A stretch of DNA of 64,000 bases, taken from positions 83,471 to 147,470 of the forward strand of contig JAUYMS010000003.1 in the NCBI GenBank assembly GCA_030698625.1, given 5' to 3'. The notes beneath the pieces were generated by a model. The model made no database searches. It was not told where the DNA came from and was given only the letters and a program-made list of their open reading frames with translations. Position numbers and translations under genes: made by a program. Of this stretch, positions 1-64,000 are shown one piece after another. Position 1 is the stretch's first letter. Each line of letters opens with the position of its first letter. The stretch comes from Candidatus Omnitrophota bacterium. Its GTDB lineage: Bacteria; Omnitrophota; Omnitrophia; Omnitrophales; Aquincolibacteriaceae.

Positions 1-210
1 TATCCTCAGCTATTAGGCATAGCCGCCTTCGTTGTCGGCTATGCTATGAATGTTTATTTGCCCCTGTTTATGGATGAGTCCGGCAGTGAGGCAGAGGGCC
101 TTATCCCCCTGAGTCTTGCCTTGGCGAAGTTACTCATGATCGGCGGGTTTGCCATGATTATTGCGAGCGGAATTAAGCGGATGCGGAATAAGAAAAAGAA
201 GCAAGGTTGA
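1..210 (+). CDS. 3' end of an upstream gene (partial). It encodes a hydrophobic C-terminus (…GYAMNVYLPLF…LIPLSLALAKLLMIGGFAMIIASGIKRMRNKKKKQG*) of a probable membrane protein.
   Basis: Open frame from the window edge to TGA at 208-210. Hydrophobic helices followed by a basic tail. No homolog recognised. Confidence 0.3.
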   Translation, partial: YPQLLGIAAFVVGYAMNVYLPLFMDESGSEAEGLIPLSLALAKLLMIGGFAMIIASGIKRMRNKKKKQG

Positions 211-217
211 CCGGTTC

Positions 218-703
218 ATGTATGGCAAAATAGGAGCGGTTTCCGCCCGTTTTCTTATAATTGCGCTGATGCTGGGAGCTCCTTTTGTCGCTGCCGAGGA
301 AGGGCCTCAGACAGCATTGGATAAAGCGCTTCAGGCGGCTTGGGATGATCCCGAGCATCAGCTCGAGTACTACAACGTCTTCCTCAATTCCCAGATTCTC
401 ATACCTACCGTAGACAGGCCGGAAACCACAGGGGTTCGTTTAGCCGGCGACGATGAGACCATTTCTCCCGTTATTATCGAGTCCGAAGGGGTTCAGTACC
501 TCATGCTTTTCGACACAGAAGAGAGACTTGCCGATTGGGCACGCCGGCCGATGGGTTTTGCCGGTGTCCCCGGTCATGCCATTGTGAGAACCATGAAGCC
601 GGACTTTTACTGGCTCTTAAATGTAGGAACCGACTACACTAAACGCTTCGTGCCGGAGGAGATTAGCTGGCTAAAAAGTGAGATTGTAGCGCTAGACGAG
701 TAG
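218..703 (+). CDS. SseB-family-like small secreted protein with an N-terminal signal peptide (MYGKIGAVSARFLIIALMLGAPFVAAEEG). The ORF track extends to TTG at 161; ATG at 218 is preferred.
   Basis: Hydrophobic signal-like N-terminus. The core motifs (YYNVFLNSQILIP…VIIESEGVQYLMLFDTEERLADWA) resemble SseB N-terminal domain proteins. Co-oriented with and 200 bp upstream of the giant gene. Confidence 0.45.
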   Translation: MYGKIGAVSARFLIIALMLGAPFVAAEEGPQTALDKALQAAWDDPEHQLEYYNVFLNSQILIPTVDRPETTGVRLAGDDETISPVIIESEGVQYLMLFDTEERLADWARRPMGFAGVPGHAIVRTMKPDFYWLLNVGTDYTKRFVPEEISWLKSEIVALDE

Positions 704-822
704 CGTTTTTCCCCCATTGGCCATCCGGCCGCCGCCTGTCGCAGTTGTCAAAATGACACATATAGCGTGTTATAGCATTTCGCCTCATAGCGTCGCACCA
801 TAAGGTGAAAATCTCCCCAAAT

Positions 823-851
823 TTGTGACCTGAAAAAACTGCGGGTAATCT
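823..851 (+). promoter_or_regulatory. Candidate sigma-70-type promoter for the giant gene: TTGTGA (823-828), 17 nt spacer, TAATCT (846-851).
   Basis: Read directly: hexamers with 17-nt spacing about 55 bp upstream of ATG 906. No other strong candidate in the 200-bp leader. Confidence 0.3.
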
Positions 852-855
852 TTAC

Positions 856-880
856 TAACTTATTATCTCTTAATAAGTTA
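856..880 (+). promoter_or_regulatory. Perfect 10-bp inverted repeat TAACTTATTA-tctct-TAATAAGTTA. Operator-like palindrome overlapping the predicted transcription start of the giant gene.
   Basis: Read directly: 856-865 is the exact reverse complement of 871-880, with a 5-nt spacer. AT-rich, located 26 bp upstream of the start codon and just downstream of the candidate -10. Confidence 0.45.
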
Positions 881-905
881 ACCCAAATACGACAGGATCA
901 AATTG

Positions 906-1025
906 ATGCGGAAAAAGAATTTCAAAAGGGGATTTTGCATCTGGCAAAAACTAACGGCCGCCTTTGTATCGGTCTGCATGATCCTCTTGAGTGTTGTCGA
1001 ATACGTGCCGGCCGCTTATGCCTCG
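906..1025 (+). other. Sec-type signal peptide or signal anchor of the giant protein (MRKKNFKRGFCIWQKLTAAFVSVCMILLSVVEYVPAAYA|ST).
   Basis: Basic n-region, about 20-residue hydrophobic core, A-Y-A motif before a polar stretch. Confidence 0.55.
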
Positions 1026-4000
1026 ACCGCCGCCATCTCCGCAGCCCAACCGAACTTATTTTCACTCCAACTGCCCTCAGCCCTCGGAAACGTAGAAGAG
1101 TCGTTTCGCGGACTCAGTACAAAGACAGTCATTCTCATCCAGGACGCACATGATTCTCTCGAAGCCCAAGAACATATTGCGGAACTCGTCGACCACCTGG
1201 TGGCAGAAAAGGGAATAAAAACCGTTTACGAAGAAGGTTATGAGGGAGAGGTCCCAAGCGATGAGCTTTTTGGTTTTATCGAGGACAAGGATCACCGGGA
1301 AAAGGTGTCCTACTTTTTTATGGATCGCCTAAGAATCGGCGGCGCCGAATATGCCCACATCAACCGTAAAAAAGATTTTCGTCTCATCGGTGCCGACAAT
1401 ATTGACCTGCACATCGAAAACGTATCACGGTATCAGGATCTGTCCAAGACAAAGCGGGAGACGGTTGAAGACCTTCGGGCCCTAATCGGGCAGGTGACAT
1501 CTCTGGCGCACAGGTATTTCCCCCAGCCCCTTAAGGAGTGGATGAAACTCAAGGAGCGCTTTGAAGCGGGGAAGTTGGGCCTTACCGACTATCTCAAGCG
1601 GATGATGGCGCTCAGCGACGGAGTCGAGGAATCCGAAAGCATTACGGTCGGGCCTATTATCACGCTTCTTGTGGCCGCCGAAGCCTCGGGCGACGACAAG
1701 CTCCTGGAGCAGATCCGTGATCTCGATCCCAAAGCGGTATACCGTGAAATCGCCGACCTCGAAGACCGGCTGGCCGGCATCTACGTGGAGACGGACCGCG
1801 ATCGTCATATTTTCCGCTTCTACCGGGACCTGACCCTGCTCGGACGCTTGAGCGACATCGCGGTGACTCAGACCGAGTATGGTGCTGTTCAGAAGGCCCT
1901 GGCACGATTTGATACCCAAGGGTTGGCGGAATTTATCACCAAGAATACCGGGAAGTCGGTCGTGCTTTCGCGGCAGTGGGAGCGTAATATCCGCAATGCG
2001 GTGCGCTTCTACGATGTGGCCCATGCCCGGCACAAGGCCCTGCGCCGCCGCCTTGAAGAATTTAAGTCCGATCCCGAAGAGGAGACTGCCGCGCTCGTCT
2101 TCGGAGGTTTCCACACCGAAGATATTCGTGAGATCCTCAAAGAACTGGATATATCCTTCCACGTTGTTTCACCGCGGATCACCGAGATGAGCGAGCGGCA
2201 TCAGAAATATTACAAGCGCTTGATGTCGGCCGGCTATCATGACTTTGAATTAAACGACAAGGTTCGTAGGGCGTCGCGCGCCGTGACTTACTTTGAGCTC
2301 GATGGCAGCGCCGCAATCATCGCGCGTGCTCATGATTATGTGCGGAGTGAATTGCGGGATTTGCCGCGCGAAATTTTGAATACCAATATTGAAAAGCATT
2401 TGGGCGGCGAGGCGGTCTTACAAGCGGGCGTGAAGCCGGAAGCACAGACGGACGCGGATTTGCTTGGTCCGGCGCCGGGCATCGAGAGCGTTGTCGGTTC
2501 TGAGCGCTCCGAACTTAGGCGTCTGGAGTATGGGGGGACAACGCTGTTATTCACCGCAGCGGCCGGAAGTGCGGCCGCAGGTGCGGTCCTCGCATTCCTC
2601 CTGCCGTGGATGGGGCTGAAGGCTTTGGCCGCTGCAATCGGCCTCGGGGCGGCAATCGCCTTTGCGGGCAGCGCCCGCAGCCGTATCGCCCTTGCGTCCA
2701 AAGTTCGGGCAGCCCTCGGGGAAGTCACCGTCATCGGCAAGGGTTCCTACACCAATGTCATGGGACACGAGTCCCTCACCAACAGCCTTAGGCCTGAAAG
2801 CACAAAACTCTCACGCGGTTGGGTAATCCTGCAGAAACGCGGCGCAAAAGCGCTCAAAGACCTTGAGGAATCCGTCAAAGGACCGCAGAACCGCGATGCC
2901 GAGGAAAAGGCTGTCTATCAAGCGCTGTATAAACGGGGATTGGTTCCGAAGACCGTCTATCTTGGGCTCATGCCGATACGCGACATCAAGATCAAACCCA
3001 CCGACAGAAACATGCGCGGCATTTACGACGATGCCGAAGGTCAGTTCCGTAAGGACCGGAAGGACAAGGACAGCCGGCTGCCGGATCACCGCAGCGCCGA
3101 TATTGTTCGCATTGCCATTCAGGAAGAGGGCCTGCCCCTGCATGAATATTTCAAGCTTGTCACCGCGAAAAAAGGCACGGCCATCACAGCGCTCGTAGAG
3201 TTTACCCAAAAGCTTTGGGGTGAGGGGTTCATCGACCTTGACCTGCGCATTGATAACTACATGGTGAAGCTGAAAAATGGAAAGCCCGTCACGGATGCCG
3301 ATGGCAGCCCGGTCATTCTCCTGCATGACTTCGGGGCCGTTTTTAAACTTCCGCGCTCGAGAGAAGGCATCGAGTCCTTTCTGAAAAGCACGATCAATAA
3401 GTCCGACATCTCAGCCGGATTTTTTCTCCTTAGAAATCTGATCCACGTCAACCGCAGCTTTGAGCAAGCCGGCAAAAAAACTATCAAGGTGTACAGCCCC
3501 ATCGCAGACTCCCATGAGAATGCCATTGCGAAGAAGCTTTTCCCCGGCATGAGCCTCAAGGGCATTGCCGAGATGTATGTGCTGGGCCGCAACGAGGCGA
3601 ATCACGTTTCGACGGGCTTAAAGACCTATCTGTTGGAATTCTTTCAGCGCGACGGGCGAGGAGAAGTGATCGAAGGTCATATCGAGGAACTGGCGCGTCG
3701 TATTTTCTTGGCGCTTACAGAAGCAAGCGGCGATCGTGACGACCGCACCCGCTCGGAATTAAGGGCGGCGGATGCGGGGTGGATGGCAGAGCTTGACGAC
3801 GCGTCGGCGCATCAGCTGGCCGTCGACGTGATGCGCCGCCTGGAGCACGTGAGTCCGGAGACGCCTTACGAAGCCAAGTTAGGGGCGGGCAGTGTCTTTA
3901 AAATGGGCGAACAGAATATTGCGGTCGAATACGGCACAGCCAAAACAGGCGGTTGGTTTAGTAAGGACACCGCGGTGATGCGCATTGGCGCGCTGGTTTT

Positions 4001-7000
4001 TGTTCAGCTGCAGCGCGGATCAGCGCGCTCTCTTACGGCACAGCTAAAAAAGCACATGATAAATCTGGGGGATCTCTATCAACAGAACCGAGGCAACATC
4101 ATTTTCATGCCGCCCGCCGACTACTCACGGCCTTCAGCCCAAGACCCCGTGCACATGATTACGCAGATTGCGGTTGCCGCCATGCTGGCAAGCCGTGAGT
4201 CTTTTCCGGGTGCCGTTGTCACGGATCTGGGCGCCGGAGACGGGTTGCTTTCGCAGATTGCCCTGCGGTTGGGGGCCAAGCGGGTCGTCTTAGTCGACAG
4301 GAAGTACGGACAGCTGAGGAAGGCCGAAAAACTCCTTCGAGGCCAGGGCTATGACCAATTTGAATTACTCGAAGCCGATCTGACCGATACCCGCTTTATC
4401 AAACGCATCCTGGAAGAAAATCTCGACCGGGAATCTACGATTGCGCTCGTGAATATCGGACCGCATAAGCGCCTCTACGGCGACGCGAACCGGATCGTTA
4501 TGGAGCGAATCATGCGGTGGACCGGCTTGGGGTTGATTATCAATGCGGGATACTATGGCTCCGGGTGGATCTTCCCGGAAGCCCACGACGAGGAAATTAA
4601 GTATCTCGAAGAATTGCTTCCGCACCATGGCTTTGAAACGACGGTCTATGAAGACGGTATGGGTTGGCGCCGGGCCCTGACCGCGAAGCGCGGCGCGCAA
4701 CGCTCTGAGTTAAGAGCGGAAGAAGGCAAGGCTGAATTTATCGCGCGTATGGAACAGATCTTTGCCGGCGTGAAGCAGTCGGGAAAAAAGCTCGGCACGG
4801 AAGAGTTCGCAGAGCGCATGGGTTATCCGGGGCGCTGGGTCACGGCAAGAAATCGCGCCAAGCGTCTGGGTTATCCGCCCGCGACCTTGCAGCAATACGT
4901 TGAAACCGGGGCCGGAAAGGGCAGGGCCAGGGAAACCAAACAGGAATTCGCGGCGCGCCTGGAAAAGATTTTTGAATCCGTCAGGAAGTCGGAGAAAAGA
5001 GAAAAGATCTCGCGCAAGCTTTTCATGCGCTTAACGGGTTATACGAATAAGTGGGATGCCTTACTGCAGCGCGCGCGCAAGGCCGGCTACGCGTGGGAAG
5101 CCATCAGTCCCTATGTGGAGGCAGACGAGGCCCCGTCAAAGATTGAATTCTTGAAGCGGCTCCGGGCGATTGCCGACGCGGTGAAGCGCCATAAGAGACG
5201 CGACAAGATTTCGCGTGATTTCTTCATGCGCCTCATGGGCTATCCTGAAAATTGGACTGCGCTTATTCAGCGTGCACGCACAAGCGGCGTTACCCTGGCT
5301 GACATTAGTGAATTTGTTGAGAGTGCCGAAGAAACGGGGGTCGATGACAGAGGCCGCATACGCGAAGAGCAGCTTCGCGATGCCGTCACGACGGCCAAAG
5401 AAGAATTCGGTATAACGGGTCAAAGCATGCAAACCCTGAACCGCGCAAGGCGCGCCGAGTATCTGAACCGCGTTGCCGCACTTGTCGGTTACACGAACCG
5501 AAATAACTTCCTTCACCTTACCGAAAAAATGGGCGTGAATCTCGCGGCATTCGACATTCACCGCCTGGAGCGCCTCGTTCCGTATACGCTGACCGAAAGC
5601 CGCCAGTGGTTGATTGACAATCTGCCGAAGCCGGAGGATACGGAGGGCCGAAGGAAGTGGATCAGCACGATCATGCATCTTACCGGTATGGGGATGCTCG
5701 GCAGGACGGCCGCTTATACCTTGCTGCGCGCTGTAAGCTCGGGAGAATCCGGATTCAGTGAACTCGACAAGCCGGTGGCTGAAGAACTCGAACTGGATCT
5801 CTCGACCGTCTCCTCGTCGCTGCTTGGTAAAGAGCCCGTATCCATGGACCGTTCCCCGAATCTCCTAGACTTTTTTGTCACGGCGGCCAATCGCAAACTC
5901 GAGATCGAGCGGCTCAACCCATCGGCCCGCAGCCGTCAGATTACGATGACCCCGCTGCTCGATAATCATCTCTTTCCGTATCACTTGGAGCAGATGCTCA
6001 CAACACAAAGAACGAGCACAAGGGCAGGGGTGCTGGTCGAAGAAGTGATCGGGGAGTTGGGGAGTGAACTGAATGCGGAGGAGCGTACGTTGCTGCGGGC
6101 CGTTGTGCGGGCCCGTGCCGCGGGCACGCGCTTGCGTTATCAGACACATCGAACCGTTACCGCCGCCAATGAAATCTTGTTTGGGACCCGGGAGACTCTT
6201 GGGAGTACCGGCGTGTATCACAAAGTCAAAGCTGCCGTTGAGAACAGCGAAAAGCTCCGCGCAGCATTTGAGGCTTTGCGGGGTGATCTGGATCTTTCCA
6301 CGGACCGTTTTGACCGCGGCTTTTTCGAGTGGCTTCATACCGGGGGGTATCTCCATGACGCCGAGATTCATGGCATTACGCGGCTTATGGTTTACGACAT
6401 CGAAAACGTACCGTCGCCGCATCTCTTGCCGAAACTATCGCCTGAAAACAAACAAGCCTTTGCCGTCGCCTACTTTAGAAACCATCACTTTCAGCAGATT
6501 GCCGAGAATAGCGCCGCAGTCCTCGATGACCCGGGCCTTCCGGTGCATACGCTCTCAGCCGGGTCTCTGCGGGGATGGATTCAGGGGCGCCGGCCCCGAA
6601 AGATTGTGGGCGGCATTCGCAGGCTCGAAGCCGCTCTGAAACCGGGGAGTCCGGTTCAAGAGGTGCGTGAAAGTTCTACGGAACACGAACGTGAAACAGG
6701 ACAAATACTCGCGGGCGGGGGGCACAATAAGGATCTGTTGAGTTTTATTAACGGCCTGCATATGCGAAGGGCGAAGGTTGTCGCATTCTTTAATTTGGCG
6801 ACAAGGATTTCAGAGTCGGTAACGGGTCCGAAGGCCCTTGAGCTGAAGCATGCCTATCAAACTTTGCTTCTTGGGGTACTCAAGAACCCTGAATTGGAAG
6901 TCGACTCAACGCCTGTCCATCTCATGCTCATGAGCACGATTGTTAACCACCGTCACGACGAGGCGTTTTTAAGAAAATTCTTCGAGACCTTACTCGTGGC

Positions 7001-10000
7001 GGCCCATGGCATGAGCGCGCGAGTTTCGAACAGAGAAGCGGCGAACATGTTGGCCCGGACAATTCAGGGTTCGGCTGTCTATCTTGCGGCCGGCCCCAAG
7101 GGACCGATTACGCGCGAGGGTCTGGTTCACGCCTATCAGCGATCGGCGGCGGAGAAAAAACGTTACCTCAAAGTGCAGACGGTGCGGGACGACGCGGAAT
7201 TTCGTCTCATGGGCAGCTTGGCGGTCCCGGTTGGCTTGCGCCCCGATAATGTTTACTTCTCGAAGCTCTACAATGCGGTCATTGCAAAGGTCTATGCCCC
7301 GGTCCGCGTTATCTCTGACGAAGATGCCGCCGGTCACAAGGTCCGGAACAGATCACCCAAGACGTTGCGGCATGTCCGTGAAAGCCAAAAATTTGATCTC
7401 GCAAAAATTCGCAGTGAAGCCGACGAACACCGCCGGCGCCTGCGGCAGGCAGAGCGGCTCGCCTATGACTTTTGGGGCACCCAAGGCGAGCCGGGGTATT
7501 GGCCGGAAGAGAAGGTGAAGGGCTACATATGGACCCACTACCGAAGGTGGGTTCGCGAGGTCGTGTGGGAAAACGGACGCCGCGACATGGGCAGTCACGA
7601 CGGGGTCGATATGGAGGACCTCATGGATCTCGCGCGGGATTCAGTCGCCTATGTGGGTTACACCTACAATGCGCCGGAAGAATTCACGCTCAATCTCGAC
7701 GACCCGGGCTCCCCCGAGGAGCGTCACGCAATGATCACCGGAGTTGAAGCATTGGTGCAGGAAAAGGATGCGACCCTTAAGGAATTCGAACTCATGGTTA
7801 AGGACAAAGACAAAGATGCGACGGAGCTAAAAAGAGCGGGGTTCGGTTTGAAAAAGGCGGAGCGCGCAAAGGCTTATGTGGAATCAGTGCTGACGCTGCA
7901 TCGGCATTATCTGGAAGGGGATGCCGAAAAGGCAGCTAATGTGTATTTCGACCTCGCCGAGCAGCGTGAGACGATCGAGCGGAATATTATGCGAAGTCTG
8001 TTCACGAGTTATCTCAGGCCGAGTATTTTGCATTACAAGTCACGCCGGGCGGTCAAACAGGCGTTTTTTGAATTGAAGGCCATATCTCTGGATCAGCCGC
8101 TTCCCGACGGTGACGGTGAGCTTATGGACATCGCGATCCCCGTTTTGAGATCGCGGGATGAAGAGGCGGTTATCGTTGATGACCCGAGGCTTGCCTCCTT
8201 CCGCAGCATTGCCATTAAACAGCACTTTGCACAAGTGAGGACATCAGCCTTAAGTGATACGGATCGGGATCAATACATCATGCGGCTTTATTACGGACTC
8301 GAGCCGGCGTATGCGGGTGTTGACCTGACGCAGACAGACATCGCGACTATCGTCGCCTTTCATGGCGGGGCCCTCATTACCGATGAGCGAATCCGGCAGA
8401 TTATCGCCAGGCACGACAAGGATATTTTCCGGAGAGTGGTGCACCTGGCCCAGGCGGATAACCTGAAGTCCTGGGACACCTTTATGCTTCAACTCGGAGT
8501 TAAGGAGCCTGATGACGCTCCGCCGCCGGTTGTGATTCCGATCGAAGAGAACGAGTCTAAGATCTGGCTGGGCTCACACATTTGGATTGCCACATTGGGG
8601 GATCATGCGGGCAAATATCTCTCCTTCAAGATCATCGCCTATGACCGTTACAATCCGCGCTCCGCCGATGCAGGCTACAACAACGTCGAACTGCAAAAGA
8701 GAATCTACCCTTATATGCTCGAGATTGTCGTCAGGGATCCGACAAAGCCGGAAAAGGGCAATGAAAATCTGGTCGCCGTTTTTCACGTGCATGTGATTCA
8801 TCGGCCCACCGGATCCGTACAGCAACTACCCATCATCGCGGTTCGCGGAAAGCCGCATTACTTCCTACGCGTTGATAGCGGTGCGCATGACAGTACACTT
8901 GAGCCGGCGGCCGAGAAGGTCGACCGGGATCAGGGCGAGAGGCCGGAGCCTACGGAAGTTCCCGAAGAGCCCGTTCGGGAGGCCGCGATAGAAGAGCCTG
9001 TCGACCGCTTTAAAGATTGGCACGAGTCGGCGATCCCGCATTTGCAAAGACAGCTGAAGAGCGCGCAGGCGACGTCACTGGGGCACCCCGATTTTGAGGA
9101 ACTGGCACCGGTCGGGGAACACGGAAGAATCTGGGTAGCGTATCAGAAAGGGAACGTCGAACGTAAGGCCTTCTTCCATACCGGTATTGCAGGCGAAGGT
9201 CAGGCATGGGTGGGGCGGCGGTATGATCTGAGTAAGTCTCTTTATGTCTATCGAATCGTGCGCGTCAGCGACACCGGCGAGGCCGAATCCACTCGCTACT
9301 ACAGGCTGGATCTTGACGACCATGGCCAGCCCACCGCGATGGGCTTCCGTGAATTTAAGTACGACGGCAGTGTCTGGGAAAAAGTTTCCATTCCCGGCCC
9401 GTTTTGGCTGAAACAGCGGAGTGAATTGAGATCGGCGTCAAACACCGATGATTTTGATCCCCGATTGATCGATACCTACAGCCGCCTATTTGTCGAAGGC
9501 CTCCTCAATACAGTTGAGTCGGAGGGGTATCCGGAACCTTATCAGGGTGCGGTCAAGGAAGCTCGCTCCCGTCTTAATGCCGTCGATATGCCGAGCCTTG
9601 CGGATGTTCTTCAGCCGGTTGAAGCGGCATTGAAAATTCCGGTCACGCTCGACGGTTTAAGCGGTGCGGCAGACGAAACTAAGGTTTACGAACTAGCGAG
9701 ACTCCAATATAAAGTCCGCGCCCTAAACAAGTTTCGCGTACCTATTCGGGAATTTATCAAGAATCTAATGGAGCGGGCGGAATTTGCGGCAAGGATTCAA
9801 TCGTCGACCGAGGGCCCGGTCCGGATGGGACTCATTCATTTTGAAGAGGAAGGACACAAATCGGGTCAATACAGCAACGGATTGGCAGACATTGTGATTG
9901 ACTGGATGAGCACGTGGGACGCCTCGGTCAACGCGATTGTGTTCAGAAACATACGTTTCGATTACTTCTTCAACATCGTCGGGTTGGCAAACGCACTGCA

Positions 10001-13000
10001 ATCCAAGTTTTTCCCGGATGCCCCTGATCCCGACGCCTTAGTTGTTCTCTTGCGGGAATCCTTGAGAAATGCCGTTGTGTGGGGCAACAAGAGCCGGCCG
10101 GACAATTTAGCGGCAATACGCTGGCGGTTCGAGGGAGAAGAGCTTGTCATCGATGTCATTGACCGGAACCGGGAAGAGATTGATTTCACTAAAAAACCGG
10201 AACCCCCGCGGGGCGTCAAGCCGATCTACTATAGCCCGCGTACGGATCCTGCCTCGGGCGGGTATCCGGGGGACATCAAACCCTTTATCGATCCCGCTTT
10301 CCTGACGGGTGATCGCTACGATTTTCCGATTCTCGATAAATCCGGCCGGCGTCTAGGCCAGGTCCTGCACCTGCGTTACCCCTATCCTCAACGATCCGAG
10401 TTACGGGACGAAGACGATGAAGAAGTACTGGGTTATGTGGCCGATCATGCCGACTTCGATACGACGGGATTTATCACGAGCCGGTTTTCCGGAGGTTCTA
10501 ACGTCGTCGGTTTGGGGGATCTCCACACGAATCTGGCGGTCAAGGCGCAGACGATCGATCTGATACGGTCGGGGGAAATTACGCATCTGGTTATGGAGCT
10601 GAACGGTGAGGATCTGAACAAGGCGCTCAAGAATCGGGAATCATTGCGCGAAGCGATTCGGCGTCATTTTGAAATCCTTGTCATTAATGACGAAGACATC
10701 GAGAGTTTCGTCGACGTGATCCTTGCGGCCCAGACAGCCGGCGTTGAGTTGGTCTTCCCTGATCCTCGCAAGACGAGCCGGCCGGACGATCCGGGCCAGG
10801 AGACGGTCGACATGGAAGCGGCCCTGGCAATCGGGTCTATTGTCAGATCTGATCAGGATGCGAAAGTGCTGGTTCTATTCGGAGCCGAGCATACGCGCCG
10901 CGGTCTGCGCTGGCCGCGCAAGGAAGGCCGGAGCCGCCTTACCCTGGGAGAAAATCTCAAAACCGAAGAGGGTGTGCGCTACTATTCGGTCTATCTTGAA
11001 TCGCCGGACCGCAGGGATACCTCGGATTACACCCTGGTGAGAGGCGATAAATACCGCCAGCAGGGATTCGCCCTTACAAATATGGCGTCCTTCCCGCGGC
11101 AGATGCTGGACAGGGCAGCCGATACCGACTTCTTTCGACCTGAGGAAATCGATGCCTACGTTCAACTGCCTCTCCTTAGTTACGAAGACTACCGGACACT
11201 CGTCGCTGCGGGAGAGGATCTACCCAAATTTGTTTTGCCGGAGTTTACCGAAGACTTGGCGGTCAAAAGCAGTGTCGGCGAAAATGAACCGGAGCGCCGC
11301 CGTGCCATCCGTGAAAAAGCGGCTAGGCTGGTGGCCTTGTTGAGAACACAACCGGACGCCGATTGGCCGATCGAAGAAATGGTTGAGGAGTTTAACGGGT
11401 TCCGTCTTGATGTGAGCGAGTACGCGCCGGAGATCGGAGTCATTTATCTCTGGCTCAGCCCGACCGACTCGTTCACGATATCCGTCCCTACTTATTTCGC
11501 CGTCCCCTCACAAGGGATCGTCGTTCACGCCCCGGAATTCAGCGATGACCGCTATGAGGATGAAATCATTCAACTGCCCATCGAGATCGCGAAACTCCTG
11601 AACGGTAATGAGATTGAGAAAGACTCCAGCGGAATCTTTAGCCCGGCGGGGTCTGATATCTACTGGAAGGAATGGAGACAGCGGCATGCCTATCAATACT
11701 ACCGGACCCTCGTGGGCCCCATTGGGGCGGGTGCGGTGCAGGCGATTCTAGCGCGCGAGAGCGGCAGGAAGTGGAGAGTTGTCGACTTCTTCGCCGGAGA
11801 CGGGAGCTTCTTGCGGTATTTAAGTAAACACTTAGCAACGGTGCAGCCGGACACGGATGTTGATTACGCGATGGTGGAGAAGTTCAGCGAACTCATCGAT
11901 CAAGCGCCGCGTACTTTAGCAGGCACGGCGGTCGAAATTCATCAAGCGGATATTCGACACCTGCAGGACGTTAAAGCGATTATCGGTAAGAAGCCGGTCA
12001 TCGTGACAGCCTTCGGCGGGTTGAATTCCGGAGTCGTCAAGCAGGACGACGCCGAGGCCATTGCGAAAAGAATCTACGCAGCCTTGCCGGCCGGCAGTTA
12101 TCTCGTGCTCGGCGGCTACAGCGCGATGATGGTCAATGCGAAGGAGCTCGCTGCAATGGGCTTCGAGGTGCTCAATACGGGACTGCCGCATTACATGGTG
12201 ACCGAAGACAGAGAAGCTCCCAACCAACTTTATATCCTGCGCAAGCCCTATCCGTGGTATCGCGGCGGATTGTGGCGCTCGGAGTTAAGGAGCGCTTTTG
12301 ACTACGATGCCTACAGGAAGCGTCAAGAAGCCGGTCTTGAGGTAATCCTTGAAGAGATCGATGCCCTGCGCACCGACGGCCGCTGGGAAAAGATGCCGCT
12401 TAGTGCGCGGCTCCAACTGATCGGTGAGCGGGCCGACGTGGTTCCCCTCGACTGGGGCGCTTGGCTTGAGCTCCTCGAAAAAACCGGCATGTGGTTCGGG
12501 CCTGAGCGTGAAAAGATGGAGGACCCCACCGATCAGGTCGAGGCTACGATGACGGGTGACTACCAAATACTTCAGGCGCCCAGCATGCGCCAGCCGCAGC
12601 AAGGCGAAACCTACTCGCGCTATCTGACCTCCTATGGCGCTTGTGACTGTCTTGTGTTGACCCTTTATCATCCGGGTACCAAGGTCGGCATGATTGATCA
12701 TCTGTATCTGGAGCGAAAGAAGAATCCCGCCGAGCGCATCGCCGGTGCGCTAAAGACGATGCATGAGGAGTACGGCATCGATCCGCGCGAAGTCAGGGCC
12801 GAGATTTCCGGCGGTCAGATGGACCTATCGAACTTCAAGGCCATTCAGATTCTCGAAGCGCTCGAAACGCATGAAGTGCCGATCTACTTCTTCCAGGCCC
12901 TGGACTTCCCGCTCGTTATGCTGGACGGCTATTATCCGTATGCCGAGGGTGACGGCCATGTCGCCCTGGATTTAGAAACGGGCCGCCATTACCGGCTGCA

Positions 13001-16000
13001 CGATATTATCCCGCCCGCACAAAAACGACGGCATCGGTCTGAGCTCAGAAAGGGGAAGCCGATTGAGGATTATCTGAAGGAGCTCGAAAACGAGAAGGCC
13101 GTATTCGGACCGGACAACGCAGGGGAATTTTCAGAGAGCCACCGTTATGTGGACGGTATTCTTAAAAAACTGATCCTTACAGCGGGTTTTGATCCCGCAG
13201 AGTACTCTCTATACCTGGTCGATGACCCGGAACCCAAAGCCTGGATTCAGGGGCGCTATCCCGCCGTATTTATCTCGCTCGGCCTGCTGCGCTTTTTCGG
13301 GCGCCATCGGCTTTCACAAGACGCCCTGGCCCACCTCCTGGCGCATGAAGTGCTGCATCTCCGCCAGCATAAAGAGGACGAGCACTATAGCGGGCCGTCA
13401 AGCTGGTCTGAATACTACGCGGAGTACTATGCGAATGAGTACGACGCCGATGTCCGGGCACTCAGGCTTATGGCTGAGGCAGGATTTTCCATTCAGGACG
13501 CCGAATCGACTTTCGAAAAATTACGCGAGGGAATGGGCAAGAATGATTACTCGCCTCTCGGCTCCTACCCGCAGATGCGCACGCGCAGCGACCGCATCAA
13601 ACAGATCCGTGATTACGGGCGCTGGCCCGACAGCGCGCGCGCCGCGCCGCAGGCCATGCCTCAGGAGGTTCTTCGCGAGGCCATGCGTTTCTCGCTCAGG
13701 CGGCAGAAATGGCATCGCGCCAACCGCATTAATCAGGTGAAGGAGCTTTCCGAATTGATCGAGACGGCTGATGCGCTCAATGACCTTACGTTTATCCTAT
13801 GGTCGGGTCTCGGACGGCTCAAGAAGCGCCGGGTCCTGAAGTCGGCAAAGGTGCCGCATGCCGTCGAGTCCGCGCTCGTGACCCGGCTTGCTGCATTACC
13901 GATCTGGCCCGAATATCTCTCGGCCGACACGCGTGACCTCGCCGCGAAACTACTCGGTAAATTCCTGGCGGCGACTGTCTACGGAAAGTTTATGGAAAGA
14001 ACGGTGCTGATCGACCATGAATTGTTGAATGAAAAGGCATTGCTTGACGAGCTTTCGGAGATTTTTCACTCGGCAAAGAACGCGAAAGATGTGCTCGACC
14101 TGATCTCGGCGGCGATCTTTGTGACGATGCCGCAGCGCATCGCGCTCGGGCGTGAGACGGCCGGCGACGCTCAAAAATCCTATGCCGCATACCAAAACCG
14201 GTGGCATGCCGAACCGCGGCGGGGCGGTGACACGGTGGGATGGGTCTATACGTGGGAGCAGTTTCTGGGACGGGCGCTGCTCGAAGAAGTACCGTACGTG
14301 CCGATAGCCGGCCGGCAGGTCCGGTGGGGCCCTTTTATCCGCGTCGTCGGCTGGATTCAAGGGGCCGTCCGGTTCGTTCTCGGCCGGTTCGTAAGTATCG
14401 ATTGGATTCAGGTGCGTGACCCGCTTGCCGGGTGGACGGCGGCAGACCTCGGGCGCGTGTACGAAGCGGGCGCGGGGCGTACCTGGGGCGGGTATCATAT
14501 CGGTCCGATGCGTCATTCCAATGTGGTCGGCATCGACCACTGGTTGTTTCAGGCGGCGATCAATCATCCCGAACTCGTAAAGGCCATGGACACCGATACC
14601 TTCCGCCGTTTTGTCAAAGACGCCACGAAAATCGCGGTGGCCAAGGGGCCCGGCCACAGTGATGATCCCGAGACACAGGAAGCCAAGATGCGCAACATGA
14701 TTTATGAAGCGGCGTCTTTGGATGCCGCCAAGCGTGAGGTGATCCAAAATCTTCTGGGTAATGATTATGATGTCTTCGGCTTCTTCAGAACGGGGATCGA
14801 ATCGTTTCCCGATACCTGGATCTTCGGTGAAAACGCACCGGGTACCGGATATGCATACGCAGAAAAGAGAATGGATGATCTCATCCGGCAGCTGCACGCG
14901 CGGCGCGGGTCGATCAGCGGTATGGTGCTCCACCACTCGGAAGTGCTTCATGCAAGCGATCGTCTTGCGGAGAGCGCGAAACTGACGCAGACCGAACACC
15001 TGCGCCTCATGGCCCACCTTGCGAAGACCGAATGGTATTCGGCTGACATGATGTGGCACAGCCTGCTCGGCTGGGAATCGGGTCGCGTTCAGTGGATACC
15101 CTCTTTTCTCGGACAGGCCGACGACGAGCTGAACGCCTTCATCGACCTCGATTTGAGGGCGCGGCTCGGTGACGGCGTCTGGGAAAGCCTGCCGGTGACG
15201 GGACGGTTCATTTTTTATGCTTACCTGAACGATATCTACCAGTTGCCCGCCGACTGGGAAGCTTGGGACCGGGAAGTACAGTCGTGGAGCACGGAACAGA
15301 TCCGGTTGCTGCACAGGGTGGTTGCACAGAGTACGAACCGGCCCGTCTTCGACACGGATGCGAGGCTTGACCGCGAGGCGATCGACCGCCGGCCGCCGCT
15401 TCCTTACCGCCGTTCGCGCGAAGAGCTCTTGTTGCGCTTGAGTGTGCTGGGCCTTTTGAAGGAACAGGGCGTTTCTCTAAAGAAGTATTTGCCGCCGGTG
15501 GAACTCGGAAGGTCGGCGCCGAGCGGGGCCTTTGGTTTTGCGGATCAGCTGGCTGATTTGCCGCGCGGAAGGAAGGAGGACAATCCGCGCGTCAGGCGGG
15601 CGATGGATCACCTCTTTCACATGTTCCGGCTTGAAAAGGGCCGCTCGCCGTGGATTAACCGAACCGATATCGAAAAGAACGGTGAGCAGGGGATGACCGC
15701 CATCCTGGGTTATGTGTTCGCGGAAACCGGCGAGACTCCCGCAGACATGGCCGATCGTATCGCCCACTGGCTGCCGGCCACGGCTTATCGTAACTGGGTG
15801 CTCTATCTGATTTTCATGCACCACTACCTTGGCCGAACACTCGGCGTTAAGATAGACCGGAAACGGCTGGGGGATACGAGCTATATGGCGGAGGTGTGGG
15901 CAAGCGTGAGTGATAACCAGCGTGAATCCGCACGTCATTTTATTCGGGAAAAGATCGCACCACTCATGGTGCAGGATGCGCGATTGGAAGGCTTGAATCT

Positions 16001-19000
16001 CGCCAGGGTTTTTGACCATTTTATTCATGAGAAACTCCATGAGGTTGACGAAGCCGCTTACGAAAAGGCATTGCCGGGTTTTCAGGATGTAAGGTATTTC
16101 GTTCCGGGCACCGTGTTGACTCAGCTCGACCTCATGATGGGGGGCGTATTCTCCCCGGGAATTTCAGAGCAAATCGCCGATGCGGCAAGCGATCCTCAAG
16201 ATATTCTCGAACAGATCAGTACGGCCTATCCGCGTGCCTCGGCTGAGCGCGACCGTTTGTTGGTCGAACTTGCCGACCACGCGCGTGCCGATAGCGGCGT
16301 CCTCAAAGACATCATGCCGCTGCTTGACGGCCCGTGGTATAAGCAGGAAATCGGAGTGCGGGCACTTAGAAGCATTCGTGCTTCGCAATCCACAACGTCT
16401 GTTGACGATTCCCTGAAGCTCATCGAAAACTGGCTGCCGAGCGCGACGCCGATACGTGACGGGCTCCTTCACGAGGTCATTCAGGAAGAGGTCGGCACGC
16501 TTCCGGAACTGAATGCGGTGGAAGAAAAGCTCTTCGCACTGCAGCCGAACGAACAGAGGCGCCTGCGCGGAAACCAGGCCGTGGCGCTTATGGGCCTCGA
16601 GTTTTTTCAGGCCATATTCGGGTACGGCACTCCGATGGCCTCCAAGCTGGACCTCTTGGATTGGTTTTTCTTTGAGGGCGGCAAGCCGGACATCCTGCGG
16701 CGCTATGAATTTCATTTCCGTATTTCCTTTGAGGGTTTTATCGAGGAATCCGGCGATCTCGCCAAAAACGAACCTGAGGTTGCGCGCGAGGTCAGAAAAC
16801 GGCTTCTCGCGTTTGTGTTGGACGGCGACCAGGGTATTCTTTCAGACGACGATGCGACTGACGAACTTTTTAATCGGCTGCTGGCCCGCTGGCTTCCGGA
16901 AAACACCGAATTCGACATCGTCATCCGCACGGTTCTCGAGAGTTTGATCGGGCTCTCCGACCGTTTGCGAAAACGTGAAATCCTCATGCACCTGTTGGCA
17001 GGCCCCGACGATCTCAGTGCACTCGGAAACGACCCGGAACTCCGGCAAGCCAAAGTGGCGAAGCTCATTCTCGAAGCCAACGGCTTAGTCGGTATCAAAG
17101 TCGGACAGGTGCTCGCGAACTCGGCACTTGTGACCGATATGCCGGTGCCGATGAGGACGGAATTGGCGAACCTGCAGGACCGCGCCGACCCGATGGACCG
17201 CGCCGTGAGCTTGCGGATTCTCGACCAGATCCACAACGGCAAACTGCACGACCATTATCCGCGAATCGGCCGCGTGCTCGGGAGTGCATCCACCAGCGTC
17301 GTTTATGACGCATGGCACCGCAGCGGGCGGCACGTGGCGCTTAAGCTGCTGCGGCCGACCGCGCGAAATCGTACTGTCGGTGATCTCGCGATGCTGAAAC
17401 TCATACCGGCCGATGTCATCGAGCGGCTGAATGCGAAGAATATCGCAATTCCGGAGTGGCTTGAAAACTACCTCGGTCTGCTTGTCGGGCGCGTCGAACG
17501 TCTCGTGATGCCCGAACTCTTTTATACGGTGGAGGCACAAAGCATGGACCGGTTCAGGGTGCGTCAGCTGGCGCGGGGTTCGGCGCTCCGTATTCCCGAA
17601 GTCGTGGAAAATCCGGGTGACGATCTGATTGCGATGGAACTCATCGAAGATGCCGTGCCGGTTTCAGATGAAGCGGGCATCAATACCCGAGGGCGGCAGA
17701 TGGGTGATGTGCGGCGCGACATTGCGCAGGAGATGATCGTCGAAGTTCACGAAGGGGAATATCACGGTGATCCGCATCCCCGAAATTTCCTGGTCGACAA
17801 GGACGGCCGACTCTGGATGATTGATCTCGGTGCTGTCTACGAGGTGAGTCCGAAGAGTGCCGCATTTCTCATCAGCCTCGTCGCCGCCTTGCACATGGGC
17901 GCAGATATACGGCCCATTCTCGCGGACCTGCTTACGGCGAATGCGGATCCGGCCGCTCTTGAGTCGGCGATTTCAGAAGCGGCGCGAGTCGAAACAATTC
18001 CGGAAAAGATTGCCCAGATTTTCCTCACGCTTGACCAGCAGGCGCTATTGCCCGAAGACCTGGCGCTGACACAGCGGCTTTTCCTGCAGGGCGGTCACAT
18101 CTTCGAAGGCCTGAGTCTCTGGGACCTCATGCAGATCGGCGAACAGCTCAAAGACGGGCCTCAACGCTCCGAGCTCGGATCCGAAACCCCCGTCGTGCGG
18201 GAAGGTCTGCGGCCGGATTTGACACCGTTCATCGGTATCGGCGTACACCGTAAGGACCATCTGTCTTATGGGAACTCGGCCGCAATTGAAGGCGCGGAAA
18301 AGTTGACGGACTTTCTTCGGGACCGCGATTTGCTGCATGAGATACAGCTGACCGTCGAGACTGAGGCCCAGTCTCAGATCGGCCGCGAGATTGCGTCCAA
18401 ACTAGACCGGGTTCCCGACGCAACAATGCGTTTGATTGTGGACGGAGCGTTCATGCAAAAGTGCTGCTCCGAGGCCGTGCTGGGTATCTTTGACCACTTG
18501 GAGGCTAAACCCGGGCGTTTCGCGGAGCTCCATCTGCCCCTGGATCTTATCCTTTACTGGGACGACCGCCAGATGCGGGACTCTCCGCCCGAAGAAAAGG
18601 AGGAATATATTGCGATGCAGGTTCTCCCGAACCTTGAGCGCCGTGGTTTTGGATATAAGGCTTACGGTGTCAATCACCAGATCCTGGCCGAGCGCGACCC
18701 GCCCAAGGGAGGCGAAACCCGGCTGGTCGTCAAACTCTGGCATTCCGCCAAGGAAATGGAGAACTGGGCCGACAGCCTCGCGGCAAAACCCCTGAGGTCG
18801 GAGCTGAGGGCGCTCGAGCCGGTGATGCCGGTGAAGAAGGTGCTTGTCATGACGGGCGAATATTCTTATATGCCGTTTGACAAAGAGCGTGAATGGGAAC
18901 GGTACGTGGTCGATTACCTGCGCAAGGCCGGTGTCGAAGCAGAGTTTGTGTACGCCAACGGGGCGGGTGGAACCTTGCGGCGATTCGAAGAGGAGTTCGA

Positions 19001-22000
19001 TGAAATCGGTCTCGTGATCGCAACCGATGACGTCCTGCGCGGCGTCCGCGAACGGGAACGTCTGATCGGGCGGAATCCGGTGCCTTATATCTTAATGAAG
19101 ACGACCTATCTGCGAATGGACGAACCGGAGCTCGAAGAGCTCGGCAATGCGGTTTATGTGCATAGTGGGCTTGGGACATTGGACGAACTCAAGGAAATCA
19201 TTCCCGAGATTGTCGGCAACGCCGAAGGGGCGGTCTATGAGCCGTTTTGGACAGGAGAAGGCATTGAGGCGAAACCGGCGCGGGAAGGGGTCGAACATCC
19301 GGCCGTCGAGTTGCTTGAGGAATTACGGCAAGACCTCACAAATCCCACATTCCTGAAAAAGATTTACCGCGACACGACCGACTACGATGCCGAACCCCTG
19401 ACAGCGCGCTTCACGTTGATTCCCGGATACAGTCTACCGGCTTTTCCGATGACGCCCGCGAGTTTTCGTGACGACGTCCACCGCCGCATTATCAAGGAGG
19501 TTTATTCCATCCTGCCGCATGTCATCGAATTTCCCGTGGAGGCTACGGGCCGCGCGCCCGTGGTCATCGGAGCGGACTCCGATGAAGGCATCGCCCGGTG
19601 GGCGAAGACAATGAGGGTCGGCAGCCGTTTCGATCAGTGGATCAGCGATAAAATGCCTCTGGTCCATATCGAGCAAAGCCTCAACCGGATCATGACCGAA
19701 ATCGACGGAAAAGAACGTGCGAACAAGGCATTGAGGCGTAGTGTTTACAGGAAACTCGGATGGCGTGTCCACGATCTTGAAATCAAGAGCGAAGCGGCAG
19801 GCGATGAGGCGGGGCAGACGATATTTAATGTTATGGGAACGTGGCTCCTTGCGAACCCGGAGGCCGTCACTCGCGCCTGGGTGGCCGAAGACGAAGACGG
19901 CGCAGCGGCCGGTATGCTGGTACTCAAAAGAACGATTGCGAACGAAACCTTCGGTGAGCACCGGGAGATGGTGAATTCAGCGATCGCAATCGCATCGGAT
20001 GCGGCAACTCGCGGCAAGGGAATTGCGCCGCGTATGATTCGCGAGAGTTTCGAAGCCATGCGACAGAGGGGCATACGCTATTACTTCGCGGATATTGATT
20101 ACCGCAATAAACCGTCTTTCCGCACTTTTATAAAAACAGCGGCCGCGGCCGGGGCTACGGTGACTCACTTCCCCGAAATGACGACTAGCCGGGAAGAGGA
20201 ACGGCCGTTTCTGATCGACCTTTTTTCCGACCAACCCGCGCCGCGCGATCTTCCGGAAGCGCTGCCCTCCGATCCCGATGAGGCCTGGGCTTATGTTCTG
20301 GCGCAGGGATTGATGCAGGAGCCGAGCGATGAGTACTCGTGGACGCCACCGGCCGCTGACGGGGACCGGGCGGTCCGCGAGTATCGAGTCAAAGATGTGA
20401 CCGAAGAGATTGAGGCTGACGAAGATGCGGGGACCTGGATTGATTTTCAGGAACTTTATGACGACAAAGTGCATGCAAAACTTAGGGATATCACGGAATA
20501 CCCGGACCCGGCCGGCCATGAAGCAATGATGAGAGGATTTGAAGTCCAACCCGACGGCAGTTTTGATACCGTCAAACTTGAGGATGGGGCCTACTCTGCG
20601 ATTGTCCGCATTGCGGACCGCGCCGCCGTTCAGGATACCCAACAAGCCTTCCGCAAGTTTGTTGATGCGATTGCTAAGGTGTTTCCGGCGGATGTGCGTG
20701 ATCAAGTGCGCGTGTGGGAAACCGGCGAGGACAACCCCCATATCGGAACGGCGGTCTTTCAGGTGCCCGAAGTACTCTTGGGCGGAAAACAGCCCCGCTT
20801 GCAACCGCGGCATATCGAACCTCTGCAGGAACTTGTCCGTGAAATGACTCAGGACGAAGAAACAATTCCGCTCACTTTCTTGGGCTACGGCATCGGAGCC
20901 GACGGCGGCTTTGTGCGGCTCTACAGCGACCCGGCCGGCCGGTTCATGAAACTGCGCAACGCCCTTCTCCTCAAAGGCCACAAGGTGAGCCAGATGTACG
21001 CTTCGGGGCGGGGAACGAACATTATTGCTATGACCGGAGGCCGCATTTTGCATCTGCCCTATTCCGCCGATGCCGCGATTGCGGCCCGGCAGAAGGACCG
21101 CGTTCTGGAAATTGTGCGCGACAGGGCGCAGGCCTTTCAATCGCAGTGGGAACAGAACCTCGCAGAGCCTCAAATTCTTGATGTCGACGGCCTTACCTGG
21201 GTCTTGGAAGACAAGTGGCTGACCGAACGCAACGAACAAGGCGTCGAAGACGTCTTCTTTCCTTTTGGCGGCCGTTCGGAGCTGCGGAGTTTGAGCGAGG
21301 ATCTGTTAGCTGAGTTGGCTGCGGAGTACGCGGTATCACGGTTGACGAGCGGCAGGAATTCGGCCGAAGAGCAGGAGCTGATGCTGAAAACCATGCGGTC
21401 CGATGTCCACAAGGCAATCCTCTGGCGGTACAAGGGCCTTGAGTTTGAACTTCGCGAGCGTATCGAAGAGGTTGTCTTCGAAGCCGTTCAGGCTGCGGTG
21501 AGAACCTATGACGGAGTACGGCTGAGCTATCTCGATTATTTTTACGCGACGGCACAGGAAGCTATTTTGCATTTTTTCGCAAAATCCGTGCCGGCGGCAA
21601 AGCGGCCCTATCTGCTTTCGGAGCCGCTTGAGGCATATCTGAGGTTTCTGAGTCTCGAGAACCGCCGGCCGGAGCTCGACGAGTTTCTCGGTCTGACCGT
21701 AAATGATATGAAGAACGAAGATTACCTCGTCCTGCAGAGAGAAACGGATGCCGCTAACTACGAAGATTCGATTTCGGTGCCGGTTCGTGCGGCGGCGCCG
21801 GAGAATCAACTGCCGAAGCCCGTTCAGATCGCGAACGCGGGAATGGTGCGGCTTGCGAAAGCATTCGGAATTCAGGCGGCCGACATCACGGCAGCCATGA
21901 TCCACAGCGTGCCTAACACCGAATGGGCCGTGCTCTCCTTATTTTTCGGCATCGATGGCGAACTCATACAGGATCCCGAACAGATCGCCCGAAGGCTCAC

Positions 22001-25000
22001 CGAACTGGGTTACCGCGATGCGAATAATGAAGCGTTACGGGGCGAGAAAGTTTCCGACTACGTTGTCCGGGGTTTGAACCGCTTGCAAAATCGCGAAACC
22101 GGGCGCACGCGCCTTGCCGATGCGTTGGGCAAAAAGCCGACCGAAATTACGCCCGATCTCCTGCAGGCCTTGACCTCGCGTGAAGAGGCGCTCATCCGGT
22201 ATAAGTTTGGTATCGGTAAATCGCGTCTCATGACTCATCTTGAGATCGCCGAGAAGTTGACGAAGGAGGGCTTCAGCTTCAACGACGGTGTTCACGTGAC
22301 AAAAACACTCTACCGCATTTTACAAAAGCTGAAGACAGCTCAGACAGGGTGGCAACTGCTCGCCGCCGATCTCGGGAAGCCGGAAGAAGAAGCGAGACGT
22401 GATTTCGAGAAAAATGCGGCAAAAATGACCCAATTGGAAACATTGGCCGTCACCCATTATTACGGTCTCGGGGTCAACCGGATCAAAGACAAAACACGCC
22501 TGGCCAAGCATCTGAGTGATCTGACTCATGAGACCATCCGAAGGAATCGCCTTTACCGTCTGCTTGCGCGAGGCCTTGCCGTGCTGCGCGGCGAAAAGAA
22601 ACGCGTCCGCGTCAAATCCGCCTACCAACCGCCGATCATTTCGGAGATCCCGGAAGAAGTGGGCGTGACTGGCGACGAACTCCTTCAAGTCATGCGCGCC
22701 GCCGCAGGCGATCAATCTCTGGCGGAGGCATTGGTGCCCGTCCGGGATGCATGGTATGCGTTGCATCCGCTCGGGCGGGAAATCCTGATCATCAACTTCG
22801 GCCTCGGAGTTACGGCCGCAAAATCGCTTCCTGAGATCTCCAAACGCCTGAAAGAAAGTCCTTACTGGGTTGAGAAAAGTGATCCGGCAAAGACAACACT
22901 CACACGCCATCGCCGGTTAGCGCTTGCAGATCTAAAACAACGCGTGAGCGGCCTTAACCGCCTTGCCGAAGACACGGGTGTTTCCGAAGAGTATCTTCCG
23001 GGAATCATTTCGCAGGGACTCGCGCTTGAGCAGAAACGTGTTCTCAAGATGACTTTCGGACTCGATACCGAACGAATCGTGCCGGATAAATTAATCGTTG
23101 ATATCTTTCGTGATGCATGGAGCGAGGAAATCAATGCCATGCGGGTGCGGACAGTGCGCAGGGACGCACTGCAGAGGATCCGCGAATTTGCCGTCAACGC
23201 GGGTTATGCCGACGAGTCGGTTCTGACGAAACGGAAAAAAGACATGTCGAAACGGACGCCGCGGCCGCCCAAATGGACGCGCGAACGAGTCGACCAACTC
23301 ATCGCCGAGTCTGCGGACGAAAAGTTGCGCGCTACGATCCTGCATCGCCAAGGCCTGGGCGGGCTTGTCAATGCGGCGTCGGGTTTCTACGGGTCGTGGC
23401 AAAAGGCTCTGGAGGCGCATCACCGCGATATTACGAAAATCAACATACGAAAAACACCGCAGCGTTCGGAACTGCGGGCAGACAGTCCGGAGTTATCGGA
23501 TTCCCGAGATGCGGAATACAAAAAGAGACTGACGGACATTCTCGAACAGCGCGCTTTGATCATGGAGTTAAGAGAGCTTGAGCCCGCGAGCGATGAAATG
23601 GTAGCGGTCATCCTGGAGCGGTTGGGAGAATACGCGGCTTCCGCGAAAGCGAGCCTGGTTGATGTCGAGGATTTTAAGTTCGTCCTGCGCCTTGTGACGA
23701 ATCCCGCTTGGAGGACGGGTAAATTTAGTGAAAAGATGAAGGCGCTTACTCACCTTTGGGGATATGTGGTGTTCACAGCTGTACGGGAACATCGCATGAA
23801 TCCGCAACTCCGAAGCTCGGTAGACCACCTGATCACAGACATGCTTGGTGCGGAGTTTGAGAATAGGGCCCCTCTCCGCAGGATTCTAATTAACACCGAG
23901 GTTGGAAGCCCGTATCACGAAAAACCCCTGCACGGTGAGGAGCAAATGCTGGGCTCCGACTTTGTGTATTTGATCAAGAGTTTGGCTAAGAATCTGAATT
24001 TATCCGGCCGTCTGGCTGAGAGGAACGACCGCCTTGTCGGGCCCATCCTGCGGGCTTTCGAGGGCCGGTATGATTTTACGCTGACCGAGGCGGAGCGGGG
24101 CAAAATTCTGCAGTTGATGGAAGGCAATGACCTCCTGGCCATTTTTGTCTCGGCGATGGACAACGGGCTCACCCGGCCGCCTTCCAGAGAAATGACGCTT
24201 GAAGACATCCGCAAGATCCGCGGGAAATTCCGCGAGGTTGTGGCGGATTCGATAGGGTCGTATCCGGTCTCCGCGAGGGACCGGATCCTCGTTCGCATCC
24301 TGCAGAAGCAGCCCGAGCTTGGCCGTGAGTTGATGGCTGAGGCTCAGGCGGCTGTGAGTTACAGCCGTAAGCCCATCGACTTTGAGGCAGCCGGGGCAAG
24401 TACTGTGAAGAGGCGAAAAGGTGTGAATGTTGCCGATACCGAAGGTTTTGGTGACTTTGCAGTAAAGCACCCCGACCTTCATGCGGTTTTGACGTCCCGT
24501 GAGAGTCTGCTCACGCTCATGCAGACGGCTGCGCTTGTCCGCGACTTCTTTCCGTATACACTCACGGCCCCCGACAAACTGCAGACCCCGGTTCAGTTTG
24601 CCATTGAATACGGAATGTATCTGCCGTTGGGGCATGGCTATTATCTGACACCGATTTCCGGCTCGTTCAAACGTCACCTGCTCTTTACGATGGATGACAA
24701 GAACCGGCCGGTCATGACGGTGCCGATCAAGATTCCCGGAAAGATCCCGGGCCGCCGGCCCGCTCTAAACGGTGATCTCGACCGCTACCGCGATGCCCGT
24801 GAAGTCTTTGGCGACGATATGGAGATTGCCGGAGCGATGGGAACCGTGGAGCCGGCGGGACTCGAGTCCGTTATGCTCTATGGCGAAGAGCGCGAAGTCA
24901 CAGAGAAGGATCATCTGCGTGTTCTGGTCTTGGAAGGGCCCGAAGCCGGGTGGCGCGTCGAATATCTGCGCCATAAAGACCTGCAGCGGATCTCAGACCA

Positions 25001-28000
25001 TTATCCCAAATACCATGGTGATGCCAGCCTCGTTGCCGACGATATTGCCAGAAGTATTCTTCGCGGCGTGGCCCAGTGGCATGCTCTGAACTATTTAGGA
25101 AAAGGCCCGGGAGAGGGATCCGGCACGGACCTTCACACCGGCAATTGGGAACTCCTCACGCCGCCGTTAAACGGAGACCCCGAGCAGGGTATCTCAGTCC
25201 GCAATATCATCGATCTTGCTTCCCTGCATCAATATGTAGAGGACCGGGCGGCGTTTGATGGGCAGCGCATGTGGGATCTCAAAACGGTCATTGATGCCAG
25301 AGATGTCCTGACGGGCCCCGGAGTCACCTTCAGTCTTTTGGCGCTGCACCTCAAGGAGAACGAACACGATTTTCTCGAAGACCCTCACGACCTCTTCGAA
25401 AAGTACACCGCGATCTATTCGGAGGAGTATGAAGCGGTCAAGCAGATAGCCAAGCGGCCGCCGCCGATGAGTTACAGGGAAATCTATACGACAATCCTCG
25501 GAGAGACGCATGAAGCACCCCTGATCATTACGGGGCTTACGGGCGCGGGAAAAACGATCTTGGCAGAAAACTATGAGAAGTATCTGCGGGAAGGGGAGGT
25601 GGAGGTGCCGGCCCACCTCGTGCATAGTGATGGTTTCTTACGGTACTCGGTAATGGCCCTGCTCATTCGCTTGCTGATCACGCTCGGCTGGATCAAAGTT
25701 GATGCGCTTACGAAGGAAGGCTTCATTCAGCGGCATTACTTCGATTTGGAGAAACGCGACCGATTCGTCGATGAAGTCAAAGCCGGAAAGTACGAAGGCA
25801 AGCAGCTCGTAATCGAAGGCATCTTCTCAGACATCCTTTTTGCGCAGGCCTTAAATGCAAAGACGCTTCTTATAGAAGCGAACAGCGCATCGGTCTATGA
25901 GGAGCGGTACGTCGACCGGTCCATGAAAGACAAAAAACGCCTCAAGCTGCCGGCCCAATTCCTGGCGCGTACGCTGATTTCAAATCGCTTAAATCAACAG
26001 CTCCTTGATTCAAGGGAGAATCATGACCTTGTCTTGAACCTTGATGACATCTTTAAGCCGAAGCTGACCGTCAACCGGCCTCCTAAAAAAGCAGAATTAC
26101 GCCGCTCGGGACTTCTTAAAGTCATAGTCGACGCTCTGACTGCCCCGGCGGGAATTCGCGAGCGTCTTACCGCCGACGGGGTGAAGTTCGGCAGCGTGCC
26201 GGAACCCTACGTATCGACATTCGACCTTGAAGGCCTGCCCTGGGTTTTTACGCAATACCGGAATGAGGACAAGGATTCTCCGTTGCTATCGCTTGATGAA
26301 CTCAAGGAACAGGCTTTGACATTGACCGGCACGCTGGAGGTGAAGTTCGACGGCGGTGCGAGAAACGCCGGGGTCTTTCTCGGCTATGTCCAAGAAGTCC
26401 CGCATCCAGTTGTTATCAAATACTTCCAGGCAGGCGTCAGCGATATGGATGCTTATGATCGGGCACTTGAACTTTATATGGCGCAAATAGTCGCGTTCAG
26501 CGGGGTCGGGCCTGAATTTTACGGGGTGCTCGTCGAGGACGGGGAGATTGTCGGGTACGCCATGCAGGCGGCCCCGGGTGCGTTCGCGACCCAGACAAGC
26601 GACCTGCTTTACCTCATGCGCTATCTGTATCAATCGGGTGACGCCGACAACAAGGCCGTGCAGCAGAACGTGATGCGAATCGAAGAGACGATGGCCCGCT
26701 ACGCCATGGTTCCCGTAGACGGGCATTTGAATGTTCTCCTTTCCCGGACCGGGCACATATCTTTGATTGATGCGGGCAATGTCCGGCCGGCTTCCGAACT
26801 TGCGGAATTTCGCATGCCCTCGTGGATGAGTTCCGAAGAAAAAGTCAAGCAGCTGTTCCAACTTATGCAGGCCTACCTGCAAAAACGACGGCCGCTAATA
26901 ACCCGTCGCGGCGCTATTCATACGTTGCTTGATCATACCCAAGCGGAGCACGCAGCACCTCTTGTATCGGTAACAACACGGGAGATGATGAAAGATGGTT
27001 TGCACGAAAGCCTGGTTAAGTACGTAAGGCAGGGAGGGCATCTGGTATTGACGACTCCAGCCTTCAAAGAAGAGGCCTTCCTGAGCGCGATCGACGGCAT
27101 CCACCGAAATTTTGCGGAGACCGGCGAAATCGAATTGCTGGGCCGCATCCACTTCATCGCAAGCGACAATAATCTTAAAGACATTTTTGTCTACGAATCC
27201 GATGCGGGCGGGTACCGGTTGTTGCCGGACGATCCGATGGAACCGGATCCCCTGCTCAAACTCGTTCGCTATCTGAACACGGCAGGCCGCAAGGTGCTGC
27301 CCTTGATGTCCTATGACTATGAGTCTGCCAGCGTACCCCGTCGTGCCTATTTCGATACTGCCCATCGCGTGTTTTCGCAAACCCCACATGCCGGCAAATA
27401 CGTTGCGATATGGGATATCGAAGAAATCACCGAGCGGCTTGCCGAACGCGCCCCCGAAGAACTCGAAAAGGGCAGGAAGGAACTACCGGCTCAGCAGGAC
27501 TTTATGGAATGGACATTCGAAAGCACCCCGTTCGAGGTGCCTGCCGGAAATCAGGTGAAGGTGATCGTCGGGGAAAAAGGACGGGGCGCACCGGGTTTCG
27601 TTTGGGCCGGTGTCAACGATTGGGAAAAGACCTATCTGATTCCGTTGGTTCAAAACCCGGCGACCGGCAGACACGAAGCCGTGCTCCCGGCCGGCACGAC
27701 CGCATTCACGTTCTATTGGCGCGATTCCCCGAAGGCCGCCGGCGAGCGATGGGAAGGCCGCGATTTTCATGTGCGCTCTGCTGAGCGCTCGGAACTACGG
27801 GCAGCCGCGGTCAATATCACGGAAACCGTATTGCCGAATGCGGGGCTCAAAGGAATGGCGTCACAGGATGCAAAGGTGCTGATCGCCGAACTGGACGGCG
27901 ATTTCCTACTGGAAAGTAAGACCTGGCCCGAAAGGAATGCGCGCACGTTTACCGCCGCCGAACGGAAGATCTTCGAAACGGGTGAGGGGCTGACGCCGTT

Positions 28001-31000
28001 TTCGGAATTCGACCTCACGCACGACGACGTTGCTTCGGTTACGCACAGCATCTATGACCGCACGAGCGGTATTATCGGCATACGGGCGGCCGTCGAGGAC
28101 AAAGCGGGAACGGTCCGCTATATCCGGTTTTCGGGCGCAGGCACGAACGAAATGGAGAAATTGAAAACTCTCATGCCACCCATTTCTGAGATGACCGCAG
28201 AGGGGACGGTCCTGCGCGTTTCGGCCGGTAATCAGGGTGACCTGGCCGGGAATTTTACCGTGCACTCACGCAAAGAACGGGGCTGGGAGTTTTTCGGGGC
28301 CAATGACGAGCCTTGGCGGGGAGCGAGATATAAGGCTTTTGTCCAATTGGAAAATGGGAAAAGGATGTTGGGCGAGGTCGAGCTTGTCGGCGAAGCTAAG
28401 GACAACCGCATTAAACAGGTCTTTATCACGCCTGTCGGCGGACGTGAACGAGTCGAGCTCGATGCGATGCAAACGCGGTCGGTCATTGTTGCCTATACGC
28501 TGGGTTGGGGCGAAACGCCGGCGGACGAGTTACTGAGGAAAAATTACGCCATGAGTTCCGATATCCGGCACCTGCTGGCCTTTCCCTTCTTCCGAGGCGG
28601 TCCGCAATTTTACAATCAGACGGTTTTGACCCGCGAGCGCTATAAAGCCGCGATGAACTTCCGGCCGTTGGATTTTGATATTGTCGACATGACCGGTAAC
28701 GCCATTCCCGTCGCAGAGCTTCTCGGCCAACTTGATAAATACGGTTATGTTGCTAAGGATACCGCTGACGAAGTCGTGAAACCGGGCGATTATTTTATTG
28801 CGGACGAAAACAACATTCGTCTTATTTTTCATCCTGCGGTTTATCCCGTCAACATTCTTGTGACGAGTCAGGACGGCGAAAAGGCGGCTTTCGTCAGCAT
28901 CCAGGGTGTTTCCGGAAATCTTGGCGCGAACTATTGGAATGTCTTTGAGTGGATTCAGGAACAGCTGCCCTGGGCCTTTGCCGCCTTTGCCCTCGACAAC
29001 GGCAAGGACCCGTCATGGCAAAGCTACAATGAGGACGGAACCGAAGCGGAGCTGCTTGTTACAGGCCGCGACCTCGTCAATGCGACCGTGCTTGTCACAA
29101 AACGTGACGGTTTTCAACGGTCAGAGTTAAGGCTCCCGGCACGGACCGCTGAGGAAATGATGACGCGCCGGGAATTTATCCCGCGGGCGGCGTTGGCGGT
29201 TGCTGCCGGTCTCGTTGTTCTTTATGAATCGCCCAATATTGTTCTTGCCGCCGACGAAGAGAAGGGAGAAGTGACACTCTTTCTCCTGAGTCACGGCACG
29301 GTTGAGGACTTCGAGACAGTAAAACCGCATGTGGAAGCGGTCATCAAGCGGCTGCTCGATGCGGGTAAGACCGTGCATTATTTTGTTGAAGCCGCCGATC
29401 TCGAAGCGGAATTATCACTGACATCCCTCATTTACGCGGCGCTTGCGCCCGATCAGTCCGCCGACTTGCGCGAGGTCTTTGGCAACCTCTATACGGAGCC
29501 GCTCCCCGAGGCCTTTCTCGAAACCTCTTTTGAGCAAGATCAGCTATTTGTGCCGCTCCTTCAGGGGGTCGAGCGAGGACTTCAATATATGAAGGATCAC
29601 AACGAGATTCCTGCCGACCGTATTGCCGATTACGAGCTGGTCCTCAAGCTTCTGCCTGTCTTGCGGAAGATCAAGGAGAAGTTCCGGGGAATCGTGCGCG
29701 GCACGGCATCGCCGGACTCCGACGACGTCACTCGCGAAGTCGCGATCGAGAGGCTTACGAAACTGTTTGATGAATTTTATGATGCGACCGACCATTCTTA
29801 TGAGCCGGATGGGTTAGCGAAGGCTCCGTTCGCGCATCGATTGCACTATGCCCTTAACCGGGATAAAGACGGAAAGCCCTGGGGATTCTGGGGCGCGCAG
29901 GAGATGTACCTTAGAGAAGGCACGTTTGCCCCGGAACTGGGAACACGACTGCTTGTTCACAGGGAACGCCTGCTTACGCCCGGCCAGCTTGATGCGTATA
30001 CGACAGCGTCGGTGCAATACTCGAAACTATTTGAAGCGCTCGGATTTCCGGGAAATCCCAAATCAGTTATCGAGATCGAAGGAAAATTTCCGGAAGCGGT
30101 TTTCTATGCGACGCAGGGTACCGCGGAGGAGAGATTGGCCCTCGTGCGCAAAGCCTACTACGAGGCCGGCGCCCGATTTGAGAGTGCCGTCATGGGTGGC
30201 CGCGACAGAGCGCTATCGCAAGAGGCGGTCCGTTTAACACCGGAGGACAAAGACGCATCGGTGATTACCCGCGGTTTGGCTCACGTGGCGGCGGGAAGGC
30301 TTCTGGCGGATAATGCCGCGACGGATGTCAGGGACATGAAGCAGATTCAGGGAAGGGCGCAGCCGGCAGTTGACGCGCCCAATACCGAAGCGGAGCTCAG
30401 AGAAATGCGCGGCGGCAATCCGGGCGACGCCATAAAATTAAAGGTTGGGCAGCATATGGTGGTCGGTTTGATCTCCGATCTCGTTCGCGAAGTCCACAAG
30501 GATCATTTGAAGGCGTATCGAGAGCGCTACGAGAACCTCGCGGCCGGAATCCCCGATACCCTTCAAGGTGAGGACCGGGAAAAGGAAATTGAAAAACAGA
30601 TGAATCAGGCCCCTTACTTCCGCGCCATGGATCCTGCACCGCTTCCGAAACGGCTTGAGAGGTTTTTTGTCGAAGACAGACGCAGTATCTGGAACGCAAT
30701 GGCGGACCACCCGGAACAAGTTGAGGAATTCCTGCTTCAGGCCTTTAGGATTCATGCGGCATACCAGCGGGTCGTTGCTGCAACGCTCCGGAAGAAAAAA
30801 GAGACGGAGCCGGAGGAGGATCCTGTGGAAATGGCGGGGAGAATCTATGCGACTTATCTGGCGATGCTGAAGCTGCGGTCTGCCTCGATCCCCACGCCGC
30901 TTGAAGCCGAAGAGCTGCCGTTCAAGTTGATCACAAAGGCCGTTGCCGACGGAGTGTATGAAGGGGATGTGAAGACTTTCCTCGATACCTTCGAAGCAGA

Positions 31001-34000
31001 AGCCGAAAAAGTCATGGATTTCAAACCTTCGCTCCTGCGCCGCGAACGCTATCGCTCCGAGCTGCGGGATGATGAGCCTGTAAAGGAGATTCCTCTTTAT
31101 ATGGCTTATGCGCGGCATTTAAACGCGGCGGACACCTTTGATTTCGCAAAGCCGTTTTTTGATGAGGCAATTCAGAAAACATCTCGCAAAGACGGCCGCC
31201 CGAACGGCATTATGATTATCGAGCATGTGGATTCCAATCTTGCTGCTATGTTCATGAACGCGATGCACCGAGTCGTTGATCCGGTGCAGTTTCCGGACTC
31301 GGTCGTGGGCGCTTGGTTCAGACAACAACTTACTATTCCCAAACAATGGACACCTTATGAAAAGATGGAATCGTTTCTCGTGCAGTACCGGCAAGATCAG
31401 CCGTTCAGGACTGAAGTGGACAACCAGTATCAGGCCTTTCTCAAACATATTGGCGTCGAGAGAATCTATGGCATCTATGACCTAAAGCAAAGGATCGGGC
31501 CGGCCTCTGTTTTACAGCATGCGGAGCTCGACTATTTTATCGAAAAGGGGATAGGTCAGGCCGCGTTGGAGCCCGCCCGCTTTGAAACGGCCGCGACGGC
31601 GTATCTTTTCGGGGAATTGGATAAGGAGATAAGGCAAGCGCTTACGCAAAGGAGATATGACGATGCGGCCAACTTGCATTTAAAGTCGATTGATTTGCTT
31701 GAGGACTCGGGCAAAGTCCGCGACAGGATAATGAATCAATTCGTAGGTGAGCTCATCCGGGAAGATCCTGAGCGTGCCATCTATCACTTTCGCGGTTTTA
31801 ATCATGAGAGAAATCACGATCTCCTTACGGGTGACGGGCAAAAGGCCGCAGGTGTCTTGGTCGGCAGCAGGCTGGGCCAGAGGCCTGTCTTTTCGACAAC
31901 CACCTTTCAAGCCATGGACGGCGCAGAAAAAAACCTTCTCCTCATACATTTTATGAATGAGGTCCTGGATCATTTACTTCATGAAGAGAAACTCAGCTCG
32001 CATCGCAGCATCCAGGAATTCCTGGCTTTTCACCTGAGTCTGACACAGGGGCTTGAGCGGGAATTTAAAAGCCTGGAACAACCTGAAGACTACGATGCTT
32101 GGTTTAGGGAAATCTTTGATGCCGCAAACGAAACAGTACAAAGGAAGAGCCTGTCCCTGGGTCTCGCGCTGCTTGAAGTTTTGGAAGAAAGAAATATCCT
32201 GTCTCGTTCCGAGCTCAGGACCGAAGGCGGCGATAAAGAAAAGCCTCGCGGGCAAATTACGCGAAGGACGTTTTTGGATTGGATGGTGAAAGCCGCCAAT
32301 GCGGCCGCGGCGGCATCGGGGGTTTCGCCCGGGGCATTGCTCGAGGCCGCCGTCTCCATCCCCGCCGAGAAACCAGACTTGTCGCTGGCGGCGTTGGCCC
32401 GGCGATTTGCCCATAATCCCGATTCCCTGAAGGAACTCGAACAGGGTGTTGCTTGGCTTCAGGCATTCACTATCCTATACGGAACTGACAAGAAAGAGGA
32501 AGACTATGAGCTGGGCTTGATAAACCTGAAGCTCGCCGTACTGGACGGCGTGCGCACACGCAAAGAAAGTGAAGGCGTGACCGCGCTTTCCGAAGAGGAA
32601 GCCGCTTCACGGCTTGAGACGGCCCTGAATTCGCTGGAATCCATTGCCCAGTCCGAGGGCCTGAAAAAGGCCCCGCATCTCTTGGAGCGTCTGCGGAGCC
32701 TGATGGCCGAACCGTTCAGCTTCAAAGCTGCGCTGTCTGCACGAACGGCTCTGATACGGCACGCCTGGGGCACCGTACTTGGACCCCGCAGCGAGCTGTC
32801 GAGGGTCGCCAAAGACGTTGCCGAATGGTATGGCCGCGATCTCCGGGCCGCGCAAGCCGTAATGGCGGAGATCGCCGAACAGCTCACGCCGGAAGGATTC
32901 CGAAAAATACGGCAGCGGGAATTGATCTTCGAAAGGAATATGGACAACTACTTTGATCGTTCACTCCTCCCTGAGATTGCGCGCGGCGAGGCCGAGATCG
33001 ATTGGAGCAACCTTTTGGAAGACGACTACCGCGCTCGCATGTCGCGGTTTAAGGATCTGGCCGGTCAGTTGCCGGCAGCGGTGCGCAAGCAGGTGTTTGC
33101 CAATCCTAAAGTGCGGGAGGCTGAACGCAGTTACCGGCAATGGCAGCGCGAAAGCTGGAAACGAAAGGAGGAGCGGGAAACCTCCGCCGATCCCGAATCG
33201 CTCAAGATGATCATCGTCGGCGGCAGGTTCGACGACGAAGGCGGCAGGCCGTCATCATTAGTCAATCAGATTCATGCCGCACTGCCCGCGGGCACGAAGC
33301 GCGTCAACGGCGGCCGCTTTGACGCAATTCCGGGCCTCGCAAAGACCCTCGCCGATTATGACGTGATCATCTGGTTTCCCGATATTCCCAATGACAAGGC
33401 GAAATACCGGAATCTGAAAGCGCGGTATCCCGACAAATTGCTGGTGACCTCGAAGCGCAACCACGAAGGCAGTTATAGCGACCTCGAAGTCGTCGATCAC
33501 GCGCTCAAACTCAAAAGCAATCTCGTCATCGAATTTTCGGATACGATTCCGTTTAATATGAGGCTGCTGGATCCCTTGGGAAATGTCTACGAAGATACTC
33601 AGGACGCGTCATCGCTCGCCAAGTCGATGACAAGGCGCCTCAAGGTGATCGCGAAGGTGCGTCGGCAGGGGACAAAACGCGTCGCGGTCGCCTCACCGGT
33701 CAAGGTACCGGATGAGCCCGAGTTTTTCGATATTATCCGCGATCAAGCCGCGCGATTTCACGAGATCATGAGTGAACGTCGGCCGGAGACGGAAGAAAAC
33801 GAGGAGTTTTGCTTCCGTTGCGAAAGGGGATTCCCGAGTATGCGCGAGGGCGATTTCGCGTTCGTCTCGAAGCGGGGTGCCGCAAACACGGAGCGGCATT
33901 TTACGCGCAAAGATATGGTTCCCGTGGATTTGGCGAGTTTCCGCGAGACGGGCGAAATTAATTTCTACGGCCCCAACAAACCGGCGGTGGATACGCCGGT

Positions 34001-37000
34001 CCAGGTAAGACTCTATAATCAATATCCGGAAGTAAAATATATCATGCATTCGCATGAGTACGTGGAAGGCGCGCCGTTTACCGATGAAGTGTATGCCAGT
34101 GAGGCGCTTCAGGAATTTGACGAGATCGTGAAGGTGGTCGGAAAGGAGCCGGGCGTTAAGAATGTTGCCGTCAATCTGAAAGGGCATGGCAGTGTCGTGC
34201 TTGCCGCCGATCCGGAATATTTGCGCAATACCAAATATGTCTCCCGGACTTTTATCAGCGAGAGGACGGAAATGAACGCTATCCTCGTAGGCGGCCGATT
34301 TGACGGCGAGGGCGGGACGCCGTCGGCACTCATCCAAGAACTTCACGGGGCGTTCCCGCCGGGCGTGACGCTGCACAATGGCGGATCTATCGAAGAGTTG
34401 ACTGCGCTATTCAGCGGGTTGAGCGAGTATGAGGTCATTATGTGGTTCCCCGAGATTCCGCGGGGAGAAGATACCCTTACGTCGAAGATTAAGCTGGTCT
34501 ATCCCTTCAAGAAGCTCATCACGGCGGCCCACAACCGAAGCGGCGACCGCCCGTTCCAGGTGATAATGGACAAGGCGCTCGGCGTGCGGAGCAATTTGGT
34601 TGTCGAATTTTACGACGGCGAGAAGCCGGGCATGCGGCTCTTGGACCCATTATCCAACCAATACGGTGATACTACAGACCCGGCGCTATTTGCCGCTGCC
34701 ATCAGGGAGCGGCTTGAGATCATGAGGAAGTTTACGCGCCAAAGAACGGTTTTGGCGGGTGAAGCCAAAGTGCCGCCGAGGAATGCAGAATTTGAAGAAT
34801 ACCTCGGAATCATCCAGGCGTACGGCGAGAAAGTGCATGAGTTGATTCATCCGGCCGAAGGTGTCAAACGGTTCCTCGGCAATACCTCATTCCGCGCTTC
34901 CTATATGTATCCCGACGCTGGCTACGACGACCTGGTCTACATCTCAAGACGGAACGTCGATAAGCGCAATCTCGATGAAACCGGCTTTATCGCAATCGAG
35001 AAAGACTCGTTTAAAAATAGGCAGATCGGCTACTATGCGGACCGGGATCCCATCACGGGCGAAGAGCAGAAACCGAGCGTAGATACCCCGACCCAGGTGC
35101 GGTTCTTTTCGAAACTGCCGAACGTGAATTTTATCCTGCATTCCCATGTGTATATCGACGGCGCACCGTTTACTGAAGCCCTGTGCCCGTGCGGTTCGCT
35201 CGAAGAAGTCGAAGATGTTCTAAAACTCATCGGTCATGACTACAGCAGGACGAATTTCGCGATCAACCTGCGCGGGCACGGCAGCCTTCTCTTCGCACAA
35301 AGTCTTGATTATCTAAAGGAAGATCACCCGTACACGGCCCGCCCGCTTCCCGAGCTTCTCAATACCGACGGATCCAAGGCGAGAGCCGCTGACTACTTGA
35401 AGAGCCCGTATATTCGCGAAGCCCGTATCGTCGGTGACGGAGAAACCGTTACGGCCGAAATCTTGCCGAACTTCGAAACCCTCGAAGCCTTTGCCCGGGA
35501 GGAAGGGCTCTACACACTGCGTGAAGTCGATCTTCGGAACGATCCCGCAGTTTATCAACTCTTTATGGATATCGCCGGCGGTGTCAACCGGCTGCTCGAT
35601 GAGTCCGAGCATATCCGTAACATTGTCCTTTTAAGTTCTCCGCCGGGCGCGGACAGGCAGCAAATGATCGATACCGCGATAGCCGAAACCGCTCTGGAGG
35701 AGACAACGTCGGCGTACTTCGAGAGCGAAGAATTCGCCCGGGAGATTCTCGCCGTGCCGGGCCGCGAATTGCCGGAAGCCTATGTCAACGTACTGCGCCG
35801 CGATTTTCGTGCCGGCCGGTCGGGGCATTATAAGCGGCTTTTAGGTTTTACGGGTTCCGGCGAAGCCATGTTCGAAAGCATGGAAGAGTATTTCAATAGT
35901 GATGCGGCGGTTAAGATCTATAAAGTTCTGTTTAAAGGGCGCGTGGCGGGCAGAATTGTCGTCAACGAGAGGACTAAGACACTCATTGATGCGATCGTTC
36001 TCGAGCCCTACCGCGGAAACTATCTCGGCGATGCCGTGATCGGGCTGCTCGATCAAAAATACGGCGAATACTCGATCGTGATCCCGACCGGTGTTCCTAT
36101 CTATAATTTTCTCATCAAGCGGGGCTTCAAGGTCCTGCACTCGGAGTCGTTCGGCGCCATTGACCTCGATATCATCAGCCGTACTTCGCATAGCGAAGAG
36201 GATTTGGCGCCGGTAAAGGATGTACACCGTACGATATTCGCGCTTTATGCAAATGCCAAGATGGCTGATTTATCGGCTGCGGCGAAAGACCCGAAAGAGA
36301 GCGGCCTTTACAGGAATTTTCCCGAAGTCTACGATCTGCTCTATCAAAGGTTTTCCAGGCGTTTAGGGGATTACCTGGGCCTTGTTAAGGAGAATACTCC
36401 GGATGGCGGTGCCATCATGGACGCCGCTGCGGGAACGGGCGAGGTATCGGTGCCGCTGCTTCAGGCCGGCTACCGGGTCCTTTCAGCAGACCTTAATGCC
36501 GGAATGCTCGAACAGTTGCAGAAAAAGGCAGGCGAGGGCAGCGTTACGGCAAATACGGCCGTCGCAAGCTTCCATGAATTAGGCGATAGGGAGGACCAAT
36601 TTGATACGGTCAGTGTAAGGCAGGCAATCAATTATCTGGTTGGTGAAAAAGAATTGGTCAGCGGCTTAAAGGCGTTACGCAAGCGGATAAGAAACGGCGG
36701 TAAATTCGTGTTCAACGCGCCGAATTACAATCCCGCGACTTTTACGCCGCCCGAGAGAGGGCCGGATCATATCAAACTGGGAACGATGAATGCGATTGTG
36801 TGGGAGAGCAATGCCATCGATGAAAACGGCATACTAACGCACCATCAGCGCGCTCTCGTGTGGGACGACAACGGCCGTGACGATGTCCGTTACTATCATG
36901 ATAAGAATACGTTTCAGATGTATACGAAGGACGAACTCGACTCCGCTTTGAAAGACGCGGGTTTCTCCGAGATCTCGTATTACTCCGAGCACGGCAAGGC

Positions 37001-37655
37001 CTATGACCCCGACGGCCCTGTCCTCTATGGTGTTGCAACGGCAAGCGAGCGCTCCGAGCTGCGGACAGCGACAACGATTGAGGATTTGGCGGCGCGGAGC
37101 AAGGACCTCTCGGCGTATGAAAAGGTAGCGAAGGCGATGCGTAACCTCAAGCAGGCTGCCACGGTGTTTGTGGACTTCAATGATCTCATCAAGTTCTCGG
37201 ATGAGCAGTTGGAAGAGTTCTTTGTGCTCGGCGCGATGAATCAGCGGGCCGTGAAATTCGTGGTTTACAACTATCACAACCGCGATGTGGACGCCAAACT
37301 CGGTGCCTTTCTCGCGCTGCACAATGTCGAAACACCGCGTATCGATGATGCAACTGCCTTTGAACGTTTCGGGCTCAACGAAAAGCGTACGGCAATTCAT
37401 TTCTCCAAATTTGCGCCGGGTAAGGACCCGAAGAGCCGCTGGAGTACATTCGCGGCTTCTAAGCTCAAGCGCTACTACCGCTACACGACCGAAGAACAGG
37501 GTTTGCTCGGCATTGCCCTGCTTTACGCCAATTTCGCGGAGAACCTGCCGGAACTCGTCGAGGACGAGGGCTACATCATCGGCACAGCTGAGACCATCAG
37601 CGACCTGGTCGAACGCTACCTCGCCGAAGACATTGCCGTCTCCATAGCCGCATAA
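906..37655 (+). CDS. Giant multi-domain protein. It is 12,250 aa counting from TTG 903, but ATG 906 with an AGGA ribosome-binding site 9 nt upstream is the likely start. It has a Sec signal peptide and mosaic enzymatic domains separated by recurrent RSELR motifs.
   Basis: Single uninterrupted reading frame of 36.7 kb in the ORF track. N-terminal positively charged segment plus hydrophobic core and an AYA cleavage-like site. Recognisable domain motifs throughout (see sub-features). RSELR occurs 15 times in frame. Confidence 0.85.
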   Translation: MRKKNFKRGFCIWQKLTAAFVSVCMILLSVVEYVPAAYASTAAISAAQPNLFSLQLPSALGNVEESFRGLSTKTVILIQDAHDSLEAQEHIAELVDHLVAEKGIKTVYEEGYEGEVPSDELFGFIEDKDHREKVSYFFMDRLRIGGAEYAHINRKKDFRLIGADNIDLHIENVSRYQDLSKTKRETVEDLRALIGQVTSLAHRYFPQPLKEWMKLKERFEAGKLGLTDYLKRMMALSDGVEESESITVGPIITLLVAAEASGDDKLLEQIRDLDPKAVYREIADLEDRLAGIYVETDRDRHIFRFYRDLTLLGRLSDIAVTQTEYGAVQKALARFDTQGLAEFITKNTGKSVVLSRQWERNIRNAVRFYDVAHARHKALRRRLEEFKSDPEEETAALVFGGFHTEDIREILKELDISFHVVSPRITEMSERHQKYYKRLMSAGYHDFELNDKVRRASRAVTYFELDGSAAIIARAHDYVRSELRDLPREILNTNIEKHLGGEAVLQAGVKPEAQTDADLLGPAPGIESVVGSERSELRRLEYGGTTLLFTAAAGSAAAGAVLAFLLPWMGLKALAAAIGLGAAIAFAGSARSRIALASKVRAALGEVTVIGKGSYTNVMGHESLTNSLRPESTKLSRGWVILQKRGAKALKDLEESVKGPQNRDAEEKAVYQALYKRGLVPKTVYLGLMPIRDIKIKPTDRNMRGIYDDAEGQFRKDRKDKDSRLPDHRSADIVRIAIQEEGLPLHEYFKLVTAKKGTAITALVEFTQKLWGEGFIDLDLRIDNYMVKLKNGKPVTDADGSPVILLHDFGAVFKLPRSREGIESFLKSTINKSDISAGFFLLRNLIHVNRSFEQAGKKTIKVYSPIADSHENAIAKKLFPGMSLKGIAEMYVLGRNEANHVSTGLKTYLLEFFQRDGRGEVIEGHIEELARRIFLALTEASGDRDDRTRSELRAADAGWMAELDDASAHQLAVDVMRRLEHVSPETPYEAKLGAGSVFKMGEQNIAVEYGTAKTGGWFSKDTAVMRIGALVFVQLQRGSARSLTAQLKKHMINLGDLYQQNRGNIIFMPPADYSRPSAQDPVHMITQIAVAAMLASRESFPGAVVTDLGAGDGLLSQIALRLGAKRVVLVDRKYGQLRKAEKLLRGQGYDQFELLEADLTDTRFIKRILEENLDRESTIALVNIGPHKRLYGDANRIVMERIMRWTGLGLIINAGYYGSGWIFPEAHDEEIKYLEELLPHHGFETTVYEDGMGWRRALTAKRGAQRSELRAEEGKAEFIARMEQIFAGVKQSGKKLGTEEFAERMGYPGRWVTARNRAKRLGYPPATLQQYVETGAGKGRARETKQEFAARLEKIFESVRKSEKREKISRKLFMRLTGYTNKWDALLQRARKAGYAWEAISPYVEADEAPSKIEFLKRLRAIADAVKRHKRRDKISRDFFMRLMGYPENWTALIQRARTSGVTLADISEFVESAEETGVDDRGRIREEQLRDAVTTAKEEFGITGQSMQTLNRARRAEYLNRVAALVGYTNRNNFLHLTEKMGVNLAAFDIHRLERLVPYTLTESRQWLIDNLPKPEDTEGRRKWISTIMHLTGMGMLGRTAAYTLLRAVSSGESGFSELDKPVAEELELDLSTVSSSLLGKEPVSMDRSPNLLDFFVTAANRKLEIERLNPSARSRQITMTPLLDNHLFPYHLEQMLTTQRTSTRAGVLVEEVIGELGSELNAEERTLLRAVVRARAAGTRLRYQTHRTVTAANEILFGTRETLGSTGVYHKVKAAVENSEKLRAAFEALRGDLDLSTDRFDRGFFEWLHTGGYLHDAEIHGITRLMVYDIENVPSPHLLPKLSPENKQAFAVAYFRNHHFQQIAENSAAVLDDPGLPVHTLSAGSLRGWIQGRRPRKIVGGIRRLEAALKPGSPVQEVRESSTEHERETGQILAGGGHNKDLLSFINGLHMRRAKVVAFFNLATRISESVTGPKALELKHAYQTLLLGVLKNPELEVDSTPVHLMLMSTIVNHRHDEAFLRKFFETLLVAAHGMSARVSNREAANMLARTIQGSAVYLAAGPKGPITREGLVHAYQRSAAEKKRYLKVQTVRDDAEFRLMGSLAVPVGLRPDNVYFSKLYNAVIAKVYAPVRVISDEDAAGHKVRNRSPKTLRHVRESQKFDLAKIRSEADEHRRRLRQAERLAYDFWGTQGEPGYWPEEKVKGYIWTHYRRWVREVVWENGRRDMGSHDGVDMEDLMDLARDSVAYVGYTYNAPEEFTLNLDDPGSPEERHAMITGVEALVQEKDATLKEFELMVKDKDKDATELKRAGFGLKKAERAKAYVESVLTLHRHYLEGDAEKAANVYFDLAEQRETIERNIMRSLFTSYLRPSILHYKSRRAVKQAFFELKAISLDQPLPDGDGELMDIAIPVLRSRDEEAVIVDDPRLASFRSIAIKQHFAQVRTSALSDTDRDQYIMRLYYGLEPAYAGVDLTQTDIATIVAFHGGALITDERIRQIIARHDKDIFRRVVHLAQADNLKSWDTFMLQLGVKEPDDAPPPVVIPIEENESKIWLGSHIWIATLGDHAGKYLSFKIIAYDRYNPRSADAGYNNVELQKRIYPYMLEIVVRDPTKPEKGNENLVAVFHVHVIHRPTGSVQQLPIIAVRGKPHYFLRVDSGAHDSTLEPAAEKVDRDQGERPEPTEVPEEPVREAAIEEPVDRFKDWHESAIPHLQRQLKSAQATSLGHPDFEELAPVGEHGRIWVAYQKGNVERKAFFHTGIAGEGQAWVGRRYDLSKSLYVYRIVRVSDTGEAESTRYYRLDLDDHGQPTAMGFREFKYDGSVWEKVSIPGPFWLKQRSELRSASNTDDFDPRLIDTYSRLFVEGLLNTVESEGYPEPYQGAVKEARSRLNAVDMPSLADVLQPVEAALKIPVTLDGLSGAADETKVYELARLQYKVRALNKFRVPIREFIKNLMERAEFAARIQSSTEGPVRMGLIHFEEEGHKSGQYSNGLADIVIDWMSTWDASVNAIVFRNIRFDYFFNIVGLANALQSKFFPDAPDPDALVVLLRESLRNAVVWGNKSRPDNLAAIRWRFEGEELVIDVIDRNREEIDFTKKPEPPRGVKPIYYSPRTDPASGGYPGDIKPFIDPAFLTGDRYDFPILDKSGRRLGQVLHLRYPYPQRSELRDEDDEEVLGYVADHADFDTTGFITSRFSGGSNVVGLGDLHTNLAVKAQTIDLIRSGEITHLVMELNGEDLNKALKNRESLREAIRRHFEILVINDEDIESFVDVILAAQTAGVELVFPDPRKTSRPDDPGQETVDMEAALAIGSIVRSDQDAKVLVLFGAEHTRRGLRWPRKEGRSRLTLGENLKTEEGVRYYSVYLESPDRRDTSDYTLVRGDKYRQQGFALTNMASFPRQMLDRAADTDFFRPEEIDAYVQLPLLSYEDYRTLVAAGEDLPKFVLPEFTEDLAVKSSVGENEPERRRAIREKAARLVALLRTQPDADWPIEEMVEEFNGFRLDVSEYAPEIGVIYLWLSPTDSFTISVPTYFAVPSQGIVVHAPEFSDDRYEDEIIQLPIEIAKLLNGNEIEKDSSGIFSPAGSDIYWKEWRQRHAYQYYRTLVGPIGAGAVQAILARESGRKWRVVDFFAGDGSFLRYLSKHLATVQPDTDVDYAMVEKFSELIDQAPRTLAGTAVEIHQADIRHLQDVKAIIGKKPVIVTAFGGLNSGVVKQDDAEAIAKRIYAALPAGSYLVLGGYSAMMVNAKELAAMGFEVLNTGLPHYMVTEDREAPNQLYILRKPYPWYRGGLWRSELRSAFDYDAYRKRQEAGLEVILEEIDALRTDGRWEKMPLSARLQLIGERADVVPLDWGAWLELLEKTGMWFGPEREKMEDPTDQVEATMTGDYQILQAPSMRQPQQGETYSRYLTSYGACDCLVLTLYHPGTKVGMIDHLYLERKKNPAERIAGALKTMHEEYGIDPREVRAEISGGQMDLSNFKAIQILEALETHEVPIYFFQALDFPLVMLDGYYPYAEGDGHVALDLETGRHYRLHDIIPPAQKRRHRSELRKGKPIEDYLKELENEKAVFGPDNAGEFSESHRYVDGILKKLILTAGFDPAEYSLYLVDDPEPKAWIQGRYPAVFISLGLLRFFGRHRLSQDALAHLLAHEVLHLRQHKEDEHYSGPSSWSEYYAEYYANEYDADVRALRLMAEAGFSIQDAESTFEKLREGMGKNDYSPLGSYPQMRTRSDRIKQIRDYGRWPDSARAAPQAMPQEVLREAMRFSLRRQKWHRANRINQVKELSELIETADALNDLTFILWSGLGRLKKRRVLKSAKVPHAVESALVTRLAALPIWPEYLSADTRDLAAKLLGKFLAATVYGKFMERTVLIDHELLNEKALLDELSEIFHSAKNAKDVLDLISAAIFVTMPQRIALGRETAGDAQKSYAAYQNRWHAEPRRGGDTVGWVYTWEQFLGRALLEEVPYVPIAGRQVRWGPFIRVVGWIQGAVRFVLGRFVSIDWIQVRDPLAGWTAADLGRVYEAGAGRTWGGYHIGPMRHSNVVGIDHWLFQAAINHPELVKAMDTDTFRRFVKDATKIAVAKGPGHSDDPETQEAKMRNMIYEAASLDAAKREVIQNLLGNDYDVFGFFRTGIESFPDTWIFGENAPGTGYAYAEKRMDDLIRQLHARRGSISGMVLHHSEVLHASDRLAESAKLTQTEHLRLMAHLAKTEWYSADMMWHSLLGWESGRVQWIPSFLGQADDELNAFIDLDLRARLGDGVWESLPVTGRFIFYAYLNDIYQLPADWEAWDREVQSWSTEQIRLLHRVVAQSTNRPVFDTDARLDREAIDRRPPLPYRRSREELLLRLSVLGLLKEQGVSLKKYLPPVELGRSAPSGAFGFADQLADLPRGRKEDNPRVRRAMDHLFHMFRLEKGRSPWINRTDIEKNGEQGMTAILGYVFAETGETPADMADRIAHWLPATAYRNWVLYLIFMHHYLGRTLGVKIDRKRLGDTSYMAEVWASVSDNQRESARHFIREKIAPLMVQDARLEGLNLARVFDHFIHEKLHEVDEAAYEKALPGFQDVRYFVPGTVLTQLDLMMGGVFSPGISEQIADAASDPQDILEQISTAYPRASAERDRLLVELADHARADSGVLKDIMPLLDGPWYKQEIGVRALRSIRASQSTTSVDDSLKLIENWLPSATPIRDGLLHEVIQEEVGTLPELNAVEEKLFALQPNEQRRLRGNQAVALMGLEFFQAIFGYGTPMASKLDLLDWFFFEGGKPDILRRYEFHFRISFEGFIEESGDLAKNEPEVAREVRKRLLAFVLDGDQGILSDDDATDELFNRLLARWLPENTEFDIVIRTVLESLIGLSDRLRKREILMHLLAGPDDLSALGNDPELRQAKVAKLILEANGLVGIKVGQVLANSALVTDMPVPMRTELANLQDRADPMDRAVSLRILDQIHNGKLHDHYPRIGRVLGSASTSVVYDAWHRSGRHVALKLLRPTARNRTVGDLAMLKLIPADVIERLNAKNIAIPEWLENYLGLLVGRVERLVMPELFYTVEAQSMDRFRVRQLARGSALRIPEVVENPGDDLIAMELIEDAVPVSDEAGINTRGRQMGDVRRDIAQEMIVEVHEGEYHGDPHPRNFLVDKDGRLWMIDLGAVYEVSPKSAAFLISLVAALHMGADIRPILADLLTANADPAALESAISEAARVETIPEKIAQIFLTLDQQALLPEDLALTQRLFLQGGHIFEGLSLWDLMQIGEQLKDGPQRSELGSETPVVREGLRPDLTPFIGIGVHRKDHLSYGNSAAIEGAEKLTDFLRDRDLLHEIQLTVETEAQSQIGREIASKLDRVPDATMRLIVDGAFMQKCCSEAVLGIFDHLEAKPGRFAELHLPLDLILYWDDRQMRDSPPEEKEEYIAMQVLPNLERRGFGYKAYGVNHQILAERDPPKGGETRLVVKLWHSAKEMENWADSLAAKPLRSELRALEPVMPVKKVLVMTGEYSYMPFDKEREWERYVVDYLRKAGVEAEFVYANGAGGTLRRFEEEFDEIGLVIATDDVLRGVRERERLIGRNPVPYILMKTTYLRMDEPELEELGNAVYVHSGLGTLDELKEIIPEIVGNAEGAVYEPFWTGEGIEAKPAREGVEHPAVELLEELRQDLTNPTFLKKIYRDTTDYDAEPLTARFTLIPGYSLPAFPMTPASFRDDVHRRIIKEVYSILPHVIEFPVEATGRAPVVIGADSDEGIARWAKTMRVGSRFDQWISDKMPLVHIEQSLNRIMTEIDGKERANKALRRSVYRKLGWRVHDLEIKSEAAGDEAGQTIFNVMGTWLLANPEAVTRAWVAEDEDGAAAGMLVLKRTIANETFGEHREMVNSAIAIASDAATRGKGIAPRMIRESFEAMRQRGIRYYFADIDYRNKPSFRTFIKTAAAAGATVTHFPEMTTSREEERPFLIDLFSDQPAPRDLPEALPSDPDEAWAYVLAQGLMQEPSDEYSWTPPAADGDRAVREYRVKDVTEEIEADEDAGTWIDFQELYDDKVHAKLRDITEYPDPAGHEAMMRGFEVQPDGSFDTVKLEDGAYSAIVRIADRAAVQDTQQAFRKFVDAIAKVFPADVRDQVRVWETGEDNPHIGTAVFQVPEVLLGGKQPRLQPRHIEPLQELVREMTQDEETIPLTFLGYGIGADGGFVRLYSDPAGRFMKLRNALLLKGHKVSQMYASGRGTNIIAMTGGRILHLPYSADAAIAARQKDRVLEIVRDRAQAFQSQWEQNLAEPQILDVDGLTWVLEDKWLTERNEQGVEDVFFPFGGRSELRSLSEDLLAELAAEYAVSRLTSGRNSAEEQELMLKTMRSDVHKAILWRYKGLEFELRERIEEVVFEAVQAAVRTYDGVRLSYLDYFYATAQEAILHFFAKSVPAAKRPYLLSEPLEAYLRFLSLENRRPELDEFLGLTVNDMKNEDYLVLQRETDAANYEDSISVPVRAAAPENQLPKPVQIANAGMVRLAKAFGIQAADITAAMIHSVPNTEWAVLSLFFGIDGELIQDPEQIARRLTELGYRDANNEALRGEKVSDYVVRGLNRLQNRETGRTRLADALGKKPTEITPDLLQALTSREEALIRYKFGIGKSRLMTHLEIAEKLTKEGFSFNDGVHVTKTLYRILQKLKTAQTGWQLLAADLGKPEEEARRDFEKNAAKMTQLETLAVTHYYGLGVNRIKDKTRLAKHLSDLTHETIRRNRLYRLLARGLAVLRGEKKRVRVKSAYQPPIISEIPEEVGVTGDELLQVMRAAAGDQSLAEALVPVRDAWYALHPLGREILIINFGLGVTAAKSLPEISKRLKESPYWVEKSDPAKTTLTRHRRLALADLKQRVSGLNRLAEDTGVSEEYLPGIISQGLALEQKRVLKMTFGLDTERIVPDKLIVDIFRDAWSEEINAMRVRTVRRDALQRIREFAVNAGYADESVLTKRKKDMSKRTPRPPKWTRERVDQLIAESADEKLRATILHRQGLGGLVNAASGFYGSWQKALEAHHRDITKINIRKTPQRSELRADSPELSDSRDAEYKKRLTDILEQRALIMELRELEPASDEMVAVILERLGEYAASAKASLVDVEDFKFVLRLVTNPAWRTGKFSEKMKALTHLWGYVVFTAVREHRMNPQLRSSVDHLITDMLGAEFENRAPLRRILINTEVGSPYHEKPLHGEEQMLGSDFVYLIKSLAKNLNLSGRLAERNDRLVGPILRAFEGRYDFTLTEAERGKILQLMEGNDLLAIFVSAMDNGLTRPPSREMTLEDIRKIRGKFREVVADSIGSYPVSARDRILVRILQKQPELGRELMAEAQAAVSYSRKPIDFEAAGASTVKRRKGVNVADTEGFGDFAVKHPDLHAVLTSRESLLTLMQTAALVRDFFPYTLTAPDKLQTPVQFAIEYGMYLPLGHGYYLTPISGSFKRHLLFTMDDKNRPVMTVPIKIPGKIPGRRPALNGDLDRYRDAREVFGDDMEIAGAMGTVEPAGLESVMLYGEEREVTEKDHLRVLVLEGPEAGWRVEYLRHKDLQRISDHYPKYHGDASLVADDIARSILRGVAQWHALNYLGKGPGEGSGTDLHTGNWELLTPPLNGDPEQGISVRNIIDLASLHQYVEDRAAFDGQRMWDLKTVIDARDVLTGPGVTFSLLALHLKENEHDFLEDPHDLFEKYTAIYSEEYEAVKQIAKRPPPMSYREIYTTILGETHEAPLIITGLTGAGKTILAENYEKYLREGEVEVPAHLVHSDGFLRYSVMALLIRLLITLGWIKVDALTKEGFIQRHYFDLEKRDRFVDEVKAGKYEGKQLVIEGIFSDILFAQALNAKTLLIEANSASVYEERYVDRSMKDKKRLKLPAQFLARTLISNRLNQQLLDSRENHDLVLNLDDIFKPKLTVNRPPKKAELRRSGLLKVIVDALTAPAGIRERLTADGVKFGSVPEPYVSTFDLEGLPWVFTQYRNEDKDSPLLSLDELKEQALTLTGTLEVKFDGGARNAGVFLGYVQEVPHPVVIKYFQAGVSDMDAYDRALELYMAQIVAFSGVGPEFYGVLVEDGEIVGYAMQAAPGAFATQTSDLLYLMRYLYQSGDADNKAVQQNVMRIEETMARYAMVPVDGHLNVLLSRTGHISLIDAGNVRPASELAEFRMPSWMSSEEKVKQLFQLMQAYLQKRRPLITRRGAIHTLLDHTQAEHAAPLVSVTTREMMKDGLHESLVKYVRQGGHLVLTTPAFKEEAFLSAIDGIHRNFAETGEIELLGRIHFIASDNNLKDIFVYESDAGGYRLLPDDPMEPDPLLKLVRYLNTAGRKVLPLMSYDYESASVPRRAYFDTAHRVFSQTPHAGKYVAIWDIEEITERLAERAPEELEKGRKELPAQQDFMEWTFESTPFEVPAGNQVKVIVGEKGRGAPGFVWAGVNDWEKTYLIPLVQNPATGRHEAVLPAGTTAFTFYWRDSPKAAGERWEGRDFHVRSAERSELRAAAVNITETVLPNAGLKGMASQDAKVLIAELDGDFLLESKTWPERNARTFTAAERKIFETGEGLTPFSEFDLTHDDVASVTHSIYDRTSGIIGIRAAVEDKAGTVRYIRFSGAGTNEMEKLKTLMPPISEMTAEGTVLRVSAGNQGDLAGNFTVHSRKERGWEFFGANDEPWRGARYKAFVQLENGKRMLGEVELVGEAKDNRIKQVFITPVGGRERVELDAMQTRSVIVAYTLGWGETPADELLRKNYAMSSDIRHLLAFPFFRGGPQFYNQTVLTRERYKAAMNFRPLDFDIVDMTGNAIPVAELLGQLDKYGYVAKDTADEVVKPGDYFIADENNIRLIFHPAVYPVNILVTSQDGEKAAFVSIQGVSGNLGANYWNVFEWIQEQLPWAFAAFALDNGKDPSWQSYNEDGTEAELLVTGRDLVNATVLVTKRDGFQRSELRLPARTAEEMMTRREFIPRAALAVAAGLVVLYESPNIVLAADEEKGEVTLFLLSHGTVEDFETVKPHVEAVIKRLLDAGKTVHYFVEAADLEAELSLTSLIYAALAPDQSADLREVFGNLYTEPLPEAFLETSFEQDQLFVPLLQGVERGLQYMKDHNEIPADRIADYELVLKLLPVLRKIKEKFRGIVRGTASPDSDDVTREVAIERLTKLFDEFYDATDHSYEPDGLAKAPFAHRLHYALNRDKDGKPWGFWGAQEMYLREGTFAPELGTRLLVHRERLLTPGQLDAYTTASVQYSKLFEALGFPGNPKSVIEIEGKFPEAVFYATQGTAEERLALVRKAYYEAGARFESAVMGGRDRALSQEAVRLTPEDKDASVITRGLAHVAAGRLLADNAATDVRDMKQIQGRAQPAVDAPNTEAELREMRGGNPGDAIKLKVGQHMVVGLISDLVREVHKDHLKAYRERYENLAAGIPDTLQGEDREKEIEKQMNQAPYFRAMDPAPLPKRLERFFVEDRRSIWNAMADHPEQVEEFLLQAFRIHAAYQRVVAATLRKKKETEPEEDPVEMAGRIYATYLAMLKLRSASIPTPLEAEELPFKLITKAVADGVYEGDVKTFLDTFEAEAEKVMDFKPSLLRRERYRSELRDDEPVKEIPLYMAYARHLNAADTFDFAKPFFDEAIQKTSRKDGRPNGIMIIEHVDSNLAAMFMNAMHRVVDPVQFPDSVVGAWFRQQLTIPKQWTPYEKMESFLVQYRQDQPFRTEVDNQYQAFLKHIGVERIYGIYDLKQRIGPASVLQHAELDYFIEKGIGQAALEPARFETAATAYLFGELDKEIRQALTQRRYDDAANLHLKSIDLLEDSGKVRDRIMNQFVGELIREDPERAIYHFRGFNHERNHDLLTGDGQKAAGVLVGSRLGQRPVFSTTTFQAMDGAEKNLLLIHFMNEVLDHLLHEEKLSSHRSIQEFLAFHLSLTQGLEREFKSLEQPEDYDAWFREIFDAANETVQRKSLSLGLALLEVLEERNILSRSELRTEGGDKEKPRGQITRRTFLDWMVKAANAAAAASGVSPGALLEAAVSIPAEKPDLSLAALARRFAHNPDSLKELEQGVAWLQAFTILYGTDKKEEDYELGLINLKLAVLDGVRTRKESEGVTALSEEEAASRLETALNSLESIAQSEGLKKAPHLLERLRSLMAEPFSFKAALSARTALIRHAWGTVLGPRSELSRVAKDVAEWYGRDLRAAQAVMAEIAEQLTPEGFRKIRQRELIFERNMDNYFDRSLLPEIARGEAEIDWSNLLEDDYRARMSRFKDLAGQLPAAVRKQVFANPKVREAERSYRQWQRESWKRKEERETSADPESLKMIIVGGRFDDEGGRPSSLVNQIHAALPAGTKRVNGGRFDAIPGLAKTLADYDVIIWFPDIPNDKAKYRNLKARYPDKLLVTSKRNHEGSYSDLEVVDHALKLKSNLVIEFSDTIPFNMRLLDPLGNVYEDTQDASSLAKSMTRRLKVIAKVRRQGTKRVAVASPVKVPDEPEFFDIIRDQAARFHEIMSERRPETEENEEFCFRCERGFPSMREGDFAFVSKRGAANTERHFTRKDMVPVDLASFRETGEINFYGPNKPAVDTPVQVRLYNQYPEVKYIMHSHEYVEGAPFTDEVYASEALQEFDEIVKVVGKEPGVKNVAVNLKGHGSVVLAADPEYLRNTKYVSRTFISERTEMNAILVGGRFDGEGGTPSALIQELHGAFPPGVTLHNGGSIEELTALFSGLSEYEVIMWFPEIPRGEDTLTSKIKLVYPFKKLITAAHNRSGDRPFQVIMDKALGVRSNLVVEFYDGEKPGMRLLDPLSNQYGDTTDPALFAAAIRERLEIMRKFTRQRTVLAGEAKVPPRNAEFEEYLGIIQAYGEKVHELIHPAEGVKRFLGNTSFRASYMYPDAGYDDLVYISRRNVDKRNLDETGFIAIEKDSFKNRQIGYYADRDPITGEEQKPSVDTPTQVRFFSKLPNVNFILHSHVYIDGAPFTEALCPCGSLEEVEDVLKLIGHDYSRTNFAINLRGHGSLLFAQSLDYLKEDHPYTARPLPELLNTDGSKARAADYLKSPYIREARIVGDGETVTAEILPNFETLEAFAREEGLYTLREVDLRNDPAVYQLFMDIAGGVNRLLDESEHIRNIVLLSSPPGADRQQMIDTAIAETALEETTSAYFESEEFAREILAVPGRELPEAYVNVLRRDFRAGRSGHYKRLLGFTGSGEAMFESMEEYFNSDAAVKIYKVLFKGRVAGRIVVNERTKTLIDAIVLEPYRGNYLGDAVIGLLDQKYGEYSIVIPTGVPIYNFLIKRGFKVLHSESFGAIDLDIISRTSHSEEDLAPVKDVHRTIFALYANAKMADLSAAAKDPKESGLYRNFPEVYDLLYQRFSRRLGDYLGLVKENTPDGGAIMDAAAGTGEVSVPLLQAGYRVLSADLNAGMLEQLQKKAGEGSVTANTAVASFHELGDREDQFDTVSVRQAINYLVGEKELVSGLKALRKRIRNGGKFVFNAPNYNPATFTPPERGPDHIKLGTMNAIVWESNAIDENGILTHHQRALVWDDNGRDDVRYYHDKNTFQMYTKDELDSALKDAGFSEISYYSEHGKAYDPDGPVLYGVATASERSELRTATTIEDLAARSKDLSAYEKVAKAMRNLKQAATVFVDFNDLIKFSDEQLEEFFVLGAMNQRAVKFVVYNYHNRDVDAKLGAFLALHNVETPRIDDATAFERFGLNEKRTAIHFSKFAPGKDPKSRWSTFAASKLKRYYRYTTEEQGLLGIALLYANFAENLPELVEDEGYIIGTAETISDLVERYLAEDIAVSIAA
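2520..2700 (+). other. Two predicted transmembrane helices (GGTTLLFTAAAGSAAAGAVLAFLLPWMGLKALAAAIGLGAAIAFAGSA) immediately after the first RSELR.
   Basis: About 50-residue Ala/Gly/Leu-rich hydrophobic stretch flanked by charged residues. Begins 5 residues after RSELR at 2505-2519. Confidence 0.5.
3050..3420 (+). other. Protein-kinase-like fold domain 1 (catalytic-loop-like DLDLRIDNYMV and DFG motif ILLHDFGAV).
   Basis: Order and spacing of D-x-x-x-x-N and DFG motifs typical of ePK-like, RIO, Kdo or LPS kinases. Motif-level only. Confidence 0.35.
4140..4560 (+). other. Class I SAM-dependent methyltransferase-like domain 1 (motif I VTDLGAGDGLLS, followed by an acidic motif II VVLVD).
   Basis: Gly-rich DxGxGxG nucleotide-binding motif, then a hydrophobic strand ending in an acidic residue about 20 aa later. 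Rossmann-like periodicity. Confidence 0.55.
4722..5330 (+). repeat. Three tandem ~68-aa protein repeats (consensus …EF..RL..I…VK…KR.KIS…FMRL.GYP..W.AL.QRAR..G…..IS.YVE).
   Basis: Read from the translation: repeats start near 4722, 4941 and 5141. They are conserved at the amino-acid level but diverged at the DNA level. Confidence 0.6.
11640..12240 (+). other. Class I SAM-methyltransferase-like domain 2 (motif I RVVDFFAGDGSFL).
   Basis: DxxxGxG motif with hydrophobic beta-strand context and a downstream LVLGGY strand. Confidence 0.4.
13250..13620 (+). other. Zincin-like metalloprotease motif region (LAHLLAHEVLHLRQH; HEVLH at 13344-13358), M48/SprT-like context.
   Basis: HExxH embedded in a hydrophobic helix. 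A downstream Glu/His-rich segment (KEDEHYSG…EYYAEYYANEYDAD) could supply a third ligand. Confidence 0.45.
17090..17940 (+). other. ABC1/UbiB-family atypical protein kinase domain.
   Basis: N-terminal ABC1 signature GQVLANSALVTDMPVPMRTELANLQDRADPMD (compare GQxLSxRxDLLP…LxxLQDxVPP). Nucleotide-binding segment IGRVLGSASTSVVYDAWHRSGRHVALKLLRP. Catalytic HGDPHPRNFLVDKDGRLWMIDLGAV (compare HADPHPGN…IDFG). Confidence 0.75.
19900..20160 (+). other. GNAT-type N-acetyltransferase-like domain (motif A IAIASDAATRGKGIAPRMIRESFEAMRQRGIRYYFADI).
   Basis: R/Q-x-x-G-x-G/A acetyl-CoA-binding-like motif followed by a helix and a beta-strand with an aromatic residue. Motif-level only. Confidence 0.4.
22170..23190 (+). 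repeat. Array of at least four sigma-70 region-4-like (LuxR/ECF-like) helix-turn-helix repeats.
   Basis: Repeats LTSREEALIRYKFGIGKSRLMTHLEIAEKL…TKTLYRILQKL; LETLAVTHYYGLGVNRIKDKTRLAKHLSDLTHETIRRNRLYRLLARGL; LHPLGREILIINFGLGVTAAKSLPEISKRL…TLTRHRRLALADLKQRV; LEQKRVLKMTFGLDTERIVPDKLIVDIF…AMRVRTVRRDALQRIREF. All fit the pattern L..RE..VL.LRFGL……TLEEIG……VTRERIRQIE.KALRKL. Confidence 0.45.
25480..25900 (+). other. P-loop NTPase, uridine-kinase or PRK-like (Walker A LIITGLTGAGKTIL at about 25534-25557).
   Basis: GxxGxGK[ST] preceded by a hydrophobic strand. A downstream acidic or hydrophobic Walker-B-like strand (QLVIEGIFSD). Confidence 0.5.
26380..26800 (+). other. Protein-kinase-like fold domain 3 (VVIKYF beta3-Lys-like, DGHLNVLL catalytic-like, ISLIDAGN DFG-like).
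   Basis: Motif order and spacing as in APH, choline-kinase or ePK-like folds. Motif-level only. Confidence 0.35.
29157..29255 (+). other. Internal twin-arginine (Tat)-like signal peptide MMTRREFIPRAALAVAAGLVVLYESPNIVLAA|DEE, located 8 residues after an RSELR site.
   Basis: T-R-R-E-F-I matches the S/T-R-R-x-F-L Tat consensus. It is followed by a hydrophobic h-region and an A-x-A (LAA) signal-peptidase-like site. The position is internal (aa ~9419). Confidence 0.5.
33207..34271 (+). repeat. Duplicated module, copy 1 (~355 aa): a Rossmann-like domain (MIIVGGRFDDEGGRPS…) plus a class II aldolase/adducin-like domain (…YIMHSHEYVEGAPFT…NLKGHGSVVLAA).
   Basis: Clear collinear amino-acid similarity to copy 2 over the full length. 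HSH and GHG metal-ligand-like motifs at positions typical for class II aldolase or epimerase folds. Confidence 0.55.
34272..35325 (+). repeat. Duplicated module, copy 2 (MNAILVGGRFDGEGGTPS… / …FILHSHVYIDGAPFT…NLRGHGSLLFAQ).
   Basis: Same architecture and motif order as copy 1. DNA diverged, so this is an ancient tandem duplication. Confidence 0.55.
36380..37030 (+). other. Class I SAM-methyltransferase-like domain 3 (motif I AIMDAAAGTGEVS; motif II RVLSADLN; post-I FDTVSV; motif III GGKFVFNAPN).
   Basis: All four canonical class I methyltransferase motifs in the correct order and spacing. Confidence 0.65.
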
Positions 37656-37738
37656 GCGCCCCCTCGAGGCAAAAGCAAGCCTGCCCAACGCTACCGAAGG
37701 ACGGCCAGGAAACGCTCCTCCTCCGGCATCTGCGCCAC

Positions 37739-37766
37739 GAGGTGAAAACAAGGCTGTCCGAAACGC
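37739..37766 (+). repeat. 28-bp repeat unit, copy A (GAGGTGAAAACAAGGCTGTCCGAAACGC), inverted relative to copies B and C.
   Basis: Read directly. Its reverse complement recurs at 37859-37884 (1 mismatch) and 38057-38084 (1 mismatch). Confidence 0.6.
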
Positions 37767-37858
37767 TTCAGATTTCTTGGCCTATCTTGCCCATCAAAGT
37801 CTCGCAGAAAACCGGTGACTTTGATAATCGCTGATACGGCCAGAGAACTCCTCCGCAT

Positions 37859-37884
37859 GTTTCTGACAGCCTTGTTTTCACCTC
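37859..37884 (-). repeat. Repeat copy B (GTTTCTGACAGCCTTGTTTTCACCTC), inverted relative to copy A.
   Basis: Read directly. Forms an inverted pair with copy A across a 92-bp spacer. Confidence 0.55.
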
Positions 37885-37973
37885 TTGGGTCGTGCGGCGC
37901 TAAGGCAAAAGGAAGGGCGGACGGGGAATACTCCGGAAAAACAATTAGCGCTGTTTGCGGAGTCGAGGTGATA

Positions 37974-38001
37974 AATTTTTGGGGCGACAGTCCCAAAAAT
38001 T
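37974..38001. terminator. Perfect 10-bp stem (AATTTTTGGG / CCCAAAAATT) with an 8-nt loop. Candidate bidirectional terminator or protein-binding palindrome between the convergent giant gene and nuoI.
   Basis: Read directly. Lies in the convergent intergenic region. The stem is A/T-rich at its outer ends on both strands. Confidence 0.35.
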
Positions 38002-38056
38002 AACTCCGAGCGAAGCAGCGCGTTTTGGTGGTGTGTTTCCTGTCCGTCCTTGTCGA

Positions 38057-38084
38057 GCGTTTCGGACAGACTTGTTTTCACCTC
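38057..38084 (-). repeat. Repeat copy C (GCGTTTCGGACAGACTTGTTTTCACCTC), inverted relative to copy A.
   Basis: Read directly. With copy A it brackets about 290 bp, including a perfect 10-bp hairpin at 37974-38001. Confidence 0.6.
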
Positions 38085-38100
38085 AGCGGAAGCGGATCTG

Positions 38101-38655
38101 TTACGGGCGTTTGGGGTCGATCTGGACGGTGTAGTTGGGGTTGGGGTCGAGAAGCTCATTCATGTTGAGCTTCATGCCTTCGCGGCTGTAAGCCGCAAGA
38201 TTCAGGATGTGAGTATCCATCCGAATGGCATCTTCAGGACAGGCCTCCACACAGAATCCGCAAAAGACACATAGCCCAAGATCAATATCAAAACTCTTGG
38301 GGCGCTTCTCGATCGTAGGATCGGGATGCTCTTCTGCCACAATATAAATACACTTTGCCGGACAAACGGTCTCACACATCATACAGGCGACACATCGCGC
38401 CGAACCGTCTTCGCGTTTTGTGAGCCGGTGGCGGGTACGCGAGCGGGGAGCGAGCGGGCGTTTGTGTTCGGGGTACATAATCGTTACGGCGGCCCGAACG
38501 GCTTTGAAAAGCCCGAAGCGGTGCATGGTGTGAAAAAAGAGATTGCGCCAGAAATGGCCCCCGGTAATACACACCCCGCGGATGATTTCCGGGATGTAGA
38601 TCTGCTGCCAGAATGTCATCTTCGGGCGTTTAATGATTTTTGTCGTAATAGCCAT
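38101..38655 (-). CDS. nuoI: NADH-quinone oxidoreductase subunit I (2x[4Fe-4S] ferredoxin-type).
   Basis: Two CxxCxxCxxxCP motifs (CVACMMCETVCPAKCI, CVFCGFCVEACPEDAI). Collinear with NuoI/NQO9. Confidence 0.85.
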   Translation of the reverse strand: MAITTKIIKRPKMTFWQQIYIPEIIRGVCITGGHFWRNLFFHTMHRFGLFKAVRAAVTIMYPEHKRPLAPRSRTRHRLTKREDGSARCVACMMCETVCPAKCIYIVAEEHPDPTIEKRPKSFDIDLGLCVFCGFCVEACPEDAIRMDTHILNLAAYSREGMKLNMNELLDPNPNYTVQIDPKRP

Positions 38656-38670
38656 AATTACCTTTTGTGC

Positions 38671-40098
38671 TCAGAATAGGGCATGAACGGCGGTACGCGT
38701 AAAAGAAAGGACCGGTTCCTGCCAGAATCCGACCAGGATGATCGACGCGGTCAAGATCACCAAGAGAAAGCGCGAGACCGGGGATACGCCGATAGCCTGC
38801 TCACTGGACGACTCCTCAATATACATCATTCTGACAAGGCTCAAATAATAAAAGAGCGATATTGCGACGGCTAAAGCGCCGAGGAGAGCGAGCCAGCCGA
38901 GGCCTCCGCGCACCGCCGCAAGCAACACGAGAAACTTTCCGAAAAATCCGGCCAGCGGGGGAACGCCTGCCAGTGACAGAAGCGCGACAAAAAAAGTTCC
39001 GGCTAGAAACGGTGATCGCTTGGCCAGGCCCCGGTAGGCGTCGATCTTATCGCTGCCCACTCTCCTGCCGACTTCCGTGATCACGATAAATGCCGCAATA
39101 TTAGTGAGGCCGTAAGCCACGAGATAATAAAGCAGGGCCGAAGTTCCCGCTTCACCTCCCACGGCAATGCCGATCAAGAGATAACCCGCATGCCCGATAC
39201 TCGAATACCCGAAAAGCCGTTTGATATTGGTTTGAACCAGCGCTCCGAGATTGCCGTAGAGGATGGTCATGGCCGCGAGCACCGAAAACATCAGGGTACG
39301 CGCTGCTTCGAAAGGGATAAAGACCGTGAACAGCAACTTAAGGAGAATGGCGAATCCGGCCGCCTTCGAAGCGACCGAGAGGTAGGCCACGACGGGTGTC
39401 GGCGCGCCTTCGTAGACGTCAGGGACCCAGAACTGAAAGGGAACTGCCGCGACCTTAAAGCAGACTCCCGAAAGGATAAAGAGAATTCCGAGCAGGATGA
39501 GCGAATGGGTCGTTCGAAGCGCGAAGACCTCGCGGATCACCGGAAAGCTGGTAGAACCGCATGAGACATAGATGAGACTAATCCCGTATATCATGAAGGC
39601 CGAGGCCAGAGACCCCAAAATGAGGTATTTCAAGCCCGCTTCGATCGAGAGGAGCTCATGCTTAAGATAGGCCGCCATGATATAGAGAGAAAGGGTAAAT
39701 ATTTCGAGCGCTATAAATAGAAGCAGGAGGTCATTGGCCGAGACCAGGAAAAAGAGGCCTAAGAGCGAGCTCCACAACACCAGGTAAAATTCCCCCGGGT
39801 TTTTCAGACGCCGGTCAAAAAACTCGTGACACATGGGCACGACACCGATGAGCGTGATCGCAAAGAAAATCTTAAAAAATGTCGCAAGGGAATCCACCAT
39901 GAAGCTTCCCCCGAAAGTCGAGTCGGTCACACCCAAAACGGAGAAGCAGGCGATGAGCGTGACGAAAGAACCGAGAAAAGTGACCTGTGAGGCCAGCTTG
40001 CCCGAGAATTCCCGCGAAAACATCTCGCCGAAAAGCAGAATCATGAGGAACGCGAATACCGTCCATTCCGGAATTAAGAGGGACCACATGATGTTCAT
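38671..40098 (-). CDS. nuoN: NADH-quinone oxidoreductase subunit N.
   Basis: 14-TM antiporter-like subunit. Position after nuoM. Typical NuoN N-terminus. Confidence 0.85.
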   Translation of the reverse strand: MNIMWSLLIPEWTVFAFLMILLFGEMFSREFSGKLASQVTFLGSFVTLIACFSVLGVTDSTFGGSFMVDSLATFFKIFFAITLIGVVPMCHEFFDRRLKNPGEFYLVLWSSLLGLFFLVSANDLLLLFIALEIFTLSLYIMAAYLKHELLSIEAGLKYLILGSLASAFMIYGISLIYVSCGSTSFPVIREVFALRTTHSLILLGILFILSGVCFKVAAVPFQFWVPDVYEGAPTPVVAYLSVASKAAGFAILLKLLFTVFIPFEAARTLMFSVLAAMTILYGNLGALVQTNIKRLFGYSSIGHAGYLLIGIAVGGEAGTSALLYYLVAYGLTNIAAFIVITEVGRRVGSDKIDAYRGLAKRSPFLAGTFFVALLSLAGVPPLAGFFGKFLVLLAAVRGGLGWLALLGALAVAISLFYYLSLVRMMYIEESSSEQAIGVSPVSRFLLVILTASIILVGFWQEPVLSFTRTAVHALF

Positions 40099-41549
40099 GA
40101 CAGGATCGCCTCTACGGTAGGTCCGATAATCCGGAGGAGGCCCTGTGGCCAGAACCCGAACAAGAGCAGCGCGCCGAGCAAGAGCAGAAAAGGGAACTTT
40201 TCAAAAAGGGTTACGGCATCTTTGATCTGGCTCCAGCGGGGGTTCGGGGGGCCGTAGCAAACCTGCTGGACAGTGCGAAGGAGATAAATGGCTGTGATCA
40301 GAATTCCGAATACGGCCAAACACACAATCAGCGGATAGCGCGGCCAAGTCCCGATAAAGACTACGAGTTCGGACGCGAAATTAGAAAATCCGGGCAAACC
40401 GAGCGACGCCATGCAGGCCATCACAAGACACATGCCCACAAAAGGGATCTGTTTGGCGAGGCCGCCAAAATCTGCGATGCCGCGCATATGCGATTGTTCA
40501 TAGATAAAACCGACGAGTGCAAAAGTGCAGGCGGCCATGACGCCGTGCGAAAACATGAGGAAGACGGCGCCCGAGAGCGCGACCGGCGTTAGCGCCGCAA
40601 TTCCCAGCAGGACGTAGCCCATGTGACTGACACTGGAGAAACCGATGATGAATTTGAGATCCTGTTGGCGAATAGCGGCGTAGCCCGCATAAAGAATTCC
40701 AATTGCGGCCAAAACGGCAAGGGGTGTTGCCCAATGCGCAACGCCATCGGGCAGTAAAGTGACCGCCACACGCAGGATCATATACGGGCCCATCTTTTTC
40801 AGGACTCCGGCGTGAAGCATGCTGACCGAGGTCGGGGCAGCGGCATAACCGATGGGCGACCAGCTGTGCAGGGGCCAGAGGGATGCGATCACCCCAAAGC
40901 CGATCAATAAGAACGGTGCAATCCAGTTCTGGATGCTCTGATCCAACGGCGCGGCCTTAAGGGTGTCGGCCATGCGGATAAGGTCAAAACTGTTTGCTCC
41001 CATCCGGTGGTACAAAACGAGCAGGCCAAAAAGCGCGATGACGGCACCGGCCGTGATAAACAACGTCAGCTGCATCGCGCCGTACTCCTTGTTCTTGCTG
41101 CCCCAGATTCCGATCATCGGATAAAGCGGAATCAGGGTCATTTCATAGAAGAGGTAAAGGAAGAAAAGATCCAGCACGGTGAAGACACCGTAAATCGCGC
41201 CTACAAGCAGAAGGAAAAAAATGTGGTATTCCTTGGCTCTTTTGCTTACCGAGCATGACATAAACGCACCGGCGAGCGAGACCAGTGCGTGAAGCAGGCA
41301 CAGGGTCATGTTGATGCCGTCCAAACCGACCTGATAGGAAATGCCCAGAGACGGAACCCAATCGAAACGCTGCACGTATTGATAGCCGGCATTTCCGATT
41401 TCAAAATTTACGAGAAGGGAGACGGTAATCGCAAAACAGACCGAACATGCACCCAGTGTCAAACGGCGAATCAGGCGGTCCTGAGACTCCGGGACAAAGA
41501 GCATGAGAAAGGCGGTTGCGATCGGGATCCATGGAAGATAAAGGATCAT
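40095..41549 (-). CDS. nuoM: NADH-quinone oxidoreductase subunit M.
   Basis: Mrp-antiporter-like membrane subunit. Conserved motifs and gene order. Confidence 0.85.
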   Translation of the reverse strand: MILYLPWIPIATAFLMLFVPESQDRLIRRLTLGACSVCFAITVSLLVNFEIGNAGYQYVQRFDWVPSLGISYQVGLDGINMTLCLLHALVSLAGAFMSCSVSKRAKEYHIFFLLLVGAIYGVFTVLDLFFLYLFYEMTLIPLYPMIGIWGSKNKEYGAMQLTLFITAGAVIALFGLLVLYHRMGANSFDLIRMADTLKAAPLDQSIQNWIAPFLLIGFGVIASLWPLHSWSPIGYAAAPTSVSMLHAGVLKKMGPYMILRVAVTLLPDGVAHWATPLAVLAAIGILYAGYAAIRQQDLKFIIGFSSVSHMGYVLLGIAALTPVALSGAVFLMFSHGVMAACTFALVGFIYEQSHMRGIADFGGLAKQIPFVGMCLVMACMASLGLPGFSNFASELVVFIGTWPRYPLIVCLAVFGILITAIYLLRTVQQVCYGPPNPRWSQIKDAVTLFEKFPFLLLLGALLLFGFWPQGLLRIIGPTVEAILS

Positions 41550-43465
41550 GATGCCCCCGACAAAATGAGCATGTAGATGCAGACCGTGACGCCTAGGGTG
41601 AATATTAAGGCATAGAACTGAATGATTCCCGTCTGTAGACGCCGGAGTAGATCCCCGGTTCCGCGGGTTAGCTGCGCCAGGCCGTTCATGCCGATTTCGA
41701 CTACGACGTAACGCTCGAATAAGTCCGACAATCTCGCAATGTTTTCCTGCACGAACCGGATGATGAGGTCATAGAAGTCGTCGAAGAAATACTTTCTTTC
41801 CAGAATCGAAACCGGGCCATGCCAAGCTGAGTCGAGGCCGAGAAGACTTGAGCCGCGATTCCGGTACAAGTAGAACGCCGACGAAAATCCCGCGGCAGCA
41901 AGTCCGAGCGAAATAGCGGCAAGTGCCGCCGGCCCGTGCCCGGCGCTATGAGCCTCACCAGTTGCAAGAAATGCGTCCAGCGGTAGATATCCGCCCACCA
42001 CCGATAGAACGGCCAGGGTCACAAGCGGAACGAGGATTCGCCAATCGGGTTCGTGTATATGCGGAGCCGGTGCGCCGCCCGTTTCCTGCCCGTGTCCGGT
42101 CAGGAACACAATGGTAAAAAGCCGCCCCATATAAAAGGCAGTCAGAAAAACAGTGACAAGAGCGATCACAAAAAGAGGCGCCGGGCCGTGGCTGGCCTGG
42201 GCCAAAATGGCCTCCTTGCTGAAGAAGCCGCTCAAAGGCGGGATCCCCATCAGGGCCAGCGTACCCAAAAGAAAAGTCCAACTCGTGACGGGCATTTTCC
42301 TCAAGAAGAGGCATCCCTTTCTTCGGCTATCTTCATGGGTGCGTGCCAGTGTGGACATCTCCCAGATATTCTGAGTATGAAGTACGTGGATGAGACTGCC
42401 GGCGCCCAAAAAGAGAAGCGCTTTAAAAAAGGCATGTGTCGTAAGGTGGAACATGCCCGCGCTTACACTTCCGAGCCCCAGGGCCATCACCATGTATCCG
42501 AGCTGACTCAGTGTGGAATAAGCCAGGATCTTCTTGATGTCCGTCTGCACAATGGCGACGGTTGCAGCTAAAAGTGCCGTGATGCCGCCCGTCCATGCAA
42601 TAACGCCGAGTGCGGTCTCGCTCATGTGAAAGAGAAAAAAGACCCTCGCGAGCAGGAACACACCGGCCACAACCATGGTGGCTGCGTGGATAAGGGCGCT
42701 GACCGGTGTCGGGCCTTCCATGGCGTCGGGAAGCCAGACATGGAGAGGGACTTGTGCGGATTTGCCGACGACCCCGAGAAAAATAAGAAGGCTGATGCCG
42801 CACATGAAACCTTCCGAGATGCCGGCCTGGGGCAGCACTTCCTCGAGTTTAGCAAAATTGAAAGTGCCGAGCCCCTTGTCGGTAAGAAAGCCATAGAGTA
42901 AAAGGATGCCGATCATCATGCCCACGTCGCCGACACGTGTCGTGAGAAAAGCCTTTTTTCCCGCGGTGCTTGCTTCCGGCTTCTCGAACCAAAAACCGAT
43001 GAGGAGGTAAGAGCTTAGGCCCACGAGTTCCCAAAATATAAAAATTTGAATGAAATTATTAGAGAGGACAATGCCCAGCATGGAAAAGACGAAAAGGGAG
43101 AGGCTCGCGAAATAGCGCGCAAGCGAGGCATCTTTTTCCATGTAGGCGGTGGAGTAAAGAAAGATGAGGGTTCCGACTCCCGTAACGATCAACAGCATGA
43201 TGAGGCTCAAGCCGTTTAAGGAAATCCCGAACTCGATATGAACCGCTCCCAGGCGAATCCATGTCAGTGCCGACTCGATAACCGCGGGATGAGCGCTCCC
43301 CGCCGCGAAAAATTGCAGGCATACTGAAACGCTTGCCAAAAATGCGAGGAACATGGCGGCCGTGGCAAGCCACGCGGCAATCCGCGGACGGGTCATGAAT
43401 AAGCACACGATGAGCGTTGTCGTAAGAAACGGAACCCAGAGAATCATCCACGCAAGCGAAATCAC
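41546..43465 (-). CDS. nuoL: NADH-quinone oxidoreductase subunit L.
   Basis: 639-aa antiporter-like subunit with a long C-terminal extension (horizontal helix). Confidence 0.85.
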   Translation of the reverse strand: MISLAWMILWVPFLTTTLIVCLFMTRPRIAAWLATAAMFLAFLASVSVCLQFFAAGSAHPAVIESALTWIRLGAVHIEFGISLNGLSLIMLLIVTGVGTLIFLYSTAYMEKDASLARYFASLSLFVFSMLGIVLSNNFIQIFIFWELVGLSSYLLIGFWFEKPEASTAGKKAFLTTRVGDVGMMIGILLLYGFLTDKGLGTFNFAKLEEVLPQAGISEGFMCGISLLIFLGVVGKSAQVPLHVWLPDAMEGPTPVSALIHAATMVVAGVFLLARVFFLFHMSETALGVIAWTGGITALLAATVAIVQTDIKKILAYSTLSQLGYMVMALGLGSVSAGMFHLTTHAFFKALLFLGAGSLIHVLHTQNIWEMSTLARTHEDSRRKGCLFLRKMPVTSWTFLLGTLALMGIPPLSGFFSKEAILAQASHGPAPLFVIALVTVFLTAFYMGRLFTIVFLTGHGQETGGAPAPHIHEPDWRILVPLVTLAVLSVVGGYLPLDAFLATGEAHSAGHGPAALAAISLGLAAAGFSSAFYLYRNRGSSLLGLDSAWHGPVSILERKYFFDDFYDLIIRFVQENIARLSDLFERYVVVEIGMNGLAQLTRGTGDLLRRLQTGIIQFYALIFTLGVTVCIYMLILSGAS

Positions 43466-43468
43466 TGC

Positions 43469-43774
43469 TTATCCTTTTAAGTGGCGAATGTCATTGGTAT
43501 CCACGGAGTCCATTTTTCGGAAAAGCAGTACTGCGATGGCAAGTCCGATCGTTACCTCTGCGGCGGCAATAACCATCACAAAGAAGGCCGTCAACTGGCC
43601 GTTGATTTCCCCGTGTAAGGCCGAGCCCGCAATAAAGTTCAAATTTGCGGCATTCAGCATGAGCTCGATAGACAATAAGATAAGGAGAATATTGCGGCGT
43701 ATCATTAAGCCGAATAGGCCGATCGTAAAAAGGATGCCGCTTACGATGAGATAATGGCTGAGCGGGATTGTCAT
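43469..43774 (-). CDS. nuoK: NADH-quinone oxidoreductase subunit K.
   Basis: 101-aa, 3-TM protein with a conserved NuoK sequence (…LSIELMLNAANLNFIA…). Confidence 0.85.
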   Translation of the reverse strand: MTIPLSHYLIVSGILFTIGLFGLMIRRNILLILLSIELMLNAANLNFIAGSALHGEINGQLTAFFVMVIAAAEVTIGLAIAVLLFRKMDSVDTNDIRHLKG

Positions 43775-44271
43775 GCCTCACCCTTTTCTTTTTTTGCGAG
43801 TGCAACCGCAGCAAAGACACTGACAAGGAGTAAGAAAGACGTCAATTCAAAGGGCAAAATATAATCCGTAAAAAGGAGCTTGCCCACGGCTTCAACGGTT
43901 CCGGAAACCTCGCGGGCGGGAGGGGATATCAGACCCGAGATAATATAGGTCATTCCCGCCAGCAGAACCATCGCCGCAATGGGGGCAAAGAATAAAAAAA
44001 GAGGATGAAACCGTTGAAGCACGCTGCTGTCTTTTGCTCCGATGCCTTGCAGCATGATCACAAAGAGAAATAAAACCAAAACAGCTCCCGCATAGACGAT
44101 CAGGTTGGCCATGGCAACGAAATGGGCGCCGAGAAGCACGTAAAGGACCGAAAGTGAAAACATGGTGAGCACAAGTGACAGAAGGGCGCGCGTAGGCTCG
44201 GGGAGCAGGATGACGAACAGGGCTGTAAGAATGGCGAGACCGGAAAAACTATAAAAGAGGACTACGCCCAT
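43771..44271 (-). CDS. nuoJ: NADH-quinone oxidoreductase subunit J. The ORF track extends to 44367, but the internal Met at 44271 avoids overlap with atpC.
   Basis: 5-TM NuoJ-like protein. An upstream in-frame extension would overlap the atpC coding region. Confidence 0.75.
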   Translation of the reverse strand: MGVVLFYSFSGLAILTALFVILLPEPTRALLSLVLTMFSLSVLYVLLGAHFVAMANLIVYAGAVLVLFLFVIMLQGIGAKDSSVLQRFHPLFLFFAPIAAMVLLAGMTYIISGLISPPAREVSGTVEAVGKLLFTDYILPFELTSFLLLVSVFAAVALAKKEKGEA

Positions 44272-44275
44272 AAAG

Positions 44276-44560
44276 TTATTCGAGGGGTTTGTCGCCGCCC
44301 TGAAAGGACTGCGTAAAAAATATAGCCTGATTATGGGCGACTTCAAAGAAGCCGGGACCCACCTCAAAGGTTTTCGCTTCTCGTTGATCCTTCTCGCTGA
44401 CTTCGAAACGACCGCCGGGAGAAGACGTCACGTAGGGCGCGTGATTCGCCAATACCCCGACAAAACCGCGTTCCCCGGGAATGAGACAATGACTTGCCTC
44501 TCCCGTGTACGAGACTCCCTGAGGAGTGATAACTTTAACTTGATAGAACGCCGGCATCAA
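44276..44560 (-). CDS. atpC: F1 ATP synthase epsilon subunit, short form (94 aa, beta-sandwich domain only).
   Basis: N-terminal beta-sandwich homology (…VITPQGVSYTGEASHCLIPGERGFVGVLANHAP…). The start overlaps the atpD stop. No C-terminal helical hairpin is encoded before the stop. Confidence 0.75.
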   Translation of the reverse strand: MMPAFYQVKVITPQGVSYTGEASHCLIPGERGFVGVLANHAPYVTSSPGGRFEVSEKDQREAKTFEVGPGFFEVAHNQAIFFTQSFQGGDKPLE

Positions 44561-44567
44561 AAACGCC

Positions 44568-46001
<1,434 letters not shown>

Positions 46002-46036
46002 TCACGCGTCTGCATGTTGAGGTGACTGTCCCTGCT

Positions 46037-46918
46037 TTACCTGAGTTTGAGGGCTTGAGAGCCCGACACAACCTCAATGAGTTCTTTTGTAATAGATGCT
46101 TGCCGCGCCTTATTGCGCAACAGCACTAAGGACTCAATCATTTCTTTTGCGTTTTTTGTCGCCTGATGCATCGCGTTCATGCGGGCGATCTGCTCCGAGA
46201 CAAAAGCTTCCAAAAAAATCATGCGCGTTTTCGCTTCGAAGAAAAGGGGGATCAACCTGTCAAAGATTTCGTCCGTTGACGGTTCAAAAATATAGTCCGT
46301 GCCTGCTCCCGGCGCGTCCTCCTGGGCCGCCTCAGGCTCTTCCAAGGGCAGGACTTTTTCTAACACGGCCTTGTAAGCCGTGCGAGTAAGAAAATGACAA
46401 TAAACAACATAGACCGCGTCGACTTCGCGGTCAAGATACAGCTTTTCGAGGGTCGCTTGAAACTCGCGCAAAACAGGTTCGACCTGGCTCGCACGAGTAT
46501 CGGTAAAACCTCTATGAAATCGGTGGCCTTTGCGCTCAAGGGCACTAATGCCGCTCTTGCCGACCCCGACGAGCAGGCAGCGCTCCTTTTTTCCTGCAAG
46601 AAACGCGTTCGCCATGTTGATGAGCTCCGTGTTATAGGTCCCGCAAAGTCCCGCGTCTGAGGTGATGAGTACCAAGGCGATACGATTTTCAGTCTTTTTC
46701 TCGAAGAACGGGTGCAGCTTCCGCTCGGCGTCACCTTGCGCGCCGTTCAGCCGCTTCAAAAGTGTTTCGATTCCCTCGGTGAAGGGTTTTGCATCCTGCA
46801 TCATGGTCTGAAAGCGCCTGAGTTTGGCGGCGGCAACCATCTCCATGGCGCGCGTGATCTTCTTAGTGTTCTCTACGCTGCGAATTCGATTTTTAAGGAC
46901 TCTTAATTGACCGGACAT
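46037..46918 (-). CDS. atpG: F1 ATP synthase gamma subunit.
   Basis: Conserved N- and C-terminal coiled-coil helices. Position between atpA and atpD. Confidence 0.9.
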   Translation of the reverse strand: MSGQLRVLKNRIRSVENTKKITRAMEMVAAAKLRRFQTMMQDAKPFTEGIETLLKRLNGAQGDAERKLHPFFEKKTENRIALVLITSDAGLCGTYNTELINMANAFLAGKKERCLLVGVGKSGISALERKGHRFHRGFTDTRASQVEPVLREFQATLEKLYLDREVDAVYVVYCHFLTRTAYKAVLEKVLPLEEPEAAQEDAPGAGTDYIFEPSTDEIFDRLIPLFFEAKTRMIFLEAFVSEQIARMNAMHQATKNAKEMIESLVLLRNKARQASITKELIEVVSGSQALKLR

Positions 46919-46924
46919 CCTGGT

Positions 46925-48427
46925 TTACTCGAAAGTGGCTTTAAATTTAGTGACCGCGGAGGTTAATTTCTTTTTTAGGTCATCGCTCAAAGCCTTTTTT
47001 TCACGAATCTCATGCAGGATGTCGTGGTACTGTGCGTCGACAAACTCGAGCAGACGCCGCTCAAATTCTGCGCACTTTGCTAAGGCGACATCGTCGAGAT
47101 GGCCTTCGTTACCCGCGAATACGGCAACGACTTGTTTTTCAAATGGGATAGGAACAAGAATGTCCTGTTTGAGGACTTCGACCATGCGCGCACCGCGCGT
47201 CAGCTGATCTTTGGTTGCCTTGTCCAGATCCGTAGAGAGCTGCGCAAAGGCGGCGAGTTCGCGGTACTGCGCAAGGGCTAAACGTAATTGACCGGCCACC
47301 TGTTTCATGGCCTTGGTTTGTGCATTACCACCGACACGAGAAACCGACAAGCCGACGTTAATGGCCGGACGCACGCCGGCATAAAAGAGATCGGTCTCGA
47401 GATAAATTTGCCCGTCGGTAATGGAGATAACGTTGGTCGGCACATACGCCGAGACGTCACCGAGCTGGGTTTCGATAACCGGCAACGCTGTCAGTGAGCC
47501 TGCCCCTAGATCATCGCGAAGTTTTGCGGCGCGCTCCAGCAGGCGGGAGTGAATGTAAAAGACGTCACCCGGATAAGCCTCGCGGCCCGGCGGGCGCTGT
47601 AAAAGAAGCGAGAGTTCGCGGTAGGCAACGGCGTGCTTCGAAAGGTCGTCGTAAACGACCAGCGCATGCTTTCCGGAATGCATAATCTCTTCACCGATCG
47701 CGCAACCGGCATAAGGCGCCAGGTATTGCAGCGGTGCCGGATCTTCCGAAGAGGCGCACACGATCGTGGTGTATTGCATCGCGCCGTGTTTTTCGAGCGT
47801 TTGTGCCAGGGCTACGACACTTGAGAGCTTCTGCCCGATCGCGACATAGATACACTGAACACCACTGTCCTTCTGGTTGATGATGGTGTCGATTAGGATT
47901 GCCGTTTTTCCCGTTTGACGGTCACCGATAACCAGTTCGCGTTGTCCGCGGCCAATCGGAATCATCGCGTCGATGGCCTTGATGCCTGTCTGCAGAGGTT
48001 CCTTCACCGGTTGACGTTCGATCACCGAAGGCGGAACCGTTTCCATGGGACGTTTCTTATCGGCGGCGATGGCACCTTTGCCGTCGAGCGGTTCGCCGAT
48101 CGGGCTGATGACGCGGCCAACGAGGGCTTTGCCGACGGGAACTTCAGCAATGCGGCCTGTGCGCTTGACCTGATGGCCTTCTTTGATACCCGAAACGGGA
48201 CCGAGAACGACGACACCGACATTGTCCGGTTCCAGGTTCAATACGAGGCCGGTGGTTCCGTTGGGAAAGGTGACAAGCTCGCCGGCCATCACCTCATCGA
48301 GACCATAAACGCGGGCAATACCGTCACCCACCTGGAGCACGTAACCGACCGACTCCATCTTCAGCTTGGTTTCGTACTTTTGAATTTCAGTCTGTATTGC
48401 CTGTACGACTTCTTCCGGTTTTAGCAT
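46925..48427 (-). CDS. atpA: F1 ATP synthase alpha subunit.
   Basis: Walker A GDRQTGKT; full-length homology. Confidence 0.95.
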
Positions 48428-48442
48428 GATTACAACCTCTTC

Positions 48443-48991
48443 CTAACGTGGAATGGACGCCTTGAGTTTCTGTTTCACTTCCGCAAGACGGCTCTGATAG
48501 CTAGCATCGATTTCAGTACCATTAAAGCGAACAATAAGGCCCCCGATGATCCGGGGGTCCACTTCTTTAACCAGACGAATCTCGGCTTTAAGCTTCTTTG
48601 CGAGCATCTCGACCAATCTCTTTTCATTGGCGTCGCTCATGGTTTCGACAGTCACGGCGACGACTTCCTGCAAGCCCTGCTGTTTTTCATAGAGCTTGCG
48701 GAAATGCCGTTGAATCGCCACCAGTTCTCGAAAGCGCTTCTTCTTGATCAGGATCTTGATGAAGTGAAGGACGAGCGATGATGTCTTCGGAGGAAGGATC
48801 TTGCTGATAAAGTCTTCCTTTTCCGGCCGCGAGATGGTTGAGTTCGCAACCAAATTGGTGATTTCAGCATGTTTTTCAACCAGCAGGCACACGGCTTCGA
48901 GATCCGCATCCGTCTGCTTTAAGGCAGCAGCCTTTTCGGCCAACCCGAAGAGGGCGCGCGAATAACGGCCTGTGGCGCGGTGGTCGATCAT
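48443..48991 (-). CDS. atpH: ATP synthase delta (OSCP) subunit.
   Basis: 182-aa helical protein in the canonical position; OSCP-like sequence. Confidence 0.8.
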   Translation of the reverse strand: MIDHRATGRYSRALFGLAEKAAALKQTDADLEAVCLLVEKHAEITNLVANSTISRPEKEDFISKILPPKTSSLVLHFIKILIKKKRFRELVAIQRHFRKLYEKQQGLQEVVAVTVETMSDANEKRLVEMLAKKLKAEIRLVKEVDPRIIGGLIVRFNGTEIDASYQSRLAEVKQKLKASIPR

Positions 48992-49491
48992 CGGGCCTTC
49001 TCAAGCTCCTCTATAATTCCGAGCACCTTGGCTTCCTGCTTTTTGGTGTCGGACATTTCTTCTTTGAGAATCCGCGCGGACACGTTGATGGCGAGATCCG
49101 CGATCTCACGCCTCAGCTCCAGACGGGCCTTGGCAAATTCAACTTCCAGATTCTCTTTTGCTTTTTGAAAGGTCTGTTCCGACTCTTTGCGGGCACCGTC
49201 CTGAATTTCGCGGGCGATGCGCCGTCCTTCATCGACGGCCTCCTGCAATTTGGAGCGGGCCTCGTCATCGATTTTCTGAAGATGAACCGCATATTCCGCC
49301 TTTAGAGTCTCGATCTCTTTCTTCGCGGTTTCAATCCGGTCGAATTCTTTCTTGATTTGGTCTCGGCGCTCCTGGAGCGCCGAGAGGATCGGTCCCCAGG
49401 CCATTTTGCGCAAGGCCCAGAAGACGATCAAAAAAGCCAAGAGTTGAACAATGACCTCTCCCGGAATAATGTTTTGCTTAAAAAAATCCAT
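48988..49491 (-). CDS. atpF: ATP synthase Fo subunit b.
   Basis: N-terminal TM helix plus a long charged coiled coil. Confidence 0.8.
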   Translation of the reverse strand: MDFFKQNIIPGEVIVQLLAFLIVFWALRKMAWGPILSALQERRDQIKKEFDRIETAKKEIETLKAEYAVHLQKIDDEARSKLQEAVDEGRRIAREIQDGARKESEQTFQKAKENLEVEFAKARLELRREIADLAINVSARILKEEMSDTKKQEAKVLGIIEELEKAR

Positions 49492-49509
49492 CGGGATCCT
49501 TTCGCAAAA

Positions 49510-49740
49510 TTAGAGTTTGCCTAAAAGGGAAAACCCGAAGACAAGCGCGTACAGAGTAAGCGCTTCGATTAGGGCGCAACCGGCCATCATATTGACAAGA
49601 ATCTTCGTTGCGGCTTCCGGTTGACGCGCCGTGGCATCCATCGCCGCGGCGACGGCTTTGCCCAAAGCAAGGGCCGAAGCGAAGGCCGTCAAAGCTAATC
49701 CTAAAGGTGCTCCCAATGCAATTGCGGTTTGTACATCCAT
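49510..49740 (-). CDS. atpE: ATP synthase Fo subunit c.
   Basis: 76-aa hairpin proteolipid with the conserved carboxylate helix (…MAGCALIEALTLYALV…). Confidence 0.9.
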   Translation of the reverse strand: MDVQTAIALGAPLGLALTAFASALALGKAVAAAMDATARQPEAATKILVNMMAGCALIEALTLYALVFGFSLLGKL

Positions 49741-49761
49741 CCTGAAACTCCTTCCTTGGTG

Positions 49762-50625
49762 TTAATGAGCCGGAGCAGTTTCTGCTTCGTGCTCGTGGTC
49801 TTCGTGAGGTAATACCAGTGAAATGTAAACAGTCGACAGCAGCATGAAGACGAAGGCCTGAACCAGGCTAAAGATGATCGCCAGCATGTTGCCAAACAAC
49901 TGGAAAAAGAATCCGATATAAAAAGGTGAACCGAGCGTGAGTTGAGCAAAATTTAAGAGCAGTCGGTCTTCACTTGAGATATTGGCAAAAAGACGTAATG
50001 ACAGACTGAACGGCACGGCGCCGAGCTCGAGAATGAGATTGATTACGAGCATGAGCGGGATCAAAATAATACCGAATATGTTCTGCGGATTTCCGGCCAG
50101 GTGCTTGAGGTAATGCCAGACACCCTGTTCGCGTATGCCGGTAATCTGGACATAGACCATGGTGACAAGGGCAATGGCCACGGTTGTCGACCAGGCTGAA
50201 GTGGGCGACTTCATGAAAGGGACGAGGCCTAACCAATTCTGCAAAAGGACATAGAAAAAAAGCGTTCCCAAAAAAGGAGCATGTTTTGTGCCGTGGGGGC
50301 CGAGGATGCCGGTGACAAAGGCCTCGATCGCTTCAAAGAGCACTTCCACGAAATTCCGAATACCCATGGGAATAAGCGTGTCTTTCTTCGCGGCGCGAAT
50401 CGCGACAAGACTAATCAGGCAGGCGATGGCTCCCGAGAAGATGACGTTCTCCCACTGGTGCAGAAAATGGGTCCAGCCCGTGTCGAAGTGGTCGTTTAGG
50501 AGCGTGATCCAGTTGGGGAGCTCATGCGCCTCATGATGCTCCGCCGCATGTTGCACAACTTCATGCACGGCCTCGTGAATGGCCCCGGTAGCGTGGGTTG
50601 TCTCGTGATGAATGGGATCTGCCAT
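49762..50625 (-). CDS. atpB: ATP synthase Fo subunit a, with a His-rich N-terminal extension of about 40 aa.
   Basis: Conserved C-terminal helices including the essential Arg region (…LSLRLFANISSE…). The N-terminus is MADPIHHETTHATGAIHEAVHEVVQHAAEHHEAHE. Confidence 0.85.
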   Translation of the reverse strand: MADPIHHETTHATGAIHEAVHEVVQHAAEHHEAHELPNWITLLNDHFDTGWTHFLHQWENVIFSGAIACLISLVAIRAAKKDTLIPMGIRNFVEVLFEAIEAFVTGILGPHGTKHAPFLGTLFFYVLLQNWLGLVPFMKSPTSAWSTTVAIALVTMVYVQITGIREQGVWHYLKHLAGNPQNIFGIILIPLMLVINLILELGAVPFSLSLRLFANISSEDRLLLNFAQLTLGSPFYIGFFFQLFGNMLAIIFSLVQAFVFMLLSTVYISLVLPHEDHEHEAETAPAH

Positions 50626-50634
50626 GAAAGTCGT

Positions 50635-50883
50635 TTATGGTTTGTTGTGGGATTCGTAATTCCGGATTCTCTGAATCAGTTTAACGGTTTGCATCCCGGC
50701 GGCAACAAAGCCCAGCCCAACCGAAACCGGAAGACAAAACTCACCCCAGCCGAACTTGTCGACAAGAACGTACTGGCCGATCAGATACCCAACGACGGGC
50801 CCGCCAAAGAGAATAAGCGGAAGCATCATGACTGCTCCCAGCATCCATAGCTGATGATTGGAATTTCTCTTTGGGTCGGCCAC
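50635..50883 (-). CDS. Small 2-TM membrane protein upstream of atpB (AtpI/AtpZ-like ATP synthase accessory protein).
   Basis: 82 aa with two hydrophobic helices, located immediately 5' of atpB as in many atp operons. Confidence 0.4.
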   Translation of the reverse strand: MADPKRNSNHQLWMLGAVMMLPLILFGGPVVGYLIGQYVLVDKFGWGEFCLPVSVGLGFVAAGMQTVKLIQRIRNYESHNKP

Positions 50884-50953
50884 AAATCCAAATATGACAA
50901 ATAGTTACAGCGATTTTTGTAAGTCCTTATTATCCAAAAACATGCAAGAGATG

Positions 50954-51880
50954 TCAAGCAGATAAGGAAAGGACTGTACGGACGACACCTTCGGTGACCC
51001 GGGTGAGAAAATCGAGGTCGAGGGTATCAATTCGGTCTCCAGGGCCGTGATAATGCGGGTTGCGAAAAAAAGAGGTGTCGGTGACCAAAAGTGCCGGATA
51101 ACCGGCATCCCAAAAGGGAGAATGATCGCTTAAGCGGCATTCGGGGATCAACCGGCCTTTGGCGGGCACCTTCAGGGCCTCGACATGCAGTCCTTCAACC
51201 GTTTTAAATGCGGCCTTGGTCTGTTTTAAGAGCGCAGAAGCACGGTTGTCGCCGACCAGGGCAATAAAGGTCCCCGTGCTGGGGTAGAAGGGTTTTAAGA
51301 AGATCGGCAGTTTCTGACTATTGGGTTCGCGGCTTGTGTATCCGATCATTTCCAGCGATAGCATGCCGCGCAAGCTGGTTTTATTTTCCTGCAATTGACG
51401 GACATAGTGAGAACTTCCGACCATCCCGTACTCTTCAGCATTAAAGGCGATAAAATCGATGCCGGCAACCTCGTCGAATGTCGCAAGGAGTCGAGCGGCT
51501 TCTAACAAACCTGCGACACCGCTGGCATTGTCGTCCGCGCCGGGGGTTGAGGGAACGGCATCGAAATGCGCGCCGATGATAAAACGCGCCGATTTGGGAT
51601 CGGCAGTACGGGTCCGGGCTAGAAGGTTGTGAAACGTTCGGCCTTGAAACTCGAAAGGGATCGGCCGCGTGTCGTACCCACAAGAAATTAACTCTTCGCG
51701 AATGTAGGTTTCGATTGCCGCTAGACCTTCAGGGTTTTCAAACAGATCGCGCGGTTGCGAAATATTTTCCAGGTGTTTCTTCAGAAGGGAGGTATCCGCT
51801 TCAACGATTGGCATGTTGGACATGAGTCCATCATAGAAGGTATACGTGGATTTTTCCAGAAAATTGGGATAGATTAACAT
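50954..51880 (-). CDS. M28-family zinc aminopeptidase.
   Basis: Metal-ligand motifs (…IIGAHFDAV…DDNASGVAGLLEAARL…EE…) typical of peptidase M28. Confidence 0.75.
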   Translation of the reverse strand: MLIYPNFLEKSTYTFYDGLMSNMPIVEADTSLLKKHLENISQPRDLFENPEGLAAIETYIREELISCGYDTRPIPFEFQGRTFHNLLARTRTADPKSARFIIGAHFDAVPSTPGADDNASGVAGLLEAARLLATFDEVAGIDFIAFNAEEYGMVGSSHYVRQLQENKTSLRGMLSLEMIGYTSREPNSQKLPIFLKPFYPSTGTFIALVGDNRASALLKQTKAAFKTVEGLHVEALKVPAKGRLIPECRLSDHSPFWDAGYPALLVTDTSFFRNPHYHGPGDRIDTLDLDFLTRVTEGVVRTVLSLSA

Positions 51881-51882
51881 CC

Positions 51883-52701
51883 ATGAAGTCCCTCCTCCGC
51901 ATCTCCCTGATTTTTGTTCTGGGCGTCGTTATTCTTCTTGGGGGTCTGTATTACTGGCGCAACCAGCTGATCGAAAAGCTGTTCGTAAAATTTGTTGCCG
52001 GCAAGCTTCAATGCGAAGTGACGCTAACCGAAGCGCAACTCGACCTCTTCGCGGCCAAGGCCACTTTTAAGAACATTAAAATTTCCAACCCCGAAATCTT
52101 CAGCCGCGGCACACTGACTGCCATTCGTGAGCTTTACCTGGATTGGGATTTTCCGGCCTTGTTGGAAGGAAGACTGCATTTCTTCGCGGTAAAACTGGAA
52201 GTCGGGACCCTGCGCATTTTGCGCAACAAGCAGGCGCTGATTAATATATTGGAACTGAACGTTTTTAAGGAAGCGGACGGGGCAGAAGGCGAAGAAGCGC
52301 AGCCGAAACGCGATATCAACCTGCAGGTGGACGAGTTTATCCTTATTCTAAATCACGCGACTTATACCGATTTGTCGGGCATCGTACCGCTGCAGAGAAG
52401 CTTCAATTTACACATGAAGGAAATCGCATTTAGTAACCTGACAGACCTCAAGATTCTTGTGAAGATTGTCGGTTGGGAGACGCTCAAGGCAATGGGTATT
52501 GAGGACATGACCAACCTCAACCCCAACCTCCGGGCGCAGCTTGAAAAGATTCGTCCAAGCGCGTCGGAAGGCTTCGTGACTAAGTTTGTGGAGAAGGTGA
52601 AACAGATTGGTGAACCGGGAGCCGTTATCACTGACGAAGCGACTGCTGTTCAAGAGGTGTTGGAGAAGAGTAAGCGGGCAGAGGGAATCGAACCCTCATA
52701 A
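51883..52701 (+). CDS. Hypothetical protein with an N-terminal transmembrane anchor (possibly AsmA-like).
   Basis: MKSLLRISLIFVLGVVILLGGLYYW signal anchor. No catalytic motif recognised. The 3' end overlaps the tRNA-Gly on the opposite strand. Confidence 0.45.
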   Translation: MKSLLRISLIFVLGVVILLGGLYYWRNQLIEKLFVKFVAGKLQCEVTLTEAQLDLFAAKATFKNIKISNPEIFSRGTLTAIRELYLDWDFPALLEGRLHFFAVKLEVGTLRILRNKQALINILELNVFKEADGAEGEEAQPKRDINLQVDEFILILNHATYTDLSGIVPLQRSFNLHMKEIAFSNLTDLKILVKIVGWETLKAMGIEDMTNLNPNLRAQLEKIRPSASEGFVTKFVEKVKQIGEPGAVITDEATAVQEVLEKSKRAEGIEPS

Positions 52702-52743
52702 CGAGCTTGGAAGGCTCGGACTTTACCATTAAGCTATGCCCGC
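52673..52743 (-). tRNA. tRNA-Gly, anticodon UCC.
   Basis: The reverse complement folds as a cloverleaf: acceptor GCGGGCA/TGCCCGC, D-arm GCTT-AATGGTA-AAGT, anticodon arm CGAGC-CTTCCAA-GCTCG (anticodon TCC), T-arm GAGGG-TTCGATT-CCCTC. No encoded CCA. Confidence 0.85.
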
Positions 52744-52758
52744 ATGGCGGTCCGTGTT

Positions 52759-53604
52759 TTACGAGTACGTGTTCGCTATAGCGCGTTCAGTCGGGACTTT
52801 GACAGCTTTCGCTAAGCGAAAAAATTCTAACACCTTGATCATCCAATAAGTCGTATCAATTTCCCACCACTTCAACCCGTGCCGCGCCGAAGTCTGGAAA
52901 GCATGATGATTATTATGCCAGCCTTCCCCGTAGGTCATTAACGCAACCCACCAGAGATTTTTCGACCGCTCTCCGGTCTTGAAGGTTTGATATCCCCAGA
53001 CGTGAGCGGCGGAATTTACAAACCATGTGGAATGGTAAACGAACACCGTTCGCGCAAATATTCCCCATGTCAGAAACGGCAACCCCCCCCACGCGTAGAG
53101 CGCAATAGCTAGCAGAAGGGTGCTCAGCATGTGATAACTGTTGAGGAAACGATGAACCGGATCCTTGGCTAAATCCGGGGCGTATTGCTTGTATTCATTG
53201 TAATCATCAATCGTCTTATTCCGGCTCATGCACCAACCCATGTGGGCCCAGAAGAAGCCGTGAACCGGGCTATGCGGATCGAGCTCTTCGTCGGAGTTCG
53301 CATGGTGTAAGCGGTGGGCTGCAACCCAAGATATAGGCCCGCCCTGGCAAGCTAGAGTTGCAAAAAAGGTAAGGATGTATTCCACGAATTTAGAGGCCTG
53401 AAAACTGCGATGCGTTAGGAGGCGGTGATAGCAGAGGGTAATTCCCAATCCGCCGGTCACCCAGTGAAGTGCGACGCACAGAAACAGTGCTGACCAGGTA
53501 AAGTTAAAGATTGCCCCGATTGCCAGAATGTGGATGGCTGCAATAAAGCAGAGGGGAACCCAATGCGGTTTGGCGGATTTTTTTACCAGAGCCTGCCCTG
53601 ACAT
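52759..53604 (-). CDS. Membrane fatty-acid desaturase (acyl-CoA/acyl-lipid delta-9 type).
   Basis: Three histidine boxes (HRLLTHRS, HRLHHANSD, HNNHHAF) with characteristic spacing, plus TM helices. Confidence 0.85.
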   Translation of the reverse strand: MSGQALVKKSAKPHWVPLCFIAAIHILAIGAIFNFTWSALFLCVALHWVTGGLGITLCYHRLLTHRSFQASKFVEYILTFFATLACQGGPISWVAAHRLHHANSDEELDPHSPVHGFFWAHMGWCMSRNKTIDDYNEYKQYAPDLAKDPVHRFLNSYHMLSTLLLAIALYAWGGLPFLTWGIFARTVFVYHSTWFVNSAAHVWGYQTFKTGERSKNLWWVALMTYGEGWHNNHHAFQTSARHGLKWWEIDTTYWMIKVLEFFRLAKAVKVPTERAIANTYS

Positions 53605-53824
53605 TTCCGTAACTTATTCTCCCATATAGACTTAAGTGTAATCGGCTAGTCTTTAATCCTTACATAATAGAGGATTCTGGCTTCCGTGGCCAGCTATTTT
53701 TAGCCGGTTGTCCACATGGATTAGCATCTTTGCGACTATTTATGATCAATAGGGTAATGCGAGTTAACAATTTCTATCAGCCAGAGGAGCCCCCCCATCG
53801 GCAAATAGGTCAAGGGGGCCTCAA

Positions 53825-53853
53825 TTGACATACGACCTATTCTGCCCTATAAT
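53825..53853 (+). promoter_or_regulatory. Consensus sigma-70 promoter TTGACA (53825-53830), 17 nt spacer, TATAAT (53848-53853), upstream of nusA.
   Basis: Read directly: both hexamers are perfect consensus with optimal spacing, about 95 bp upstream of the nusA start. Confidence 0.6.
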
Positions 53854-53890
53854 GCTGACACTTTTTTACGACGGGTGTGCGCGATGATGA

Positions 53891-53923
53891 AGTGGGCCTA
53901 TTTGTAGCCCACTTTTTTGTTTC
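53891..53923 (+). terminator. Leader hairpin (AGTGGGC-ctatttgta-GCCCACT) followed by a TTTTTTGTTT run. Candidate transcription attenuator in the nusA leader.
   Basis: Read directly: 7-bp GC-rich stem, 9-nt loop, T-run. Lies between the consensus promoter and the nusA start codon (53949). Confidence 0.45.
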
Positions 53924-53948
53924 TTAAGAAGGCTATGCGAAAAATACT

Positions 53949-55073
53949 ATGAACGAAGAACTCCTATCATCACTCGAATATATTGAGAAGGAAAAGGGAA
54001 TCGGGAAGGCTGTTCTCATCGATGCCCTTCGCCAGGCGCTTCAGTCTGCCTGCCGTAAGACCTTTCCTCAGCGCGCGGAGATCGACGTTCGTATCGATCC
54101 CGATACCTGCAGCATTCATCTCTTTGATGGTGAAGAAGAGCTTCACGACGCCGATTTTGGCCGCATTGCGGCGCAAACAGCCAAGCAGGTCATTATTCAG
54201 AAGATCCGCGAGGCAGAACGCGAACATATTTTCGACGATTACGCTAAGAAAATTGGCGACATCGTATCGGGGACAGTTCATCGCGTCGAGCGAAAAGCGC
54301 TGATCGTTGATTTCGGCAAGACGGAAGGTATATTGCCGGCCCGCGAACAGTCTCCGCAGGATTTCTTTCGTCAGGGCGATCTCATCCGATCCTATGTCCT
54401 GGAAGTCAAAAAGACATCAAAGGGCCCCGAGATTATTCTTTCGCGTGCGCATGCCGGTTTGGTGAAGCGACTCTTCGAGCTTGAGGTTCCCGAGATTCAC
54501 GACGGTATCGTTCAGATCAAAGGATCAGCGCGAGAAGCGGGTTCGCGCACCAAGATCGCTGTTATTTCGTCCGATGATAAAATCGATTGCGTCGGGTCTT
54601 GCGTTGGCGTGCGCGGTCAGAGGGTAAAAAATATTGTACGGGAACTGGGCGGTGAGAAGATCGATATTATACGGTACAGCTCGGATCTTGAGACGTACAT
54701 GAAAAATTCCCTGGCCCCGGCCCAGATCGCCGAGATCAAGATGGACGAGAAAACCAGGTCCGCCCAGGTTCTGGTAGAGGATGACCAACTGTCGCTGGCC
54801 ATTGGTAAGAAGGGGCAGAACGTGCGCCTGGCATCCAAGCTCCTTGGCTGGAGGCTTGACGTGCGCAGTGTTCACAAAAAGATTCAGTTGGCAGATCTTG
54901 ATGGTATTGGTGAGAAGACCGAAGCTATCCTGAAAGAGGCCGGCATTAAGACGCTCAAAGACATCATCAAGACGACGGCCGAGGAGTTGAAAAAGATTCC
55001 CGGCATCGGAGATAAAACTGCCGAGAAAATTATTATCTCAGCCCATAAAGCCATATTGGAGAAGTCGGACTAA
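53949..55073 (+). CDS. nusA: Transcription termination/antitermination factor NusA.
   Basis: NTD, S1, KH1 and KH2 homology; C-terminal HhH. Canonical position before infB. Confidence 0.9.
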   Translation: MNEELLSSLEYIEKEKGIGKAVLIDALRQALQSACRKTFPQRAEIDVRIDPDTCSIHLFDGEEELHDADFGRIAAQTAKQVIIQKIREAEREHIFDDYAKKIGDIVSGTVHRVERKALIVDFGKTEGILPAREQSPQDFFRQGDLIRSYVLEVKKTSKGPEIILSRAHAGLVKRLFELEVPEIHDGIVQIKGSAREAGSRTKIAVISSDDKIDCVGSCVGVRGQRVKNIVRELGGEKIDIIRYSSDLETYMKNSLAPAQIAEIKMDEKTRSAQVLVEDDQLSLAIGKKGQNVRLASKLLGWRLDVRSVHKKIQLADLDGIGEKTEAILKEAGIKTLKDIIKTTAEELKKIPGIGDKTAEKIIISAHKAILEKSD

Positions 55074-55078
55074 AGACC

Positions 55079-57124
55079 ATGAGAGTTCACGAATTAGCCA
55101 AGGTGCTGGGAATGACAAGCAAGGATCTGATGGCCCGCATTAAGCAGCTGGGCGGCAGTGTGAAAACGCATATGTCCGTGGTTGACGAGGAACTCTTGAG
55201 CCTGATTCAAGGCAAGATTGAAAGCGGTCAGCAGACAGGCGGGCAGGCCGGAGAGGCTGTAGAGAGTACCGGAGCTAAAGCGGGCGCCGCCGAAGCAGGC
55301 CCGGGCGAAGAGCACAAAAAACAGATTGCGGCCGCAATCAAGGAAGAGGAAGCGACCGTCGAAGGCGGTGCGATCCGGATCAAATTCCCTATCACCGTCG
55401 GGAATTTCAGCAGTGAAATCAAGGTCAGGGTTCCCGAACTGATCAAGGCTTTAATGGGGATAGGTATCTTTGCCAACATCAATCAGCTCTTAAATGAAGC
55501 AATCGGTGCCGCGGTGGCCGAGAAATTAGCCATTAGTATAGAAGGAATTCCGGACGAAGCCGATGCCATCCTCAGCAGAAAAGATAAGGATGAGTTGCAC
55601 GAGAATCTCAAGCCGAGACCGCCGGTCGTGACCATGATGGGTCACGTCGATCATGGTAAGACCTCGCTTCTGGATGCGATTCGCAAGACCAATGTAGCCG
55701 GGGGCGAGAGGGGCGCGATCACGCAGCATATCGGTGCTTATAATGTCGAGATCCCGGGAAAAGGTCAGGTTACGTTTCTTGATACACCGGGCCACGAGGC
55801 CTTTACCGCCATGCGCGCTCGCGGAGCAAATATTACCGACGTTGTGGTTCTTGTGGTGGCCGCCGACGATGGTGTCATGCCTCAAACCATTGAGGCTATC
55901 GATCACGCGCGTGAAGCCCAATGCCCCATCGTTGTTGCCATGAATAAATCCGATCTTCCAACCGCAAATCCGCAAAAGGTGCTTCAGCAATTGCAAAAGC
56001 TAGATTTGGTTGCTGAGGAATGGGGCGGAAAGACTATTATTGTAAAGGTCTCAGCCAAGACGGGCGCAGGCCTGGATAAACTTCTTGATATGTTGCTGCT
56101 CGAAGCCGAAGTTCTGGAACTGAAGGCCAATCCGGACCGGGAGGCCATTGGTACGGTTATCGAAGGGCATCTATCGAAAGGTGCCGGTCCGGTAGCAACC
56201 GTGATTGTGCAGAGGGGAACGCTCAGGCAGGGCGAAATGGTTGTTTGCGGACAGCACATGGGCCGTGTCCGCTACATGAGAAATGACCAGGGGCGAAATC
56301 TAAAAGAGGCCGGGCCGTCCGTTGCCGTCGAGTTGAGCGGTCTTAGCGGAGTTCCGGGCTCGGGCGATATTGTTTACGCCGTTCCGGACGAAAAGACAGC
56401 GCGCAAAATTACTACTAAGAAGGCCCTCGAGATTCGCGAACGTGAGATGAGCGGCGCGGCCAAGCATCTGTCGCTAGCTGAACTCTACGACCGGATCACA
56501 GAAGGTAACTTTAAAGAGTTAAAGCTCGTGATCAAAGCGGATGTGCAAGGGTCGGTAGAGGCCTTGACGCAATCGCTGGAAAAGGTGAGCTCGGAGCGTT
56601 GCCGCGTTCGTGTTATTCACGGCGGCACCGGAGGTATTAATGAATCCGACATTATGTTGGCGGCGGCTTCTGATGCAATCATTATTGGGTTTCATGTAAA
56701 GGCCGATTCGCAGGCCGAGCGCCTCGGCCAAAACGAGGGCGTCGACATTCACTATTATCACATTATCTATGAAGCCGTTGAAAACGTTCGCTTGGCTATG
56801 GAAGGGCTTTTAGACCCGACCCTGAGCGAGGTGACCGAAGGCCGGATTGAAATCCGTCGTATTTTCACATCCTCCAAAGTGGGCACGATTGGTGGCGGCA
56901 TCGTTATTAAAGGAAAGGTGACGCGCACCCATCCCGTACGTGTCCTCCGCGACAATGTGGTTGTGCATGAAGGAAGACTGGGAGCCCTTCGCCGGTTTAA
57001 GGACGATGTGCGCGAAGTTGCCGAAGGTTATGAGTGCGGTGTGTCTTTTCCGAAGTTCGACGATCTCAAAGAAGGTGATGTCGTTGAATCCTATCGAATA
57101 GAAAAAACCGCCACTAAACTTTAA
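55079..57124 (+). CDS. infB: Translation initiation factor IF-2.
   Basis: GTPase motifs [21 protein letters not shown]. Full C-terminal domains. Short N-terminal region. Confidence 0.95.
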
Positions 57125-57149
57125 AAAAGGGTGCAAAAGCCTTTTTGAA

Positions 57150-57199
57150 CGAGACACCACAGGGATTCGAATAGTCTTGTCGGGCAGTCTCGTTTTTTT
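57150..57199 (+). terminator. Candidate intrinsic terminator or attenuator between infB and rbfA (CGAGAC…GTCTCG stem followed by T7).
   Basis: Read directly: outer 6-bp stem 57150-57155 / 57187-57192 with imperfect inner pairing, then TTTTTTT 57193-57199. Confidence 0.3.
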
Positions 57200-57228
57200 A
57201 TCTCCGCAGAGGGGACAGAGGTCAGCGG

Positions 57229-57600
57229 ATGCAAGGAAAAAGATTAGACCGTGTTGGTCATTTGATTCAAATGGAGTTAAGCCAGCTTGTGCTGACGCGC
57301 GTTAAGGATCCGCGCCTTGGATTTGTGACTGTGACGCATGTGGATGTCACACCCGACGTGCGATCGGCCTGTGTCTTTTATAGCGTGATGGGTGACGACA
57401 AGGCCAAAAAGGAAACGCAGGGTGTTTTAGAGCGTGCGGCGGGCTTTCTCCAAAGGGAGATTGGCAGCAACTTGAAGTTGCGTTTCACGCCGAAGCTGAT
57501 CTTCCGCAGGGATGATTCCATTGATATGGGCATAGAAATCGATTCGGTTTTGCGCAGTGCTAAGGGACAGGGAAGTACATCAAGTGAGAAAAAACAGTAA
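57229..57600 (+). CDS. rbfA: Ribosome-binding factor A.
   Basis: KH-like RbfA sequence (…RVGHLIQMELSQLVL…); canonical position. Confidence 0.85.
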   Translation: MQGKRLDRVGHLIQMELSQLVLTRVKDPRLGFVTVTHVDVTPDVRSACVFYSVMGDDKAKKETQGVLERAAGFLQREIGSNLKLRFTPKLIFRRDDSIDMGIEIDSVLRSAKGQGSTSSEKKQ

Positions 57601-58582
57601 TACGAGCCTAAAAACATTCTGTCAGGCATTGAAGCGTTATGACCGCTTCCTGCTTTCCTGTCACGTAACTCCGGAAGGGGATGCGATCGGAAGCATGCTG
57701 GCCATGGATTCGCTGCTGCACCGTCTCGGAAAGCAGACAACGGTTGTTTGCCAAGATGAGTTTCCGAAGCGGCTGCCGTGTTTATCCGACAAGCGCTGGA
57801 AGCAGGTCGAAGAGGTTCGCAAACCGTTGGGCCACTATCAGGCTTTGGTGGTGACTGACTGCCCGACCATCGAACGTATCGGAAAAGTAAGGACGCTGCT
57901 TACCCCCGAGACCGTGATTTTCAACATCGATCACCACATCAGCAATCTCTATTACGGCCATTACAACTACGTTCGCCCCGAGGGTTCGGCAACCGCCGAA
58001 GTCGTTGTCGATATATTCAAGGGTTTGAAGCAAAAGCCTACAAAAGAAGATGCGCTGAACCTTTATGTGGGGATTACGACAGACACCGGTTCGTTCAAGT
58101 ACAGCAACACGACGGTGCGCAGCCATCAGGTCGCAGCGGAGCTCATTAAGACGGGTATCGATATTGCGAAGATTAACGATCAGCTTTACAGCACTTATTC
58201 ACTCAATAAAATTAATCTCTTGAGCCGTCTTTTTTCACGCGTGCGTACGACGGCTAACGGAGCCGTGGCGTGGGTGGAGATGCGGAATCAGGATCTCGTG
58301 CACTCCGGGGCAACCTATGAGGATGCCGAAGGTTTTATCGATTATCTTCGCTATATGAAGGAAGTGCAGATTGCCTTTTTTATGATTGAGATGCCCAAAA
58401 GCAAGACGGTCCGGGTTTCGTTTCGTGCGAAGGGTGACTATGATGTTAACAATATCGCGACCTGTTTTGACGGGGGCGGTCACAAAAAGGCATCGGGATG
58501 CGTTGTGTCGGGATCGCTGAAAGACGTGGAGCGTGAGATCTTGCAGCGCGTCCGCCTCGAACTTAAGACACCGCAGAAATAA
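57557..58582 (+). CDS. nrnA: DHH/DHHA1 phosphoesterase (NrnA-like bifunctional oligoribonuclease/pAp phosphatase). The true start is probably downstream of 57557, possibly GTG near 57584.
   Basis: DHH motif (IDHHISN) and DHHA1 motif (GGGHKKASG). The listed start overlaps the 3' end of rbfA. Confidence 0.7.
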   Translation: MLRDREVHQVRKNSNTSLKTFCQALKRYDRFLLSCHVTPEGDAIGSMLAMDSLLHRLGKQTTVVCQDEFPKRLPCLSDKRWKQVEEVRKPLGHYQALVVTDCPTIERIGKVRTLLTPETVIFNIDHHISNLYYGHYNYVRPEGSATAEVVVDIFKGLKQKPTKEDALNLYVGITTDTGSFKYSNTTVRSHQVAAELIKTGIDIAKINDQLYSTYSLNKINLLSRLFSRVRTTANGAVAWVEMRNQDLVHSGATYEDAEGFIDYLRYMKEVQIAFFMIEMPKSKTVRVSFRAKGDYDVNNIATCFDGGGHKKASGCVVSGSLKDVEREILQRVRLELKTPQK

Positions 58583-58583
58583 C

Positions 58584-59306
58584 ATGAACCAAATAGACGG
58601 CTTTCTTATTGCAGACAAACCCCAAGAATGGACATCGCACGATGTCTGTGCCTTTGTGCGCAAGCACTTCAAGATTAAGAAAGTGGGGCATGCCGGTACG
58701 CTCGACCCGATCGCGACCGGTGTGTTGGTGCTGCTCCTCGGACGCGCGACGAAGCAATCGATTCCTCTGAGCTCCTGCGAAAAGGAATACCAGGGAGTTA
58801 TGGAACTAGGAATAAAGACAGATTCGCATGATCGCTCCGGAAAAGTCATCGGTGAAGCCCCGTGGGAGTCTGTAACTCTGGAGGATGTACGCGAACGAGC
58901 GAAAGATTTCACCGGCGAAATTATCCAGGTCCCGCCGATGGTATCAGCGCTTAAGCACAAGGGTGTGAGACTTTACAAACTGGCGCGGCAGGGAAAAGAA
59001 GTTCACAGGGATGGCCGCAGTGTCACCGTCCGCGAATTCAATATTGTAAAGAAAGAAGGTGCACGGGTCCATTTTTCCGCTACCGTATCGAAGGGAACTT
59101 ATGTGCGGACACTGGTGCATGACCTCGGCGATGCCTTGGGCTGTTTTGCGACGCTTGCCGCTCTTGAGCGCATTCGCAGCGGGACTTTTCACGTGAAGGA
59201 TAGCGTGAAGGTCGACGCCATGAAGAAAATGAGTTTCGATGATCTGTGCGGGCGTATGATCCCGATTCATCTATCCCCCGTGTATTCCTTCTCTCTGGAA
59301 TCTTAA
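58584..59306 (+). CDS. truB: tRNA pseudouridine(55) synthase TruB. ATG at 58584 is preferred over the in-frame upstream extension from 58533.
   Basis: Catalytic motif HAGTLDPIATGVL; canonical position after rbfA/nrnA. Confidence 0.85.
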   Translation: MNQIDGFLIADKPQEWTSHDVCAFVRKHFKIKKVGHAGTLDPIATGVLVLLLGRATKQSIPLSSCEKEYQGVMELGIKTDSHDRSGKVIGEAPWESVTLEDVRERAKDFTGEIIQVPPMVSALKHKGVRLYKLARQGKEVHRDGRSVTVREFNIVKKEGARVHFSATVSKGTYVRTLVHDLGDALGCFATLAALERIRSGTFHVKDSVKVDAMKKMSFDDLCGRMIPIHLSPVYSFSLES

Positions 59307-59312
59307 TCCCTC

Positions 59313-60335
59313 ATGCAAATTCTAAGCAATATTGATTCTTACCAGCGTAGTTCTGATTGCCCGCTTATTCTGGCGATCGGTAATTTCGATGGTGTGCATC
59401 TCGGTCATCAACTCATTCTGAAACGGGTTACCCAGAGGGCACATTACCTGCGGGGAAAGGCGGCTGTCCTGACCTTTGTCGAGCATCCTCAGCGGGTGCT
59501 GCATCCGGGATCGAAGCCCCTGATGCTTAATTCTCTTGAGCAACGGCTCTGGCTTTTGAAAAAGACGGGTTTAGATATATGTTTTCTAATTCATTTTACA
59601 GAATCGTTCTCACAGCAGGAGCCGGCTGACTTTGTGAAAAATGTTTTGGTCGATCAACTCGGCGTGTGCGAGCTCTATTTAGGGTCCAACGCAAGGTTCG
59701 GAAAGAACCGCGTTGGCGACGCGTCATTGATGCAGAAGATCGCTTCAAAACTGGATTTTGCGTTTGAAGAGGTCGGTCCCGTGATGGTTGGCGAAGAGGT
59801 CGTTTCAAGCTCGCGTATTCGTGAGTTGGTGCGTGAGGGGCAGATCGAGAAAGCCTCGGCTTTTTTGGGAAGACTGATGACGATTCTCGGAATGGTGGTT
59901 GCCGGCGACGGCCGGGGCAGAGAACTCGGTTTTCCGACCGCCAATCTGAAAATAAGAAGTGACGTGTTGCCCCCGGAAGGGGTCTACCCCGTGCTGGCGC
60001 GGCCCGTAGAATTGTCCATCGAAGACTCTTGTGCCGAGGCCTCCAAGCTTCATGCAAAGCGCGAGCCCACCTGGCATCAAGGATTGCTCAACTATGGCCG
60101 AAGACCTACCTTTAAGGAGGGAGAATCCGGTGCTATCGCTGAGGTCTTTATCCTGGATTTTGAAGGTGATCTATACGGGCAAACCTTGGAGTTGTGCCTT
60201 TTTGACCGCCTGAGGCCCGAAAAGGCCTTTTCGGGAGCCGAGGACCTCAAGACGCAGATCTCTGCGGACGTCCTGGAATGCCGAAATTTCTTTAAAAACA
60301 GGGAAAATAACAACTTTACAAGCCTCGTGGATTAA
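59313..60335 (+). CDS. ribF: Bifunctional riboflavin kinase/FMN adenylyltransferase.
   Basis: N-terminal nucleotidyltransferase motif (IGNFDGVHLGHQ) and C-terminal riboflavin kinase motifs (…GFPTANL…E…). Confidence 0.9.
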   Translation: MQILSNIDSYQRSSDCPLILAIGNFDGVHLGHQLILKRVTQRAHYLRGKAAVLTFVEHPQRVLHPGSKPLMLNSLEQRLWLLKKTGLDICFLIHFTESFSQQEPADFVKNVLVDQLGVCELYLGSNARFGKNRVGDASLMQKIASKLDFAFEEVGPVMVGEEVVSSSRIRELVREGQIEKASAFLGRLMTILGMVVAGDGRGRELGFPTANLKIRSDVLPPEGVYPVLARPVELSIEDSCAEASKLHAKREPTWHQGLLNYGRRPTFKEGESGAIAEVFILDFEGDLYGQTLELCLFDRLRPEKAFSGAEDLKTQISADVLECRNFFKNRENNNFTSLVD

Positions 60336-60396
60336 CGTATACTAACAAACTAAAAATAGTCTAAATAGAGACGAGACAAGGAGTTAGGTAAGGTTT

Positions 60397-60666
60397 ATGG
60401 CTCTTGCGAAAGAAACGAAGACAAAAGTTATCGCAGATTATAGGCGCTCAAAAACGGACGCGGGTTCACCCGAAGTACAGGTTGCTGTTCTGACGGAACG
60501 AATCAACGGGCTTTCGCCGCACTTTGAGGCCAATAAGAAGGATCACCATTCCCGTTATGGGTTGATCAAAATGGTGAGCCGGCGTAAACGTCTTCTTAAT
60601 TATCTTCGAAAGATTGCCCCGGACCGCTATCAGGATTTGATTAGTCGCCTGAATTTGAGGAAGTAA
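60397..60666 (+). CDS. rpsO: 30S ribosomal protein S15.
   Basis: 89 aa; conserved S15 sequence. Confidence 0.95.
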   Translation: MALAKETKTKVIADYRRSKTDAGSPEVQVAVLTERINGLSPHFEANKKDHHSRYGLIKMVSRRKRLLNYLRKIAPDRYQDLISRLNLRK

Positions 60667-60700
60667 CTCCTTCCAGAACCCCCCAGACAAGGATCCGACC

Positions 60701-62887
60701 ATGGCCATCGAGAAAGTAACCGCTCAAGTAGGAAATTCCGAATTTATTTTTGAAGCAGGACATATAGCTAAGCAGGCTCACGGTTCTGTGACTCTACAAT
60801 GTGGGGGCACTGTCATTTTGGCGACGGCCGTGGCCAAGATGGAGCTCGACATAGGCAAAGACTTTTTCCCTCTTATGGTTGATTACCGTGAGAGAACATA
60901 CGCCGCCGGTAAGATTCCCGGAGGATATTTCAAGCGCGAAGGCCGGCCGACCGAACGTGAGATTTTGACCTGCCGTTTGATTGACCGTCCCATACGTTCT
61001 CTTTCCAATAAAGACTGGAAATACGACACCCAGTTAATCATTACGGTACTCTCTTCGGATGGTGTGAATCCGCCCGATATCCTTGCCATGAACGGAGCCG
61101 CTGCCGCTCTCTTTATTTCTGACATCCCCTTCGAAAATGTGATGGGTGCCGTACGTGTCGGATTAATTGACGGTGAGTTCATTATCAATCCAAGCTTCCG
61201 GGAGGTGGAAGAAGGCGATCTGGATCTAATCCTTGCCGGTACTGACGAAAGAATCGTCATGATTGAAGCGGGCGCTAACGAGCTTAGTGAAGAAAAGATG
61301 ATGGAAGCGCTGAAGTTCGGTCATGAACATATCAAGAGCCTTGTGAAGGCCCAGAAGGCGTTGCAGGCCAAGGTCGGTAAAGCGCGTCGCGAAATTCCGA
61401 AGGTTGAAATTTCGACGGAGATTCAAGAGAAGGTGGCGTCTGCCATCAAGGGAGAGTTCGACAAGATCTTCAAGCTTCCCAGCAAAGAGGAACGGGAAGC
61501 AGCCACAGAGGCGCTTAAGGCAAAGGTCCTGAGCCAGTTCGACGAAACCGCAGATGGTTTTAATTCCGGCCATGTAAAAGCAGTCTTCGGTAAACTTGAA
61601 AAGGAACATGTCCGCGAGATGATTTTAAGCGAGGGCAAGCGCCCCGACGGCCGTGGCTTTGGCGACTTGCGTAAAATTACCTGTGAAGTCGGGGTTCTGC
61701 CTCGGACCCACGGGTCAGCTGTTTTTACCCGCGGTCAGACGCAGGCCCTTGCCGTGACCACGCTCGGAACAGGCGGTGACGAACAGCGCATCGATTCTCT
61801 GGAAGGCGATATAACGAAGCGTTTTATGCTTCACTACAACTTCCCCCCCTTCAGCGTTGGCGAAGTCGGTAGAACGGGCGGTCCCGGACGGCGTGAAATC
61901 GGTCACGGAGCCTTAGCCGAGCGTTCCTTGAAGCCCATCATTCCGCATCAGGATGATTTTCCGTATACCATCCGCCTTGTTTCCGATATTTTGGAATCCA
62001 ACGGTTCCAGCTCTATGGCCTCGGTCTGCGGCGGTACTCTTTCTTTGATGGATGCCGGCGTTCCTATTAAGGCCCCGGTAGCCGGAATTGCGATCGGTTT
62101 GATCACTGGGGGAGACCGCTGGAAGGTTCTCACAGACATCGCAGGCATCGAAGATTATCTCGGCGATATGGATTTTAAAGCTGCCGGAACCGCCAAGGGA
62201 TTGACGGCTCTTCAGATGGATCTCAAGATCGCAGGTGTTACCGATGAGATTCTCTTGGAAGCATTCAAGCAGGCCAAGGATGCGCGGTTCAAATTACTCG
62301 ATTGCATCAAGGAGACCATTGCGGCGCCACGTGAAGACCTATCGCAATATGCGCCTCGAATTACCACGATCCGCGTCAACCCCGAGAAAATCGGCATGAT
62401 CATTGGCCCGGGCGGAAAAGTCATTCGCAAGATTTGCGAAGACACGGGTGCAGAGATCAATATTGAAGACGATGGTCGCGTGCATGTCTCCTCTGTGGAT
62501 GCCGATGCCGTTAGTGAAGCGCTTGCGCAGATCGAGCTCATCACGCAGGATGCCGAAATAGGCAGGATCTATGAAGGAAAAGTGCGTAAGCTGATGGGTT
62601 TTGGAGCCTTTATCGAAATCCTTCCGGGCAAAGACGGCATGTGCCACGTATCTGAAATCGCAGACGGCTTTGTGAAGAGCCCCGGCGACTTTATGCGTGT
62701 CGGCGATATCGTGCCTGTCAAAGTCATTAAGGTCGAGGATAATGGCAAGGTCAGTTTGAGTATTAAAGAAGCCAAGGAAGGCGGTCTGTCCCCAATTCCC
62801 GAAGGTGAAGAGAAGGGGGTTGTCGAGGAATCAGCCGGCCGCGGCGGAGGACGCGATCGTGGCAGCAGGCCGCGCTCGCGCAGGTAG
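60701..62887 (+). CDS. pnp: Polyribonucleotide nucleotidyltransferase (PNPase) with a C-terminal Arg/Gly-rich tail.
   Basis: Two RNase PH domains, KH and S1 domains. C-terminus …GRGGGRDRGSRPRSRR. Confidence 0.95.
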   Translation: MAIEKVTAQVGNSEFIFEAGHIAKQAHGSVTLQCGGTVILATAVAKMELDIGKDFFPLMVDYRERTYAAGKIPGGYFKREGRPTEREILTCRLIDRPIRSLSNKDWKYDTQLIITVLSSDGVNPPDILAMNGAAAALFISDIPFENVMGAVRVGLIDGEFIINPSFREVEEGDLDLILAGTDERIVMIEAGANELSEEKMMEALKFGHEHIKSLVKAQKALQAKVGKARREIPKVEISTEIQEKVASAIKGEFDKIFKLPSKEEREAATEALKAKVLSQFDETADGFNSGHVKAVFGKLEKEHVREMILSEGKRPDGRGFGDLRKITCEVGVLPRTHGSAVFTRGQTQALAVTTLGTGGDEQRIDSLEGDITKRFMLHYNFPPFSVGEVGRTGGPGRREIGHGALAERSLKPIIPHQDDFPYTIRLVSDILESNGSSSMASVCGGTLSLMDAGVPIKAPVAGIAIGLITGGDRWKVLTDIAGIEDYLGDMDFKAAGTAKGLTALQMDLKIAGVTDEILLEAFKQAKDARFKLLDCIKETIAAPREDLSQYAPRITTIRVNPEKIGMIIGPGGKVIRKICEDTGAEINIEDDGRVHVSSVDADAVSEALAQIELITQDAEIGRIYEGKVRKLMGFGAFIEILPGKDGMCHVSEIADGFVKSPGDFMRVGDIVPVKVIKVEDNGKVSLSIKEAKEGGLSPIPEGEEKGVVEESAGRGGGRDRGSRPRSRR

Positions 62888-62917
62888 TCTCGCCGTTCTG
62901 GTGCCCCTCGTTTTTTC

Positions 62918-63373
62918 ATGCCAGAACTCGAAGTTCTAATTAAAGTCCATCCTCATTTTGAAGGCCTGAGTCTGCCTGAATATAAGACACACGGCTCCAG
63001 CGGAATGGATCTATTGGCTGCTTGCACGGAGCCTATTGTTCTCCATCCCGGCGACCGTGCTCTCATACCGACTGGCCTGTCGGTTGCCATCCCCGAAGAT
63101 TATGAAGCGCAGCTCCGGCCGCGTAGCGGACTTGCCCTTAAATTTGGCGTTGGGCTTCCCAATAGCCCGGGAACGATCGACTCCGACTACCGTGGCGAAA
63201 TTAAGATAATCCTTATCAACTACGGGCGTGAGGATTTTACGGTAACCCGGGGTATGCGAATCGCACAAGTAGTGATTGCGCCTGTGGTTAAGGCGAGGTT
63301 ACTTCCGGTCGATAATCTAGACGAAACTCATCGCGCGAGCGGGGGGTTTGGCCACACCGGCTTGCATCACTAA
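62918..63373 (+). CDS. dut: dUTP diphosphatase.
   Basis: Conserved dUTPase motifs (…GSSGMDL…, …RSGLA…, …GTIDSDYRGEI…). Confidence 0.9.
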   Translation: MPELEVLIKVHPHFEGLSLPEYKTHGSSGMDLLAACTEPIVLHPGDRALIPTGLSVAIPEDYEAQLRPRSGLALKFGVGLPNSPGTIDSDYRGEIKIILINYGREDFTVTRGMRIAQVVIAPVVKARLLPVDNLDETHRASGGFGHTGLHH

Positions 63374-63379
63374 GAACTC

Positions 63380-64000
63380 ATGCGCAAAGAACGAATCAAC
63401 GAGATATGGGGTGTGCTTTTTTTGCTGCTAGGGCTGTTCACTCTCGCGAGTCTCGTCTTCTATCATTCCGGCGATCTTAGTTTCTATAGCTCCCATCCCA
63501 ATCGGCCGGTGCTCAATTATACAGGGCTTACAGGTGCGTACCTGGCCTTCGGTCTGTTCCTGACCTTCGGCGCGAGCGCTTTTCTGATTCCGCTTATATT
63601 CCTGCTCTGGTCGAGCTGTTTTTTTATGCAGCGCATTCCGGAACGAAAGTTTTTTAAATTTCTCGGCCTGGGTATCGCGATGTTTTCCGCAGCGACGATT
63701 ATCGCAATTTCCGTAAACCCGGAGTTGCGCCTGGAGCGCGGCGGCGCGATCGGCTATCTGGCTGGGACGCAGCTTCTACGCTATTTCGGGCACTTGGGCA
63801 GTTTTATCCTGGCGGCATCGTGTTTACTCTTATCGATGTTACTGGCGACCGATTTTCTTTTGTACCCGCTCTTTAAGAATGCTATGAAGCGGCTGCAGAA
63901 AATGACGCGCGGGTTTTCGGACTTCAGAGAAAATTTTCAGGAACTCTTCGCTGGGATCCGGATTCCCAAGCAACGCCCCACGATGGAAAATCTGGCTGAG
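63380..64000 (+). CDS. ftsK: 5' end (partial) of an FtsK-like DNA translocase: N-terminal polytopic membrane domain.
   Basis: Begins MRKERINEIWGVLFLLLGLFTLASLVFY… with at least four TM helices, as in FtsK N-termini. The ORF continues past the window end. Confidence 0.5.
   Translation, partial: MRKERINEIWGVLFLLLGLFTLASLVFYHSGDLSFYSSHPNRPVLNYTGLTGAYLAFGLFLTFGASAFLIPLIFLLWSSCFFMQRIPERKFFKFLGLGIAMFSAATIIAISVNPELRLERGGAIGYLAGTQLLRYFGHLGSFILAASCLLLSMLLATDFLLYPLFKNAMKRLQKMTRGFSDFRENFQELFAGIRIPKQRPTMENLAE

Follow-up and report, generated by a model that had tools for sequence, protein, structure and literature searches.

A 12,249-residue protein of Omnitrophota with RSELR motifs at its module boundaries: a candidate Sec-exported polyprotein

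Based on the analysis of a 64,000-nucleotide stretch of DNA (hereafter, the window) from an Omnitrophota genome, we describe a 36.7-kb open reading frame that is one native, complete gene and whose product is punctuated by the pentapeptide RSELR. Hydrophilic linkers of low model confidence at the module boundaries carry the motif, which is under selection at the protein level and whose preferred form is common to the paralogs of one genome. The best reading of these data, which we hold at about an even chance of being right, is an exported beads-on-a-string polyprotein that is processed, presumably by cleavage, or read at RSELR.

The frame extends over positions 903..37655 of the plus strand in the open-reading-frame listing, which counts 12,250 codons from TTG; from the ATG at 906, with AGGA 11 nt upstream, the product has 12,249 aa. 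It contains zero in-frame stops, and at 55% G+C a stop-free run of 12,249 codons is far beyond chance. The codon preferences of the gene correlate with those of the neighbouring housekeeping genes (r = 0.96), and each 1,000-codon block keeps similar preferences (r = 0.71–0.95). The encoded protein has a globular-like, high-complexity composition from end to end. Furthermore, the N-terminal domain of its family is present in a single copy at the start and the C-terminal domain in a single copy at the very end, which speaks against a chimera and against several genes having been fused. The coordinates of all features are given in Table 1.

Genes for ferredoxin, nuoN/M/L/J and ATP synthase were found downstream of the giant gene, and the upstream part of the window contains one SseB-like gene only. 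The proteins encoded beside the giant gene match NCBI proteins of a Candidatus Omnitrophota MAG with full identity. Scans for consensus promoters and terminators at both ends of the gene gave no match. The downstream 26 kb lack type II secretion genes, and nowhere in the window did we see virion or transfer genes. The first-pass annotation, made from the sequence alone, had described a single continuous frame, set in the chromosome and flanked by housekeeping operons on both sides. The frame is indeed uninterrupted, with host-like codon usage, one head and one tail, and the chromosomal setting agrees with the housekeeping neighbours and host codon preferences; the flanking operons were recovered on the downstream side only.

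Table 1. Coordinates of the giant gene and of the features of its product in the window.
Feature	Position (nt)	Strand	Residues (aa)	Remarks
Giant ORF	906..37655	+	12,249 aa	ATG 906 (in-frame TTG 903), stop 37653-37655; host-like codon usage throughout
Sec-type signal peptide	906..1025	+	1-40	Basic n-region, hydrophobic core aa 16-34, AYA/ST cleavage-like site
Conserved N-terminal head domain	1038..2315	+	~45-470	TIKI/erythromycin-esterase/ChaN/TraB-like alpha/beta core, large helical insert
RSELR site 1	2343..2357	+	480-484	Immediately past N-domain
RSELR site 2	2505..2519	+	534-538	49-aa spacer from site 1
Predicted membrane hairpin	2544..2666	+	547-565, 569-587	Two adjacent hydrophobic helices (hydropathy scan)
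RSELR site 3	3750..3764	+	949-953	Exact match
Weak class I SAM-methyltransferase-like fold	4218..4397	+	~1105-1164	Pfam, NCBIfam
RSELR site 4	4701..4715	+	1266-1270	Three ~70-aa tandem repeats come next (aa ~1270-1537)
RSELR site 5	9417..9431	+	2838-2842	Exact match
RSELR site 6	10392..10406	+	3163-3167	Exact match
RSELR site 7	12276..12290	+	3791-3795	Exact match
RSELR site 8	13035..13049	+	4044-4048	Exact match
M48-like zinc-peptidase segment	13140..13367	+	~4079-4154	HEVLH at aa 4147; Pfam
ABC1/UbiB-like atypical kinase	17172..17891	+	~5423-5662	Pfam 1.5e-25; PDB 5yjz, 7cy2
RSELR site 9	18795..18809	+	5964-5968	Exact match
GNAT acetyltransferase-like domain	19860..20123	+	~6319-6406	Pfam and PDB searches
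RSELR site 10	21273..21287	+	6790-6794	Exact match
RSELR site 11	23463..23477	+	7520-7524	Exact match
RSELR site 12	27786..27800	+	8961-8965	Exact match
RSELR site 13	29118..29132	+	9405-9409	Exact match
RSELR site 14	31053..31067	+	10050-10054	Exact match
RSELR site 15	32205..32219	+	10434-10438	Exact match
Two class-II-aldolase/AraD-like segments	33897..35147	+	~10998-11051, ~11320-11414	Inside duplicated ~340-aa module
Class I SAM-methyltransferase domain	36414..36701	+	~11837-11932	Pfam 4.8e-11; PDB 3d2l
RSELR site 16	37050..37064	+	12049-12053	Low-confidence coil immediately before C-terminal domain
Conserved C-terminal domain	37065..37652	+	12054-12249	Rossmann-like alpha/beta fold, ends in SIAA-COOH

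Exact RSELR occurs 16 times in the giant protein against 0.035 expected (P ~ 2e-37), and the runner-up among unrelated 5-mers reaches three occurrences. The sites divide the protein into 17 segments of 49 to 1,915 aa. The motif was found neither in the other five frames nor in the remaining 26 kb of the window, and its Ser, Arg and Leu codons vary among the sites; the varied codons and the confinement to the frame of the giant gene point to selection at the protein level. The variation among the codons also led us to reject the motif as a repeat or recombination site acting on the DNA. A module of one relative (L048) is homologous to the module at aa ~596–948, and each of the two stops precisely at an RSELR. 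The copy in front of the tail is modelled by AF2 as coil, with a pLDDT below 50.

The giant protein belongs to a multi-copy Omnitrophota family and exceeds in length all other members seen. The layout of this family comprises a signal peptide, a TIKI/erythromycin-esterase-like head of ~440 aa, variable cargo and a Rossmann-like C-terminal domain (tail) of ~190 aa. Relatives match the giant protein over aa 1–~540 (35–48% identity) and over the last ~180 aa. Those with a taxonomic label are all Omnitrophota/Omnitrophica except one, labelled Planctomycetales, and the others are ‘uncultured bacterium’ MAGs. A database-scale search with the last 230 aa as a single sequence gave no match, so a tail profile was needed; it retrieved 246 cluster representatives among 1.84 billion. 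Every C-domain match, among the matches listed, stops no more than 5 residues from the C-terminus. Among the proteins matched by this profile, AA or SA are the last residues in 131 of 136, and the N-domain is present in 54 of the 87 that have at least 900 aa. One subfamily is headless, yet keeps the signal peptide and the tail. It should be noted that the conserved head and tail and the RSELR punctuation were absent from the first-pass annotation.

The head domain shows the alpha/beta fold with a parallel beta-sheet core by which the TIKI/erythromycin esterase/ChaN/TraB superfamily is recognised, and RRSP, a TIKI-superfamily endopeptidase, is among its structural matches; the head-domain profile gave no match against PDB sequences. 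Five residues (D80, H82, E110, R375 and H403) are invariant, being kept in all 190 complete domain alignments. The catalytic 2His/2Glu set of the superfamily consists of E-x-H after strand 1, a Glu at +28 and another His that follows a later strand (PMC6254334). In the head, it corresponds to D80-x-H82, E110 (+28) and H403, with R375 in addition, and Asp takes the place of Glu as the first acid. The spacing between H82 and E110 (28) equals that of H3902/E3930 in RRSP and H85/E113 in Bcr135. Based on motif order and spacing rather than on residue-level superposition, the head is a TIKI/erythromycin-esterase-like putative hydrolase in which the catalytic His/acid/His set appears to be kept. As for the tail, its identification as a HAD phosphatase was rejected, as the catalytic Asp is not conserved; the catalytic DxD that marks the end of strand 1 in this Rossmannoid superfamily was not found. 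A survey of 80 related loci found no conserved neighbour such as a dedicated protease or secretion system. The largest ‘cluster’ in this survey proved to be a shadow ORF antisense to the head domain; next came an ABC-F ATPase (10 loci) and FabI (7 loci).

Between head and tail, the giant protein carries about nine recognisable cargo domains that occupy roughly a tenth of its length, namely two methyltransferases, an M48-like segment with HExxH, an ABC1/UbiB-like kinase (117 bits with NCBIfam UbiB, which is under its cut-off), a GNAT, two class-II-aldolase-like segments, a weak P-loop and a sigma-70 region-4-like HTH. NCBIfam gave no family match for 9 of 14 cargo segments and a single marginal match for one more. 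No match was obtained in the PDB sequence search with the first 5,000 aa, and the homolog search with cargo aa 2700–4200 returned zero relatives. Many Pfam families are represented, none dominant by copy number, and there is no tandem-repeat scaffold (Pfam/NCBIfam tiles, self-BLAST). The only repeats detected by self-BLAST were three of ~70 aa and one duplicated ~340-aa module (aa ~10766–11471), and Pfam over the protein returned no repeat families. The Pfam tiles were evaluated at E ≤ 0.01, with aa ~7,500–10,000 covered under one tiling only. In the first-pass annotation, the protein was said to string together many unrelated enzymatic domains without adhesin, Ig or RTX repeats. The absence of repeats was confirmed, and the mosaic, non-repetitive character holds; the abundance of enzymatic domains does not, most of the length being unannotatable. 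The Pfam search on tiles suggested there likewise recovered a few enzyme-like domains and left most of the length without a match. Adhesin, RTX and NRPS/PKS readings were rejected, as self-BLAST and Pfam gave no supporting domains; in particular, condensation, adenylation, carrier, ketosynthase and acyltransferase domains were not detected at E ≤ 0.01, nor were modular repeats seen by self-BLAST.

Across the family, the motif takes the form R[SA]E[LIVMA]R and stands at module boundaries. Family ORFs contain 1.8 copies per 1,000 aa, and the remaining ORFs of their loci 0.24. At 556 motif sites, the hydrophobic fraction falls from 0.33 to 0.15–0.24, and at position +1 of these sites Pro is almost absent while Ser, Thr and Ala are enriched. 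Only 12.8% of the cargo BLAST matches cross a motif versus 42% in shuffles (minimum 30%), and 33–40% of match ends lie within 30 aa of a motif versus 15–17%, the matches being mutually non-independent in both comparisons. In 137 of 150 proteins, the first motif follows the second catalytic His at a median distance of 108 aa, and a motif is located 150–260 aa from the C-terminus in 72 of 83. The spacing between motifs is bimodal, with an excess at 25–50 and 200–400 aa and a depletion at 50–150 aa. Three paralogs in one MAG use RSELR in 7/7, 10/10 and 9/9 of their sites, and RSEAR or RSEVR is preferred in other genomes. An alternative mark, [GA][AKQS]SLG, reaches 1.46 per 1,000 aa in proteins that lack the Arg motif versus 0.13 in Arg-motif users, and some family members have neither. 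A loss of the head catalytic residues in members with another motif, which would tie the head to RSExR, was looked for and rejected, since members with the other motif or with none all keep these residues. Together with the headless subfamily, this indicates that the head is not tied specifically to RSExR.

We propose the following scheme for the giant protein. One precursor of 12,249 aa, composed of the signal peptide, the head, variable, mostly orphan and cysteine-depleted modules and the tail, would be exported by Sec, which would place head, cargo and tail outside the cytoplasm. The punctuation marks may serve as recognition sites for a co-evolving reader and are most likely cleavage sites, cut after the second Arg. 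In this case, as many as 17 products, ranging from 49 to 1,915 aa, would arise from the polyprotein. The candidates for the reader are the head domain and, equally, a protease encoded elsewhere in the genome. Since many cargo folds need ATP, SAM or acetyl-CoA, it may be speculated that the released products act inside a host or prey cell. Cofactor-dependent enzyme folds are at the same time odd as exported cargo, which is an observation against export.

As regards processing, a conserved short linker motif could instead serve docking or modification. The protein may thus be a huge uncleaved multi-domain scaffold, exported or surface-tethered, with RSELR as a linear motif of flexible linkers that would recruit a partner protein, be modified or mark a favoured hinge. 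This possibility deserves serious consideration, although we regard it as rather unlikely. It accommodates the hydrophilic, low-confidence linkers in which the motif is found, the genome-wise sharing of the motif would suit any co-evolving reader, protease or not, and the published view of Omnitrophota giants as membrane-associated multi-enzymes leaves cleavage open. However, Ser can be replaced by Ala (RAExR), so that Ser modification cannot be the general role, and the near-absence of Pro and the small residues at +1 are typical of scissile bonds. Moreover, both the fixed sites just past the head and just before the tail and the class of 25–50-aa spacers look like the release of units.

The proposed export of the polyprotein depends on its topology, for which all calls rest on a crude hydropathy scan. 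The Sec signal of the first-pass annotation was supported by the sequence features of the N-terminus (Table 1), including the n-region MRKKNFKRGF, and the signal peptide is conserved across the family, in N-domain-less members as well. Strong TM-like segments of the giant protein number three in total, and the pair at aa 547–587 is the sole one past the signal peptide. If this pair were a single crossing, the cargo would be cytoplasmic. The product could then be a membrane-anchored cytoplasmic multi-enzyme with the head alone outside and ~11,600 aa of cargo inside, where ATP, SAM and acetyl-CoA occur. We consider such an arrangement unlikely. The fold types of the cargo (ABC1 kinase, GNAT, SAM methyltransferases, P-loop and sigma-70-like HTH) are indeed cofactor-dependent and cytoplasmic, 46 of 188 relatives show a single TM-like peak past the signal peptide, and Nielsen & Lui retain an inner-membrane-anchored cytoplasmic reading for their TM-only class. 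Nevertheless, the segment resolves into two helices separated by PRF, which would bring the chain of the giant protein back outside, and 89 of the 188 relatives lack any TM-like segment past the signal peptide, which places head and cargo on the same side in them. In addition, cysteine amounts to 0.08% in the giant protein and 0.13% in the family versus 1.06% in neighbouring genes. This depletion, 13-fold for the giant protein relative to neighbouring cytoplasmic and membrane proteins, fits exported proteins better.

The gene is real, but its size is ordinary for Omnitrophota. In several classes of this phylum, most genomes contain ORFs longer than 20 kb (Seymour et al. 2023, PMC10066038). The clustering of Nielsen & Lui (2026, 10.64898/2026.06.07.730766) comprised 5,761 proteins with 10,000 aa or more, and 24–28% of the Omnitrophota contigs in their samples carried such a protein. 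The rarity attributed to a protein of more than 10,000 aa by the first-pass annotation does not apply here, such proteins having been catalogued by thousands in the phylum. Nielsen & Lui also described a ‘multi-enzyme’ class with the same domain mix (10.64898/2026.06.07.730766). The giant protein shares the phylum and the length of at least 10,000 aa with their class 1 and with the giant ORFs of Seymour et al. It also resembles class 1 in its many Pfam families with none dominant, its sequence-unique cargo, and a signal peptide with few TM helices (by hydropathy only in our case), and its methyltransferase and GNAT content matches their ‘Module 1’. Unlike the proteins of at least 10,000 aa in that study, with a mean of ~22 TM segments (10.64898/2026.06.07.730766), it has three.

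A different function, prey adhesion and cell-wall degradation by an ‘Archaeovorin’-type giant, was proposed for Omnitrophota giants by West-Roberts et al. (2023), and we find it improbable for the protein described here. The phylum is the same, methyltransferase and peptidase domains are on the domain list of those authors, NUDIX, glycosyltransferase and amylase domains occur in relatives of the family, and the cleavage question is common to both. On the other hand, no SecA_DEAD, C39/S8 peptidase, HEAT/TPR, glycosyltransferase, glycoside hydrolase or lytic transglycosylase was detected in the giant protein (Pfam E ≤ 0.01). HEAT repeats and glycosyltransferases are the commonest Archaeovorin-type domains. 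SecA DEAD (PF07517) gave no match at this threshold in any tile, with aa ~7,500–10,000 under a single tiling, and was found in one distant relative (P0061). No C39/S8 peptidase was matched by Pfam in aa 1–1000, where the TIKI/Ere-like domain is present instead. Furthermore, there are three TM-like segments rather than dozens, type II secretion genes were not found in the downstream 26 kb, and Archaeovorin-type proteins exceed 30,000 aa versus ~12,000 aa for the giant protein. Finally, an artefact of the metagenome assembly from which the sequence comes (misassembly, read-through of several genes or a decaying pseudogene still open) is very improbable given 12,249 codons without a stop, even and host-like codon usage, a family head at the start and a family tail at the end, each present exactly once, 16/16 motif copies confined to the frame and the same layout in relatives of up to 7,989 aa.

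Several known systems resemble the proposed polyprotein in part. MARTX toxins (multifunctional autoprocessing repeats-in-toxin) leave the cell by the type I pathway, carry no Sec signal and have glycine-rich/RTX repeats and a cysteine protease domain cutting after Leu. Like them, the giant protein is very large and probably exported, and it strings together unrelated enzyme domains, presumed effectors, through short linkers that lack structure; in MARTX, these linkers are cut and the effectors set free. Moreover, MARTX arrays include RRSP, the structural match of the head mentioned above. It differs in having a Sec-type N-terminus, no repeat families and no matching protease domain (Pfam), and the head of its family is placed N-terminally and is not one effector among many. 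The gingipains and HagA of Porphyromonas gingivalis, which are type IX cargo, carry a Sec signal, an extreme C-terminal domain and Arg/Lys sites cut after export. The giant protein has, in common with them, the Sec signal, the conserved extreme C-terminal domain and domains separated by Arg sites. However, the type IX C-terminal domain is a beta-sandwich of ~80–100 aa, whereas the tail is predicted as an alpha/beta Rossmann-like domain of ~190 aa; the cargo is enzyme-like versus adhesin in gingipain/HagA, and the phyla differ. Viral polyproteins have short lineage-specific cleavage motifs between modules. They and the ‘polyvalent proteins’ of phages and conjugative elements are similar to the giant protein in combining unrelated enzymatic modules in one long ORF, but the giant gene is chromosomal, with host codon usage, housekeeping neighbours and a Sec signal.

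Published work on Omnitrophota giants describes their cleavage points as unknown and leaves open whether they act as one chain or as many. Term searches of these papers found no mention of a conserved head or tail, a punctuation motif or cleavage sites; by this measure, the head and tail of the family, the RSELR punctuation and the motif behaviour in relatives are new. Searching the literature for the motif strings turned up nothing but alginate-lyase papers and a single materials paper on another subject. RSELR represents the first concrete candidate cleavage sites for Omnitrophota giants, and a motif that marks boundaries makes the cleavage question testable, with exact termini and fragment sizes predicted for 17 products. 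It also gives rational cut points for the structure prediction of giants, and the signature of head, tail and motif could sort thousands of ‘sequence-unique’ giants into families.

If the polyprotein reading is true, it answers whether and where Omnitrophota giants are cut, and cleavage at these sites would mean a cellular polyprotein strategy at a scale otherwise found in viruses and a few toxins. More broadly, and tentatively, at somewhat less than an even chance, Omnitrophota may possess a large family of paralogous Sec-exported polyproteins in which a TIKI-like head and a Rossmann-like tail not described before surround freely shuffled, cysteine-depleted cargo that is freed at genome-specific R[SA]ExR or, in other lineages, [GA][AKQS]SLG. 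For the tail, a role as a new type of C-terminal signal for sorting or assembly is conceivable, and host cells might be where, or on which, the freed cofactor-dependent enzymes work.

Counted from its TTG, the open frame 903..37655 (+) has 12,250 codons; a start at the ATG at 906, with AGGA 11 nt before it, gives 12,249. Its synonymous-codon preferences match those of the window's 21 other genes (r = 0.96); the correlation was 0.71–0.95 across the 1,000-codon blocks, each of which was tested, with the lowest value in block aa 3001–4000, and GC3 was flat. The amino-acid composition is high-complexity and globular-like along the full length, and the protein contains 10 cysteines (0.08%, compared with 1.06% in the neighbouring genes). 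Based on the codon preferences, the composition and the low cysteine content, the giant is one native gene with a real, intact ORF. The first-pass annotation was thus right in describing one continuous frame at 906–37655. The signal peptide that it proposed is likewise predicted to be Sec-like from features of the N-terminus, and the lack of a repeat architecture was borne out by self-comparison, in which the protein was nearly free of repetition (three short repeats and one duplicated module). Long antisense ORFs of up to 454 aa lie over the gene (13950–15314 (−), 19977–21239 (−) and about 20 others within 906–37655), and one across the conserved N-terminal domain recurs at 36 related loci. 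Most likely, these are shadow ORFs of a high-GC3 gene and not genes.

Housekeeping genes had been described on both flanks. They were found downstream, as ferredoxin, nuoN/M/L/J, the ATP synthase operon and further genes, but not upstream, where the window shows only an SseB-like gene (221–703 (+), Pfam 1.2e-16) with its own signal-peptide-like N-terminus. The ATP synthase and PNPase proteins of the flank have identical counterparts at NCBI in a Candidatus Omnitrophota MAG. An M28 peptidase gene (50954–51880 (−)) and a DUF748-like gene (51883–52701 (+)) are located 13 kb downstream, and no link of either to the giant was found. The AT skew of the + strand climbs to 0.19–0.25 at 38000–44000, over the minus-strand nuoN/M/L. 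The rise is probably due to membrane-protein genes favouring T-rich codons and not to a replication signal.

The supposed rarity of a protein longer than 10,000 aa did not hold, as this size is ordinary in Omnitrophota. Among 116 genomes of Velamenicoccia, 77 have ORFs of >20 kb, as do most genomes of Omnitrophia (PMC10066038), and Omnitrophota proteins as long as 85,804 aa were reported in 2023 (10.1101/2023.11.21.568195). In a 2026 survey, the longest protein has 147,155 aa, 5,761 proteins of ≥10,000 aa were clustered, 24–28% of the Omnitrophota contigs in its samples bear such a protein, and a "multi-enzyme" class is described in which methyltransferase and GNAT domains abound (10.64898/2026.06.07.730766). 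The giant is a further member of these already described proteins. The giant is a poor match to the named Archaeovorin subclass: Pfam showed neither a SecA-DEAD domain nor a C39/S8 peptidase, HEAT repeats or a glycosyltransferase in it, and it has just three TM-like segments.

Pfam was searched with overlapping 1,000-aa tiles (aa ~7,500–10,000 being covered singly) and NCBIfam with the motif-bounded segments. The matches were sparse, and all fell under the NCBIfam curated cut-offs. PDB sequence searches recovered the kinase, the GNAT and the methyltransferase and nothing else.

Features of the giant protein
Feature	Protein position (aa)	Window position (nt)	Basis or score
Sec-like signal	N-terminus MRKKNFKRGF; hydrophobic core 16–34; AYA/ST
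Paired hydrophobic helices	547–565, 569–587		only other strong hydrophobic stretch
Methyltransferase fold, weak	~1105–1164		Pfam/NCBIfam
Three ~70-aa repeats	~1270–1537		self-comparison
M48-like segment with HEVLH	~4079–4154		Pfam/NCBIfam
ABC1/UbiB-like kinase	~5423–5662		1.5e-25
GNAT	~6319–6406		Pfam/NCBIfam
Sigma-70 region-4-like HTH	~7084–7118	22155–22259	NCBIfam RpoD/SigA subfamily, E = 5e-8, 32 bits
P-loop, weak	~8200–8345		Pfam/NCBIfam
Duplicated ~340-aa module	~10766–11471		self-comparison
Class-II-aldolase-like segments, two	~10998–11051, ~11320–11414		Pfam/NCBIfam
SAM methyltransferase, clear	~11837–11932		Pfam/NCBIfam
RSELR sites 1–8 (+)	480, 534, 949, 1266, 2838, 3163, 3791, 4044
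RSELR sites 9–16 (+)	5964, 6790, 7520, 8961, 9405, 10050, 10434, 12049

NCBIfam gave no family for 9 of the 14 cargo segments scanned and a single marginal match in a tenth. Since domain matches are sparse and most cargo segments have none, the proposed mosaic of enzymes is true of about one tenth of the chain, while the remainder is dark in Pfam, NCBIfam and PDB. The cargo at aa 2700–4200 (window 9003–13505) is truly orphan, with zero relatives at E ≤ 1e-5 among 5.8 billion proteins; its composition and codon usage are nonetheless normal. [quoted passage not shown]

The first 1,500 aa of the giant retrieved 64 proteins of 887–2,554 aa. The only parts in common are aa 1–~540 (35–48% identity) and, in proteins with an intact C-terminal end, the last ~180 aa; their middles differ (NUDIX, amylase, epimerase, glycosyltransferase, radical SAM and WD40, among others). 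A scan of one genome per species gave 162 relatives, many of which extend beyond the fetched 10 kb flank. Several paralogs occur per genome; one MAG has five or more, and Taenariivivens baikalensis has four. The named relatives are almost all labelled Omnitrophota or Omnitrophica, and many further relatives are without a taxonomic label. The tail profile, searched against 1.84 billion cluster representatives, matched 246 proteins; each listed match stops ≤5 residues from the C-terminus, and AA or SA are the last residues in 131 of 136 tail-bearing proteins. As these relatives reach 7,989 aa, the giant is the longest member seen. The N-terminal head is present in 54 of the 87 tail-bearing proteins of ≥900 aa. 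A headless subfamily (P0114, P0103, P0136, P0131, P0142, P0145, P0146, P0096) keeps the same signal peptide (…AIFVSxFFxLFNxFEYATPVYAA/R) and tail, which makes these two the most constant parts of the family. Cysteine depletion is family-wide (0.13%), and hydropathy showed no TM-like segment after the signal peptide in 89 of 188 members. Family members are sometimes neighbours (L043 and L065 on CAYSSX010000010.1; L038 and L064): two divergently oriented paralogs are ~20 bp apart in one MAG, and big motif-bearing ORFs were found immediately upstream of other members.

The tail alignment first showed RSELR, just upstream of the tail domain. The exact motif occurs 16 times in the giant against 0.035 expected from its composition (P ~ 2e-37), while the runner-up among unrelated 5-mers has 3 copies. 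Its codons vary among sites (both Ser and both Arg codon families, several Leu codons), and zero copies were found in the other five frames of the giant or the other 26 kb of the window; hence, RSELR is under protein-level selection. Two near-copies, PQRSELG (18165–18179, aa 5754) and GPRSELS (32787–32801, aa 10628), have the usual upstream Pro/Gln context, lack the final Arg and fall within two segments that are among the longest; each may be a site that has decayed or an alternative form of it. Across the relatives, the motif takes the general form R[SA]E[LIVMA]R, with 1.8 copies per 1,000 aa in family ORFs and 0.24 in the remaining ORFs at these loci, most of this background being family members that the filter had missed. 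Three paralogs of one MAG carry RSELR at 7/7, 10/10 and 9/9 sites; in another genome RSEAR is dominant in two paralogs and commonest in the third, and three of the four T. baikalensis paralogs use RSEVR most often. Family members that lack the Arg motif (P0127, P0090, P0103, P0114, P0136 and others) use [GA][AKQS]SLG, with 1.46 copies per 1,000 aa compared with 0.13 in the other proteins; P0127 has twelve. A longer context such as IFxVEGKSLG is frequent around this mark and surrounds six of the copies in P0127. The two marks almost exclude one another.

The surroundings of 556 motif sites have a lower hydrophobic fraction (0.15–0.24, down from 0.33). Pro is near absent at +1 (0.01), where Ser, Thr and Ala are enriched, and position −1 is depleted in Asp and Glu. 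The tail model places the motif in coil with pLDDT < 50. Cargo matches between members cross a motif in 12.8% of cases versus 42% in 200 shuffles (minimum 30%), and match ends fall ≤30 aa from a motif at about double the expected frequency; this test is supportive rather than strict, since the matches are non-independent. The module at aa ~596–948 and its homolog in the relative L048 both stop exactly at RSELR, where the similarity ends, and occupy different places in the two proteins. The first motif after the second catalytic His of the head stands at a median of 108 aa (137 of 150 proteins), and a motif lies 150–260 aa before the C-terminus in 72 of 83 proteins. Spacing is non-exponential, with an excess at 25–50 aa and 200–400 aa and a depletion at 50–150 aa. 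Family-wide, there are 80 pieces of 25–50 aa versus 44 expected from exponential spacing. A short piece in the giant spans window 2358–2504 (aa 485–533).

The TIKI/erythromycin-esterase-like superfamily of the head has a 2His/2Glu catalytic set (RRSP E3900, H3902, E3930, H4030; Bcr135 H85–E113 pair; PMC6254334). The head carries D80-x-H82, E110, R375 and H403, invariant in 190 of 190 complete domain alignments, and H82 and E110 are 28 residues apart, as in RRSP and Bcr135; residue equivalence is based on motif order and spacing, not on residue-level superposition. Given this invariant set with the superfamily spacing, the head is most likely an active hydrolase, peptidase or esterase.

The observed facts fit a beads-on-a-string precursor with units delimited by a short site for a co-evolving reader. 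The likeliest reading of the site is a proteolytic cut after the second Arg of RSELR, to which we give about an even chance. If all marks were cut, the giant would be a polyprotein yielding as many as 17 products of 49–1,915 aa, and the 25–50-aa pieces would come free as small peptides. One candidate for the protease acting at these sites is the head, because its superfamily includes site-specific endopeptidases and the first site always follows the head. A protease from elsewhere in the genome is no less likely, as the catalytic residues persist in members with the other motif or with none, and the family includes the headless subfamily. Three features suggest that the cargo would be exported outside the cytoplasm: the signal peptide, the relatives free of TM segments and the scarcity of cysteine. 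For the giant itself, a reverse topology that keeps the cargo in the cytoplasm is conceivable. If exported, cofactor-dependent modules might, speculatively, act within a host cell, as the lifestyle of the phylum is reported to be host-dependent (PMC10066038; 10.64898/2026.06.07.730766).

Both preprints (2023 and 2026) lack the word "polyprotein" and a conserved head or tail, and the 2026 preprint lacks "cleav…" and "motif". The motif strings gave no relevant paper in the searchable literature, whose coverage is incomplete, so an earlier description elsewhere is possible. According to the 2023 preprint, the cleavage points of the giants are unknown (10.1101/2023.11.21.568195). What makes the giant interesting is the architecture of its family together with the punctuation motif; the two offer testable cleavage-site predictions for this question on Omnitrophota giants.

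Follow-up and report, generated by a model that had tools for sequence, protein, structure and literature searches.

Giant proteins of the bacterial phylum Omnitrophota have been suspected by the authors who described them to undergo post-translational cleavage, the suspected proteases being C39 and S8 domains (West-Roberts et al. 2023, bioRxiv 10.1101/2023.11.21.568195; 2026 preprint 10.64898/2026.06.07.730766). Neither paper reports a motif for cleavage or delimitation, or an architecture of header, delimiter and tail (10.1101/2023.11.21.568195; 10.64898/2026.06.07.730766), and structural analysis was blocked at the time of the 2023 description because the cleavage points were not known (West-Roberts et al. 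2023, 10.1101/2023.11.21.568195). Whether these giants, of 10,000 to >100,000 residues, act whole or cut is an explicit open question, for which the delimiter described here supplies predicted cut points. The window analysed, a stretch of 64,000 nucleotides, holds a giant ORF of 36.7 kb (903..37655; all coordinates given are on the + strand), with a TTG listed at 903 and the likely start at the ATG at 906, that is proposed to encode a polyprotein precursor. Like the multi-enzyme Omnitrophota giants, its 12,250-aa product comes from that phylum, exceeds 10 kaa (>=10,000 aa) and combines many distinct, unrelated enzyme domains of which none dominates (methyltransferases, HATPase-like, M48-like, ABC1, GNAT, AAA-like and aldolase II). 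The C39 and S8 domains of the published giants were not found in it.

As judged from sequence, the organism carrying the giant gene is an Omnitrophota bacterium. The NuoN encoded beside the gene is 64% identical to that of a Candidatus Omnitrophota MAG, the next NuoN matches, at 46-54% identity, include Omnitrophota and Auribacterota, and homologous motif-bearing proteins carry the annotation Candidatus Omnitrophica/Omnitrophota. The gene is cellular and chromosomal, with nuo, atp and nusA-infB-pnp as flanking genes. A synteny check of 80 related genomes found none with a giant ORF beside nuoN, and the SseB-like gene upstream of the ORF is not conserved.

Outside the phylum, the viral polyproteins of picorna-, poty-, flavi- and coronaviruses resemble the giant protein in having a long ORF of unrelated units with a short conserved peptide in flexible junctions, a recognition sequence that depends on lineage and protease-like modules within the precursor. 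They differ in that the giant gene is chromosomal and cellular, its cargo enzymes serve metabolism and regulation and in some cases have bacterial Sec/Tat signals, and its cleavage is a prediction. MARTX toxins, in which a C80 cysteine protease domain releases the effectors, are also very large bacterial proteins with unrelated modules and unstructured linkers, and the fold superfamily of the MARTX effector RRSP is shared with the header of the giant protein. However, MARTX sites are loose (after Leu) while the delimiter of the giant protein is an invariant pentapeptide, and MARTX is processed in the host cytosol while the Tat signals of the giant protein point to the producer's cytoplasm. Neither RTX repeats nor a C80 domain was detected in the whole giant protein with Pfam (E<=0.01). 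Kexin/furin-processed repeat precursors (nematode polyprotein allergens, neuropeptide and fungal RiPP precursors) and multi-core cyanobactin precursors likewise separate their units by short recognition sequences, basic or fixed, and the release of these units by a specific, trans-acting protease is a further likeness to the system proposed here. These precursors repeat one small unit, whereas the units of the giant protein are large unrelated enzymes, and kexin/furin sites are dibasic or RxxR, whereas the delimiter is R-x-E-x-R. Literature searches turned up no work on Omnitrophota polyproteins and none in which RSELR, RSEVR or RSEMR acts as a delimiter, in agreement with a preliminary description of this DNA that knew of no system using the motif.

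RSELR in the giant protein

The pentapeptide RSELR occurs 16 times in frame in the 12,250-aa ORF, compared to 0.035 occurrences expected from composition (Poisson P for at least 16 copies ~2e-37), and every other 5-mer of the protein occurs at most three times. Sites 1 and 2 (2343..2357, aa 481; 2505..2519, aa 535) both lie where pLDDT is <50. They are followed by sites 3 (3750..3764, aa 950), 4 (4701..4715, aa 1267), 5 (9417..9431, aa 2839), 6 (10392..10406, aa 3164), 7 (12276..12290, aa 3792), 8 (13035..13049, aa 4045), 9 (18795..18809, aa 5965), 10 (21273..21287, aa 6791), 11 (23463..23477, aa 7521), 12 (27786..27800, aa 8962), 13 (29118..29132, aa 9406), 14 (31053..31067, aa 10051), 15 (32205..32219, aa 10435) and 16 (37050..37064, aa 12050). 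The near-misses RSELG (18165..18179, aa 5755) and RSELS (32787..32801, aa 10629) may be decayed sites or chance, since variants with one mismatch show no enrichment (3 observed, 2.1 expected). The 16 copies are encoded by 15 different 15-nt sequences that use five Arg codons at position 1, five Ser codons and six Leu codons. As the codons vary synonymously, RSELR is a peptide-level signal under selection and not a DNA repeat.

The preliminary description had listed 15 RSELR copies, all of which are in frame at the positions above; its count was low by one, the copy at nt 2343 (aa 481), which was absent from its list. The RSELG that it placed at 18165 is present, RSELS at 32787 being additional. 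Its spacing of 200-1,700 aa has to be revised to 54-1,920 aa, and about half of the RSELR-bounded intervals contain no domain that Pfam recognises, whereas a recognisable domain had been described in every one. The bias toward Q or E in the flanks stands for position -1 of the giant protein (8 of 16 sites); this preference is local, as A, S and G are favoured at -1 in pooled relatives. The sequences flanking the 16 sites show no relation to one another.

The delimiter in related proteins

The preliminary description had read RSELR as an inter-module delimiter and proposed a search of related genomes or metagenomes. Our metagenome scan, with the header module as query, gave 80 loci with ORFs sharing this N-terminal module. 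At least one R-[SA]-E-[VLMAI]-R site is found in 75 of the 80 header-bearing ORFs and at least two are found in 60, the motif density being 1.86 per 1000 aa in header ORFs vs 0.046 per 1000 aa in neighbouring ORFs <1000 aa. Pooled over the ORFs of these loci, RSEVR occurs 81 times (0.3 expected), RSELR 72 times (0.5 expected) and RSEMR 59 times (0.09 expected). R1, E3 and R5 are essentially invariant in the pooled relatives, with no tolerance of Lys; R stands at position 5 in 248 of 268 pooled cases, Ala takes position 2 at 21% of 384 sites, and position +1 is mostly S, A or T. The flanks are rich in S/A/G/P/E with a peak in disorder propensity, and beyond the motif they hold almost no sequence information. 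The motif is thus present in relatives, where its absence from orthologous giant proteins had been named as counter-evidence, and the comparative data (recurrence, a conserved site, coincidence with block ends, disorder-prone flanks) strongly support the delimiter reading.

Long Omnitrophota proteins found through a shared module also carry the motif: P0011 has nine RSELR copies, P0151 and P0042 have RSELR/RAELR/RSEVR, P0069 has RSEMR and P0022 has RSEAR/RSEVR. The P0011 contig encodes a second giant gene that also has the motif. Preference for a variant is lineage-specific, with RSELR at 12 of 12 sites in locus L144, RAEVR at 10 of 10 in L091 and RSEVR at 13 of 17 in L161, and the ORFs of one contig tend to favour the same variant (L125/L154; both ORFs of L082). 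Other peptides occur in the same architecture, GFG(A) 15 times in L111 and nine times in L117, and GARL(A) six times in P0085. GFG(A) and GARL(A) appear to be functionally equivalent alternative delimiters.

Modules, boundaries and targeting signals

Homology to the giant protein falls in blocks whose bounds are the sites, and its modules recur elsewhere between other sites. For example, the counterpart in L131 of the module at aa 1267-2838 lies between an RSEMR and an RSEIR. Many stand-alone homologues (310-450 aa) of the methyltransferase-like module (11250..12251, aa 3450-3783) end 5-10 aa before the position of the next site. That site, site 7, is positionally conserved as RSELR, RSEVR or RSEMR in P0011, P0151, P0042, P0069, P0022 and P0041, its position at the end of the module being kept across proteins merely 25-31% identical. 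Similarly, the stand-alone header homologue P0155, which has a real stop codon, ends where a site sits. Other parts of the protein had no detectable relatives: aa 481-1316 and aa 9406-10055 had no homologues in a word-indexed sequence database, aa 4045-5754 matched none of the genome contigs searched, and a PDB sequence search with aa 1-4200 gave no match.

Several sites are directly followed by predicted targeting signals. A Tat-type signal TRREFIPRAALAVAAGLVVL (29163..29252, aa 9421) lies 15 aa past site 13 and scores 17.6 bits with TIGR01409 (cut-off 16.7), and a second Tat-like motif TRRTFLDWMVKAANAAAAASG (32259..32357, aa 10453) lies 18 aa past site 15, with a weak h-region and no HMM match. 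Across the giant protein and its relatives, six of seven internal Tat-like signals sit 9-27 aa downstream of a site (p=1.5e-6). Two of those in related loci score 15.5 and 13.0 bits, under the TIGR01409 cut-off of 16.7, which also had no match to the aa 10453 signal and three other Tat-like signals; the Pfam TAT model had no match on the short peptides. TM segments start at +6 and +13 from sites. In the giant protein, TM-like hydrophobic segment(s) (2544..2672, aa 548-590) begin 13 aa downstream of site 2 at the start of module 3.

The protein opens with a Sec-type signal peptide (906..1022; MRKKNFKRG..., a hydrophobic core and ...PAAYA-S) whose AxA-type end is conserved in homologues. The header module that follows (1056..2225, aa 52-441) is EreA/ChaN/TIKI/RRSP-like, with conserved D81-x-H83, E110/E111, E149, H152, R155, GGFH404 and H433. 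Among these, D81-x-H83, E110/E111, H152 and GGFH404 are 99-100% conserved in 81 sequences. The module is predicted to have the characteristic fold of the TIKI/EreA/ChaN/TraB superfamily. These residues may correspond to the 2His/2Glu catalytic constellation of that superfamily, E110/E111 lying 28 residues past H83, as in the pair H85/E113 of BcR135 (PMC6254334). It differs from the TIKI, erythromycin esterase, ChaN, TraB-PrgY and RRSP members in having Asp for the first Glu and a large helical insertion. None of 15 header sequences matched any Pfam model, those of the superfamily (TraB_PrgY_gumN, Erythro_esteras and Cofac_haem_bdg) included, and a header profile had no match among PDB sequences. 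Distant versions of the header stand at the start of 18 Omnitrophota proteins of 2-5.8 kaa, of which most have M48-like domains and several are annotated AarF/UbiB.

The M48-like metalloprotease module (13062..13817, aa 4054-4305) has HEVLH at 4148, EYDAD and GSYP..R, where the consensus is GSHP. It thus has the HExxH of the family with an acidic ligand further downstream, and it matches PF01435 (22.5 bits vs a cut-off of 20.3). HEVLH, EYDAD and GSYP..R align with HExxH, EY(D)AD and GSHP..R in homologues, of which one is named M48 family metalloprotease by NCBI, and in the giant protein Tyr replaces the His of the HP motif. Further on lies an ABC1/UbiB atypical kinase domain (17172..17891, aa 5424-5663). 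The C-terminal tail module (37050..37652, ~200 aa), opened by site 16 and ending in ...VSIAA, is homologous to the last module in 28 of 42 other complete motif-bearing proteins. The tail was also considered as an enzyme, a candidate rejected for its want of invariant catalytic-type residues.

Proposed processing of the giant protein and competing explanations

Given the above, the giant gene probably encodes an operon-like polyprotein that is cut at its R-S-E-L-R delimiters by a sequence-specific endopeptidase. Under this scenario, one precursor, translated as a single chain, would link at least 17 autonomous modules: a hydrolase-like header with a Sec signal, a membrane module, several methyltransferases, the M48-like protease and ABC1 kinase, GNAT and P-loop modules, two modules with Tat-like signals, duplicated class II aldolases with a methyltransferase, and the 200-aa tail. 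Short flexible linkers with RSELR (family consensus R-[S/A]-E-[V/L/M/A/I]-R) would join the modules, and the endopeptidase would recognise and cut the delimiter peptide. The peptide may be bound in an extended conformation, as the variable positions, 2 and 4, fall between the invariant R, E and R. The cut would likely fall after the second Arg, since +1 is mostly S/A/T and other cuts would leave a destabilising N-terminal Arg or Leu on many modules. Cleavage would free the modules as separate proteins and expose their own N-terminal targeting signals. The candidate proteases are the header, the M48-like module or an unlinked enzyme; the two protease-like modules present in cis, the header with its TIKI/EreA-like fold and the M48-like module, are neither of them tied to the motif. 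For the wider proposal the chances seem evenly balanced, namely that many Omnitrophota giant genes are operon-like polyproteins, with a secreted TIKI/EreA-like header, cargo and a conserved tail, in which a dedicated endopeptidase, possibly the header, cuts a programmable delimiter (mostly R-[SA]-E-hydrophobic-R, GFG(A)/GARLA in others) to give dozens of ordinary enzymes and exported proteins.

A sharp, conserved and lineage-tunable delimiter allows the giants to be split in silico so that structure and function can be predicted module by module, and the predicted cut points can be checked in existing metaproteomes and by reporter assays. If cleavage does occur, a free-living or epibiotic bacterium makes sets of unrelated enzymes, together with exported proteins, in the form of a virus-like polyprotein, and a strategy formerly known only from viruses is found on a bacterial chromosome. 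The reading of gene counts, operons and protein-length limits in Omnitrophota would then change, and a new, highly specific protease/site pair, in which Lys does not replace Arg, would be available for biotechnology.

Several observations count against cleavage. Around the 80 loci there is no conserved neighbouring gene, a protease included, the largest neighbour cluster covering 7 of 80 loci, and the M48-like module was not found in the ORFs of these loci. The header with its Sec signal is probably periplasmic, whereas most modules, SAM- and ATP-dependent enzymes and Tat substrates, are expected in the cytoplasm. The motif-bearing P0151, P0069 and P0022 have no header, 17 of the 18 proteins with a distant header have no enriched motif (P0085 has GARL(A)), and in L103, L107, L138 and L162 the motif is found not in a linker but inside the folded domain of the tail, 22 aa before the C-terminus. 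The location in tails, together with the motif-like sequences in the last helix of other tails, would suit a docking or recognition peptide that is left uncut, in which a partner binds each linker of the intact giant protein to organise, fold or regulate it. Possible partners are a scaffold, chaperone or secretion adaptor, the tail module, the header module, and an Arg-directed modifier such as one of the methyltransferase modules, which are common in motif-bearing proteins. A sharp, invariant motif with lineage-specific variants suits any specific binder, and no protease is linked to the motif. Even so, docking appears rather unlikely. The Tat-like signals and TM segments right after sites require a free N-terminus, stand-alone homologues stop at the sites and are without the motif, and a change of protease specificity more readily accounts for the unrelated GFG and GARLA that replace the motif at the same positions. 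It is the targeting signals directly downstream of sites, both Tat and TM, that lead us to favour a protease site over a docking or linker element.

The remaining explanations are less probable still. A nascent peptide that pauses the ribosome between modules for folding, or that causes 2A-like skipping of a peptide bond as in eukaryotic viruses, would fit the inter-module position and the conservation at the peptide level, and a 36.7-kb ORF presumably poses a co-translational folding problem. However, known arrest and 2A peptides require a longer conserved upstream context, whereas the flanks of the delimiter are nearly uninformative, and the exchange of L/V/M/A at position 4 by lineage and the replacement by GFG favour a co-evolving trans factor over the conserved ribosome tunnel. 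As we also know of no bacterial pausing or skipping mechanism for the RSELR sequence, a translational signal is very improbable. Modification of the central Ser (phosphorylation by the ABC1/HATPase-like modules, glycosylation) or self-cleavage by an N-O acyl shift might be suggested by the basic/acidic context of this residue and by the kinase-like modules in the same protein, yet the frequency of Ala at position 2 and the uniform RAEVR of L091 indicate that the hydroxyl is dispensable. RAEVR-type sites lead us to reject it as a general explanation, a lineage-restricted role being possible, and its overall probability is slight in the extreme. Chance, composition, a DNA repeat or a repeated domain carries a negligible probability. 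RSELR does agree with R(S/T/N)E(L/V)R, published as a signature of PL7 alginate lyases, but no alginate-lyase family was matched with Pfam and the flanks of the 16 sites are mutually unrelated, so this source was rejected. Against chance stand the Poisson probability and the recurrence of the motif in independent metagenomes, and a DNA-level repeat or restriction-site artefact was rejected on the 15 different 15-mers and the use of all synonymous codon families. A repeated protein domain holding the motif was likewise rejected, given the uninformative flanks and the location of the repeats: self-BLAST gave few, namely the duplicated aldolases, a tandem repeat of 70 aa at aa 1271-1533 and one further repeat at aa 6974-7223, none of them coinciding with RSELR sites, and the match of 3946-4056 to 9958-10062 is caused by the motif itself.

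RSELR sites in the giant protein

All copies of the pentapeptide RSELR in the window lie in a single ORF (903..37655, + strand; 12,250 codons). Six-frame translation recovered, in one frame, the 15 sites of the preliminary description along with a sixteenth at nt 2343 absent from its list, the RSELG variant it reported at 18165, and a further near-miss, RSELS, at 32787. Based on the protein's own composition, 0.035 copies of RSELR are expected, in line with the low chance value (~0.03) proposed earlier, versus 16 seen (Poisson P ~2e-37), and every other 5-mer is present in at most three copies. As one-mismatch variants are not enriched in the window protein (3 seen versus 2.1 expected), RSELR is all-or-none. 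The 16 sites are encoded by 15 distinct 15-nt sequences, using five codons for Arg1, five for Ser and six for Leu; selection therefore acts on the peptide rather than the DNA, and a DNA repeat is ruled out. The flanks hold near-zero information: the previously described Q/E bias at -1 is present but weak, and small or acidic residues are seen at +1. A repeated domain around the motif is ruled out by these flanks and by the positions of the internal repeats, and a PL7 signature was likewise ruled out as the source of the motif. The protein has only three internal repeats, none coinciding with an RSELR site: a tandem repeat of ~70-aa units (aa 1271-1533, window ~4713-5500), a repeat at aa 6974-7223 (window ~21822-22571) and a duplicated class II aldolase-like unit of ~340 aa (aa 10767-11472, window ~33201-35318).

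The motif in a header-cargo-tail architecture

The first 480 residues comprise a signal peptide followed by a header module of ~390 aa with the motifs IQDAHDSLEAQENIA, EEGYEG, GAEYAHINR and GGFH. Fourteen database proteins share 35-51% identity with the header region and two remoter ones 26-29%; the region also matches the N-termini of the database homologue P0011 and of a second giant encoded on the P0011 contig. A double site (aa 481 and aa 535) follows the header; short double sites, 30-65 aa apart, are common directly after the header in relatives. At the other end, the ~200 aa beyond the last site (window 37050-37652) form a conserved tail with homologues in 28 of 42 other complete proteins that bear the motif; it makes up the last ~200 aa at the metagenome loci L086, L104, L106, L133 and others, and its C-terminus is hydrophobic (...VIS(T/K)(S/A)A-COOH). 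Cargo modules reappear in further proteins, set there between different sites; window aa 1267-2838 correspond to L131 1574-2698, bounded by RSEMR and RSEIR, and aa 535-949 to L144 714-951.

An exhaustive HMMER search with window aa 3150-4348 gave 173 matches, which form discrete blocks whose limits are the query's three RSELR sites. Query block 300-634 is matched by many stand-alone proteins of 310-450 aa, whose C-termini align 5-10 aa ahead of the RSELR at aa 3792. This site, at the end of a methyltransferase-like module, holds the same position in six proteins of only 25-31% identity. The best stretches of just two homologues, P0041 and P0042, span a site by more than ~20 residues on each side, and each carries a motif of its own where the alignment places the site. 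Related giants, in which the preliminary description had suggested looking for the motif, do carry it: P0011 (3,597 aa) has nine copies of RSELR, and the second giant gene on its contig (8,315 aa) four within the first 1,837 residues; P0042 and P0151 (3,932 and 6,061 aa; NCBI 'Candidatus Omnitrophica') have RSELR, RAELR, RTELR, RSEVR and RSEAR; P0069 (3,802 aa) has four RSEMR, RAEMR and RSEIR; and P0022 (1,120 aa) has three RSEAR, two RSEVR, RAELR and RSELR.

When metagenomes were scanned with the header alignment, 80 loci were recovered; counts were taken in the header-holding ORF. R-[SAT]-E-[LMAVIF]-R is present at least once in 75 of the 80 and at least twice in 60, the remainder being mostly short and truncated. 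Pooled over 183,737 aa, RSEVR (81 versus 0.3 expected), RSELR (72 versus 0.5) and RSEMR (59 versus 0.09) are the most frequent, followed by RAEVR (37), RSEAR (35), RSEIR (20) and RAELR (16). Among 384 sites, R1, E3 and R5 are each at 100%, position 2 is S (72%) or A (21%), and position 4 is V, L, M, A or I (30, 24, 20, 12 and 6%); Lys nearly never replaces either Arg (4 cases versus 248). The median gap between sites is 278 aa. Upstream flanks are enriched in S/A/G/P, downstream ones in S/A/T and then E/D, and disorder propensity is maximal close to the sites (within ~15 aa). The header ORFs average 1.86 motifs per 1000 aa, versus 0.046 in neighbouring ORFs under 1000 aa on the same contigs. 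With homology blocks and stand-alone homologues ending at the sites and the motif recurring in relatives, the earlier proposal of an inter-module delimiter is well supported, and the motif is almost certainly a selected inter-module signal.

In GCA_002787155.1 (L083 nt 3621-21796), a 2,126-codon ORF in a different frame, with two RSELR, lies ahead of the P0042 gene. As a related assembly has P0151 as one 6,061-aa protein, the split is probably due to a frameshift or assembly error. Long delimiter-bearing genes are often tandem or divergent neighbours on one contig (L086, L107, L131, L087, L165, L082); thus there are several such genes per genome.

Proposed processing of the giant precursor and its rivals

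Proteolytic processing of a giant precursor at the motif would best explain these sequence features, and we consider it somewhat probable. Tat and Sec signals act at N-termini, so such signals directly behind a delimiter would require that module N-termini become free by cleavage. The window protein has only two [ST]RRxF sequences, at aa 9421 and 10453, lying 15 and 18 aa past an RSELR, and TM-like segments begin 13 aa past the site at aa 535. In the second giant of L082 the sequence reads RSELR-VDNRRMFLKKGLAAAISSVL, and in P0151 a TM segment lies 6 aa past RAELR. Across the 80 ORFs and the window protein, six of seven internal twin-arginine sequences with a hydrophobic h-region are placed 9-27 aa past a site, the counted zone of 5-45 aa after a site making up 7.9% of sequence (binomial P = 1.5e-6). 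The aa 9421 signal exceeds the curated cut-off of TIGR01409, and two more score just under it. Of the arguments for cleavage, the strongest is the placement of these predicted signals.

Individual proteins prefer one variant: RSELR in L144 (12/12) and L125 (9/9), RAEVR in L091 (10/10) and RSEVR in L161 (13/17), with the preference common to ORFs of one contig (L125/L154; both giants of L082). Two header-bearing ORFs, L111 (from nt ~10001) and L117, almost lack RSExR and instead have 15 and 9 copies of GFG, mostly xGFGA, versus ~1 expected, the first right behind the header in the exact place of the first RSExR elsewhere. P0085 has six GARL(A) versus 0.08 expected, and spacing in all three resembles that of RSExR. 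Another short peptide at equal architectural positions is the expected product of a change in recognition specificity. It is possible that the motif is instead a docking or modification peptide that is left uncut, as favoured by motifs inside the tail domain in L103, L107, L138 and L162, including 22 aa from the C-terminus, which do not fit a pure linker model; however, this explains the targeting signals and alternative delimiters less well than processing does. With flanks this uninformative, the motif is unlikely to act as a translational pause or skipping signal, and Ser-centred modification or self-cleavage is ruled out by the Ala variants at position 2.

Specific-site polyproteins are known as a kind from viruses, and the likeness to MARTX toxins, as site-cut polyproteins, is only loose; what appears new is the setting, together with the motif and the header-cargo-tail cassette. 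Full-text literature searches found no delimiter use of these peptides and no paper on Omnitrophota polyproteins, consistent with the preliminary description, which knew of no system using the motif. For Omnitrophota giant proteins, West-Roberts et al. (10.1101/2023.11.21.568195) suspected cleavage and stated the cleavage points to be unknown, and a 2026 survey (10.64898/2026.06.07.730766) does not mention cleavage.

Candidate proteases and gene setting

An AlphaFold2 model of aa 2-600 (alignment of 15 sequences) is confident at residues 52-440, with pLDDT below 50 from 442 on; aa 481 and 535 both fall in this low-confidence part. The header has no match in Pfam or PDB sequence searches. EreC and BcR135 make up the four best Foldseek matches of its model, with a weak E-value (0.02). 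D81-x-H83, E110/E111, E149, H152, R155, GGFH404 and H433 are 99-100% conserved among 81 headers, and the 28-residue gap between H83 and E111 equals that of BcR135 H85-E113 and RRSP H3902-E3930, the His-Glu pair found in this superfamily (PMC6254334). Given the fold matches, conserved residues and spacing, the header is plausibly a specific hydrolase and a candidate protease. Against this role, the SPase-type signal peptide it carries points to the periplasm, and the header is also found without the motif, and the motif without the header; P0155 (431 aa) is a genuine stand-alone header that lacks the motif and is followed by unrelated genes. No gene is conserved beside the 80 loci, and hence the co-conserved protease gene envisaged earlier was not found there. 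An M48-like module in the window protein (aa 4054-4305; HEVLH, EYDAD, GSYP..R) was sought in the ORFs of the 80 loci and not found. In 17 Omnitrophota proteins of 3-5.8 kaa with a more distant header (P0140, P0032, P0043, P0115, P0084, P0028, P0171, P0117 and others), no motif is enriched; M48-like domains are present in most, and several bear the annotation AarF/UbiB kinase. In the window protein, the header and the M48-like and ABC1 domains occur together in expanded form.

Domains recognised in the giant protein by searches of Pfam and of PDB sequences are only scattered: class I methyltransferases, an M48-like peptidase, an ABC1/UbiB kinase, GNAT, a duplicated class II aldolase and weak HATPase and AAA-like matches. 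This content agrees with the 'multi-enzyme' class of giants that the 2026 preprint describes for Omnitrophota. The surroundings are ordinary chromosome, with nuoI/N/M/L, F-type ATP synthase genes, nusA-infB, truB, ribF, pnp and dut downstream. NuoN is 64% identical to that of a Candidatus Omnitrophota MAG, the next matches being Omnitrophota or Auribacterota (46-54%), and none of the related genomes examined has a giant ORF beside nuoN. An M28-family peptidase gene (50954-51880, - strand) and a tRNA-Gly(TCC) (52673-52743, - strand) lie ~13-15 kb 3' of the giant gene, with no tie to RSELR found for either. Immediately 5' of the giant ORF, a gene for a 180-aa protein (161-703, + strand) encodes a hydrophobic N-terminus and an SseB N-terminal domain (E 1e-16); beside related giant genes this gene is not conserved. 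Cysteine is rare in the giant protein, at 10 of 12,250 residues (0.08%); eight of these form close pairs (CxC, CC, CxxC) at aa 3914/3916, 5854/5855, 10970/10973 and 11428/11430, and the two pairs nearest the C-terminus fall within the duplicated aldolase-II region.

Follow-up and report, generated by a model that had tools for sequence, protein, structure and literature searches.

To our knowledge, members of the Omnitrophota encode the longest predicted proteins. The short peptide motif described here bears on whether these giants work as single chains or as pieces cut from them. Cleavage of Omnitrophota giants has been proposed, with the statement that the cleavage points were unknown and that this blocked further analysis (West-Roberts et al. 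2023, bioRxiv 10.1101/2023.11.21.568195). Like the protein analysed here, which comes from the same phylum, the published giants (10.1101/2023.11.21.568195; 10.64898/2026.06.07.730766; Seymour et al. 2023, PMC10066038) combine a signal peptide and transmembrane segments with tiled, unrelated enzyme families of Pfam (methyltransferases, kinases, NUDIX and GNAT, among others). The papers on them make no mention of a punctuation motif, of a conserved head or tail, or of cleavage points. A literature search found RSEVR, RSEIR and RSEMR in no relevant paper, and the matches listed for RSELR were unrelated software names.

In the window, i.e., the whole stretch of 64,000 nucleotides that was analysed, a single ORF extends from 906 to 37655 on the forward strand, on which all features named below are located; it codes for 12,249 amino acids from the ATG at 906 to the stop codon at 37653–37655. 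The ORF list gives TTG 903 as its start; ATG 906 was taken as start. The pentapeptide RSELR occurs 16 times in this ORF, as compared to 0.035 copies expected from composition, and chance is therefore excluded. It is the sole 5-mer with more than three occurrences, and just three one-mismatch variants (RSELG, RSELS, RSILR) are present. A preliminary description of this DNA had reported the 16 sites between 2505 and 37064; all 16 are indeed in one ORF, and this range holds 15 of them, the other one being located just upstream, at 2343–2357. The codon strings which it quoted for the copies at 2505, 9417 and 18795 are right. A search for tandem repeats in the uninterrupted reading frame found none, and internal protein paralogy was not detected at E<1e-3; this rules out an origin of RSELR by DNA copying or from a repeat domain, in line with the earlier statement that the repeats are not DNA copies. 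The proposal that the peptide is what is maintained also holds, since the motif recurs in relatives and since homologous sites vary at up to 7 of 15 nucleotides while the peptide is unchanged. Judged by these comparisons, selection acts on the peptide, and the synonymous codons have diverged for this reason.

The N-terminal signal peptide or membrane anchor (MRKKNFKRGF..LTAAFVSVCMILLSVV..PAAYA/ST, 906–1025) comprises a hydrophobic segment (aa 16–34) and a modelled helix (aa 8–27). Its K/R-rich start and AYA site were read from the sequence, and the family consensus shows such a segment as well. The conserved head domain (about aa 50–479, 1053–2342), supported by homologues and an AF2 model, is closed by site 1 (CGG AGT GAA TTG CGG, 2343–2357), to which a copy of R[SA]E[LVIM]R corresponds in the alignment with other heads. 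Directly after site 2 (CGC TCC GAA CTT AGG, 2505–2519), two adjoining hydrophobic segments follow (aa 547–587, 2544–2666), beginning 8 aa downstream of the motif. Between site 3 (CGC TCG GAA TTA AGG, 3750–3764) and site 4 (CGC TCT GAG TTA AGA, 4701–4715), module 3 contains a class I methyltransferase-like stretch (4218–4397; Methyltransf_25, E 1.7e-5, just under the gathering score); the homologous module of locus L077 likewise ends at the motif. Sites 5 (CGG AGT GAA TTG AGA, 9417–9431), 6 (CGA TCC GAG TTA CGG, 10392–10406), 7 (CGC TCG GAG TTA AGG, 12276–12290) and 8 (CGG TCT GAG CTC AGA, 13035–13049) precede an M48-like zinc peptidase stretch (13140–13367; Peptidase_M48, 22.1 bits at a cut-off of 20.3) with an HExxH motif (HEVLH, aa 4147–4151), a candidate protease encoded inside the ORF.

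An ABC1 atypical kinase domain (17172–17891; E 4e-25) is followed by RSELG (CGC TCC GAG CTC GGA, 18165–18179) in the linker-like context PQRSELGSETP; its GGA codon is one base away from AGA or CGA, and RSELG is probably a decayed or variant 17th site. Site 9 (AGG TCG GAG CTG AGG, 18795–18809) and site 10 (CGT TCG GAG CTG CGG, 21273–21287) enclose a GNAT acetyltransferase domain (19860–20123; Acetyltransf_1, 22.8 bits, cut-off 20.7). At site 11 (CGT TCG GAA CTG CGG, 23463–23477), comparison is possible with the homologous module of locus L043, which ends at its own motif. Further downstream are site 12 (CGC TCG GAA CTA CGG, 27786–27800) and site 13 (CGG TCA GAG TTA AGG, 29118–29132), the latter followed by a Tat-type signal peptide (MMTRREFIPRAALAVAAGLVVL..VLAAD, 29160–29246) whose twin-arginine motif begins 11 aa past the site. 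After site 14 (CGC TCC GAG CTG CGG, 31053–31067) and site 15 (CGT TCC GAG CTC AGG, 32205–32219), a second twin-arginine-like segment (TRRTFLDWMVKAANAAAAASG, 32259–32330) is located 13 aa past site 15. A class II aldolase-like domain (34863–35147; E 8e-10) and a class I SAM methyltransferase domain (36414–36701; Methyltransf_25, E 4e-11) precede site 16 (CGC TCC GAG CTG CGG, 37050–37064), which opens the tail module; this stretch has a pLDDT of around 50 in the AF2 tail model, consistent with a linker. The conserved tail module (37065–37652; about 196 aa, alpha/beta fold) ends with ..VSIAA-COOH.

Alignment with related proteins shows RSELR to be the local variant of R[SA]E[LVIM]R, a motif punctuating an Omnitrophota-specific family of giant proteins which is defined here. 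Its members consist of a signal peptide and a head of ~430 aa, variable cassettes of unrelated enzymes, and a tail of ~200 aa ending in Ala-Ala. The head domain was found in 58 database proteins and at 181 GTDB loci, with several paralogues per genome; among the best 80 of the 181 loci, those with titles naming a phylum belong to the Omnitrophota, except for one labelled Planctomycetales. The window head shares 29–47% identity with its relatives in a 48-protein alignment, and 49% with the best locus, L001. D80, H82, S84, E110, E148 and H403, among others, are invariant, and conservation reaches 90% or more at H151 and R154; the signature stretches of the head are QDAHDSLEAQ, EEGYEG, GGAEYAH and GGFH. 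The window protein belongs to the family by its head as well as by its tail, which aligns with 19 others and ends in the characteristic Ala-Ala; of the 23 complete relatives, 21 have AA or SA at the C-terminus. A fold search of the PDB with the AF2 tail model (pLDDT 80.5) gave generic Rossmann-like matches, none of them significant. A word-indexed protein search returned nothing for the tail or for module 13, while an exhaustive HMMER search with module 13 retrieved just three relatives; the idea that this module is a head paralogue was rejected (hhalign probability 0.8%). A metagenome scan yielded a single relative with 39% identity, and no close orthologue for a site-by-site comparison. The antiporter-like subunit gene next to the giant ORF had no match when looked up by exact sequence.

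Within the family, R[SA]E[LVIM]R occurs 276 times in 77 related ORFs, which is 175 times the expectation from composition and corresponds to a density of 1.22 per 1000 aa (0.007 expected). The motif is nearly absent from flanking genes outside the family, and roughly a dozen members contain it only a few times or not at all. Its hydrophobic residue differs between genomes (chi-square p=2e-14): Leu occupies this position in 16/16 copies of the window protein and in 26/26 copies of three paralogues of the CAYSSX genome, and other genomes mix Val, Met, Ile and Leu. At position 2, Ser and Ala interchange, with Ala replacing Ser in whole lineages, which argues against Ser as a phosphorylated or otherwise modified residue; that possibility was rejected.

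The placement of the copies at module junctions, likewise suggested in the preliminary description, is borne out by several observations besides the low pLDDT at the tail site. Alignments with relatives begin or stop at the motif. Of the HSP ends, 35–40% are located ≤30 aa from a motif (9% expected), and the linker-like flanks show an excess of Pro, Ser, Thr, Ala, Gly and Gln. The cassettes between the sites are unrelated enzymes, namely methyltransferases, an ABC1 kinase, an M48 peptidase, a GNAT protein and an aldolase. The spacing between motifs has a median of 332 aa; short spacers make up ~15% of the spacings and include tandem or overlapping copies such as RSELRSEVRSELR. First hydrophobic segments start ≤40 aa past the motif in 21 of 111 cases, a 3.3-fold excess over the 5.8% expected (p=1.7e-6), and many of them look like full signal peptides of the Sec or Tat kind, with ends of the AxA type. 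The order of motif and Tat signal is conserved between module 13 of the window protein and the relative P0060, where RSEVR is followed after 15 aa by SRRDFLKLAGAG. Internal translation starts behind the motif were rejected, as positions +1 to +12 show no excess of Met, Val or Leu. In some tails, the motif is part of a predicted beta strand (RSELRLVIYN) or of a C-terminal helix, 17–22 aa from the end; a cut would split the folded domain there, so not every copy is a simple linker site. Apart from these copies within the tail fold, the motif has the properties of a polyprotein signal, being a short sequence repeated at junctions and in accessible linkers.

On balance, we regard R[SA]E[LVIM]R as the probable processing site of a bacterial polyprotein, by a modest measure of confidence. 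An endoprotease would recognise the motif in the flexible linkers between head, cassettes and tail and cut the chain into separate proteins, some of which would have a Sec or Tat signal peptide of their own shortly after the site. The complete Sec and Tat signals right after the motif are most easily understood if a cut leaves a free N-terminus, and the genome-specific hydrophobic residue would speak for an equally genome-specific recogniser. We infer the cleavage itself, the protease and the scissile bond from sequence; candidate proteases are the head domain and the M48-like module, besides an unlinked enzyme. Several considerations weigh against cleavage. The internal hydrophobic segments might serve as signal anchors in an uncut chain, and since the head has a signal peptide while most cassettes look cytoplasmic, protease and sites may be on different sides of the membrane. 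The absence of a conserved protease gene next to the family ORFs was also counted against cleavage, as were the copies within the tail fold, the members with few copies or none, the weak matches behind the assignment of the head, and the non-random synonymous codons of the motif. A conserved neighbouring protease or transporter gene was considered and rejected, as the best cluster is present at only 8 of 77 loci.

Two known systems resemble such an arrangement. MARTX toxins have conserved N- and C-terminal regions around variable, shuffled effector cassettes, and a protease domain of the same chain, an inositol-hexakisphosphate-activated cysteine protease which cuts after Leu, cleaves the linkers between the cassettes at a short signature; glycine-rich repeats and type I secretion are further characteristics. 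[quoted passage not shown] In viral polyproteins, as those of flaviviruses and picornaviruses, many unrelated proteins are encoded by one ORF, with a short recognition sequence for a protease recurring between them, and the polyproteins of flaviviruses have internal signal peptides behind junctions. In contrast, the giant ORF is a gene of a cellular chromosome with 12,249 codons for amino acids, no viral-type protease was detected in it, and its processing is something we infer.

If the proposal of a processed polyprotein is correct, cells would use a polyprotein strategy at a scale known only from viruses. The motif is the first concrete candidate for the cut points of these giant proteins and provides an explicit, testable map of candidate cut sites, besides pointing to specific protease candidates. 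It also breaks giant ORFs down into units that can be annotated and modelled structurally, and makes the family definable by head, tail and motif. A caution for proteomics is that a cut following Arg would be invisible in tryptic digests.

The head domain was considered as the cutting enzyme. Its AF2 model (pLDDT 87.4), which shows a large helical insertion, gave weak Foldseek matches in the PDB (E 0.008–0.1, low TM-scores), namely erythromycin esterase EreC, BcR135, ChaN and HopBA1, and PDB sequence searches with the single head sequence and with a profile retrieved nothing meaningful. The head of the relative L005 has a faint Pfam match to PF04187 (E=0.1), a family which Pfam places in the Tiki superfamily. 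Searched against Pfam, the window head itself has no match at threshold; membership in the erythromycin esterase/ChaN/TraB-GumN/Tiki superfamily is not established. The invariant His and Glu residues of the head (QDAHDS, EEGYEG, GGFH) resemble the paired His motifs of this superfamily. The head is possibly a hydrolase of the erythromycin-esterase/ChaN/Tiki type. An extended version of the polyprotein proposal, which we consider rather doubtful as a whole, names such a Tiki/TraB-like head as the possible protease: the giant ORF would be akin to an operon translated as one chain and cut at R[SA]E[LVIM]R, the specificity pocket of the head would co-evolve with the preferred hydrophobic residue of the genome, the released pieces would be routed singly, some of them via their own Sec or Tat signal peptides, and the minor Arg codon at the motif end may time the cut co-translationally.

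Instead of being cut, the motif might be a short linear docking site displayed many times along an intact, membrane-associated giant protein, with, for example, a chaperone, translocon or targeting factor, the head or tail domain, or a modifying enzyme as its partner. We judge this alternative, including such partners, unlikely though worth serious thought. The copies inside the folded tail, in the beta strand or C-terminal helix, which occupy homologous positions in several members, are compatible with it, tandem and overlapping copies would give avidity, and the genome-specific hydrophobic residue fits a co-evolving binding partner as well as a protease. Moreover, published topology predictions treat the giants as intact multi-pass membrane proteins (bioRxiv 10.64898/2026.06.07.730766). 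However, the signal peptides directly behind the motif favour a free N-terminus, protein-sized spacing and unrelated enzymes of cytoplasmic type suit separate products better than one folded assembly, and the interchange of Ser and Ala speaks against phosphorylation or glycosylation of the Ser residue.

The preliminary description had drawn attention to codon usage at the motif, proposing a local cluster of rare codons. In the 16 sites of the window, the first Arg is encoded by CGC (7), CGG (4), CGT (3), CGA (1) and AGG (1), Ser by TCG (6), TCC (5), TCT (2), AGT (2) and TCA (1), Glu by GAG (10) and GAA (6), Leu by TTA (5), CTG (5), TTG (2), CTC (2), CTT (1) and CTA (1), and the last Arg by CGG (7), AGG (6) and AGA (3). 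Thus, as reported, all six Arg codons and both Ser families (TCN, AGT) are in use, and the counts of five TTA and nine AGR are correct; all six Leu codons are present instead of five, and the coding background, described as GC-rich, is moderately so in the giant ORF (GC 55.8%, GC3 64.5%). With 11 neighbouring genes as a proxy for the genome, TTA (4.6% of Leu codons in the giant ORF, 6.2% in the neighbours) and AGA plus AGG (18.1% and 16.5% of Arg codons, respectively) are rare, and both are enriched at the motif of the window (TTA 5/16, AGR at the last Arg 9/16; p about 6e-4 each). The last Arg is never encoded by CGU, CGC or CGA (16/16, p about 5e-6). The claim of rare codons consequently holds for the window, where it is confined to codons 4 and 5, and not for TTA in the relatives: among 260 independent motif sites used for comparison, the 78 Leu sites contain 4 TTA codons, with 8.0 expected. 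The postulated cluster does not exist, since the codons favoured for the first Arg and for Ser are common ones and the 15 codons to either side of the sites in the window are ordinary, with TTA at 3 of 48 Leu and AGR at 2 of 38 Arg positions; with flanking codons being normal, a regional patch of rare codons or low GC3 around the sites was also rejected.

In the relatives, an excess of AGR at the last Arg is restricted to sites with Leu as the hydrophobic residue (31 observed, 18.9 expected, p=0.002), and AGR and CGG taken together show a mild excess at this position (154 vs. 127.9, p=6e-4). Codons 1 and 2 show the opposite preference, for the commonest ones, CGY for Arg (203 vs. 106.5, z=12) and TCC for Ser (123 vs. 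56.7, z=10); AGY codons for Ser are scarce (19 vs. 81.6), and NGG is frequent at the last Arg (123 vs. 95.0). The resulting consensus of the 15 nucleotides is CGY TCC GAR NTG MGG. Synonymous choice within the motif is strongly non-random, and selection on the peptide alone does not explain it. We regard the codon skew as secondary and, in part, as specific to the lineage.

Conserved clusters of rare codons at domain boundaries tune co-translational folding. A comparable translational pause, as suggested in the preliminary description, would have the rare codons at the motif end slow the ribosome at junctions and thereby aid co-translational folding or processing; we consider it improbable. Non-preferred codons (TTA, AGA, AGG, CGG) do occur at the junctions, and relatives share part of the bias at the last Arg; at further invariant Arg positions of the head, AGR and CGG codons are underrepresented. 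The Glu-hydrophobic-Arg codons pair better with the anti-Shine-Dalgarno sequence than synonymous recodings (−3.87 vs. −2.63 kcal/mol in the window, p=4e-4; p=1e-3 in relatives). In contrast to known clusters, only one or two codons are involved, their neighbours within and beyond the motif being common or ordinary, the TTA enrichment is not replicated, effect sizes in relatives are small, and mRNA structure at or after the sites is the same as at random positions. Furthermore, a pause would need no strictly conserved five-residue peptide and leaves the genome-specific hydrophobic residue unexplained. It could at most be added to a function at the peptide level.

Although the skewed synonymous positions and the shuffling of cassettes among family members, with breakpoints at the motif, would suit a 15-nucleotide element acting as a DNA recombination junction or as an RNA processing site, with the peptide as a by-product, this is very hard to credit in view of the wide use of Arg, Ser and Leu codons in the window, the nucleotide variation of homologous sites, replacements that are conservative at the amino acid level (L/V/I/M and S/A), a bias that in part (TCN, CGC) also appears where Ser and Arg are invariant in the head without relation to the motif, and a search beyond the 15 nucleotides that found neither conserved nucleotide context nor RNA structure. 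The giant ORF is accompanied by genes coding for proton-antiporter-type (complex I or Mrp-like) membrane subunits and ATP synthase, and by nusA, infB and pnp.

The giant ORF extends without interruption over positions 903/906–37655 of the forward strand (12,249 aa counted from the ATG). It contains the exact pentapeptide RSELR 16 times, against 0.035 occurrences predicted from its amino-acid composition, and RSELR is the only 5-mer that occurs in it more than three times. Fifteen copies lie between 2505 and 37064, and a further one at 2343–2357. Only three one-mismatch variants are present; RSELG at 18165–18179 is a probable decayed 17th site. Since neither tandem repeats nor internal protein paralogy (E<1e-3) were detected in the ORF, an origin of RSELR by recent DNA copying or as part of a repeated domain is ruled out. 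The main inference of the preliminary description, namely selection on the peptide, is borne out by homologous sites that differ at up to 7 of 15 nucleotides but keep the peptide.

A signal peptide or anchor and, behind it, a domain (the "head") without Pfam match make up the first ~480 residues. Database searches returned 58 head homologues, and every name given by the source was Omnitrophota or Omnitrophica. The head is encoded at 181 loci of the GTDB representative genomes; among the best 80 of these, all titles naming a phylum read Omnitrophota, except for one labelled Planctomycetales. Genomes often contain several paralogues of the head gene, and the heads of the closest relatives share at most 49% identity with that of the window. 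At the relative's locus L001 (18784–21366) and three other loci, a second head gene directly follows the first, indicating that family members can stand in tandem. The AlphaFold2 model of the head is confident (pLDDT 87.4, pTM 0.80). No significant profile match was found in Pfam or the PDB; the best structural matches in the PDB are weak (E 0.008–0.1) but coherent, comprising the erythromycin esterase EreC, the esterase-like BcR135, the haem-binding ChaN, and HopBA1. One relative faintly matches PF04187, a family that Pfam places in the Tiki superfamily. Residues D80, H82, S84, E110, E148 and H403 are invariant and H151 is conserved in at least 90% of heads, which fits the paired His/Glu signature of the erythromycin esterase/ChaN/Tiki-type hydrolases. 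Membership in this superfamily is taken as a lead rather than an assignment.

RSE[LVIM]R is likewise repeated within the homologues. In 77 related ORFs, 276 sites of the type R[SA]E[LVIM]R were counted, i.e., 1.22 per 1000 aa as compared to 0.007 expected. Flanking ORFs contain 0.1 sites per 1000 aa; almost all of these matches belong to large neighbouring ORFs of the same orientation that appear to be additional members of the family. RAE[LV]R replaces the RSE form in some lineages, and the related protein P0060 mixes both. The hydrophobic residue of the motif is a property of the genome: it is Leu at all 16 sites of the window and at all 26 sites of the three paralogous ORFs of the relative CAYSSX, whereas most other genomes show a mixture of Val, Met, Ile and Leu (chi-square test for heterogeneity between genomes, p=2e-14).

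The motif, in the window modules as well as in those of relatives, is the exact point at which alignments between them begin or end, for example module 3 with locus L077, module 10 with L043, and the C-terminal module with protein P0001 and locus L006. For the 165 HSPs of the family outside the head, 35–40% of the ends lie no more than 30 aa from a motif, compared to 9% expected. Pro, Ser, Thr, Ala, Gly, Gln and Glu are overrepresented among the 12 residues that flank the motif on each side. The median spacing between sites, 332 aa, roughly equals the length of a typical bacterial protein. Approximately 15% of the spacings are short polar spacers of up to 60 aa, among them tandem copies and copies that overlap, e.g. 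RSELRSEVRSELR (L069, aa 3598–3610). Five doublets are exactly 20 aa apart, with polar low-complexity sequence in between (P0060, 1436/1456, 2736/2756 and 3367/3387; L042, 1500/1520; L015, 965/985). With high confidence, RSELR is a junction motif that acts at the peptide level.

The domains between the sites are unrelated to each other and include class I methyltransferases, an ABC1 kinase, a GNAT acetyltransferase, a class II aldolase, P-loop-like stretches, and an M48-like zinc peptidase with the sequence HEVLH (13344–13358) about 100 aa past site 8. Other members contain different peptidase-type Pfam families, namely M23 (P0004), CPBP (P0022) and transglutaminase-like (P0028). Relatives of module 13 (29118–31052) form a small family, with no more than three clusters among the 1.84 billion proteins searched. 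Its homologues in P0060 (aa 2756–3052) and in the incomplete protein P0059 (with the variant RNELR) open with a twin-arginine signal just behind the motif; in the motif-free homologue P0061, a twin-arginine-like segment is located ~80 aa from the N-terminus. Directly upstream of the giant ORF, a small ORF on the forward strand (218–703) with a signal-peptide-like start codes for an SseB N-terminal domain (E 8e-17), but this gene is not conserved beside the giant ORFs of relatives. The chromosomal neighbours (38101–48427, reverse strand, and 53949–62887, forward strand) are ordinary housekeeping genes, coding for a 4Fe-4S protein, the alpha and beta subunits of F-type ATP synthase, NusA (nusA), IF-2 (infB), PNPase (pnp) and three membrane subunits of the proton-antiporter type (complex I or Mrp-like); a tRNA-Gly(TCC) gene is located at 52673–52743 on the reverse strand. 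No neighbouring gene is conserved across the family loci, and the constant elements of the family are the head, the C-terminal module ("tail") and the motif only.

The tail (37065–37652), common to complete members, is an alpha/beta module of ~200 aa for which no significant match to its fold was found in the PDB. Its AlphaFold2 model has a pLDDT of 80.5, and RSELR at its start lies in the sole stretch below a pLDDT of 50–57. The C-terminus is AA or SA in 21 of 23 complete members. Past the conserved C-terminal helix, the window protein (37605–37652, ending in VSIAA) and relatives such as L001, L006, L014, L018, L030, L042 and L061 show the ending hydrophobic residue-x-[AS]A-COOH. This end is reminiscent of C-terminal Ala-Ala tags that serve for recognition, for example the ssrA tag.

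Hydrophobic segments that open a cluster start within 40 aa past a motif in 21 of 111 cases (5.8% expected, p=1.7e-6), and many of the post-motif segments are complete signal peptides of the N-terminal type. Examples are the Tat-type sequence at site 13 of the window (RSELR-LPARTAEEMM-TRREFIPRAALAVAAGLVVL..VLAAD), where the arrangement of motif and Tat signal is kept in the P0060 homologue, and the sequences RSEIR-SAS-RREFLAGTAAAGLLG..AHAQD of L039 and RSEMR-GFNSSLRKSILYVLAAGGLLISSTVGFAADS of L028. Sec and Tat signal peptides normally function at or near a free N-terminus. This property, the spacing on the scale of whole proteins, the placement in linkers, the redundancy of the tandem copies and a hydrophobic residue specific to each genome together make endoproteolytic processing the best-supported reading; confidence that the motif is a cleavage site is moderate. 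The cut would occur at or beside R[SA]E[LVIM]R, with the scissile bond presumably within or near the motif; the putative protease could be the head, the giant ORF's own M48-like module or an unlinked enzyme.

Two observations argue against a simple cleavage picture. Some tails hold an exact RSE[LVI]R within the fold, either in a predicted beta strand (RSELRLVIYN) or in the last helix, 17–22 aa from the C-terminus (alignment A2, columns ~130–143 and 285–300; P0001, P0009, P0017, P0029, L006, L030 and L061), whereas in other members, including the window protein (RAVKFVVYN), the same positions are merely motif-like. Moreover, export is predicted for the head, while the majority of the cassettes look cytoplasmic. 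The giant ORF is a member of the multi-enzyme giant proteins already described from Omnitrophota, for which cleavage has been proposed, albeit without known sites (bioRxiv 10.1101/2023.11.21.568195). Other papers on these proteins do not mention such a motif, searches for RSEVR, RSEIR and RSEMR retrieved no relevant paper, and the definition of a head-cassette-tail family punctuated by R[SA]E[LVIM]R was not found in the searchable literature. The closest functional analogues of a protein processed in this manner would be polyproteins with a repeated recognition sequence, i.e., viral polyproteins and MARTX toxins, the latter with conserved termini, a shuffled set of cassettes and autoprocessing in cis within the linkers; according to its Pfam domains, the giant ORF is a member of neither group.

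The preliminary description had also proposed a cluster of rare codons at the motif, possibly causing a translational pause. At the 16 sites, the first Arg is encoded by CGC (7), CGG (4), CGT (3), CGA (1) and AGG (1), Ser by TCG (6), TCC (5), TCT (2), AGT (2) and TCA (1), Glu by GAG (10) and GAA (6), Leu by TTA (5), CTG (5), TTG (2), CTC (2), CTT (1) and CTA (1), and the last Arg by CGG (7), AGG (6) and AGA (3). These tallies match the earlier ones, except that all six Leu codons rather than five occur. Enrichment was indeed observed in the window for TTA (5/16, against 4.6% of Leu background; p=6e-4) and, at the last Arg, for AGR (9/16, against 18% of Arg background; p=7e-4). AGA, AGG and CGG, the Arg codons which are not read by the inosine tRNA-Arg, together account for all 16 last Arg codons (45% of Arg; p ~5e-6, post hoc grouping); CGG makes up 27% of the Arg codons in the giant ORF and 14% in the housekeeping neighbours. 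The 15 codons on each side of the sites are ordinary (TTA, 3/48 Leu; AGR, 2/38 Arg), so the bias in the window is limited to motif codons 4 and 5.

At 260 independent sites of relatives, TTA is not enriched (4, 8.0 expected), nor is AGR at the last Arg over all sites (65, 63.7 expected), but AGR is in excess at RSELR-type sites (31, 18.9 expected; p=0.002), as is AGR or CGG overall (154, 127.9 expected; p=6e-4). Thus, minor Arg codons are preferred at the last position, to a modest degree but in a conserved manner. The largest effects in the relatives, CGY at the first Arg (203, 106.5 expected; z=12) and TCC at Ser (123, 56.7 expected; z=10), run toward common codons, opposite to the earlier proposal, and the description as a cluster of rare codons does not hold; AGY is depleted at Ser (19, 81.6 expected). 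Ser and Arg residues that are invariant in the head likewise favour TCN and CGC and avoid AGR. The codon bias of the motif is in part generic, and its last Arg stands out by departing from this pattern. Complementarity to the anti-Shine-Dalgarno sequence is slightly higher for the Glu-hydrophobic-Arg codons than for synonymous recodings of the same peptide (window, p=4e-4; relatives, p=1e-3), and no excess mRNA structure was found at the sites.

At six of the 16 sites (3, 4, 5, 7, 9 and 13), the Leu-Arg codon pair (TTA AGR, CTG AGG or TTG AGA) creates a stop in the +1 frame, and the first +1-frame stop is nearer to the sites than to random positions (median 21 and 57 nt, respectively; p=0.006). 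Site 2 contains CTT AGG C (2514–2520), identical to the heptamer of the yeast Ty1 +1 frameshift site. Both features are probably by-products of the codon bias.
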